From Hydrurus foetidus (taxonomy: Eukaryota): 40,342 bases of DNA. Under the pieces are notes generated by a model. The model searched no databases. It saw only the letters and a list, made by a program, of their open reading frames with translations, and had not been told where the DNA came from. Each line of letters begins with the position of its first letter. Positions within the stretch are counted from its first letter, which is position 1. Positions 1 through 40,342 of the stretch are shown one piece after another. The translations under genes were made by a program, and so were the position numbers. The stretch lies in the NCBI GenBank assembly GCA_900617105.1, contig UYFQ01000442.1, forward strand, positions 1 through 40,342. Direction: 5' to 3'.

Positions 1-1292
1 ATTCAAAATACAAATAAAAATAAAATAAAGTTTGATCCGAGGAATCTTACGCAGCTTCATGCTGGAAAATTGCTATGCAATATTCAAGAAGAAATATAGG
101 CTCTAGTACGCCATATCTATTGCCTTCCACCGTTGATTGTCTCGACTCTCGAACAAACCAATGTGATATTCTAAGGAAATGATACATATGCATACATATA
201 TTTGTTCATATATATACATCAGGCTCTCGTACGTTCGATCCTGCCTTTGACTTCAACATATCCCTAAATTTGGCCAAGGCCAAACTTCATTCTTATGAGG
301 GTGAATGTCATACTATCCCGTTAACCTTGCGAGTTAATAGGAACACGGATATCGAACTTTTCTTAAGTCGTATAGCTGTAAATAATTATGATTTTATGTC
401 ATTGACACTTTTTGCTTTTAGTATCTCGCACGAGCTCCGTGCTGAACACAAAAGGAAATGTGACACTCGTTGGCGCGAGTTTTAAAGAAAGGGAAGCGAT
501 AGCCAAGCTTGACCCACTTCATTGGCACAAATATACTAGGCGTATGATATCCGAGGGTTTCGAACCCGAGGAACCTGAGTTGTAGTCATTCACCCCAACC
601 TATGATTTGTTGAAGGGTATCACACAGACTGAACTCGCTCGTTAAAAGAGCCATACGGTCTATGCCAAACGCCAAAACCTAAGAAGGCCATTTGCACGCA
701 CCTTTAACCAAGGAAGTCGTGAGGTCAGGTTGTCATACAACGTTCACGTGTAGCGTTACCCAGGTTGGTTCCGAGGGAGTCGCGACCCAAAGTCCATGTG
801 GTGATGTGGGTTGTTAGCGACTGGCTAGTGTCACGACTAGACTCGCAAAACGTACGGGTGATACCCCGCACCTAGGTGGTGACTCGATTCCCACCCTCAC
901 ACATACCTCTGGGGACTCTGTTACATCAGACTATGACGTGGAAGCCGTATGGCCAAGCGGTGTCGCACTCTCCGTTGACGAGATTGACGATGACAACACT
1001 GCATCCGCACCTTTCTTGCGTGACAAGACGTGCCGAAATGTACCGCCCAATGGGCCGGATGATTTTGTCTTAGATTCATTTTAGGGAGATGAAAGCCTTC
1101 AAAATGAACTTTGTACTCTCTGTTCTCATCACTCTGATATTTTCAGTGATAAGCTAGCCCCGCAAGCTGCTGCTCTCAAATCGTTTGAGATAAATCTGCT
1201 AAGACAGAAATGGGAGGTTCCATCGAACCACGCACCAGTGCGACCCCAATCCTCTAAAAAAGGAACATTACCTCCACACTTCAATTGAAGAG

Positions 1293-2757
1293 ATGCTGGA
1301 GGATGGTGTGATCGAGAGGTCGAACGCTGCATACCACAATCATCCGGTGATGGTAAATAAGACAGCCGATACGTATCGAACCTGCATCGACTATCGTGCA
1401 CTCAATGAATGCATTGAGTCGGCCTCCTTTCCCCTACTCAATATCAAACACCTCTTTGAGAGGATCGGTAATAAAAAAACCGGATATTTACGGAGTGATG
1501 GATTTAACCGCAGGTTATCACCAAGCACCTCTGTACACACCCCACCGAATCTATACCGCATTTATATGTTTCATGGGGGTGATTCAGTTCACGAGATTGC
1601 CTTTTGGCCCTTGTCGATCCCCCTCTTTCTTTCAGGAGCAGATGGTGACAATGGTCCTTCACGGTCTCATATACAACTGTTGCGAGATGTATCTCGATGA
1701 CTGTATTGTATATGGCCGGGGCGAAGCAGAGTTTCTCGAGAATCTGCGCAATGTCTTTGAGAGATTTCGACTTAAGAATCTTAGGCTCAAAGCAAAGAAA
1801 TGCAGATTCGGTCTCAAACGTATAGAATACGTGGGACGAATCATAGACAAAGATGGATTATCCATGTCTAAGGAGAAGATTCAGACAGTACTCAACTTCC
1901 CACTTCCTAAAGAAGTAACATCCCTTCGTGGATTTCTTGGCTTAGCCAACTACTTTCGTCAATTTGTACCGTTTCATTCGGACATTGTCGAACCACTTCA
2001 AATGATGGTGGACCCAAAGGCACTTAAACGTTCCCCCATATATTGGACCCCTGAGGGGACTTTAGCATTTAATGAGACTAAAATCGCGGTTTCGCGTTGT
2101 CCTTTAATGTACTTCATCAATGATGACTCACCCATCAGATTATATACTGATGCATCCGACTATGGAATCGGTGGTGTACTATTCCAAATTGTTAACACCG
2201 TCTGGAGACCAATTGCCTTTATAAGCAAATCTCTATCGGCAACACAAATTAATTGGTCGACGATACAGAAAGAAGCTTATGCTATCTTTTTCTGTTGCCA
2301 ACAACTCGATTATCTCATTCGAGACCGAAAGTTCACTATTCATACTGACCATATGAATTTGACTTATATGAAACAAAACCATACCTCAATGGTAACACGG
2401 TGGTTCATTGCAATGCAAGAACTTGATTTCACCGTACACTTTGTCAAGGGGTCAGATAATGAACTAGCTGATGCCCTGTCACGGCTATGTCCGAACCTGA
2501 CTGAAATTGCTCTGCCTCAGACAAGGAGGTCCTATGGTGACACGTCATCATCATCTTCTTCATCGTCATCTTACACAGTTTCCGCTTTGACGGTTATTGA
2601 ACCACCGACAGATGAACAGAATGTTTACATTCAAATGTGCCACAATGCAATTGTTGGTCACAACGGTGTCGACCGTACCCTCACTCGACTCTTTAGTCTT
2701 AACCACGTGTGGAAAAATACGAAACTGCCCATGCTGTCAGAAATTGAGCGCAGTTGA
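1293..2757 (+). pseudogene. pol: Element A pol: reverse transcriptase + RNase H (frameshift near the A-run at ~1475)
   Basis: CIDYRALN, DLTAGYHQ, RLPFG, YLDD, TDASDYGIG, TDH and ADALSR motifs. Confidence 0.95.
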
Positions 2758-3871
2758 TACAAAAATCAGCGCTGCTCATTTTTCAACTTCAACACATGCT
2801 ATTTTCGATACATTAAATATCGATTATATTGGCCCATTCCCTGATAAAGGGTTTATTCTTGTCATAATTGACGCCTTCTCCAGATGGACAGAAATGTTCT
2901 GGTGTAAGGATGCTGATGCTCAGTCTGCAAGTGAATGCTTACTGACTCATTTTGGTCGATTCGGATCGCCAAATATGATTAGATCCGATAGAGGATCCCA
3001 CTTCGCTAATGATCTCATTAAAGAGTTCTTAGACCTTACGGGGACACCCCACAATCTCACTTTGGCATACTCCTCACAAGAGAATGCCATTGTAGAAAGG
3101 GTCAACAAAGAAGTGAATAGACACTTACGCGGTCTCGTGTTTGATACACCATCTCTTGAACACTATGCTAAATGCATACAATTTGTTCAACGCATCATTA
3201 ACAGTTCAGTTAATCGACGAACAAATGCAAGTCCTGCTTCGATTTTATTCGGAAATAAACTGGATTTGAATCGGGGTATTTTAACACCCCATCTTTTACC
3301 AACGTTGACATCTACAAATTCAACTTACATCACAGATCTCATCGACATACAGGACAAGGTCCTCGATGCAGCAATCGTTTCTCTTCAGAAATGTGATGAT
3401 AAATACCAAAAGTCCACACAAGGTGTGACGGTGCTCCCTATAGGGTCATATGTTCTTGTAAAACAGGAACACCCTCCCACTCGATTACACACAAAGTGGA
3501 AAGGTCCTTTCCGTGTTGTCTCCTTTGAGGGATCCGAGTATGTTCTCGCGAACTTAATTACACACAAGCACAATAGTGTACATGTGAAGAATCTTAAGAT
3601 TTTCAATTATGACCCATCAATGGGCATACCTGCTGATACAGCACGTCGCGATTACATGGAGTATTTCGTTGAGAAAGTTCTTAGTCACACTGGTGATTCA
3701 AAGAAACCGACATCTATGTCGTTCCATGTTAAATGGCTCAACTATGATAACTCACATAATACATGGGAGCCTTGGAAGAATCTCCGGCTCTGTGATGCAC
3801 TCCATGTATACTTGCGGAATAATAACATGTCACGTTTTATTCCCAAGAATCTTGAGGGATCAACCGATTAG
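2597..3871 (+). pseudogene. Element A integrase + C-terminal chromodomain (correct frame from ~2722, after a deletion in the HHCC zinc finger)
   Basis: NIDYIGP, RSDRGSHF, VERVNKEV, WKGPF; chromodomain YFVEKVLSH..VKWLNY..NTWEP. Confidence 0.95.
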
Positions 3872-3950
3872 GTTTGAGTTCGAACGTATTATCTTTTGAA
3901 GATTTTTTAGCCTAATTTTTTGCCCTTTTCTAAGGGATTTTTATGGTTTT

Positions 3951-3975
3951 TTAGTCAGTAAAAATCTGACATAAT
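3951..3975 (+). promoter_or_regulatory. Conserved 3' UTR stem-loop (GTCAG-N7-CTGAC), element A
   Basis: TTAGTCAGTAAAAATCTGACATAAT; near-identical copy at 34375-34399 in element D. Confidence 0.6.
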
Positions 3976-4222
3976 TACGTTTTCGACCCTCGTACAACAG
4001 TACTCTACTGTTTTTGTACAACCCCACCTTATCTTTCTACATCGAACCCCACTTCTCTACAACTTTTCTTTTGTAAAACTTTTTATATTCACTTTTATTT
4101 TTTTTCATATTTTCGATTTTGTAAATTTTTGTATATTTTCTTTTTCGATTAAGTTATACAGTAAGTTTTGCAAAGAAACGGGGGTTTCGATTTAGTTTAG
4201 ATTTAGCTTAGATTTTTTTTCG

Positions 4223-4248
4223 AAAGAAAGAAAGATAAGTGGGGGTAA
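4223..4248 (+). promoter_or_regulatory. Polypurine tract of element A
   Basis: AAAGAAAGAAAGATAAGTGGGGGTAA immediately before the LTR TG. Confidence 0.85.
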
Positions 4249-4443
4249 TGTGATAGTACCGGGTCCAGGGTCCCGATCCTACCGGGTACCGACTCTACCG
4301 GATCCTACCGGGTACTACTACTGTACACTACAGTTAGGCTGTAGTATCGTCGTAGCCATCTACAGCGTCCACTTAGAAGTTAACCTAGCTTCTAGCATAG
4401 ACACCTGTAACTAAGCCTACCTCCTCTCGCCCCCCTTTCTACA
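4249..4443 (+). repeat. 3' LTR of element A (TGTG...TACA)
   Basis: Follows the PPT; shares CTACTGTACAC and TAGAAGTT.ACCTAGCTTCTAGCATAG blocks with the B/B2 LTRs. Confidence 0.85.
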
Positions 4444-4449
4444 TTTGCC

Positions 4450-7207
4450 CGACCACAACCCCCACAATCTCTATGCAATCGTCTAACAAGTCTTCTATGA
4501 AACCTTCCATGGATATGACAACTCTGCCTAAGTGCTCAAAGTTAAAAGTCATACCTATATAATTCAACACTTTACCTCTACTCTTAGTCAAGCCTGGGTA
4601 TAGTTTTTCTATCTATGAAATTATACTATCTATACGCTTCTCATCCCTACTGCTGATCATCATATCATCAACATGGATAACTAAAGTAGTCTGAGTGGAA
4701 TCTAGCTCAGTCCTACTGAATACACATATGTCTGATGGATTTACCTTCTAGCCTAGCTGTGTTAAATCTGATGATATTTTATCATACCATAACTTAGCTG
4801 ACTCTACGCATCCATATAGTGCATTCTTAAGTTTAACTACATCTGTTCCTTTCTCATTTACATACTTCTGATAGGACTTGTCAATGCTAACTAATATGTT
4901 AGTCAAATATTTATTCAGTCTCATAAGCACTGCATGGTCACCGTCTAGTGGCATATCACTGTTGAGGAATGCACCAGGAAAATCGATCGTAGCGACCGCT
5001 CGATTTTCACTTGCAGTAATTGCAGCAACAATAAATACGCTAGTGGTGCTAACAGTTGGTGATGAACCGTTATCATATATATTTCTATCTTGTAAATGAC
5101 CTCCTGCTACAAGTCTAGATTTTAGCTTATCAAATTTACCATCTGCTGTATACTTATCTTTTAAAAACATACTGCTGGTTATGATACTTTTCCTCTGATT
5201 GTAACTAAGACTGTTGAGGTGAACTGCCTCCCACACATTCTTATCACACATCTGTTGTAACTCTTTTTTAATGGAATCTACGGCTATCTCGCCTAATTTC
5301 TGTACTCCTTCTGTTACGGTCATGTTCATCATGTACTTACACATAACTGAATCTTTGTAGCTAGGTATACTTAAACCTACTAATCTCTTGTTCCATCTGC
5401 CTGGCTGATGGTTTCTAGCACTACGTCTGGGTTGTTTATCTAGAATTTCCTCTGACTTGCTATTTTCTGTGGTGGGGGTATCTACCTCATCATCACTGTC
5501 TACACCAAATATATCATTCATTAATGCATCGGGGTCAGTTGGTGTATCGTCATACACTACATCCTCTCCTTCATTAACGTATATATCATTTGGTATGTAT
5601 TCTGTTAATTGCTCGAACTCTGATTCGTAAGCTACATCAGAATTGCCATCGTATGAGTCAAAATTATTTGCTATCTCATGATGCACAAATTCATCTTCTG
5701 TGGGGTAACTATACGGTGTTATCATGTCAGGTGTCTGCAACTCAAATTCATCGTTGGAGTAATCATTTCCATCGTCTTCGAGGATTTGATTACTCTGTTC
5801 GAAAATAGGTTGCTTGACATTCACTGACATATTTAATTTCCTCTCAGATGCTAACTTATCGAGGTAACTGATCACATCATCTGTCATTGGTAAGCTAGTA
5901 GCCTTTGTCCTCTTTACTACTTTTAAGTTAGCTAACAGCAGATAATACCATGAACCTTCTAGGTTGCCTGCACTAACTAATGCTATTGCTGCCTGTGATC
6001 TGGGTTTAGTCGAGTTGTCCACGGAGTCGGTATGTACTTGTACGTAATCACCGAAACCGTGTTTCAACTCCTTATCTACGTTAATCTTTCTACCGTATAA
6101 TTTCTCTCTGGGGCTGACGTAAGCTACACTGTTTCTAGTTGGTACTAAATTTAATCTGTTCACAACATATCTAAGTAACCAACTTTCTAGTAGCTCACTC
6201 AGTGAAAAAGGTACCGTGTTGATGATGGCACGAACACGTTCCTTGATCACTCTAATCTTCCTTTCAACTACAGCTACTGCTTCTCCTGCTCCAGTACTGT
6301 CTAATATAATACCTAGTGCGGCTAGCTTACTCTCAAAACTTAAAGTGTTGTCTGCCGACTCTCCGTCTATTCTTATCTTGAATCCATACTTAGTAATGTG
6401 ATGTATGTTGCTCTCTAAGTTCATCCATAGGGAAGACTTATTTTTACGTGAGAGTTTACATATCATCACATATTCTAAGGGATTTGTAACAGTGACTAGA
6501 TAGGGTATCGAGTTCACAAACATCAAATCTATGTACATAACCTGGTTCAGGAACTGCCTATCTACTACTGGCATCTCTTCCTCTAACTCAGTTTTGTGAC
6601 TAGTTGTTTTCCCCTTAAGGGAACCCAAATCTGGTCCAAAAATATCTAATGCTCTAACTACATCTTGCGCTGTTATGTCACTCTTATCTAATTTCCCCTG
6701 ACCTATTAATTTAATTAACTGTCCTGGGCTGGCGTAACCTAACTTTCTCTGATACTCTCTAGCTAACTCTGCTGACTTAACTTGTCTAGCTGTATACAGT
6801 TTCTTCTTATCCTTAACTGTCATGACCATGATCGATTTATCGAACGATACATTCTTGTAACTGACATTTCTGTCTAAGTCGCATAGATATATGTTCGTAG
6901 ACTGATCATGGACAAATCTATATACAGGTCCTAACTTAATCATCCTAACTTTGTAACAATCCTGGTCACTGTCATAGCTAACTGACTCGCTCGAGCTGAC
7001 TATGTTACCGAAGGATAATATATTCGCTATACAATTACTATCGTAGTAAACTGTTCCGAAGTCCGTCTCGCCACACTCCGTGATTATCAAGGGTTCCCCC
7101 TGAGGGTTCACTCCATTAATAATCATCGGGGTAGCGGACGGCATAATACTATAAAATAAATCTCCACTACAAAATACTGACTCTGCTGCACATGTATCTA
7201 ACAACAC
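4450..7207 (-). pseudogene. pol: Copia pol: protease, integrase, RT (in-frame stop at 4748; RT continues to ~4450)
   Basis: LLDTCAAESVF protease; YIDLMF / RIDGE / VERKIR integrase; KSRLVAGGH, IDFPGAFLN, ALYG..SAKLWY, and IHVDD downstream of the stop. Confidence 0.93.
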
Positions 7208-7432
7208 TTGTCAATCTGTAAATGTGGAACTGTGTGTTAAAAATCACAGGGTCACCCCCACAATTTTTACTGTTCAGTGGACAAAAATTCTCCAATCTGC
7301 ATGCTTTATCTAACAATGGCACAAACGCAGGGTAACCGGTCGACGTTGCAAATACGTCATGCAGTCCGGTTTCCCCACACGGAACATTTACATCCTTAGC
7401 TAGTGAATCAGGTAAACAAACATATAAGGGAC

Positions 7433-8382
7433 TTACTTTTCCGAGGAAGTGTGACGCGCAGGTGCGTTCTTCCTCGGCGGCTTCTTACACTCGTAGGCAT
7501 AGTGCCCCTCCTCCCCGCAGTTGTTGCAGCTTCCATAACGGGTACCGTACTCCTGTACGGCACCACCTCTCTCTCTCTGTGGGGTGGCCTCCCTATCCCT
7601 ATAGGGAGTGCCTGCCCTCACTCTGCTCTCGCTGCCGGGGGTGTCGAATCCTCCCTTCTCAGCTCCACTGTCTCCGCTGCCACGGCCTCTGCCGCCTCTT
7701 CCGGTAGGACCCGCTCTCTCACCCCGACTGGCCGCGAAAACGTTTCGCTTCTCCGAGTTCGGGGGAGCTCCTCCGTGGACGGGCCTTCCCATCAGGAAGT
7801 TGGCCGCGTCCTGGTTGGCATCGGCCATGGTCTGCGGCCATGACCGAACCTTATTTTTAAACGTATTAATATATTCTGAATAGTTTGTATATAGTCCAGT
7901 TATAAATAGAATAGAATAGAATTCATCTGTGTGTTCTGGGGCGTCTTCGTCCGCCAACCTGTACGCTTCGTTCTCCACAAAAAGTAGCGTCCTACACCTA
8001 CTATAGTATGCAGCTAGGTCTTCGTGCATAGTCATTTTGTTATTATAGAAATTTCTAACTGCAGTAATGGTGTTATAAGTTTCTCCATACCTTTTGTTGC
8101 TCATGTGTGTTGCAACCACACATGTCAACAGACCGAGTGGATCGCACTCCTCCATGGCTCTCTTCCCAGCAGGCATCTCGTTCACCCGCGTCTGCGATGC
8201 CTCCGACATCTGACCTAATAATACACCATATAGCTTTGCACAATCTTTTATAAGTAATTCATCGGCAGCATCGTATTTCTTACGTGCTGTTTTCCATCTC
8301 TCTATCTCGACGAGGCCTGCTCCCTCCGGCGGATCTTCAGGTTCCACCTGCTCCAGATAATCGTAGAGAATCCCGTCGATAC
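7433..8382 (-). pseudogene. gag: Copia gag, 3' part
   Basis: CNNCGEEGHYAYEC zinc knuckle and RGG tract. Rejoins 12663-12901 in frame (EIIG-IDGILYDY) when B and one ATAC copy are removed. Confidence 0.88.
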
Positions 8383-8404
8383 TGTAGTCCTGATGGAAAG
8401 AAGA
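8383..8404 (-). repeat. 22-bp remnant of the element B 3' LTR end
   Basis: TGTAGTCCTGATGGAAAGAAGA, identical to the corresponding end of the 5' LTR. Confidence 0.9.
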
Positions 8405-9250
8405 TCTTAACAGAGTTAAGTTCTTAGGTATAGAAAAGTTTAATACTGTTTCTATTTTTTCTTTTGACATGGATAAACCATCTTTGTCAACCACTCTGCC
8501 AACGTATTCAATACGAGGTAAGCCATAGCGGCATTTCTTTGCTTTGAGTCTAAGACCCTTAAGTCTGAATCTTTCAAAGACTTTATTCAAGTTCTTTAGA
8601 AACTCTGCTTCACCCTTGCCATATACTATACAATCGTCGAGATACATCTCACAACAATGATAGATAAGGCCATAGAGGACCGCCGTTACCATCTGCTCTT
8701 GAAAGTAAGAGGGGGCACGACACGGACCAAAGGGCAGTCTCGTAAACTGAAATACCCCCGCAAAGCATATAAACGCTGTGAATATGCGGTGTGCGGGGTG
8801 TAACGGTGCTTGATGGTAACCCGCGGTTAAATCCATCACACCAAAAATATCCGGTTTTTTATTACCGATCCTCTCAAAAAGATGTTTGATATTCGGCAGG
8901 GGAAAAGAGGCGGGAGTCAGGCACTTATTAAGTGGCCGGTAATCGATGCAGGTTCGAAATTTACCGGGTGACTTAGTTACGATTACAGGATGACTGTAAT
9001 AAGCAGCATCTGACCGCTCTATAACCCCCGACGCAAGCATCTCATCGAGATTCTCCTTAAGAGCAACCTCCTTAGTCGATGACTGGGGACGTACCGGCGT
9101 ACGGTTTTCGTCTTTTCCCCACAACTCAAGGGGATGTTAATCTCAAAAGGTTTGAGTGACGCTGGTTTCTCAGCTAACTGATCACTAAAGATGTCTGAAT
9201 ATTCAGAACAGAGCTCTCGGAGCTTCCTTTGAAAGCTTTCATCTCCCCAA
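8405..9250 (-). pseudogene. pol: Element B reverse transcriptase (truncated)
   Basis: CIDYRPLN, DLTAGYHQ, YLDD; closely similar to element A RT. Confidence 0.93.
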
Positions 9251-11899
9251 AGGTAATCTCGTTGAGGAAATCCTCTGGCCCCTTGGGCAAGTCATCTTGA
9301 CTAGGTTTCTCAGCTAAGAAGGGTGCGAACGTGTCTATCTTGCCATCGTCAATCTCGTCAACTGAGAGTGCGACACCACTGGGCCATAAAGGCTCAGTGA
9401 CATAGTCGGGGGTATCAGAATCCCCAAAGGTATGTGTAAGGGTGGGAATCTGGTCGCCACCTAGGTGCGGTGTATCACCCGTACGTTTTGCGAGAATAGG
9501 AGTGACACTATTCAGTCGCTCACAACTTACATCACCACAGGAATTTCGGGTAGCTACTCCCTCCATATCCTTTTGGGTATCGTTACATGTCAACAGTGAA
9601 TGGACACAGGAGACGTTGCTCTTCGAAGAAGATTGACCAAGCAAAACGCTCTTCTTATATGGGTACTCTTGTACACCATATGTAACCCTCTTTTTAGAGG
9701 TAGGTTTACCGCCTGGATATTTCAACTTGTCATAATGAGGCGTGATAGTCTCGACTTCAGCTGTATCTGGTTCGGCACCCAACGCTATCATTTGACGCGT
9801 ATACTTATGTTGATACATAGGATCAAGTCTCAACAAAGCTTCCTTCTTATCGAAGTCGCGTTTGCGCGCATCGCTTTTCTTTTTGTTCTCCGCGCTAAGT
9901 TCTGGCGATATGCCGAAAGCAAACGGAGTCAAAGACCAAAAATCATACTTATTTACCGTTTTACGGCTAAACAAAATTTCAATTTCGGTTTTCCTATTAA
10001 CCCTCATGGGTAAGCTGATGCTCTGGCATTCGCCATCGTAAGAATGAAAAAGGATTTTTAAATCGCAGATTTCGTTATTTACATAACATTGACCATCGAG
10101 GCCGCTACAAACAGTGATAGCTGTAGGAGCGGGGTAACAAAGGTGAGTGGCGTTTAATTTTTCTAACATATTAAAAGAAATAAAATCCTCCGAGTAGTTC
10201 GCGGTGTCTAGCACGGCTCTTCCAACGGCACGCAGCTCGCTTGCTGGGCCAGTCCTATCCTTATCCTGCACGATAACAGTTACGTTGAGGTGATGAGAAG
10301 GAAGGACAGATGGATTATGCAAAAATTCTTCACGAATAGTTACATGTGGCTGTTCTTCAACAAGACTATCCATCAGATTATGGGAATCATTGTCAAAGAC
10401 AGCAGCCACGTCATCAGAGTAAAGGTTCTTACCTTGATCCTGACCTGAGCTTGAGGAGGAGGGAGGGTTGTTTCCTTGTGGGGGGTTGTATTTGTTTCCC
10501 CTGCCACCGGATCCACGACCCTGGTTTTGGTTTGCATTAGGGTTGTATCCTCCCCTCTGCTTACCTCTACCCCCTCCATGGTTGCCATGGTAACCACCTC
10601 CCTGGTTACCTTGGTTTCCCTGGTTTTGGTTATACCCCCCTTGTCCCTGGTTGGAACGATCTGAACCACCAGAGGCATTGGGGTTGTTACCGCCACCATG
10701 GCTGTTTTTGGGGCGCTTGTTGTCGTTAGACATCAAGTAGGGTTTAGAACCCTTAGGGAGTAGCAGAACGCGATCTTCGTACCCTGGGAGTACGAGATGC
10801 TGTTGCCATTCTGCAAACCCTACCGCTGCCCAAGCCATACCCAATGTAGAATCCTCCCAATCAGCCGAATGGTCTGTATTGGAGTCGGAGTAATACAGGA
10901 TGGGACAATCAGTCAACATGTGCGACTTAGACCCGCACGAACGGCACGCTAGTAAGTTCGGTACGAACGGCACTTCCGTCGACGCACGGACAGCGAGTCC
11001 GTGCTGAGTCGGAATGTACGAGCCTGTTGTACGCACAGTCGTGTAAGTGACTTAGACGTCCCGGATGGAGTAGGTGAGGGTGCCTTAACACTTGCTCTGC
11101 TTGTCTCTTTTTTACCAACCTCAGGCGGAATAGCCGATGAAGGGAACGAGTACACTACCTCCGGGTTGCCGTAGCTCTTGATGAGGTTCGTCATCGACCT
11201 AGCCTCAGCCAGAACCTGACCAATGCGTAGCATAGTCTTCAACCATGTCCCCGTGTTGGGTGGTGAGGTGTCAGCAGCTTTTGCTCTCAGGTAGTCTTGT
11301 TGAATTTGACTACCCTTAGCTAGGCGCTTCTCCAAGATCTGAATAAGCTCAGCATGCTGAGTCATAGTCAGAGGGCCCTTGGACCTCTCATAGTTGCTCA
11401 CAAGTTCATTGTAACGAATGAATGTGGCATTCTCATGATCGTGATTAGCGATCTGGTAGTGGAAGGGAATTTGGCTAAAACTCTCTGCCAAAGTACACTC
11501 CCCCAAACCGTTTGGGCAGAAGTACTTCACTACTAGAGTGGCTACCTGAGTCACCGATAGTATGGTGAACCAATCATGACGTTGTCGACGGTCGATGATG
11601 TTGAATTCAGGGTCGACTAAGATTTTGAAGTTCAATAGTTCGATTGCCTGCTTCTGCATACAGTCCGTCAACTTCATGTTGGGATTGCGTTGAGCCTGTT
11701 CGTAGAACTCAATGGCATCAGCTTCATCAATGAAGTTGTGTCTGAGCACGAATACCTCACTCTGGAGTTGCATCGTCAGCGAGCTGTTACCAAACAATGA
11801 GTTGTTTGTTGGAATAGTCTCATTGAGGGCAGCCAACGCTGCGAGACGAGCAATCTCCTCCTCATCAGGAGGTGGTGGAGATGGAGGTGCGGCGGACAT
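9174..11899 (-). pseudogene. gag: Element B gag + aspartic protease (frameshifts at ~11040 and ~9245)
   Basis: CRSCGSKSHMLTDC knuckle, G/N/Q-rich tail, VLDTA active-site motif, VCSGLD motif shared with D/E. Confidence 0.88.
10266..10432 (-). other. Predicted 167-nt gag/PR intron in B
   Basis: CAAG|GTAAG ... GTGCAG|GATAA; the spliced product reads QDQG-stop. Confidence 0.65.
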
Positions 11900-12445
11900 A
11901 TCGCTACTAGATATGTATCTCGCTTAAACACAGCAGAGATCAATCCCCTCTTGTCAAAAAAATTTTGCAAGGGGTTTGCCTTGTTCGCTAACGGGTACTG
12001 TTTCGTCAGTAACAACGCGTTAGAAGATTCTAACCAACTCTTGGACTGAAAAGTCCAATGGCTTAAGAGCCAAATTTTGAGTGGTAGAAAATTTGGGTAC
12101 CTTTTAAGGTATATGCTGCTGCTTTCCAGCGACAAGAAGACGTCTCTTGACTAATCTTATGTCAGCGGTGATGAATCCGTGATTCAATCGACCGTCAGAG
12201 CAGGTCTTTAATGAATCTCGGGAAGGATCTTTCGACTTCGACCGGAAACTTAAAGAATGGAAGAGCCCAAGCTTAGGGATTCCAAGAAAGCAGGTATGCT
12301 GACTTTCTCTAACTTAAACTAAGATTCTCTGAGCTCAAAGCTGCAAGAGAAGTCGGCCGTGGCGGACTATAGGACGCTCGGAAGTCTTATCTAAAAGTTG
12401 GGGACAGATAGATGGACTGAGAAGTAGTAGAAGAAAGGTTGGACG

Positions 12446-12457
12446 AATAGCGCTATT
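12446..12457 (-). promoter_or_regulatory. 12-bp palindrome at the PBS position of B
   Basis: AATAGCGCTATT overlapping the terminal base of the LTR. Confidence 0.85.
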
Positions 12458-12662
12458 GTAGTCCTGATGGAAAGAAGACGGGTAGACGAGTAGGTGATGC
12501 TTAGGTTTACAGCTATGCTAGAAGCTAGGTAACTTCTACGAGTAGGCTAGAGCTAGCTAGCAGCTGTGCTAGAGATGTATGTGTACAGTAGGCGGAAGGA
12601 TCGGGTGGATCGTGACAAGGTCCGGTACGGCCCGTAGGCCCGGTATACCCGGTACGACCACA
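12457..12662 (-). repeat. 5' LTR of element B
   Basis: TGTGG...CTACA on the minus strand; highly similar to 25307-25513. Confidence 0.93.
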
Positions 12663-12901
12663 ATACCTATAATTTCTTTTACAGTGGATTCATAAGTACT
12701 GTACATATATAATCGAAAACATTCGAGCCATTTCAACACAGATTCTGGATCTGCCGCTTGTCCTCGCGGCAAATCCAGGTAAGCACCTACTTCGGGCTTC
12801 CTACCTTTAGATATGAGTTTATGAGGCTCTCCTTGCCCTCTACCATATCGACCCCTGCCCCCGCCACGGGACTGGAATCTTCCATCGCCTTGTCCTCTCA
12901 T
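12663..12901 (-). pseudogene. gag: Copia gag, 5' part
   Basis: MRGQGDGRFQSRGGGRG...KEIIG; continuous with the segment ending at 8382 across the TSD. Confidence 0.8.
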
Positions 12902-13342
12902 CCTTGCAACGCTTTTGCAACTTCTAGCTAATCTATCTAAGGATGACTGTCGTTTATGTTGGAAATCTGGGCGATTTACACGGAATTTCTTCCGAGTTCC
13001 CAAACGATCCCTGCACTTCCGACTGCTAGCAACGCTCGCTCAAAAGAGAAGAAGACGTTCTATTCGGTAAGTTGGATTAAACGACAGTGACATGCTGTCG
13101 ATTACATCTAGGTAGCATAACATGAGTGCGAGGGTTGCAGTCAATGTTATCGCTGAATGTACGTACACCCGTGCATGAAAACTATCATATATCACACAGG
13201 GTACAAGATCCTAGTCTAATCCGGATATCACAACAGGTTACATTAGCGTGTTTGCGTTTTCCGTTTTTTTAAAGTTATTTCCGTCCAAAATTCCTTCCGA
13301 ATATTTCAGCGAATTTTTGACAGAATTGGGGGATAAACCTAA

Positions 13343-13880
13343 GGCTGCAATTTATGGCAACGGAAAACGGCCATACGTTCAAGAAAGCCGTGAAGTTTCT
13401 TCCGTAAAAAGTTGATTCATGGGGGATTCCTGAAAAATTCCTACGCTTTTCAACTCCGCTTCTTCAAATCTTCCACGTGTAAAACGAGTTTATTCCGTGG
13501 ACTATTTGAGGCACCCGAGAAAGGAATTGAGGCGACGTTGCACTTTTTATTTCACATCGGCAGCAGAACACATCATCGCAATGGCTGAAGAAGCGGCAAC
13601 TCGAATGGGTAGAGTATCAAGAGGAATCGGAGAGTCGTACACGCTACTCCTTCTCCTTCAAATAATTGCCTAGCACACTCGTTAATGATGATCGCTAGAG
13701 GTTTAGTAACGGTCACAGAAGGTAGTTTTCAATGGAGAATTAATTTTTGAACTTTTGAAATTTTGAATTATTACGTACACTCTACACCTAAAACCATGAA
13801 GCGAGTCAAAATGTACATACGGGTAAACTTCACGGCTTTCTTGAACGTATGGCCGTTTTCCGTTGCCATGAATTGCAGCC
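13343..13880. mobile_element. Tourist/PIF-Harbinger-type MITE with 56-bp TIRs and TAA TSD
   Basis: 13343-13398 is the reverse complement of 13825-13880 (1 mismatch); TAA at 13340-13342 and 13881-13883. Confidence 0.93.
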
Positions 13881-14328
13881 TAAGGGTCGTATTCCATCAC
13901 AAAAAAAAAATACGAAAAATAGGAGATTTCGAAATACGAGATCCCGAAAATGAAATACGAAGCCCTTCGAATTTCGTCGAAACTCGTTTTGCAATTTTTT
14001 TTGGGTGGTGAAAAAAATCTCGTATTTCGAAATCTCGTATTTTTCGGAGAAATACGAAAATACGAAGCTGGAAAGTTCGTTTTACATATTATCTGGATTT
14101 GAAAGTATCTTCCATCGTGATACGAAATAAAACGAAGAAAAACGTACGAATACGACCTCTCATAAACCGTATAAAATTATTGTTAATAATTGTGAGCAGC
14201 AATTATTGTTTTGACAGACTTGCTGCAGCACGTAGCTTCACATCCATCTCGAACAACTCTCATCATCACTCAAAGTTTTTCCTTGTCACAGAAAGATTTC
14301 TTGTCGATGAGGGCGACTTTATCTTTAT

Positions 14329-17090
14329 AAAGTCCGGTGCATTGAATGTGGAGCTGATTCCACCGACACAATAGTCGATGGCAGATGGTGGGGCGATGGG
14401 ATTATGCTCGGAGATTGAACGACGTGGACATCTCCCACAAGCTAACTGCGAAAATTCGCTGATGGCGACTTCCTTTCTACAGCAGAAAGTCCGGTGCATT
14501 GAATGTGGAGCTGATTCCACCGACACAATAGTCGATGGCAGATGGTGGGGCGATGGGATTATGCTCGGAGATTGAACGACGTGGACATCTCCCACAAGCT
14601 AACTGCGAAAATTCGCTGATGGCGACTTCCTTTTTACAGCAGAAAGTCCGGTGCATTGAATGTGGAGCTGATTCAGTCGGCTCAATAGTCGGTGGCTGCT
14701 TACGAGGCTATGGGATTATGTTGCTTCGATTCTGAGAGTGACCGACGTGAACATCTCCCACAAGCTAACTGCGAAAATTCGCTGATGGCGACTTCCTTTC
14801 TACAGCAGAAAGTCCGGTGCATTGAATGTGGTGCTGATTCCATCGGCTCAATAGTCGATGGCTGCTTACGAGGCTATGGGATTATGTTGCTTCGGAGAGT
14901 GACCGACGTGAACATCTCCTACAAGCTAACGGCGACAATTCGCTGATGGCGACTTCCTTTCTACAGCAGAAAGTCCGGTGCATTGAATGTGGAGCTGATT
15001 CCACCGGCTCAATAGTCGATGGCTGCTTACGAGGCTATGGGATTATGTTGCTTCGGAGATTGACCGACGTGAACATCTCCTACAAGCTAACTGCGAAAAT
15101 TCGCTGATGGCGACTTCCTTTCTACAGCAGAAAGTCCGGTGCATTGAATGTGGTGCTGATTCAGTCGGCTCAATAGTCGATGGCTGCTTACGAGGCTATG
15201 GGATTATGCTCGGAGATTGAACGACGTGAACATCTCCTACAAGCTAACTGCGAAAATTCGCTGATGGCGACTTCCTTTCTACAGCAGGAAGTCCGGTGCA
15301 TTGAATGTGGTGCTGATTCCATCGGCTCAATAGTCGATGGCTGCTTACGAGGCTATGGGATTATGTTTGGAGTGACCGACGTGAACATCTCCTACAAGCT
15401 AACGGCGACAATTCGCTGATGGCGACTTCCTTTCTACAGCAGAAAGTCCGGTGCATTGAATGTGGTGCTGATTCAGTCGGCTCAATAGTCGATGGCTGCT
15501 TACGAGGCTATGGGATTATGTTGCTTCGATTCTGAGTGACCGACGTGAACATCTCCTACAAGCTAACGGCGAAAATTCGCTGATGGCGACTTCCTTTCTA
15601 CAGCAGGAAGTCCGGTGCATTGAATGTGGTGCTGATTCACCGGCTCAATAGTCGATGGCTGCTTACGAGGCTATGGGATTATGCTCGGAGATTGAACGAC
15701 GTGGACATCTCCTACAAGCTAACGGCGAAATTCGCTGATGGCGACTTCCTTTCTACAGCAGGAAGTCCGGTGCATTGAATGTGGTGCTGATTCAGTCGGC
15801 TCAATAGTCGATGGCTGCTTACGAGGCTATGGGATTATGTTGCTTCGATTCTGAGAGTGAACGACGTGGACATCTCCCACAAGCTAACGGCGAAAATTCG
15901 CTGATGGCGACTTCCTTTTTACAGCAGAAAGTCCGGTGCATTGAATGTGGAGCTGATTCAGTCGGCTCAATAGTCGGTGGCTGCTTACGAGGCTATGGGA
16001 TTATGTTGCTTCGATTCTGAGAGTGACCGACGTGAACATCTCCCACAAGCTAACTGCGAAAATTCGCTGATGGCGACTTCCTTTCTACAGCAGAAAGTCC
16101 GGTGCATTGAATGTGGAGCTGATTCCACCGACACAATAGTCGATGGCAGATGGTGGGGCGATGGGATTATGCTCGGAGATTGAACGACGTGGACATCTCC
16201 CACAAGCTAACTGCGAAAATTCGCTGATGGCGACTTCCTTTCTACAGCAGAAAGTCCGGTGCATTGAATGTGGAGCTGATTCAGTCGGCTCAATAGTCGG
16301 TGGCTGCTTACGAGGCTATGGGATTATGTTGCTTCGATTCTGAGAGTGACCGACGTGAACATCTCCCACAAGCTAACTGCGAAAATTCGCTGATGGCGAC
16401 TTCCTTTCTACAGCAGAAAGTCCGGTGCATTGAATGTGGAGCTGATTCAATCGGCTCAATAGTCGGTGGCTGCTTACGAGGCTATGGGATTATGTTGCTT
16501 CGATTCTGAGAGTGACCGACGTGAACATCTCCCACAAGCTAACTGCGAAAATTCGCTGATGGCGACTTCCTTTCTACAGCAGAAAGTCCGGTGCATTGAA
16601 TGTGGAGCTGATTCAATCGGCTCAATAGTCGGTGGCTGCTTACGAGGCTATGGGATTATGTTGCTTCGATTCTGAGAGTGACCGACGTGAACATCTCCCA
16701 CAAGCTAACTGCGAAAATTCGCTGATGGCGACTTCCTTTCTACAGCAGAAAGTCCGGTGCATTGAATGTGGAGCTGATTCAGTCGGCTCAATAGTCGGTG
16801 GCTGCTTACGAGGCTATGGGATTATGTTGCTTCGATTCTGAGAGTGACCGACGTGAACATCTCCTACAAGCTAACTGCGAAAATTCGCTGATGGCGACTT
16901 CCTTTCTACAGCAGAAAGTCCGGTGCATTGAATGTGGAGCTGATTCAATCGGCTCAATAGTCGGTGGCTGCTTACGAGGCTATGGGATTATGTTGCTTCG
17001 ATTCTGAGAGTGACCGACGTGAACATCTCCCACAAGCTAACTGCGAAAATTCGCTGATGGCGACTTCCTTTCTACAGCAGAAAGTCCGGT
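14329..17090. repeat. Tandem array, 17 units of ~155-166 bp
   Basis: AAGTCCGGTGCATTGAATGTGG recurs at 14329, 14486, 14643, 14809 ... 16915, with a partial start at 17081. Units are 157-bp and 166-bp variants plus mosaics. Confidence 0.97.
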
Positions 17091-17631
17091 ATACATAGAA
17101 GACCGAACTTATATCAGTGATATTAAATCTTGCGCTGGTGGCGCCTGCAGAGAGACATGCGTTGAAAAGTGCTCAAGTGATACAGTTGACTCGGAGTTTG
17201 TACAGATCATACCGGAAGAAGCGGTTAAATCGGCCTAACACTCTGGGAAGTAAAACACTATTTATTTGGTGCGCAATCATATTAACCTGTGAGAGTTGTA
17301 GATGTCCGGTAACTCACTGTTAGCGTAGAAAATACATCTACTGTGTTCATAGGCCTCAAGTTTGTCAATTTCATTTTGAATCACGGTGATATTAGTGCAC
17401 ACATTATAACTAATCATAACTTATACAGAGCAATTGATTGAATGTCTTCCTATTCTTTGGAGGATTAATCTATTAAATGCAAATTTTAATTTCTCCTTCA
17501 ATTTTAGCCTCAGCAATGCTGTATTTGACACAATTCGTCCTATCTAATGTAGTATCTTCTCGCATACTATCAGTGGGGACAATAATGTCTTTCATAGGCA
17601 AATTTGCAATTCTAATATTGATTCCTTCCTG

Positions 17632-19029
17632 TTGTTTTTGTTAAATTTGCTGTTCCTTAATTCAGTTAGCAAGTGGGAGAAAAAAGCTCTCGGCAAAATC
17701 CCTCAAGGACATCCCGTTTCGAAGATGCATCCAGAAAACATCGATACACCTCTTGAAGTCAACCACAATGTAATCAAACACACCGGCATGATAACGAAGA
17801 GCTATCTGTTGTCTCATCCTGAGATTCTCTCTGAGATCTTGAAGGATGAGATTGAAAATGATGGTACTGCTAAAGGGCGACACGATACTTTTTCGAATCG
17901 AAGGGCAGCCCCTAGACAAAGGAACCGCGGATATGCGTTGGAGGAAATGGAGCATCTTACTGACAAGGAATTTCAAAGGATGTTCCGATTAAACCGAATA
18001 GCGTTCTATTGGTTGCTTTCGAAAATCTATCACGATATTTCATCCATCGCTTCGCTCCGTCAAAAAGTACAAATTGAGCGAAATATCTCGGCGGCAACTA
18101 AACTAGCCGTCACGATGCGTTGGCTAGCAGGAGGTTCTTATCTGGATATTTGTTTTGCTTTTAGAATAGCTGTGGGGACTTTCTACAAATCTAGCGGTAT
18201 ACTTTGGGGAACTATGGAAGCAATCAACAAGGTGTTAAGTATCGGCTTTCCGCTGCATGACATGGCAAAATTAGAGGAAATTTTCAAAGGTTTCTCCGAA
18301 TTTAGTCATGGGCGCATGAAAGGGTGTGTGATGGCTATGGACGGGTGGGTCTTGAAAAGGCGCTGTCCAAGTCCTCATGAAGTTCAAAATCAGATTTGTT
18401 ACAGAAACCGGAAAGGAGTATGGGGAATGGTGATCTTTGCCGGCTGTGATCACAAGTGTTACTTTACGATGTTTTCATCAGAATGTCCAGGGTCAACAAA
18501 CAATTGCATAGCATGGGAACTTACAGATCTTTTCCAATCAGTTGTTGTGAGAAATCATCTACCTGGGCAATACTTCTTCATCTGTAACGAAGCAGTATCT
18601 GCCAATGAGTGTGTACTTTCACCGTACGGAGGAAGGAACATCGGACCGTGGAGAGATTCGTTCAACTACCATCTTTCGGCGATGCGACAAACAATAGAAA
18701 GATCATTCGGTTTACTGACAAAAAAATTCGGGATATTTGCAGGGCCATTACAATGTGATTATGGAAGGTGGAATTTCATTGCAATAGTCTGTGCAAAGCT
18801 TCACAATCTTTGTATCGACTTTGGTGTCGGGGATACATCTGGAGTGCCAGAAGATTACGCTGAAGGAGATTCTGCCGAAGTTTTCATGAACTCATACCAG
18901 GAGGATAATGTCAGTACATGGCCAACTAATAGTGACAATAGCAGCATAAAGAGTAATCAAATTTGTGAAATCTTAAAACAACAGGGCTACTGCAGGCCAA
19001 CTCATGCAAGATGCAACAGCAAAGCATAA
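17632..19029 (+). CDS. PIF/Harbinger (HARBI1-like, DDE_Tnp_4) transposase, probably inactive; true start likely further downstream
   Basis: FQRMFRL, KLAVTMRWLAGGSY, MAMDG, YRNRKG, PGSTN, FNYHLSAMRQTIERSFGLL, LHNLC. Confidence 0.92.
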   Translation: MFLLNLLFLNSVSKWEKKALGKIPQGHPVSKMHPENIDTPLEVNHNVIKHTGMITKSYLLSHPEILSEILKDEIENDGTAKGRHDTFSNRRAAPRQRNRGYALEEMEHLTDKEFQRMFRLNRIAFYWLLSKIYHDISSIASLRQKVQIERNISAATKLAVTMRWLAGGSYLDICFAFRIAVGTFYKSSGILWGTMEAINKVLSIGFPLHDMAKLEEIFKGFSEFSHGRMKGCVMAMDGWVLKRRCPSPHEVQNQICYRNRKGVWGMVIFAGCDHKCYFTMFSSECPGSTNNCIAWELTDLFQSVVVRNHLPGQYFFICNEAVSANECVLSPYGGRNIGPWRDSFNYHLSAMRQTIERSFGLLTKKFGIFAGPLQCDYGRWNFIAIVCAKLHNLCIDFGVGDTSGVPEDYAEGDSAEVFMNSYQEDNVSTWPTNSDNSSIKSNQICEILKQQGYCRPTHARCNSKA

Positions 19030-19035
19030 ATATGA

Positions 19036-20760
19036 TCAAAATGGTGGGGAGAAGCTCTCGGCTCTGTTCTGAAGATTTTCTAGACGACTCCTCTTGATTG
19101 CTTGCATGTCCTTCAACATATTTAATGCCATAGCTTTCATCTCATCTGTAGTTAATGGTATTTCAAGGATTAACTTAGCAAATTCTATATTGTCTTTTTC
19201 AGATTCCTGGAGAGCAGATAATGAATTGTTGTCATACTTTTTTCCACCTTCATCTCTGATCTCCAACACTATCATTTTCTCGTGTGACTTTTGTTCACTG
19301 TGATTCGGTGATGATCTTTTCTTCTTAATTATCGTAGAGCTGTTACCAGTATTCGGATTTTCTCCTTCCACTCCTGTGTCGCACTGCGACTCTTCACAAC
19401 ACACTTTGCCCAGTAAACCTACCATTTCATCACAATGATCGAAGACAATGAACGCGTACAAGACAATGGTATCTCCACCGAAAAACTTCATAAATTCGGC
19501 TACTGGATCTTCAGCATCATGATCACCGCTCTGATATCGGTACCTCTCGTACACTTTAGTCCATGCACCTTTGAACTCCCTCAGCACTTTTTTAATCCAT
19601 TCTCCTCCTCTTTCAGGACGACTACCATTGCAGGGGTCTATACTCCCGCAGAAAGGTAAGGCAGCACCCTCACCATTGCACGCATTCTAAAATCTCGCTC
19701 CTGAACAAAGTTACAGATGATCTAGATTAACAACGTTCTATAAAATATCATAGGAACACTTATTTCTCACCTTCATAGTCATTGAATGATTCTGCAAGAT
19801 CGTTCCAATGTTCTCCATGACATGCTTTATCATCTAACTCAGCACGGTTCATCACTTGGTGTGCTGAAGTGAATTTGGAGCTGAATGCAGGCGAGTTGAG
19901 CATGTGTATGAGCCTAGCTTTGTCGTCTTTATTGGTGTTTTGTGTCGAAAATGGAGCAACTTCAGTACTTTGAACTCCGGCTGCTTTCGGCTTACTAGTC
20001 TCAATACCTTGAATCATTGAGAATTGCTCTTCAGAAGTCAGCTTACCCCATGCAGCGTGGCAAGATGCACGCTGGGACTCTCTCATCTTATCCCATTTGT
20101 TCCTCGACCAATACGCCTTAACGTCAGCCTTGAATATGACTGCTAGCTTTGTGATCACTTCCTTGGCGTTGGTTGTAAAGATTTGATGATAGTCCGCCGC
20201 ATCTATATCACTGGAAAGAACGTTCTCGTTGCCATCTTCTTCGGTCATAGTAACAATGCTGTTTGTCTCCTCTTCACGAATTGGGGTGTCGCACAGAGAC
20301 TCGTTCGCAGTGAAACCGATTTCCTCTTCCTCATTTTCACCGTCAGACCCTGATCTCTCAAACCCGTCTGCATCCTTCGCTGCATCTTCTGCTTCCTGTT
20401 CTTGGATATCAAGTTTCTCGTGGAAGATTGCTTCCGTCATCTATGATTTCACGGAGTTTTTAGGGTTGTAAATTAAACTGACTATTTGAGAGAAGTTGCA
20501 GCCATGCTCATTTTGAAGTCGAGAAGATGAGATGCACCGAGCAGCCACATTCCCTCTTCCAGCCAGACTCATCAGTCGTTGATAGCCCGCAGTAGAAGTG
20601 CATTTTCTTCTTACAGTGAATGCATTTCGAGGGTATATTGGGATCGACATTGAATCGACACGTTGGACAATTGCTACTCCGCTGCTTCTGTTTTTTCACT
20701 TGGGCAGAAACGTTTCCTCAAATTGCAACGAAGGGTTTTATGCACTGCGGAGGAATTCCT
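19036..20760 (-). pseudogene. Harbinger accessory gene (PHD-like finger, acidic linker, possible Myb/trihelix-like region); spliced/degenerate
   Basis: Fragments 20508-20699, 19760-20440 and 19036-19587; GAAG|GTGAG donor at 19770; tail-to-tail with the transposase. Confidence 0.6.
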
Positions 20761-21498
20761 AGCAGAGAATTCAGCAGCACCGAGGCACTCTTCACATTTT
20801 GGATTGATCTCGTAAGTGCTTCGTATCCTGGAAATGCACTACGAAATACGAGCGACTTCGTATTTCGTCGTTTGTGGTTCGTAAATTATTTTTGAGTGCT
20901 GAATGTATTTTTTTTAGTGAGTGAGTCACTAACAATTGTCTGCTTCAATTTTTATCCAGAAAAATGTCTTCGGACACTGTCGATGGGGTTGAGATGCTGA
21001 GCATATTTAAGGCTTGCCTTGACCTGAAATTTCATGATTCTGTCAGCGAATCACCCACCTCCATCAATCGGATTAACGAGTGTTTGCTCACAGAGGTTCT
21101 TCAATTGCATACCGGTCCCCAATCAGAAGCAGTCTTGATGCTGGTGGGTCCATTTTTGAGATCTCTCAACAACCGCCGTGAACTTGTGCTGAGCTCTCAC
21201 AGGATATCTTTCGCGAGAGGAGGCAACGCATCAAAGCTTAGGGTCTCATTTGAGATTGGAAATTGGTTCAGAGTCGATGAAGTTTGATGTAGAATATTTG
21301 ACTTCGATCGTGCTTGACATTTCCATGGGAAAAAAAAAGTCATGTTGAACACTCCATCAAAGCTCCAAGGAATATCTAACGTAAGTAAAAATTGAGATGT
21401 TTCTATAAATGCAATTGATTATATTCGTTGTTACTACTTTGCGACACAAATTAAACATTTTTTACTGATGTCCTCTCAGTGATTATTTCAATTTTCAA

Positions 21499-22533
21499 CT
21501 ATTTATCAGTGTTTTTATCATCTTTTTTAGCTCTATGTACTGTAAATTTTGTATGCATTTTGGATTCTCTGAATGCATTTTGTACATTAGTTGAATTCAT
21601 TATGATTTGTTTGACTTTATTCACCGCTTCATCACAATTAAACAAAATCAATACATCGGTGGTCAACGATTGCATGTATATACTCTGAATAATTTTTATA
21701 AAAATGTAATTTCCAACTCTAGGGAAATACAGACCCTCAGAGTGCTGCCGAAAAAGGAGGTAACGCGCAGGCATGTCGTCCGATAATGCAGAAGATCCTA
21801 AATCATAGCAAGATTACGTGTAGTATTCGTGAAATACGTCTCGGAAATCGTTGCACAACCGATTATACTTTAATACGTTGAATATTCTGTAACCGCAAAG
21901 ATAGCCTGTTATATCATAGATCTTTTCTTTCATTGCTTCTGAGTACTCATATGTTGTATCGTTTTCTCTCTCTTCTATGAAATTAGACCAGTGCTGCTTC
22001 TTCTCTGTCATAACCCATTTCCAGAAATTTTCTGATAAATAAAGCTCCAATGATCCATACAATATGTTGCTTTCTTCAGAAGTGCTGTCGCTCTCATAAT
22101 CGACAGCCATGTCGAAAGTATCTTTGATACAGGCCAGACAGCTGAACTTCTTCCTTGACTCGTCCCGTAGTTGAATTCTTTCAGATTCGAACGCTTGAAT
22201 CATCACTTTGCCAGCTCGCTGACGTTTCTCAATTGAGCGACTCGTGCCGCCAATCACGACTTTTAGGTACTGTTCAAAATAGGCAGCACAAAGGCCGTAT
22301 AGCAAGACGATGATGTCATTACTCGACTCTGGGACACTCAGGCAGCTTCTGAAAAATCCCCAAAAAATGCTTCTTCGCTGCATGTAAAAAGGGATGCATT
22401 CGAAGAGGTTTTGAACGGTACTCCTAAAGATACCATCTTCCTCTGTGAAAACCTCCATGGTCAACTTCCTCATGATGAAAAGCTGTTGATAGTCTACAAC
22501 TGAGGCAAGGCTTTGACTGAAGTTTGGTTGCAA
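21499..22533 (-). pseudogene. Unknown ORF split by one stop; possibly related to a transposase C-terminus
   Basis: The 239-aa and 91-aa ORFs share a frame. IYDITGYL...GLYFP resembles the YIAGY...GL..P pattern of P-element/THAP9-type C-termini. Confidence 0.35.
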
Positions 22534-25295
22534 GGAATTTTCTCAGGCGGGAGGGAAATGAAGAGAACCTTTCAAATAATTAGATGCAGTATAAGAATCT
22601 CGGGTATTTTGTTTTTCAAATTTTTGAGTGAGAGACATCGGAGAAAATTTTATGGGACCCAGAGGCCTCAAAGTGCCCCCTCTCCATTAATACCCCCTTG
22701 TCTATACCTATATGTTTTCTCAGATTCCAGAAATCCAACTTATTCGGTCCGTAGTTTCACGACGTGGATACCATTCCATCAACATCATAACACACCAGGT
22801 AGCCAAGTACAGCTTCCCCTGTGATGCATTCCACGCAGTACTTTTGATGTCGACTTCTCCCTTGCACTGTGGTCGTTAGAGGGCACAAGTTATTTCTGGA
22901 TTCCGACGTAATTTCATCCTGAAATCTCTTATCTCCCGGAAAGCAGCAATCTCGGACGACTTTTCGAAAGATCGAATATTCTTCAGCGCGGGACTCTTCT
23001 GTTAGATTTCTGAGAACTGAAATTGTTCATACAGGTCACTACGAACCGATTCATGAAATCTAATACGAGTTTGAAATCTTTCTCTACTCGCAATGACATG
23101 TTTTCTGATGTCGCTATTAAAAATGCACTATAGACTTAAAATGGACGCCGATGCTGTTGATTAGTCCTAGTGTGGCATCCATTGCAAATACCCTCTGGTG
23201 GTAAATGGTCGCCCGATATGCTTGCATCGGAGAGTGGCTGCACTTCGAGATGATCATCAGTCAGGTTAAAGACATCATCATCGAAAGTGGCAGCCACGCA
23301 GTCATAGGCAAGCTTCTTACCTTGGTTTTGTCCCGGAGGAGGGTTGTGTCCCTGCGGAGGGTTGTATTTACCCCTACCGCCGTACCCACAGCCCTGGTTT
23401 TGGTTTGCATTGGGGTTTTGATGGCCCCTTTGTTTTCCTCTACCACCCCCCTAGTTACCATGGTTACCATAACCAGATTGGTTTTGGGAGTTTCCCCCTT
23501 GACCCTGGTTGGAACGATCTGAACCATCCGAGGTGTTGGAGTAATTCCCAGAACCATGGCTGTTCTTGGCGCGCTTGTTGTCGTTACACATCAAGTATGG
23601 TTTAGAACCTTTGGGTTAATACTGAACTCTTTCCTCGTATCCTGGAAGGACGAGGTTCAGTTGCCATTCAGTATACCCCACCGCAGCCTAGGCCACCCCC
23701 ACTGTAGACCCCTCCCACTCAACTTGATGATTCGTGATGGAGTCGGAGTAATACAAGATGGGGCAGTCTGCCAACGTGTGCGACGTAGCTCCGCACGACC
23801 GGCACGCACGAAACATCGGTACGAGCGGTACTTCCATGGAAGTACGGACAGAGAGTCCGTGCTGCGTCGGAACGTACGAGCTAGAGGTACGCACTGTCGC
23901 AGTGACTAACCTCGACGAAGCGGAGGGTGTAGGTGAGGGTGCTTTAGCACTCGCTCTACTCGTTTCCTTTTTACCAACATCTGGTGGAGCTGCTGATGCA
24001 GGAAACGAGTAACCCGTCTCCAGGTTACCATAGCTTTTGATGAGGTTCATTATTGCCCTAGCCTCGGCAAGAACCTGACCAATGCGTAGCATAGTCGAAT
24101 ACCACGTATGAGGTGGGGTGTTATCAGCAGCTTTTGCTTTCAGGTAGTCTTGTTGAATTTGACTATCCTCAGCTAGGCGCTTCTCCAAAATCAAAATGAG
24201 CTCAGCATGCTGAGTCTCTGATCATGGTCCCTTAGACCTCTCATAAGTGCTCACAAGTTCGTTGTAACATACGAATGTGGCATTCTCATGATCGTGGTTA
24301 GCGATCTGATAATGGAAGGGAACTTGGCTAAAGCTCATTGCCAGAGTACATTCTCCCAAATCATTTGGCAAGAAGTACTTTATCATCAGTTTGGCTACCT
24401 GAAGTACTGACAATTTAGTCTGCCAATCATGGTGTAAACGTCTATCGATGATGTTAATTAAATTGTCGTGATCCTGAAATTCAGCAATTCGATTGCCTGC
24501 TTTTGCATGCAATCAGTTAGCTTCATCGATGGGTACCTCTGAGCCTGTTCGTAGAACTCAGTCGCATCAGCTTCATCAATGAAGTTATGCTTGAGAACGA
24601 ACACCTCACCCTGGAGTTGCATTGTCGAGGGGAAAGCTGGGAACAGCGAGTTCGACGATGACATAGTCGACTCGTTGAGCGCGGCTAAAACTGCCAGACG
24701 TGCAATCTCCTCCTCTTCAGGAGATGGATCAGGGTTTCGGTTAGGTGGTGATGACATGTCTAATCACTTATCGATATAAATCTCACTTAAACTCAATGAA
24801 GAGCGATAACCTCTGCCCAGAAAAATTTTCCAGAGCTTCGCCTCGTTCACGAACGAGTGCTTTAACGTTAGTAACAACGGATGAGAGAATTTCAACCAAC
24901 TCTTAAACTGAAAAGTTCTATGGCGTAAAAGCCGAATTTAGAGTGATAGAAAATTTATGGTACCTTTAAGGTAGAAGACGTTGCTCAGCGTCGACCAAAA
25001 GAAGTCTCTGGACCAATCTTATGTCTCTGGTGATGAATCTGCGATTCAATCGACCAGTGGAGCAAGCCTTTACTGACTTCTGGGAAGGATAAATCAACTT
25101 CTACCAAGAATGTCGAGTTTGGAAGAGCCCAAGCAAGGAGATTCCAAGAAAGCAGGTACTCTGAGAAACTAATTTTCTCTGAGCCAATGTCTACAAGAGA
25201 AGTCGGCTTAAAGTCGACGAACGAAAGCTTAGAAGTCGTATCAACAGGGTTGGACAAGTAGATGGACTGAGAGGTAGAAGAGAAGAGGTTGGACG

Positions 25296-25307
25296 AATAG
25301 CGCTATT
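25296..25307 (-). promoter_or_regulatory. 12-bp palindrome at the PBS position of B2
   Basis: AATAGCGCTATT. Confidence 0.85.
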
Positions 25308-25513
25308 GTAGTCCTGATAGAAGGTAGGTCGATCGAATGGAGGTGCTAGTTAGTTACAAGTCTAAGCTAGAAGCTAGGATAAACTTCTACGAGTAGGCTA
25401 GAGCTAGCTAGCAGCTGTGCTAGAGATGTATGTGTACAGTAGGCGGTAGGATCGGGTGGATCGTGACAAGGTCTGGTACGGCCCGTAGGCCCGGTATAGC
25501 CGATCCGACCACA
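25307..25513 (-). repeat. 5' LTR of B2
   Basis: TG...CA ends; homologous to 12457-12662. Confidence 0.92.
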
Positions 25514-26250
25514 CAGCAAGTATCGGCTGGTGTGCATAACATGAATCGCTCCGAATTCGGCAAGATACTTCAAGCAGAGCTTGTGGCTAAGCGCACGAAG
25601 GAAACAGGAGTTGCTGAGTGCTCTATTCCTCAAATATCTCGGCGAACCACAAACCGCAACATCAGGAAAATGGGACTAAAACTGGGATATGCAGAGCAGA
25701 CAACGGATGCAAGAGCGGTCGCTACTGCGAACAAGTACAACGCGGTTTCTGTTGCTGTTGCTCATCATCTAGTGATGCTGCTGACAAATCCTCACATAGT
25801 TATCAATGCCGACGGAACTTCCTATCAGACTGGTGGAGCCTTGACGGATAAAATTCAGGTTATCTACGACCCTGAGGAGCAGAAAGCTAGAGGGGGGCCG
25901 CTCAAAGTATTGCCTGTCAAAGGTTCTTGTTTGGCAGCTTACATCGTGAAATTCTATCTTTGCATGAATTCTACTGGGACTACTGCTCCCCCTATCTATA
26001 TCTGTGCAGATGACAACATGGTTGCTGGAAAAATCGATGTCCATCTGGTACCCGATCTTGGTATAGGTACGAAGGGCTGACGGTTATGTTGTTTTCGCGA
26101 AGACCAGGTCTGTCAATGAGGAGTTCTACCGATGGTGGTTCATGACAATCTATGTCAAGTTTATGATGGATTTGCGTATTCGTAACAACATAGAAGACTC
26201 GGTTTCTTCCTACTTCACTCTCGATGGGGAGGATACGCAGATCAAACCTC
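25514..26250 (+). pseudogene. pogo/Tc5-like (DDE_1) transposase fragment bounded by two LTR insertions
   Basis: VINADGT, MNSTGTTAPPIYI, then after a frameshift VNEEFYRWW...FTLDGE. Confidence 0.7.
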
Positions 26251-26493
26251 TGTGACCCGCACAGCTGTACGGCTGTACGGGTACCGGCGTACGTTCGGTT
26301 CGGTACCGGCGTACGTTCGGATGGTTCGGATCGAGGATGATCCGAGCCATCCGATTCATGACTTGCCTATCTCTGTGTTTATCTGTAAGCTAACCACATC
26401 TTTGAGCCAACAGCCCAAGCACCATAGCTGTCCTTCCTCTTGCACTCGCGTCCTGTTCCATCAGTCCACCGCTCAGCCCGTAATTAGGCCACA
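26251..26493 (+). repeat. 5' LTR of C
   Basis: TGTGACC...GGCCACA; homologous to 35394-35610; internal duplication of GGTACCGGCGTACGTTCGG. Confidence 0.9.
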
Positions 26494-26504
26494 ATACTAG
26501 TATT
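26493..26504 (+). promoter_or_regulatory. 12-bp palindrome at the PBS position of C
   Basis: AATACTAGTATT. Confidence 0.85.
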
Positions 26505-27019
26505 TGGACCAACTTAGTGTTCATTTTAGAGACCAGTTCCGAAACGCGCTCCAAAAACATCGCCACGACCCGTAAAACGGCGGGCGAACAAGCTAGTAAC
26601 TTGGAAACAAGTGAAAACAACGTCGAAAGACACTACAAAGGCTACGTCGAATCGATAGCCTCTGAAACGCTTTATTTAAAAAGCTCGAGTCGTCGATATT
26701 TTCGCGACAAATCGTTGACGACTTCAAAACTTGAAGCGTAACGCAGTAAGTAACTCTGAGACGAGCGAAAGCATGTCCCATCGTTACAGAAACGAAAGCT
26801 GGCCCAAACGCCCGCAGTCTCGTTCCTTGAAAGGCTCCAACGGCCTGGCCATCTTTCAAGCGATTTCCTACAAAATTGCGCGAAAGTAATCGGAGATTAC
26901 CACCTCAGTTGCAAGGATCCTACGATCCCACGACATCATAGCTACGGGTACATATCCCCAGCTCCATAGAGCGCCGCGTCCGAGTTCCGTCGCTGTCCAA
27001 GACCCCGAGATCCACACGT

Positions 27020-29056
27020 TTAAAGCTCAAGACAAATTGCCCAAATAAAGAAGAAAGCGGCTGCTAACGCAGGCGCCTCTGCTTCTTCGGCTCCAAGCGC
27101 TTCGCACAGTGCTCCTCTCACTGAGAAGGACAAGCACAAAGCAGAGCACGCCCTTGTAAAGCAGAACATCGGGAAATCGATACTGGCTCTGGCCAAAGAA
27201 GCAATCCATGTTTCGGCTACCCCAACTCGTATCGAAGACTCGGAGAAGTTTTTCAAAGGCGTCTTGACAGCAGCGAAAGAGATGCAAGCAGCTCATAAAA
27301 TAGAGCAAGTAGCAATAGCAGCTGCACAAGCTGCTGCCGACGCTTTAGAACCCTCAAACGACGAGCTACTCGGGACGCTGAGGACGCCGAGGGCGAGACA
27401 GATTCTCCCCTAGATACCCGCGGGTACTTACAAAAAGGGGGAGACAACTCGATACTTCATCCCCGATTGCGACAGATCTGTGTAGAGGACGACCTAGTCG
27501 TACCATCTGTCGACGCCGAAGTCAAAACAAATGAGGCAGCCGACAACGGCAAGGCCGAGGCCGAAGCCGAGTCAGAGCCGGAGGCTGACGCCGACGGTGA
27601 AGATAATGCCAACAACAACGGCGACGACAACCCCCCGACGAGTCGGCGACAGCGAGAATAACGTTGACGACGCTAACGACAGGGAAGGTGATGGTGGCAA
27701 CCGACAGCTCCTCCGACGAGTCCGACGCAAGTAGTAGCGACGGGGACGACGGAGAGGGTGACAGGGAGGATGACAGGGACGACGACAGCGACGACGATGA
27801 AGCGAAAGCTGAAGTCGAAGTCGAAGTCGACGAGGAAGTTGAACCCGAAAAGTCTAAGCCAAAAGAAAAGAAAGCACTGAAGATCAAGCCCCTCGCCAAG
27901 AAAAAGTCCCCAAAGGCGGGTCCTAAACCCGCCCCAAAGGACAAAAAGGTGAAAACTAAAGCCGATACTAAATCAGGCAAAACACATCACGCGCGCAAAA
28001 GGCGGGAGACTCGGAAGAGGATTCCCCCCCACAACGTAAAGCGGGTTTGCAAACCTCTATCATCAACATGAAGGAGGCGTACTACCTCACTCGAGAAAAA
28101 CTCCTCGACGACACTGATAAAGCAGCAAGAGCTTTCTACGAACAAGCATACCGCCCAGGTATGCTAACCAGTTGGGAAATGCTAATCGAAATGGATGCCA
28201 TCCAAACGATCCGCGACCAGTTGCTTCGTTGCAAAAGCGAAACAGGTTATAACACCAAGACTTGTCTCGCCTGGCCAACGGTCGACGGCAAAACGTTAAC
28301 GTTAAAGAAAATTGCAAATGATCTTAAAAAGATCTTCTACAAAAACAAACGTACGTCTTCCCATTTCGACTTCGAAATGAAGTTAAAAAACTGCAAATTC
28401 CGCATCAGCTGGAAAGATCTTTCTGTTGAAGACAGAGCTCTCTCTGAGTTCCGTGACATCCTTGTTGGATTCTGGACGTCATACGATGCTATCGATGCCG
28501 ACATGCAAAATGACATCTATAAGGCCTTCTACAAGAAGCTGCCAAAGAGCAATAAGTTTACAGACAATTTCATGGCAAAGACAAAAGTAAGACGAAAAAG
28601 ACCGGGAAGGATACCATCTTCAAAATGCTCACGCGTCTTGTCGTCATGCTGGGCGAAGCACGCCAGATGATCAAAGACGCGGAGGACATGGGAGGTCTCG
28701 ACTTCGTCTTCGAGTCGAAGCTCACGCCAACTGACCAAGACGACGCTGAGGTCGCGCCTCACCGTGACAACCACTCGGCTAACGCCTACAAGGCAATCTC
28801 AAAACGTCAGGTGGACCCTGAGTCGTCCGGCCTCAGCCGGGCGACCAACTTTTGTCACACATGTGGCAAAAAGGGACACAACCGTTACGAATGCCAAAAC
28901 CACATGAACCCTCACTGCAACCGTAACCAATCCACTTGGTCGCAGTCGGAGGAGGCAAAGGACTTCAAACGGATTGGTCACGATCACTTCGTACCAAATG
29001 TGTACATCAACGGGGAACTTACCCGGGAAACCAACAATCCCGGTACGGCTACCTAT
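27020..29056 (+). pseudogene. gag: Element C gag (multiple frameshifts)
   Basis: Acidic and K/P-rich N-terminus, NMKEAYY core, CHTCGKKGHNRYEC knuckle. Confidence 0.85.
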
Positions 29057-29326
29057 TGTAGCCTTATTGCATCTCTATGGGAATACAATGTGTCTAGGTT
29101 AACTAGGTACAATAGGTACAATACGCCCAGATTCCAGTTTTAGGTCTTAGTTCCACATGATGTGAGTGCTCTTAGTGTACACATCACCTGAACTATTCAA
29201 CTGTAAACTATAACCACAATCTTATCTCGCAACCAACTTCTTTCTCTTTCGTCCTTCGTCCTCTGTCCTCGCGCTTTCGTCCAACAAAACCTACGTCCTT
29301 CGTCCTAGGCCCCGACCAACGCCACA
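29057..29326 (+). repeat. 5' LTR of D
   Basis: TGTAG...CCACA; direct repeat of 34484-34753. Confidence 0.97.
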
Positions 29327-29337
29327 ATATCGATATT
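29326..29337 (+). promoter_or_regulatory. 12-bp palindrome at the PBS position of D
   Basis: AATATCGATATT; absent after the 3' LTR. Confidence 0.88.
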
Positions 29338-29426
29338 CGGCTATCGACCGAAGTTTTTCTGGAGAAATTCCTTTCTCGTTTGCAAGTTTTCGCGCCTACC
29401 ACTCCTACACACCAAACGCCAACATC

Positions 29427-32400
29427 ATGGCATTACGTCGCCAGGAGAAAAAAGTCAAGGCAACTAACGCACGCCGACGTGCTTTGCCTCGAGCTGTAGC
29501 TATTGCGGCGCGCCAACGTTTTTTGGAGCATACGCAACGACGTGGAGATATCGAGTCTCCTGGGCCACCAGCGGCTCAGGACCACGCCGGCGACCTGTCT
29601 GCACCGATTCCTCAGCGGAATTCGGAGCCTGCGGTCATGTCTGCCATTGATGTTCCTGTCATTTCTGCGTTGTCTGCTTTACCAGCTTCGGCTGTGATAC
29701 CAGCTTCGGCTGCGATACCAGATTCGTCTGCGACACCAGCTTCGGCTGAGAATCCTATTCCAAGGACGATGGCACCACCCCAGCAATATGTGCAGACGGG
29801 TGAGAGAGCTCCTAAGTTGAGCGCCGTGCCCTCTCGTCAGGAAGTAGTTCGGGTAATGGAAGTTCTCCTTTCAAATGGAACTCCATTTAAACCTATTGAT
29901 GTCGTCCATGCATCAAACCACCAATCGTTTACAACGCTTCTCAAGCGTAAATTCGCGACAGATCCTGATCGTCGTGATGCTTGTAACAATTGGAAGCATT
30001 GGACGAATCAATTGTTCTGTAGAGAACTAAACATCACAGTTCCTACATCAGCTGTCAATCGAACTGACAAGCTGAGTTTCATTGAAACTGTCTCTCAGGT
30101 CGCACTTCAATTCGACCTGAAGGATAAATCAGTGGAAGACAAGACAGATCAGCTTTTAGCTGATATTGTCGATGGATTCCCTGATGCAACACCCGCTCTC
30201 CAACTTCAGGCAACCAAAATTCTCATCGATAAGTTGCCAGTCGAACCTATCAATTGGAGAGCAGTGTTACAGCGTAGTCTTAACAATACAACGCCAAGAC
30301 TCATTACAATCGAAGACTTTCGATTCGTATGGCTTGCGCAGCTTGCTAAGCTACGAGAATCAATTGATGCCTTACGGTTCATTGATGTCTCTCCTTTATA
30401 TGGTGATCATTCTCGCCAAATTAAGGGCCCTCCTCGTTCCTCTCTCGATAAAATCAAAAAACGTCCACGAGAGGACGAGCAATCTGTGCAATCAGACAAA
30501 TCAGACAGACCTCTTTGCACAGGTTGTGGGAAACTCGGTCATCTAATCGCCACGTGTTTCTACACTTCGTCTCCCTACTTTAACAGTACAGACGCACCCT
30601 ACATCAACTCTGAGGGTCATAAGCAGTTGATGAAAGTTGATCCCAAAGCCAAGTTTATCCCAACTTCGCCTAGGCCTGCAACCTCTTCATCTTCTTCTTC
30701 TTCTTCGTCGTCATCTTCGACATCGAAATCTGCTAATTCAACAGCAGACGCGACACAAAACGCGAAGAAACACAAAGGTGAGCAACTTTGCAACCTCAAT
30801 TCATCATCTACTCTCTCCGATGACCCACAACTTATTCCATTCTTCATTGCTCCTCTTTCACAGGAGCTTATGCTGGAAAGAAGTGATAGAGTTTACACTC
30901 TTTTGGACACCGGATCGTTCGCCGGCAACTTTATTCATCGCCGTACCATACTAAAACATAATTTTACACAATTTGTTTCTAACTCACCAGAGAAATTATG
31001 TAAAGTTTGTAGTGGTTTAGATAATCATTGTTATGATATTTCTGACACTATAGATTTAACTCTTTCTTATTTTTGCCATGATTTAAATAATTATTATACT
31101 TTTCCAATCACGGCCTTTGTTTTAAACGATATGAAATTTGATCTAATAGTGGGACGAAAAACAATTCGTCAATTGAATTTGTTTTCACGATTCCCAGATC
31201 AAATATCTGCCAATGCTTCGTCAAGCACTATTCCGTTACCAGAAATATTATCTTCTGAGTATGTGGATATAACGTGTGGCTGTCAGCTTAAGGAGAAGTT
31301 GCAACCCTCCGACGGCTCCCCAAAAGTGGACCCTTTACCCCAAAAGGTGAAACCGGCAGTCACCCAAACACACGTTATTCTAGCATCGCTAATTCAAGAG
31401 TCAGATAGACTTTTTGGAGCAGTGCCTCCTGATGAAGATGAAATCGACGACTCGATCAAGGACTCGTTTTCACCTTGGATAGATGAATTCCCTGATACAG
31501 ACCCACTCTCGCTAATACATATAGCAGGTGATGAAATCAGAAAAATAAAATTCGATTACTAGTACACGAATTTCAGGATGTATTCAGCAGTGAACTTTCC
31601 CACACTCCTGCTGATATTCCACCATTTGACTTTAATGTCAATGATAGCCAATGGAAAGTCTCTAAAAATAGACAACCTCCATGGTCTAAATCAACAGTTG
31701 ATCAAGCTGATATTCTTAGTCAAATTACACAGCTTGAAAAACAAGGGATTGTTGAAAAATCAAACGCGGCTTATTATAGCCAAGTTTTACTGGTTCCAAA
31801 GTCTGATGGAACTAAGCGCATGTGTATAGATTTTCGGAATCTTAATAGTTGTACCGAAGAAAAATCACACCCTATTCCGCACATTGGTGAGATGTTGCGA
31901 CGAATAGGTGCACATAAAGCAAAAGTATTTGCTGTACTTGACCTTACTCAAGGATATCATCAAGCACCACTTACACTTGCTGCACGCGCTTACACTGCAT
32001 TCATACTTTTCTGCGGAGTATATCAATTTACTCGTTTACCCTTTGGGCCTAAACAAGCTCCCTCCTATTTCCAACAGATCATGTCAACTGTTGTGTTAGC
32101 AGGGTTGATATACTCTATATGCGAAATGTATATCGATGATTGCAATGTTTTCGGTAAAGACATTGACGAACTCATTTCTAGACTTCGTCTTGTTTTTGAA
32201 CGCTTTAGAAAACACAAAATATTCCTTAAACCGAATAAGTGTTATCTAGGCTATGCCGAAATAGACTATGTTGGCAAAGTTCTATCTGCTGATGGACTTA
32301 GAATGTCACAAGAAAAAATACGGAATGTCTTAGATTTTCCTAAACCAGTACTATCTAAACAACTCAAAAGTTTTTTAGGATTGGTTAATTATTTTCATGA

Positions 32401-34299
32401 CTTTGTTAGAAATGCTTCTACTGTTGTATATCCATTACATCAGTTGCTTCTTAACTACAATAAGTATAAGAAAATAACTTGGACAATAGAAGCTCTCAGA
32501 GCATTCAATTTGATCAAATCTGAGATTTCAAAATGCACGACTATGCACTTTTTAAGTGACACCGATCCGATATACTTGCACACTGATGCATCGGACTATG
32601 GTGTAGGTGCTTATCTTTTCCAGTTAGTTGACGGTCAAGAAACGCCCATAGCATTTGTCAGTAAATCACTTAACAAAGCTCAGCTTCGTTGGGCTGTTAT
32701 ACAGAAAGAAGCTTATGCTATCTTTTATTCGTGCACGTATTTAAAATCGCTATTACGTGATCGTACGTTTACTTTACGAACGGATCATCGTAACTTGTTA
32801 TACATTAAGGATAGTTCAAATCCAATGATTGTTCGGTGGTTTATGGCCTTATCCGAATATTCATTTAAAATTGAATATATACCTGGACCTAACAATGATA
32901 TAGCCGATTCGATGTCTAGACTCTGTCGCAATAACATGGTTGATTTCCCTCAGGAATATACTCCTGAAGCAATCATTACTGCTAATACTATTGAAAAATT
33001 CAAACTAACACGTGAGCAGTACAATACAATCAGTAAAGTACACAATTCACAAGTTGGTCATTTCGGTCTTGAGCGCACTTTAAAGCGTCTCATGGACAAA
33101 AAGATAGTCTGGCAATATATGCGTCAGCATGTCAGGTGGTTCATAGATCACTGTTCGTGTTGTCAGAAGATGAGTATGATCAAAATACCAATACATGCTC
33201 ATGGCTTCTCGACTTCTACTTACACACCTATGGAATGCCTTAACATAGACTTCATAGGACCGTTTCCAGACGGGGGTACGTACTCGTAATTATCGATACG
33301 TTCACAAGATGGGTTGAACTGTTTCATACAGAAGATGCTACGGCACTTTCAACAGCTAAATGCCTCTTGCAACACTTCGGTCGTTTCGGCGCACCTCTCC
33401 AACTCCGTTCTGATAATGGGCCACACTTCATTTCCGAAGTTATCAAAGAGTTTCTAACTCTTATCGGCACTCAACATTGTCTTACTTTAGCATATTCTAA
33501 AGAAGAAAATGCTATTGTTGAGCGCATGAATAAAGAAGTTAATAGACATCTTCGTGCATTAACATTCGATAATGTCACACTAGAAGATTATAAAACGTCA
33601 CTTCCATTTGTGCAAAGAATTTTAAATTCTAATCACAGTGATCGTTTAAAAATATCATCTTCTCAACTTCTTTTCGGAAATGTACTTAAACTCGATAGAG
33701 GTATCTTTTTACCTCCTGCTGAGCGAAATGTTACTGATGACAAACCTTTGTCTAAGCGTATGAGCAATCTACTCAAAACACAAGATAGTCTTCTTAAAGC
33801 GTCAGCTAAAGAACTTCTTCGCACAGATTTGCTTCATCAATCTCAGTCTCAAATCTCTCAGCATGTAGAGTATCCAAAAGACTCTTATGTCTTAGTGCAC
33901 TATCGCGATGGATCTCCTCCTTCACGTCTTCACACGCATTGGAGAGGTCCATTAAAAGTCGTTAGTGGCGAAAATTCGCGTTACACACTTTATGATCTAG
34001 TCACTCAGAAAACTTCAGAATTTCATGTTTCTGCCATGAAACCTTTTCTATTTGACCCATCAATCACAAATCCGTTGGATGTTGCACGACGTGATCACAT
34101 GGAATACTTTGTTGAAGATATTCTTGATCATCGTGGCAAACATCAACGTACCCACATAGAGTTTTTAGTCAAATGGTTAAATTACCCTTCTGACAAAAAC
34201 ACTTGGGAACCTTACTCAAGTCTTCGTGATGTTGATAAACTTCATGATTATTTACGTCAAAATAATATGACAAAATTAATCAATAAACAACACCGTTGA
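29427..34299 (+). CDS. Element D Gag-Pol (gag, PR, RT, RH, INT, chromodomain) with two 1-bp frameshifts (~31535, ~33275)
   Basis: CTGCGKLGHLIATC, LLDTGS, YIDD, TDASDYG, HHCC, RSDNGPHF, VERMNKEV, VKWLNY..NTWEP. Confidence 0.95.
30778..30863 (+). other. Predicted 86-nt gag/PR intron in D
   Basis: AAAG|GTGAG ... CTCTTTCACAG|GA; spliced product reads KHKGAYAGKK-stop (30884-30886). Confidence 0.7.
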
Positions 34300-34374
34300 T
34301 TTATTTCATTCTTAACTTTATTCATGAAGAATTTACCTCCTATTTTTTTTAACATTCGTTTTTTTTGGAGGAAT

Positions 34375-34399
34375 TTAGTCAGTAAGAGTCTGACATAAT
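34375..34399 (+). promoter_or_regulatory. Conserved 3' UTR stem-loop, element D
   Basis: TTAGTCAGTAAGAGTCTGACATAAT. Confidence 0.6.
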
Positions 34400-34463
34400 C
34401 GTTTTGATAAATCTTTCAACACTTGTACTTCTTTTGTTAATATACATATACTGTACATTCTTC

Positions 34464-34483
34464 AAAAAAGGAAGAAGGGGTAG
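34464..34483 (+). promoter_or_regulatory. Polypurine tract of D
   Basis: AAAAAAGGAAGAAGGGGTAG before the 3' LTR. Confidence 0.9.
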
Positions 34484-34753
34484 TGTAGCCTTATTCCATC
34501 TCTATGAGGATACATTGTGTCTAGGTTAACTAGGTACAATAGGTACAATACGCCCAGATTCCAGTTTTAGGTCTTAGTTCCACATGATGTGAGTGCTCTT
34601 AGTGTACACATCACCTGAACTATTCAACTGTAAACTATAACCACAATCTTATCTCGCAACCAACTTCTTTCTCTTTCGTCCTTCGTCCTCTGTCCTCGCG
34701 CTTTCGTCCAACAAAACCTACGTCCTTCGTCCTAGACCCCGACCAACGCCACA
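34484..34753 (+). repeat. 3' LTR of D
   Basis: Direct repeat of 29057-29326. Confidence 0.97.
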
Positions 34754-34953
34754 CTATGTATACCCGACTGACGACGTTGAGAACGATTTCTCCCCTCCAG
34801 GGAGAACCCAAGACGACCGTCCGACAAAGAAACAAAAGCTGGCCTACAACAACAACAACAAGTACAACAAGTACAAGAGCAACCGGACTCAACCCGATCG
34901 GGACAACGATCGTTCCAACACGAACAAGTTGAGCTCCAACTACGAGGGAAAAA

Positions 34954-35090
34954 GTAAGTCACAACTTGCTAACCCAATTACGGACTTAATCGAGTACGCT
35001 CGAGAACTACCATCAATGAAACAACTTCTATCAGCTGTATTAACTGAAAACATAGATGATTTCTTACAAGTTCACATATCTCTACCACAG
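34954..35090 (+). other. Predicted 137-nt gag/PR intron in C
   Basis: AAAA|GTAAGT ... TCTCTACCACAG|AT; the spliced frame stops at 35213-35215. Confidence 0.75.
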
Positions 35091-35393
35091 ATCCGATCCC
35101 CAACTTCAAACCAAGTCGCGACCAACCTGACGATCGCAGGGACAACTCACACAAGGAGGCGGACAGACAGAAGTCCACTTCTTCCTCCTCCTCCAACCAA
35201 TACGTGCCAAACTAGAGGCATGGCAGCCTTGGCCCAAATCGACACTGGATGTCAAGTCGGGGACGTCATAAACGGCAGAGTCCTTCGGGGCTCCGCGGCG
35301 AAACCCACTTGCGTAATTCCGACTCACCCACGTGGATGTGTTCTGGTTTCAATAATCCATGTGTAGAATCTACAAATGTGCTAGATATTGTTG

Positions 35394-35610
35394 TGTGACC
35401 TGAACACCCGTACGGGCTGTACGGGTACAGGCGTACGTCCGGTTCAGATCGAGGACGATCCGATCCACACGATTCATTGCCATGATATCTGTTGTGTTTA
35501 CCTGTAAGCTAACCACATAGCTATCATAGCACTAGCCCCACAGCATCCCCCCTTCGTCCACGCGCCCTCAGACCTCCGCTCCCGTTGCCCTGAGACCTAG
35601 CAAGGCCACA
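35394..35610 (+). repeat. 5' LTR of E
   Basis: TGTGACC...GGCCACA; homologous to the C LTR. Confidence 0.9.
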
Positions 35611-35621
35611 ATACCGGTATT
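35610..35621 (+). promoter_or_regulatory. 12-bp palindrome at the PBS position of E
   Basis: AATACCGGTATT. Confidence 0.85.
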
Positions 35622-36149
35622 TGGAACCAATTTGGATCTCCTTCAGAGACCAGTTTCCAAAATCAACAAAAAACCTTGCCGCGACCGTCAAACAGTAAAA
35701 GCGAGTAACTTTTTTAAGTGAAAACAACGTCTACAGACACTACAAAGGCTCTGTCAAATCGACAGCCTCCAGAACGCCCTCGTTTAGAAGTTCGTTCCGA
35801 CGACTTTTAACGACATCTCCTCGAGCTCTTCAGAAAACGAAGGCCGACAAAAGAGAGTAACTTGCAATCAAGTGAAACCAAACAAATCGTTTCTAAAACG
35901 AAAGCTACAACGTGCACGCCCAACTTCGTTGCCCACAAAGCCGTCCAACGCCCCCAACTTTCGACGCGATTTCCTCCCGAAATCGCACGAAAGTAACCCA
36001 ATCCCCCTGACTTCTACTGCCACACTCTTAACCTACCAGTCTCTATCCTCGACGAACCTACTCCTCATTTCCCTAAATCACCGCGTCCGAGTTCCGTCGC
36101 TGTCGAAGACGCTCAGTTCCATCCAAATAAGTCCCGACCAAAATTCAAG

Positions 36150-39100
36150 ATGACATAGAGCCAAAAAGACAAGAGACAGAGCTCTAGCTCGATCATCTTC
36201 AGCTCTTCGCTCCTAGAAGATGAACGCCTGACCCTCAAATGGGAGAAGGAACGTCTCAAACAAGTCGCCAAGCGGCGCGAGGCAAATATCGCCGCTTCGA
36301 CGGCGGCGCTCAGTCAAAAAGCCATCAAGGCTACAGACACTGAAAGCCGCATCGAAGACGAAAAAAAAGCCCACAAGGCAAAACAAGCCGAGAGGCATAA
36401 CACTCGCATGGCAGAGCGCGAACGTCTCTCCATATTGGAGGGCGAGACAGAAGAAAAGGAGAAAGCAGACGATGATCAAAGTCTTTCCGAATTCATGTCA
36501 ATCACTGGCGAGGTCGTTTCACACCGCGAATCCGCCACCTTATCACCGGACGACCTCGACAACATCGACAAGGAGGAAAACCAAGATGGCAATCCGACCC
36601 AACAGAATGACGAGGAGGGAGACGGCGATAAGGACGATCAAACAGCCGACGGCAAAGTGACATCGGACTCCCACCCTGAATCAGACAAGGAGGACGAGGA
36701 GGATGAAACCGGTGAGGAAGACGAGGACGAGGACGATGAAAACTACATCGAACTCTTATCGGATGAAGGTAGTCAAGTCCCGTCCGACTCCGAAGATCCG
36801 TTCACAGCCAAACTCGACACCCACAAGCCCGCAGAAGCCAAACCACCTGCCAAAAGACGCTCCCCCCGAGTAGTCAAACCCACACCAGAGCAACCACCCT
36901 CAAACAGCACAGCCAAACCTGCCAAACGCACTGCTAAAGCACCAGCGAAAAAGGTCCCGGCTTCGAAACCGAAGGCCGTGGAGAACCCTATACGCAAACG
37001 CAAAACAGAAGATGCGGGCATCGAACAACCCCAACGCAACCAAATCCCGCGTCACCAAAACATGACGACCTCCCTTTTTAACATGAAGGAGGCGTTCTAC
37101 ATGGGTAGGGACGTACTGTTGAAGGACATGGACGGGTCCGCCCGCCTGTTCTACCAACAGGCACACCGCCCTGGTTTCAGCGCGGGTTGGCAGTCGCTGA
37201 TAGAGGATGAGGCACTCGACACCATTCGTGATGGACTCTTGCAAAACACGAAGCTCGTCGGGTACACCCCGCGCAATGTATGGCGTGGCCGGAATTACCG
37301 GATGGTGAGCTCACTCTGAAAGAAATGGCAGAAGATCTTAAAACAATCTACTTCATTAACAGACGTACGCAATCCACATACGACTTCGACCTCAAACTGA
37401 GGAGATTTCAGTTCAAATTCAGTTGGCTGAACGGTGCACTGGAACACACTTCCATCGCCGCGTTCCGCGACATTATCCTGGGGTTCTACAACAAGTATGA
37501 CAACATCGATAGTGATCGCCAGGACGATATCTGCAAGATATTCTACAAAAAGCTCCCACCAGGCAACAAGTTCACTGAAAATTTCATGGACTTGACCAAA
37601 GTGGCAGCCAAAGAAAGGAAAAAGGACAACATCAGGGAAATGCTCGCCCGTCTTGTCATCTGTCTCCAAGCGTCACGAGACAGTTACGGACGCTGACAAG
37701 ATGGGGGACTAAGCTATACCTTCACCACCAAGCTTACCCCTGAAGAAGATCCCGACACCCAACTGTCCACATCCGCGTCCACTGGCCCATCCGCATCATA
37801 CAAGACCATTCCCAAACGTCGTCCCGACAACGAAGGCATTAGCCGAACAACAGACGTATGTCACACGTGCGGAATGACAACTCATAATCGGTACAATTGT
37901 CCGCTCTTTATGAACCCGCACTGCAACAACTCCCACGCCACATGGAACGCTTCTTCCATTGGGCAGGATTTCAAACGCATCGGGCATTCCCACTTTAAAC
38001 CCGACATCTACGTCAACAACGAGAAAACCCACCTCACCAACTACCCAGGTGCGTCGACGTACGTCTACCCAGTCGACGATGTTGAGATGGACATGGGACC
38101 TCCTAAGACCCAGGACCCACGCCGCCCAAACAACAACAACAAGAACAACAACAATAAGTCCAACAACCGCAACAACGATCGTCAGTCAGACGATCGCAAC
38201 AGCGAGCGTGGCAACAAGCCAAGTGGTTCCCACGCAAGCTCAAACTACAAAGGCAAAAGTAAGTTACACCTTACAGCTACGCATGTACAAAAACTCGACG
38301 AAAGTCGCAGCACACCCACCATGCAAATGTTACTTTCCGCAGTACTGCCTGAAAATATAGAGGATTACTTACAAGTACACATATCTCTTCCACAGACCCG
38401 ATCGCAAACTTCCGGCCCAACCATCGCAACGACAGTCACTCCGACAGTCGCGACCGCGACTCCAGCCGCAAAGACGACTCGCGCAACACGGAAAAAGAGA
38501 AAGACGTCTCCAACCGCGACAGAGATTTCTCCAACCGCGACCGAGACTCCAATGCCAGCTCCTCCTCATCCTCGTCGTCCTCAAAGTACGCTCCAAAGTG
38601 AGGGAATCGACGCACTCGCCCAAATCGACACCGGATGCCAGGTCGGGGACGTAATCAACCGTAGAGTCCTCCGGGACCTACGGGGCGAACCCCACCTGCG
38701 CCCAACAGACACTCCCTTATGGATGTGCTCGGGTTTAAACAACCAATGTATTGAATCAACACGTGTGCTTGATATTATTGTATCATTTAAAAAGAACTCT
38801 TTTCAACACACTTTTTCTCTTCCGGTGCGAATTGCAGAAGATTCAAAAGTCGACTTAATCTTAGGATTACAGACTATTAAAAAATTAAATTTAGTCAAAC
38901 TTATTCCGGAATTCTTCCAAAATCCAGAAAATATAGTAACAGACAAAAACATGACACACATGTCAAAAATACAAAGACTCGACCAGTCCACAAACATGGT
39001 GATAAACCAAGTGGACGTTCCACTCCTGCTAGAAGCAGAGTCGGACACAGTCACAAGTATTACAGATCCAACCTTACCTCCGGTTATAACTAGCCTGGAG

Positions 39101-40342
39101 GGGACAAAACCCTCAGACGCAGACAGTCGATGGCAAGACGACCTGGTGGCTCGAGGTGCTTGTACAAGCAAGACATGCACTACTTCATGTGGGTGTCCCA
39201 CTAGCTTAGCTGCGGCAGCGGCTAGGCTAGATTCTGATGAGTTCATTTTGCACCCTACGGTCGAGGCAGCAGTTTTGTTGTCACCTCCCCGACAAAATGA
39301 TTTAGGTGTAACAACCGACAGGAGTCCGGAATTAGCTACTCCTACTCCCTCATCCAAGGCACCAGCCCAAACACGTGGTTTAGTTGCTGCTCTACTCCGG
39401 GAGCGTGAAGAACTCCCAGAGGTTCAACCCTTCGGACCCGAAGAGATTGACTACAAGTCGAAGGATACCTTCGCTCCTTTCCAAGACAATCCAACAGAGG
39501 ACAAAATGTACCTCATCGATCTAATACAAATCGATGGTACCCCTGAACAACAAGCAAAAATTAAAGCAATTTGTGTCAAACACATAAAGCTATTCAACAA
39601 CAAACTCGGACCAGAGCCCGCGCGAATTCCTCCCTTTGGACTACCCGTACGGGATCCAGAGTGGAAAGTTTTCAAAAACCGCGTAGCACCCAGACCAACG
39701 TCTATACGAAAACAGGTCGAAATCCGAAAACAAGTTGAAACTATGCTTGAACAGGGTATAATAGTTAAATCAGAGGCATCATACTATTCGCAAGTAACAC
39801 TTGCGGCAAAGCCAGACGGTTCATACCGATTCTGTATTGACTATCGTCACCTCAACGACGCAACGGAATCAGCAAGTTGGCCAATCCCTAATATCAAACA
39901 AATGTTAGCAAGATTAGGTTCACAAAAAGCAGACACATTCGGTGTAATAGACCTCACTGCAGGATATCACCAAGCACCGTTAACTCTAAGTACACGTGTG
40001 TATACCGCTTTCATAACATTTATGGGCATTTACCACTTTACCCGACTACCTTTCGGACCAAAAGGGCCCCTCATATTTCCAAGAAATGATGGCCTCAATA
40101 GTCCTTTTGGGACTAATATACCAAATCTGTGAAGTATACCTCGACGATATCATCGTTTATGGTAATGGATTTGAACAATTCTGCGAACGATTAGAAATTC
40201 TATTTCAACGTCTCGAAGAAAAGAACATTTCACTAAAAGCCGCAAAGCTTAAGCTAAATGTGCAAATAGTTGAATATGTTGGTAAACAAATATCTAAAGA
40301 AGGTATAACTATGAGTTCCAAAGAAATAAGAGGTGTGACTGA
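36150..40342 (+). pseudogene. Element E gag-pol with several frameshifts
   Basis: ORF pieces 36408-37319, 37280-37696 and 37874-40132; CHTCGMTTHNRYNC knuckle. Confidence 0.9.
38259..38395 (+). other. Predicted 137-nt gag/PR intron in E
   Basis: AAAA|GTAAGT ... TCTCTTCCACAG|AC; the spliced frame stops at 38599-38601. Confidence 0.75.

Follow-up and report, generated by a model that had tools for sequence, protein, structure and literature searches.

The elements described here, Ty3/gypsy retrotransposons with a chromodomain and a single gag-pol frame, probably raise Gag over Pol by means of an optional short coding intron at the gag/protease border. On the evidence of sequence, this predicted intron is conserved, and it is likely to be real and functional. 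The original prediction held that the spliced transcript encodes Gag and the retained one Gag-Pol, and that retention thereby sets the Gag:Pol ratio. The former part is now strongly supported by conservation at five loci outside the window (the whole 40,342-nt stretch of Hydrurus foetidus DNA that was analysed), by a test in which silent codons were redrawn, and by protease anatomy; the latter part stands as an analogy with the elements BARE1 and EVD. The window contains the following elements:

286..3871, plus strand: element A, B-like, starting past the protease active site
8420..12662, minus strand: element B, with its 5' LTR at about 12662-12457, gag, protease and the start of reverse transcriptase (RT)
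26251..35393, plus strand: element C, with its 5' LTR at 26251-26493; D interrupts its gag and E cuts its protease
29057..34753, plus strand: element D, full length
35394..40342, plus strand: element E, with its 5' LTR at 35394-35610, gag, protease and RT, continuing past the window end

Element D, which lies within the gag of C, has two LTRs of 270 nt each (29057-29326 and 34484-34753, 98.1% identical) with the TG…CA ends and flanking target-site duplication (here 4 nt) of Ty3/gypsy elements (Metaviridae), and a polypurine tract precedes its 3' LTR. Its domains run gag-PR-RT-RH-IN-chromodomain, with two frame breaks; the frame breaks of the window copies are absent from other copies of the family in the sequencing runs. 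Downstream of the RT start, B gives way to Copia-type sequence. As C and E (50% identical in protease) form one clade, and B and a further copy, B2, form another, the window represents three independent lineages rather than five.

The PR-RT-RH-IN order of Pfam domains and the RVT_1-type RT place these elements in Ty3/gypsy and not in Ty1/copia, which has the order PR-IN-RT-RH and RVT_2; the closest solved structure by sequence is the RT/RH of Ty3 (E 7e-65). A chromodomain (PF00385) is found at the integrase C-terminus of A, D and three relatives (L003, P0008 and P0053). Since Gypsy lineages unrelated to chromoviruses also carry one, as described in PMC12477816, the label chromovirus is not established. 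Pfam gives no gag match on B, D or E and weak zf-CCHC matches on C (E 2.5e-4) and on the outside locus L001; the Atlas look-alikes carry zf-CCHC, Retrotrans_gag and Ty3_capsid at 0.88-0.92. The position of the region upstream of the protease and its Cys/His knuckle are compatible with Gag.

At the junctions, the features are:

10266..10432, minus strand: candidate optional intron of B, 167 nt, AAG/GTAAGA…CAG, phase-1 donor and phase-0 acceptor
10261..10265, minus strand: end of the spliced frame of B, two bases and TAA immediately past the acceptor
10206..10208, minus strand: catalytic Asp codon of the B protease (DTA motif)
23235..23320, minus strand: donor of B2, AAG/GTAAGA at 23320, with the initial ~85 nt of its intron
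30778..30863, plus strand: candidate optional intron of D, 86 nt, AAG/GTGAGC…CAG
30864..30889, plus strand: dual-frame stretch of D, where the tail overlaps both the protease loop and the beginning of strand beta-2
30906..30908, plus strand: catalytic Asp codon of the D protease (DTG)
34954..35090, plus strand: candidate optional intron of C, 137 nt, AAA/GTAAGT…CAG
35091..35215, plus strand: dual-frame stretch of C, spliced frame versus Pol frame
38259..38395, plus strand: candidate optional intron of E, 137 nt, AAA/GTAAGT…CAG
38396..38601, plus strand: dual-frame stretch of E, spliced frame versus Pol frame
38627..38629, plus strand: catalytic Asp codon of the E protease (DTG)

Upon recheck, the coordinates and lengths originally given for the introns of B, C, D and E and for the B2 donor were exact. 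The B2 copy breaks off within its intron and has no acceptor, and the junction of A lies outside the window. The four introns were again found to be phase 1, 3n+2 in length and stop-free in the Gag-Pol frame, and all four spliced frames stop before the protease Asp with the tails first described. If retained, the B intron encodes the N-terminal region of the protease. The spliced-frame tail of D ends in tandem stops, TGA TAG (30884-30889), while those of C and E are rich in N/D/R/S and run for 41 codons to a TAG and for 68 codons to a TGA, respectively; in the Pol frame, the same letters encode a protease loop rich in T/P/R (C) or T/A/P (E). These properties are not all independent, since a 3n+2 length follows from a phase-1 donor and a phase-0 acceptor, and freedom from stops follows from location inside an ORF. 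What counts as evidence is the letters of donor and acceptor, found at homologous sites.

As the original prediction would have it, the same GT…CAG layout recurs at every outside locus that spans the junction (5 of 5: L001-L003, L005 and L006), with proteases 17-47% identical to those of the window elements and intron lengths of 98 nt (L001), 125 nt (L002 and L003), 80 nt (L005) and 101 nt (L006); L004 begins inside the protease and was left out of this count. All nine DNA junctions thus have a phase-1 GT where the low-complexity tail of Gag ends and a phase-0 CAG just past the first protease strand, and removal of the GT-AG intron so defined shifts the frame and brings in a stop, as in BARE1 and EVD. 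In a metagenome scan, 4 of 39 matches were confirmed, and in genome contigs 2 of 4 were; the pattern search of viral contigs gave 20 and 12 matches, none of them confirmed. The two confirmed genome-contig matches are eukaryote-type elements located in bacterial bins.

A single ORF, of 1586 aa in L003 and 1552 aa in P0053, extends from gag to the chromodomain, and L005 is open for 1201 aa from the knuckle to the integrase; like BARE1 and EVD, these three have one gag-pol ORF free of a frameshift or readthrough site. The gag-protease profile of the lineage matches 1106 protein clusters (50% identity). In 16 of 21 non-redundant homologues, a Gln lies 2-6 residues past strand beta-1, against 14% of background windows; the other five failed this automatic test, and P0080 has Lys at that place. 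No Gag with an already spliced tail was found among 171 stored proteins. P0028, which slips into the tail frame and ends like the E tail, is most plausibly a DNA copy whose frame has shifted.

It might be argued that no splicing takes place, that the protease cuts one polyprotein and surplus Pol is degraded or tolerated, and that the signals are by-products of a conserved Lys-Gly/Ser-Lys motif and of the Gln after beta-1. Indeed, K-[GS]-K encoded with GGT or AGT creates a donor unaided, and post-translational removal of Pol is known for a yeast element (PMC5580714). However, with the protein fixed and silent codons redrawn from each element's own codon usage, the choices made are improbable: 1.5e-5 for GT at the donor, the most significant single component, 1.6e-3 for CAG at the acceptor and, for the full pattern with the donor scored leniently, 1.7e-7 across 7 lineages or 1.7e-4 across the 4 outside lineages, although these products overstate independence because the lineages share ancestry. 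The AGT Ser codons at the donors of C, E, L005 and L006 are rare ones (P 0.04-0.13 each), and CAG stands at 9 of 9 acceptors, though it makes up 12-60% of Gln codons. The stop itself carries no such signal, as it arises before the Asp in 58-94% of redraws (product 0.22, not significant), and its position, when tested at the protein level, gave 12 of 23, similar to adjacent positions.

A positional test likewise sets the junctions apart. The combination of a phase-1 donor scoring at least 5 of 7 and a pyrimidine-rich YAG in phase 0, 80-170 nt downstream, turns up at 10 of 6381 codon positions elsewhere in these ORFs (0.16%), compared with 5 of 5 true junctions in the set; the thresholds were chosen after inspection of the window and L001-L003, and L005 and L006, examined once they were fixed, both pass. 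The T content of the intron exceeds that of both flanks at all nine junctions, and AG occurs once in the 210 nt upstream of seven acceptors, compared with 10.6 expected. Four-fold sites before the acceptor show no pyrimidine enrichment (24:13 vs 139:90, p=0.72), and the U-rich tract may therefore stem from hydrophobic codons, a point in favor of the signals as by-products. No branch-point motif common to the junctions was found, and none in E. A further acceptor in L006 would make an in-frame intron of 51 nt, and upstream in B lie several phase-1 donors of lower strength.

Contigs from five sequencing runs might also seem to speak for an absence of splicing, as none of the joints listed falls at the C, D or E intron. 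Pieces among those listed cross the C and E introns unspliced, including one across C from X1, the only run for which an RNA origin was guessed; the check passed over stretches of low complexity that lie 48-96 nt upstream of the donors. None of the runs found to contain the window sequence is recorded as RNA. The other four runs (X2-X5) appear to behave like DNA, and the contigs of all five carry no weight on expression either way. In view of the codon choices, and of the amino-acid swaps described below, which are silent in the shifted frame only, an absence of splicing is improbable.

The structure of the protease offers a view of what the intron would remove. The AlphaFold model (pLDDT 87) has a retropepsin fold by Foldseek, and in it the segment encoded by the D intron comprises strand beta-1 (model residues 21-27), its last residue being the Gln of the next loop, placing the acceptor in the predicted beta-1/beta-2 loop. 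Past the acceptor, this loop reads in the other frame as a Gag-like tail: in 6 of the 8 junctions with a tail, the spliced frame is nearer in composition to the upstream Gag tail than either other frame, while in L002 and L003 the Pol frame is slightly closer. In the C/E clade, 12 of 12 sequences have either Ile or Thr next after the Gln, a swap that is silent when read in the spliced frame. At the position over the stop, 10 of 11 vary among Arg, Asp, Glu and Lys, each of which permits a stop in that frame.

These features bear upon the question of whether splicing occurs and yields mainly a decay substrate that dampens the element, rather than a Gag message. The 3' UTR of the spliced RNA would span several kb with many stops, and EVD avoids decay through coupled early termination (PMC5580714), while no poly(A) signal (AATAAA, ATTAAA or TGTAA) was found at a shared position within 700 nt past 8 acceptors; host signals may differ. 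Yet selection for decay alone would not explain why a Gag-like tail, up to 68 codons long, is conserved, and the spliced, near-full-length RNA of BARE1 sits on polysomes (PMC3735527). Decay as the main outcome is thus about as improbable as an absence of splicing.

Less probable still is a real donor with another role, in which U1 binding blocks early termination, as it does at the EVD donor (PMC5580714), or a far acceptor removes most of pol in the style of Drosophila copia, with Gag-only RNA arising from alternative 3' ends. The prominence of the donor in the silent-codon test would fit this, but the near acceptor is conserved too, in its CAG, its AG-free zone and the Gln of the homologues, and the tail lies behind it. 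Finally, although the tail lies in the -1 frame of Pol, and looks coding there, its translation by -1 ribosomal frameshifting close to the acceptor is very improbable, as no slippery heptamer lies near any of the nine acceptors (B, D, L001, L005 and L006 have none whatever, those of C and E lie only beside the Asp codon, past the stop, and that of L002/L003 is 58-70 nt upstream with five stops in the -1 frame of the intron), the -1 frame carries 2-10 stops within every intron, and the donor would be left unexplained.

The optional intron, the reading preferred here, suggests the following course of events. Gag and pol share one continuous frame, with the coding intron of 80-167 nt at their border. 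The host spliceosome would take the intron out of part of the transcripts, shifting the frame into a polar tail of 1-68 codons that is overprinted on the protease loop and would end Gag, and the spliced RNA should yield no foldable protease fragment. The unspliced RNA would serve as Gag-Pol message and genome. By analogy, the spliced RNA may be the major source of Gag and might, as in EVD, be shortened by early polyadenylation.

Many Ty3/gypsy elements carry gag and pol in one frame, and the source of their Gag excess is usually left open. We tentatively propose, with considerably less confidence than for the intron itself, that these elements form a large undescribed Ty3/gypsy lineage, in which Gag excess arises, independently of Copia, through an optional intron of ancient origin whose removal takes out the first protease strand, and whose Gag C-terminus is overprinted on the protease loop; intron retention may even be a general, overlooked route to Gag excess in single-ORF Ty3/gypsy elements. 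A conserved Ty3/gypsy case, if true, would amount to convergence of the Ty3/gypsy and Copia superfamilies; annotations would need correction, since Gag would in fact end within the protease gene in a different frame, and the life cycle of the element would depend on host splicing control. The signature of donor, beta-1 strand, CAG and shifted-frame stop could then be used to screen every single-ORF Gypsy family.

A literature search for Gag-only splicing in Ty3/gypsy found no case, those documented in the papers searched all being Copia. Within Ty3/gypsy, splicing is reported between the ORFs of Ogre, as removal of rt in CRR, for env RNA in Athila and Bagy2 (cited in PMC3735527 and PMC7197481), and for the export protein CERV in Cer1 (PMC3315495, PMC10309623). 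These elements share with ours the superfamily and the use, here predicted, of the host spliceosome on element RNA, but in the accounts cited none is described with a Gag-only message from a short frame-shifting intron. Drosophila copia does make a Gag-only RNA by splicing, as predicted here, but it belongs to the Copia superfamily and its intron of ~2.9 kb takes in almost the whole of pol (cited in PMC5580714 and PMC3735527).

The original comparison with Copia elements was accurate, and the closest parallels are indeed found there. BARE1 of barley (Ty1/copia) has a single gag-pol ORF with an optional GT-AG intron of 104 nt where the protease domain begins; this intron is U-rich relative to its flanks and 3n+2 long, and its splicing, shown by RT-PCR and polysome assays, shifts the frame to a stop three residues past Gag (PMC3735527). 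The single ORF, the U-rich 3n+2 intron at that place and the frame shift to a stop recur in our elements, which differ in their Ty3/gypsy order, their chromodomain, and a tail, up to 68 codons long, that is overprinted on a protease loop; splicing is predicted here, whereas in BARE1, from a plant host, it is experimentally shown. In EVD and other Arabidopsis Ty1/copia elements with shGAG, the retained intron likewise gives Gag-Pol and the spliced form a frameshift, a stop and Gag only, in a layout conserved across many elements and presented as a Ty1/Copia strategy, with splicing coupled to early polyadenylation (PMC5580714). The EVD intron takes out the entire protease domain (PMC12786077), whereas the introns described here end 36-231 nt before the catalytic Asp. 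By analogy, then, these elements likely work in the manner of BARE1 and EVD, yet they belong to Gypsy and not to Ty1/copia.

The feature at the gag/protease border of the Ty3/gypsy elements in the window is real and conserved, and it is likely a functional optional intron. On recheck, the intron coordinates, lengths, phases and spliced ends of the original prediction were all correct:

10432-10266, minus strand: candidate intron of element B, 167 nt
30778-30863: candidate intron of element D, 86 nt
34954-35090: candidate intron of element C, 137 nt
38259-38395: candidate intron of element E, 137 nt
23320: donor of element B2

The properties ascribed to these introns were likewise accurate, but they amount to fewer independent facts than were listed. 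Length modulo 3 is fixed because it is set by the donor and acceptor phases, and a stop before the catalytic Asp of the protease is likely by chance alone (58-94% in silent-codon redraws). B and B2 form one clade and C and E another, while A is without the junction region.

Three protein searches and one profile search yielded 171 stored homologous proteins; at E<=0.001 the gag-protease profile had matches in 1106 clusters, with the 150 best of them listed. DNA scans gave six outside loci, L001-L006, with pattern matches confirmed in 4 of 39 and 2 of 4 cases. L004 starts inside the protease, so that the junction lies outside the locus. The other five all show, at homologous places, a GT donor in phase 1 and a CAG in phase 0, bounding putative introns of 3n+2 length (L001, 98 nt; L002 and L003, 125 nt each; L005, 80 nt; L006, 101 nt), and in each the frame after splicing stops 19 nt before the Asp, following a short basic tail. 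L002 and L003 are 95% alike and were counted as one; the resulting seven lineages (B, D, E, L001, L002, L005, L006) share 18-47% protease identity. An additional donor of equal phase occurs in L002, and an additional acceptor, whose use would keep the frame, in L006. The contigs of L005 and L006, which are of eukaryotic LTR-retrotransposon type, lie within bacterial metagenome-assembled genomes and are most likely mis-binned.

In the test set, the donor-acceptor pattern was present at 5 of 5 true junctions and at 10 of 6381 other codon positions. A coincidence driven by the encoded protein is an unlikely explanation. Under a stricter null, in which the protein was held fixed and silent codons were redrawn 20,000 times from each element's own usage, GT at the donor had a probability of 1.5e-5, CAG at the acceptor 1.6e-3 and the stop 0.22. 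For the complete pattern, accepting any good donor in phase 1, the values were 1.7e-7 for the seven lineages and 1.7e-4 for the four outside ones, both products being optimistic given shared ancestry.

The AlphaFold model of the D intron and protease (pLDDT 87, 41 sequences) is predicted to be a retropepsin, matching the Ddi1 and RSV proteases at E 2e-5 to 8e-5. In this model the intron contains strand beta-1 (residues 21-27), the acceptor Gln (residue 30) falls in a loop, and beta-2 (residues 38-44) runs to the Asp. Among the stored proteins, 52 of 171 have the protease motif with at least 40 residues upstream, 21 of them non-redundant. Gln stands just after beta-1, as placed automatically, in 16 of these 21, against 14% of background windows; of the misses inspected by eye, several were misplaced beta-1 strands and P0080 was a true exception. 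The loop, approximately 12 to 70 residues long in homologues, carries a second reading frame. In the homologue P0027, about 100 residues separate the putative beta-1 from the Asp, which would make it an extreme dual-frame loop.

Splicing that would instead consign the RNA to decay is improbable. The composition of each element's own Gag tail is best fitted by the shifted frame in 6 of the 8 junctions with a tail, the exceptions being L002 and L003. Within the C/E clade, Ile or Thr follows the Gln in 12 of 12 cases, an exchange that leaves the shifted-frame product unchanged. At the codon overlying the stop, 10 of 11 have Arg, Asp, Glu or Lys, any of which allows a stop in that frame. The protein P0028 shows a frame change in the loop and an end resembling the tail of E. 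In all 16 B-clade matches, after removal of one false regular-expression hit, Asp-Lys comes next after the Gln; where this Asp is encoded by GAT, as it is in B, the one member whose DNA is known, the shifted frame stops at once.

It is very unlikely that the donor is used in some other way. T content is higher in the intron than in both flanks in 9 of 9 cases, and across the 30-nt stretches that precede seven acceptors there is a single AG where 10.6 are expected. Counting against splicing, four-fold sites before the acceptors show no pyrimidine enrichment (p=0.72), and neither a branch-point motif nor a poly(A) motif common to the junctions was found.

An optional intron would operate as follows. 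The host spliceosome probably excises it from some of the transcripts, to judge from sequence; the spliced RNA would encode Gag ending in a short polar tail and, because beta-1 is deleted, no folding protease, while unspliced RNA would supply Gag-Pol and the genome. The sequence pattern and the single ORF are observed directly and the protease fold is predicted, whereas splicing, translation and the Gag:Pol ratio are inferred. A single frame runs from gag to chromodomain in the relatives L003 and P0053, and from knuckle to integrase in L005. The frame breaks of the window copies are absent from other family copies in the sequencing runs, so neither a frameshift nor a readthrough step is built into the family between gag and pol. 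A -1 frameshift is barely credible, as a slippery site near the acceptor is absent and every intron has stops in the -1 frame. Of the runs recorded as RNA, none contains the stretch. When contigs of five runs were compared with C, D and E (B excluded), none of the listed joints fell at the introns and pieces crossed C and E unspliced; since the runs look like DNA, they give no information on splicing.

The window consists of transposable elements throughout: the Ty3/gypsy elements A, B, B2, C, D and E, a Copia-type element, a Harbinger-type transposase and a satellite.

4748-8400, minus strand: Copia-type element (RVT_2; gag with zf-CCHC)
12569-13039, minus strand: apparent start of another Copia gag, upstream of B's LTR
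13338-13885: MITE-like 548-nt element, 61-nt terminal inverted repeats 97% complementary
14329-17090: satellite, 166-nt unit, 17 copies, 93% matches
17548-20440: Harbinger/PIF-type transposase (DDE_Tnp_4) and a second ORF on the opposite strand
26251-40342: element C with two insertions, D in gag and C's relative E in the protease

D is a complete element: its 270-nt LTRs are 98.1% identical and it has a 4-nt target duplication. In B, Copia-type sequence breaks into the RT near 8400. The domain order is PR-RT-RH-IN-chromodomain, and the best solved relative of the RT is Ty3. The elements may be chromoviruses, but Gypsy lineages that carry a chromodomain and stand apart from that clade are also reported (PMC12477816). 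The C/E clade has an acidic, Lys/Pro-rich extension of about 300 aa before Gag (27100-28100, 36159-37050; P0004, P0006, P0009), for which the E ORF gave no Pfam match. The second Harbinger/PIF ORF holds a candidate 70-nt GT-AG intron (19770-19701, donor AAG/GTGAG); the copy looks decayed, because a stop follows four codons on. This hints that the host may splice short introns of such a type.

A perfect 10-nt palindrome (ATA, 4 nt, TAT, then T) adjoins the 5' LTR in all six elements showing the region:

12456-12447, minus strand
25306-25297, minus strand
26494-26503
29327-29336
35611-35620
L003, 2761-2770

It stands where the TGG tRNA primer site would be, and its centre varies between lineages with self-complementarity kept, which suggests that priming or dimer formation may proceed without a tRNA. 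No match of at least 7 nt to its own LTR was found in the palindrome region of D. In the accessible text, the closest published likeness is the palindromic CHS of fungal GalEa Copia elements (PMC5445492), while Skipper has a pyrimidine stretch in place of the palindrome (PMC5006619).

As far as the accessible portions of the sources go, in BARE1 an optional intron of 104 nt lies at the protease start, and its removal leads to a stop three residues past Gag (PMC3735527), and EVD and other Arabidopsis Copia elements show like splicing with early termination (PMC5580714). Gag-only RNA is described there for EVD, BARE1, copia and plant elements, with no Gypsy case named (PMC12786077, PMC7197481, PMC7730604, PMC9784723); among Gypsy elements, the splicing mentioned concerns Ogre, CRR and env RNAs (PMC3735527, PMC7197481) and Cer1's CERV (PMC3315495, PMC10309623). 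The available part of PMC4427930 holds nothing on Gag-only splicing, and among the hits listed by full-text searches of the accessible literature there was no Ty3/gypsy splice of this kind. The elements of the window would share the working principle of BARE1 and EVD, but in the other superfamily, and with a probable twist of their own, a Gag tail overprinted on the protease loop.

What the first reader, a model, noticed from the sequence alone, without database searches (positions are those of the whole stretch)
12446..35621. tRNA primer-binding site replaced by a family-specific 12-bp palindrome AATA-NNNN-TATT in all five Gypsy 5' ends
Seen: each 5' LTR ends ...ACA and its last A begins a perfect palindrome. 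These are AATAGCGCTATT (B 12446-12457; B2 25296-25307), AATACTAGTATT (C 26493-26504), AATATCGATATT (D 29326-29337) and AATACCGGTATT (E 35610-35621). Four different cores all stay palindromic, i.e. compensatory change, even between the close relatives C and E. The motif is absent after 3' LTRs. Known: Ty3/Gypsy elements normally have TGG... (complement of the tRNA CCA end) 0-3 nt after the LTR. Tf1-type elements self-prime through complementarity to the transcript 5' end, and I see no such complement inside these LTRs. HIV-1 DIS is a palindromic dimerisation signal, but it sits alongside a tRNA PBS. Inference: tRNA-independent priming, e.g. two co-packaged genomes anneal via the palindrome and a cleaved strand primes minus-strand synthesis, or a fold-back primer. 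The variable core could act as a self/non-self code limiting heterodimers between families. I cannot tell whether this has been described.
Basis: partly seen in the sequence, partly recalled or inferred. Interest (0 to 1): 0.92.

Follow-up and report, generated by a model that had tools for sequence, protein, structure and literature searches.

The report
Palindrome replaces retrotransposon tRNA primer site
Five gypsy-type jumping genes here, and dozens of their relatives, carry a perfect self-pairing stretch of 10 to 16 letters exactly where a host tRNA primer normally binds, which likely lets two copies of the element's own RNA pair and start DNA copying without a tRNA.

Summary
All five palindromes are at the stated places, start on the last A of a 5' LTR of chromodomain Ty3/gypsy elements, and are absent after the 3' LTRs tested. 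The trait is clade-wide. Of 22 relatives' LTRs anchored without using the motif, 17 pass a strict test (background about 1%) and the other 5 carry variants. 55 non-redundant junctions give 29 different palindromes of 10-16 nt, with compensatory changes down to the innermost pair. Symmetry stops exactly at the LTR's last A. There is no tRNA-type TGG, no Tf1-type complement in the LTR, no second hairpin arm, and no stable fold-back. Best reading (about 0.55, untested): two element RNAs anneal through the palindrome, and one is cut, probably by RNase H, to prime the other. A dimer signal with priming elsewhere is the main rival. The 'self/non-self code' is not supported as exclusive. Closest print: the palindrome of fungal GalEa Copia elements (PMC5445492), which also has a hairpin partner. 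This scan found the same trait before on other DNA.

The parts
12446..12457 (-). Palindrome AATAGCGCTATT of element B; first A = last base of 5' LTR
12457..12662 (-). 5' LTR of B (TGTGG...CTACA); end inferred, no 3' LTR in window
7433..11923 (-). B gag, protease region and RT, broken and truncated; the RT frame runs on into a Copia gag
25296..25307 (-). Palindrome AATAGCGCTATT of B2 (relative of B, truncated near 23234)
25307..25513 (-). 5' LTR of B2
26251..26493 (+). 5' LTR of C (TGTGAC...CCACA); C is interrupted by D and then by E
26493..26504 (+). Palindrome AATACTAGTATT of C
29053..29056 (+). Left target-site duplication CTAT of D
29057..29326 (+). 5' LTR of D (270 bp)
29326..29337 (+). 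Palindrome AATATCGATATT of D
29214..34299 (+). D gag-protease, RT-RNase H, integrase-chromodomain, in three overlapping frames (broken by frameshifts in this copy)
34461..34483 (+). Polypurine tract region of D
34484..34753 (+). 3' LTR of D; followed by TSD CTAT (34754-34757), no palindrome
35394..35610 (+). 5' LTR of E (inserted in the protease region of C)
35610..35621 (+). Palindrome AATACCGGTATT of E
36159..40132 (+). E gag, protease region and start of RT, broken
1357..3871 (+). Element A (my label; relative of B): RT-RNase H, integrase, chromodomain; 5' end not in window
4249..4457 (+). 3' LTR of A (end inferred); no palindrome after it

Best explanation
The palindrome occupies the primer-binding site of a large clade of chromodomain Ty3/gypsy retrotransposons and likely serves as both primer site and primer source: two element RNAs are predicted to anneal through it, and one would be cut, probably by the element's RNase H, to prime minus-strand DNA on the other. 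Shown: position, loss of TGG, covariation, sharp register on the LTR's last A. Predicted by folding only: a 10-16 bp duplex between two strands, no hairpin. Inferred steps: (1) co-packaged RNAs pair antiparallel. (2) RNase H cuts the partner near the 3' end of the palindrome, by analogy with Tf1, leaving a 3'-OH next to the LTR end. (3) RT copies U5-R. (4) The new DNA is complementary to the primer's own R-U5 tail, so RNase H would trim the primer back to about the palindrome. (5) Plus-strand strong-stop DNA copies that short primer. The daughter then gets the site on one strand and its reverse complement on the other, which would keep the symmetry exact and let both halves change together.
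For: Motif-independent test: 17 of 22 PPT-anchored LTRs with at least 480 nt carry an ACA-anchored perfect palindrome of 10 nt or more, against 3 of 357 coding windows and 13 of 1100 shuffles. The other 5 have variants. ACA+AATA-N4-TATT cores are palindromic in 32 of 33; the exception lies inside an RT gene. 55 non-redundant junctions give 29 palindromes, all of even length, and 11 of the 16 possible cores. On 40 aligned 12-mers, 99.2% of cells pair, 58 change on both sides and none on one side; the innermost pair, which cannot form in a hairpin, pairs in 40 of 40 with four pair types. Symmetry ends at the LTR's last A: that pair holds in 53 of 55, the next three in 15, 17 and 16 of 55, and flanking pairs are at 29.4% against 28.6% shuffled. 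This register holds for lengths 10 to 16, as expected of a priming site. Homodimer -6.8 to -14.9 kcal/mol, hairpin MFE 0.0 in 55 of 55; cofolds of the five leaders pair the palindromes between strands. Sisters at 97% RT identity differ by a compensated double change (L057/L059 against L061). RNase H motifs TDASD, KE, TDH, DIADS are present in D. Tf1 precedent: RNase H cuts an RNA duplex to give an 11-nt primer (review PMC7175516); its PBS starts ATAAC and is copied onto the cDNA 3' end (PMC11042837). 39 of 55 sites here start ATA after the LTR, and 40 of 55 are LTR-A plus 11 nt.
Against: No RNA end, cleavage or RNA-DNA junction was observed; only contigs were available. All sequence evidence shows pairing and position, not priming. 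The 55-junction set was picked for perfect palindromes, so the absence of G-U pairs and the 53 of 55 outer pair are partly circular; only the 22-LTR and 33-core tests are free of this. In Ty1 and Ty3 the primer's sequence is not inherited (PMC5371799), so step 5 is not general. The ATA match to Tf1 is three letters, and kinship to Tf1 was not tested. The palindrome is no more exposed than its flanks in monomer folds (0.53 against 0.49 unpaired, n=54), so a chaperone would be needed. The weakest homodimers are only about -7 kcal/mol.
Confidence: 0.55

Rival explanations
1. The palindrome is a genome dimerisation or packaging signal (like the retroviral DIS or Ty1 PAL sequences), and priming uses another, unseen primer or site.
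For: Covariation, strand-to-strand duplex energies and weak heterodimers (mean -1.9 against -11.1 kcal/mol over 19 distinct 12-mers) fit equally well. Palindromes are implicated in Ty1 dimers (PMC4974528).
Against: No other primer site was found: TGG in the 8 nt after the LTR in 0 of 55; no LTR complement. A pure dimer signal has no reason to start on the LTR's last base for four different lengths. It is not displayed in a loop.
Confidence: 0.2
2. The primer is a short element-derived RNA that ends at the palindrome (processed small RNA, early-terminated or antisense transcript), not a co-packaged full genome cut by RNase H.
For: A palindrome reads the same on both strands, so any such fragment is complementary to the site; all covariation data fit.
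Against: No small-RNA or raw RNA data were available. It needs a host process that gives a precise 3' end in many hosts.
Confidence: 0.12
3. The symmetry acts at the DNA level: a dyad for a protein, or a self-complementary single-stranded cDNA tail used in strand transfer or end joining.
For: No G-U pair in 240 cells (partly circular). Tf1 cDNA carries a single-stranded PBS tail.
Against: 29 sequences and four lengths are unlike a protein-binding site. It leaves minus-strand priming unexplained.
Confidence: 0.08
4. Host tRNA halves or fragments prime at this site, or the palindrome folds back on itself as a hairpin primer.
For: Half-tRNA priming is known in some Copia lineages (PMC6317226). 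Host tRNAs could not be checked (no genome held; 0 tRNA genes in the window).
Against: It would need some 29 different self-complementary tRNA pieces, swapped between sister families. The forced hairpin costs +2.3 to +2.7 kcal/mol in the four window families, and the innermost pair covaries.
Confidence: 0.05

Closest known systems
[quoted passage not shown] 2017, PMC5445492; passages and section 10 read)
   Same: No tRNA PBS; a short sequence right after the 5' LTR is palindromic when the LTR's last A is included; proposed to replace the PBS; mechanism unknown; authors also note the DIS likeness.
   Different: Here Ty3/gypsy with chromodomain. No second complementary arm downstream (longest 6 nt in 90 nt, below shuffles). 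The sequence turns over freely (29 forms, 10-16 nt), whereas two 10-nt forms cover 85% of GalEa families.
Tf1/Tf2/Tj1 and the Tf1-sushi-Tcn1 self-priming chromoviruses (passages of PMC7175516, PMC4600332, PMC11042837, PMC5341516, PMC6317226, bioRxiv 2022.12.06.519325)
   Same: Chromovirus-type gypsy, no tRNA site, PBS directly after the LTR, commonly 11 nt beyond the LTR and starting ATA; RNase H motifs intact.
   Different: No complement of the site in the own LTR (51 junctions, not above shuffles), so priming in cis from the RNA 5' end is not possible. The Tf1 site is not palindromic (stated in PMC5445492).
Retroviral dimer initiation site and Ty1 PAL sequences (passages of PMC4974528, PMC5445492)
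   Same: Short palindrome, predicted strand-to-strand duplex, variants that would pair poorly with each other.
   Different: Those sit beside a tRNA PBS, the DIS in a hairpin loop. This one replaces the PBS, is registered on the LTR end and is not loop-exposed.
Dictyostelid Skipper and SM-Tcn1 chromoviruses with unexplained priming (passages of PMC5006619, PMC2864245); Cryptococcus Tcn2-5 'novel mechanisms of priming' (one sentence in review PMC7175516)
   Same: Chromoviruses without tRNA site and without LTR complement.
   Different: They carry a polypyrimidine or T-rich stretch, not a palindrome. The Tcn2-5 sites could not be seen (primary paper not read).

Membership tests
Chromodomain Ty3/gypsy retrotransposon | RT-RNase H-integrase order with C-terminal chromodomain | tested here: met
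   Pfam RVT_1, RT_RNaseH, rve, Chromo in A and D; best PDB hit Ty3 RT, E 6.6e-64
Chromodomain Ty3/gypsy retrotransposon | TG...CA LTRs, polypurine tract, target-site duplication | tested here: met
   D: 270-bp LTRs, PPT, 4-bp TSD; most plant chromoviruses have 5 bp
tRNA-primed LTR elements | TGG complement of the tRNA CCA end just after the 5' LTR | tested here: not met
   0 of 55 junctions in the first 8 nt; the distant element L123 does have it
tRNA-primed LTR elements | Match to a host tRNA half or fragment | not testable with these tools
   No host genome held; no tRNA gene in the window
Tf1/sushi/Tcn1 self-priming group | PBS complementary to the RNA 5' end inside the LTR | tested here: not met
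   Longest complement mean 4.2 against 4.4 shuffled, n=51; duplex energy mean z 0.08, 3 of 51 at p<0.05
Tf1/sushi/Tcn1 self-priming group | RT phylogeny within the Tf1/sushi/Tcn1 branch | not tested
   No reference sequences of these elements were in hand; the tree holds only this clade and L123
Tf1/sushi/Tcn1 self-priming group | RNase H cuts an RNA duplex to make the primer | not testable with these tools
   Needs bench work; catalytic motifs present in D
Fungal GalEa CHS | Palindrome that includes the last A of the 5' LTR, in place of the PBS | tested here: met
Fungal GalEa CHS | Second complementary sequence 12-41 bp downstream forming a hairpin | tested here: not met
   Longest complement at most 6 nt, mean 3.9 against 4.6 shuffled, n=51
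Fungal GalEa CHS | Ty1/copia element | tested here: not met
   Gypsy domain order
Retroviral-type dimer initiation site | Palindrome displayed in a hairpin loop, separate from a tRNA PBS | tested here: not met
   Not more unpaired than flanks; no tRNA PBS
Retroviral-type dimer initiation site | Drives RNA dimer formation | tested here: inconclusive
   Predicted by cofolding only
Skipper-type polypyrimidine site | Polypyrimidine stretch after the 5' LTR | tested here: not met
   Sites are palindromes, half purine by construction

The most novel reading that the evidence does not exclude
A third way to start LTR-element reverse transcription, beside tRNA priming and Tf1-type priming in cis: the genome dimer primes itself in trans. 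One short palindrome is at once dimer linkage, primer site and primer, and copying of the primer keeps it symmetric while its sequence drifts, so that young sister families stop pairing with each other. It would have arisen more than once (this gypsy clade, fungal GalEa Copia).
Probability: 0.45. Interest if true: 0.88.

Novelty: new variant of a known kind. Interest (0 to 1): 0.7.

Why it matters
How reverse transcription starts defines the main kinds of retroelements. A large clade, known here almost only from metagenomes, has dropped the tRNA primer and kept a perfectly symmetric site that covaries freely. That turns an unexplained note on fungal Copia elements into a sharp and cheap test: symmetry-breaking and symmetry-restoring swaps in a 12-mer. 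If priming in trans is right, dimerisation becomes a checkpoint for replication, the element escapes control through tRNAs and tRNA fragments, and a two-base change could isolate a new family from its parent. LTR-annotation tools that need a tRNA match would miss or mis-score this clade (inference).

Tried and rejected
Whole-genome survey: no genome is held for this window. Variation inside the palindrome among copies of one family was not obtained, so it is open whether single-sided mutants exist in young copies. RNA ends: all runs offered were contigs; no piled-up ends (table 6). One contig in RNA run X20 covers a D-like LTR-palindrome junction (loose ends at 29299 and 29341), but it may be DNA and is not used as evidence. 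TGG right after the palindrome in C, E and L002 as a displaced tRNA site: rejected, the first base after the palindrome is uniform (T16, C14, G13, A12 of 55). Partial pairing of the E and C sites with a GTAC-rich stretch near the LTR start: rejected, it does not covary with the core and the set is not above shuffles. A hairpin right after the palindrome: weak (12 of 55 with z<-2), not a rule. Exclusive family code: the same 12-mer occurs in 6 of 55 junctions on separate branches; hosts are unknown, so no proper test was possible. Host identity: ESM Atlas gave only generic RT clusters; protein searches gave almost only metagenome proteins without informative names. The careful tree did not finish; the quick tree is used, and L123 sits on a long branch. 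Viral contigs gave 1 locus. Earlier scan notes by sequence: none.

Full report
Observation. The five 12-mers are at 12446, 25296, 26493, 29326 and 35610. They are perfect palindromes and are the only AATA-N4-TATT matches in the window (shuffles give 0.90 on average, 1 of 100 reaches 5). The window holds 22 perfect 12-bp palindromes in all, so the weight lies in position and in the palindromic cores.

Anatomy. The window is a nest of Ty3/gypsy elements with RT, RNase H, integrase and chromodomain; the best solved relative is Ty3 RT. D is the only element with both LTRs: 29057-29326 and 34484-34753, 5 mismatches in 270, flanked by CTAT on both sides. An empty-site joint with 4 shared letters in 3 of 4 runs laid confirms these ends. 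So the palindrome of D begins on the last A of the 5' LTR, and the 3' LTR is followed by the target duplication. D and E are inserted in C. B and B2 lie on the minus strand and are truncated. For B, B2, C and E the LTR end is inferred from the shared ...ACA end. All copies here are broken. The host is not identified; the runs that hold the DNA are from freshwater biofilm, sediment and glacier habitats, so a freshwater microbial eukaryote is likely (inference).

Relatives. I fetched 132 loci by RT similarity alone: 79 from metagenomes (the best 80 of 459 confirmed), 1 viral, 52 from genome bins. Two tests do not depend on choosing palindromes. First, LTR starts were anchored on the polypurine tract after the chromodomain. 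Of 37 such LTRs, 15 had under 480 nt of sequence and were dropped. 17 of the other 22 carry an ACA-anchored perfect palindrome of at least 10 nt, against 3 of 357 coding windows and 13 of 1100 shuffles. The remaining 5 have variants: L013, L016 and L017 have a perfect 10-mer with a broken outer pair, L080 has an LTR ending in ATA, and L039 has a 10-mer closer than my 150-nt limit. Second, ACA+AATA-N4-TATT has a palindromic core in 32 of 33 matches, redundant copies included; the exception is inside an RT gene. LTR ends are independently fixed by paired LTRs in L011, L012 and L056 and by the true 3' LTR of L058 against L057.

I then picked by hand one junction in each of 62 of the 132 loci from a candidate list. 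The other 70 showed none. A scan of those 70 for near-palindromes found nothing outside one repeat in L058. Of 18 with some upstream sequence that I inspected, none showed a full 5' LTR and leader with another motif; most contigs simply start in gag or pol. The one clear exception is L123, about 30% identical in RT, with an ordinary TGG site. With the five window sites there are 67 junctions, 55 non-redundant: 40 of 12 nt and 5 each of 10, 14 and 16 nt; 29 different sequences and 11 of 16 possible cores. On 40 aligned 12-mers 99.2% of cells pair, 58 show a change on both sides, none on one side, and slid partners fall to 34-58%. This set was chosen for symmetry, so these figures overstate the case; they describe the variety and do not prove it. 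On the quick RT tree (66 rows; B2, C and L125 had no RT; the careful search did not finish) sister families often differ by compensated changes, down to 97% RT identity, while the same 12-mer recurs on distant branches.

What the shape says. The innermost pair covaries in 40 of 40, all lengths are even, the isolated hairpin never forms (MFE 0.0 in 55 of 55), and homodimers are predicted at -6.8 to -14.9 kcal/mol. The pairing is therefore between two strands. Symmetry ends at the LTR's last A: 53 of 55 for that pair (partly by selection), then 15, 17 and 16 of 55 for the next three, and 29.4% against 28.6% shuffled for four flanking pairs. That register, kept over four lengths, ties the site to the point where minus-strand DNA must start. 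Known options fail: no TGG in the 8 nt after the LTR (0 of 55), no complement in the own LTR (51 tested), no second arm downstream.

Mechanism. Most likely (0.55) two co-packaged RNAs anneal through the palindrome; RNase H cuts one near the palindrome's 3' end; RT extends it over U5-R of the other; the primer's own R-U5 tail, now complementary to the new DNA, is trimmed; and plus-strand DNA copies the short primer. The last step would put the site and its reverse complement on the two strands of the daughter, which explains exact symmetry with fast joint change. None of these steps is shown. They lean on Tf1, where RNase H cuts an RNA duplex to give an 11-nt primer (review), the site starts ATAAC and is copied onto the cDNA end; 39 of 55 sites here start ATA, a three-letter match only. 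Against: in Ty1 and Ty3 the primer sequence is not inherited, the palindrome is not exposed in monomer folds, and no RNA data were available. Rivals: dimer signal with another primer (0.2), short element-derived RNA primer (0.12), DNA-level role (0.08), tRNA fragments or fold-back (0.05). On the self/non-self idea, heterodimers are weak (window families -1.1 to -6.8; mean -1.9 against -11.1 over 19 12-mers), but cores are shared between distant families, so at most it separates sisters.

What is known. Fungal GalEa Copia elements have no PBS and a 9-bp sequence that is palindromic with the LTR's last A, plus a downstream arm that forms a hairpin; no mechanism is known (PMC5445492, passages and section 10; cited again in PMC6934838, passages). 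Plant chromovirus lineages are listed as tRNA-primed or self-primed, with no palindrome class (PMC6317226, passages and one supplementary table; its per-element table was too large to read, and may bear on this). Skipper and SM-Tcn1 lack both known site types but are pyrimidine-rich (passages). Other papers were seen as passages only: PMC4600332, PMC7175516, PMC4974528, PMC5371799, PMC11042837, bioRxiv 2022.12.06.519325 (67), PMC5341516. Nine searches found no description of a palindromic site in gypsy elements. The library lacks most subscription papers: four primary or review Tf1 papers were not held, the Tcn2-5 paper was not read, and Repbase and GyDB cannot be searched, so prior notice is not excluded. 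This scan has noted the same trait on at least seven other windows (unchecked notes, seen after I had formed my reading).

Verdict. A real, clade-wide feature; a new variant of tRNA-independent priming with one printed analogue in Copia. The mechanism is specific and testable but unproven. Interest 0.7.

Noticed in passing
window 14251-17180: Tandem array of about 18 units of 155-166 bp with mosaic variants.
   Followed up: no
window 17548-20440: DDE_Tnp_4 (PIF/Harbinger-type) transposase on + with convergent unannotated ORFs at 19036-19686 and 19760-20440 on -.
   Followed up: no
window 4748-9136 (-): The RT frame of gypsy B runs without a stop into a Copia gag with a zinc knuckle; the Copia pol is cut off in RT shortly before the 3' LTR of A. 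I did not look for Copia LTRs.
   Followed up: partly
window 29053-29056 and 34754-34757: D makes a 4-bp target duplication, where most plant chromoviruses make 5 bp.
   Followed up: partly
L013, L016, L017, L025, L033, L080, L097; L042, L043, L046: The inferred LTR end is TA, or TCA, instead of ACA, with the palindrome kept. These ends are not confirmed by paired LTRs.
   Followed up: partly
L081-L132: 52 contigs with this eukaryotic retrotransposon RT lie in bacterial and archaeal genome bins, probably mis-binned eukaryotic DNA.
   Followed up: no
L042:360-371 and 6679-6690: The palindrome follows both LTR copies in this contig, as expected for a tandem array of elements that share an LTR, or a collapsed assembly.
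   Followed up: no
5' parts of the LTRs of A, B, C, E and many loci: Clusters of GTAC/CGTACG short palindromes within about 60 bp of the LTR start, possibly promoter elements.
   Followed up: no
22 nt after the palindrome: A short hairpin often follows (12 of 55 with z<-2); not universal.
   Followed up: partly
window 21814-22542 (-): 242-aa ORF with no Pfam match.
   Followed up: no
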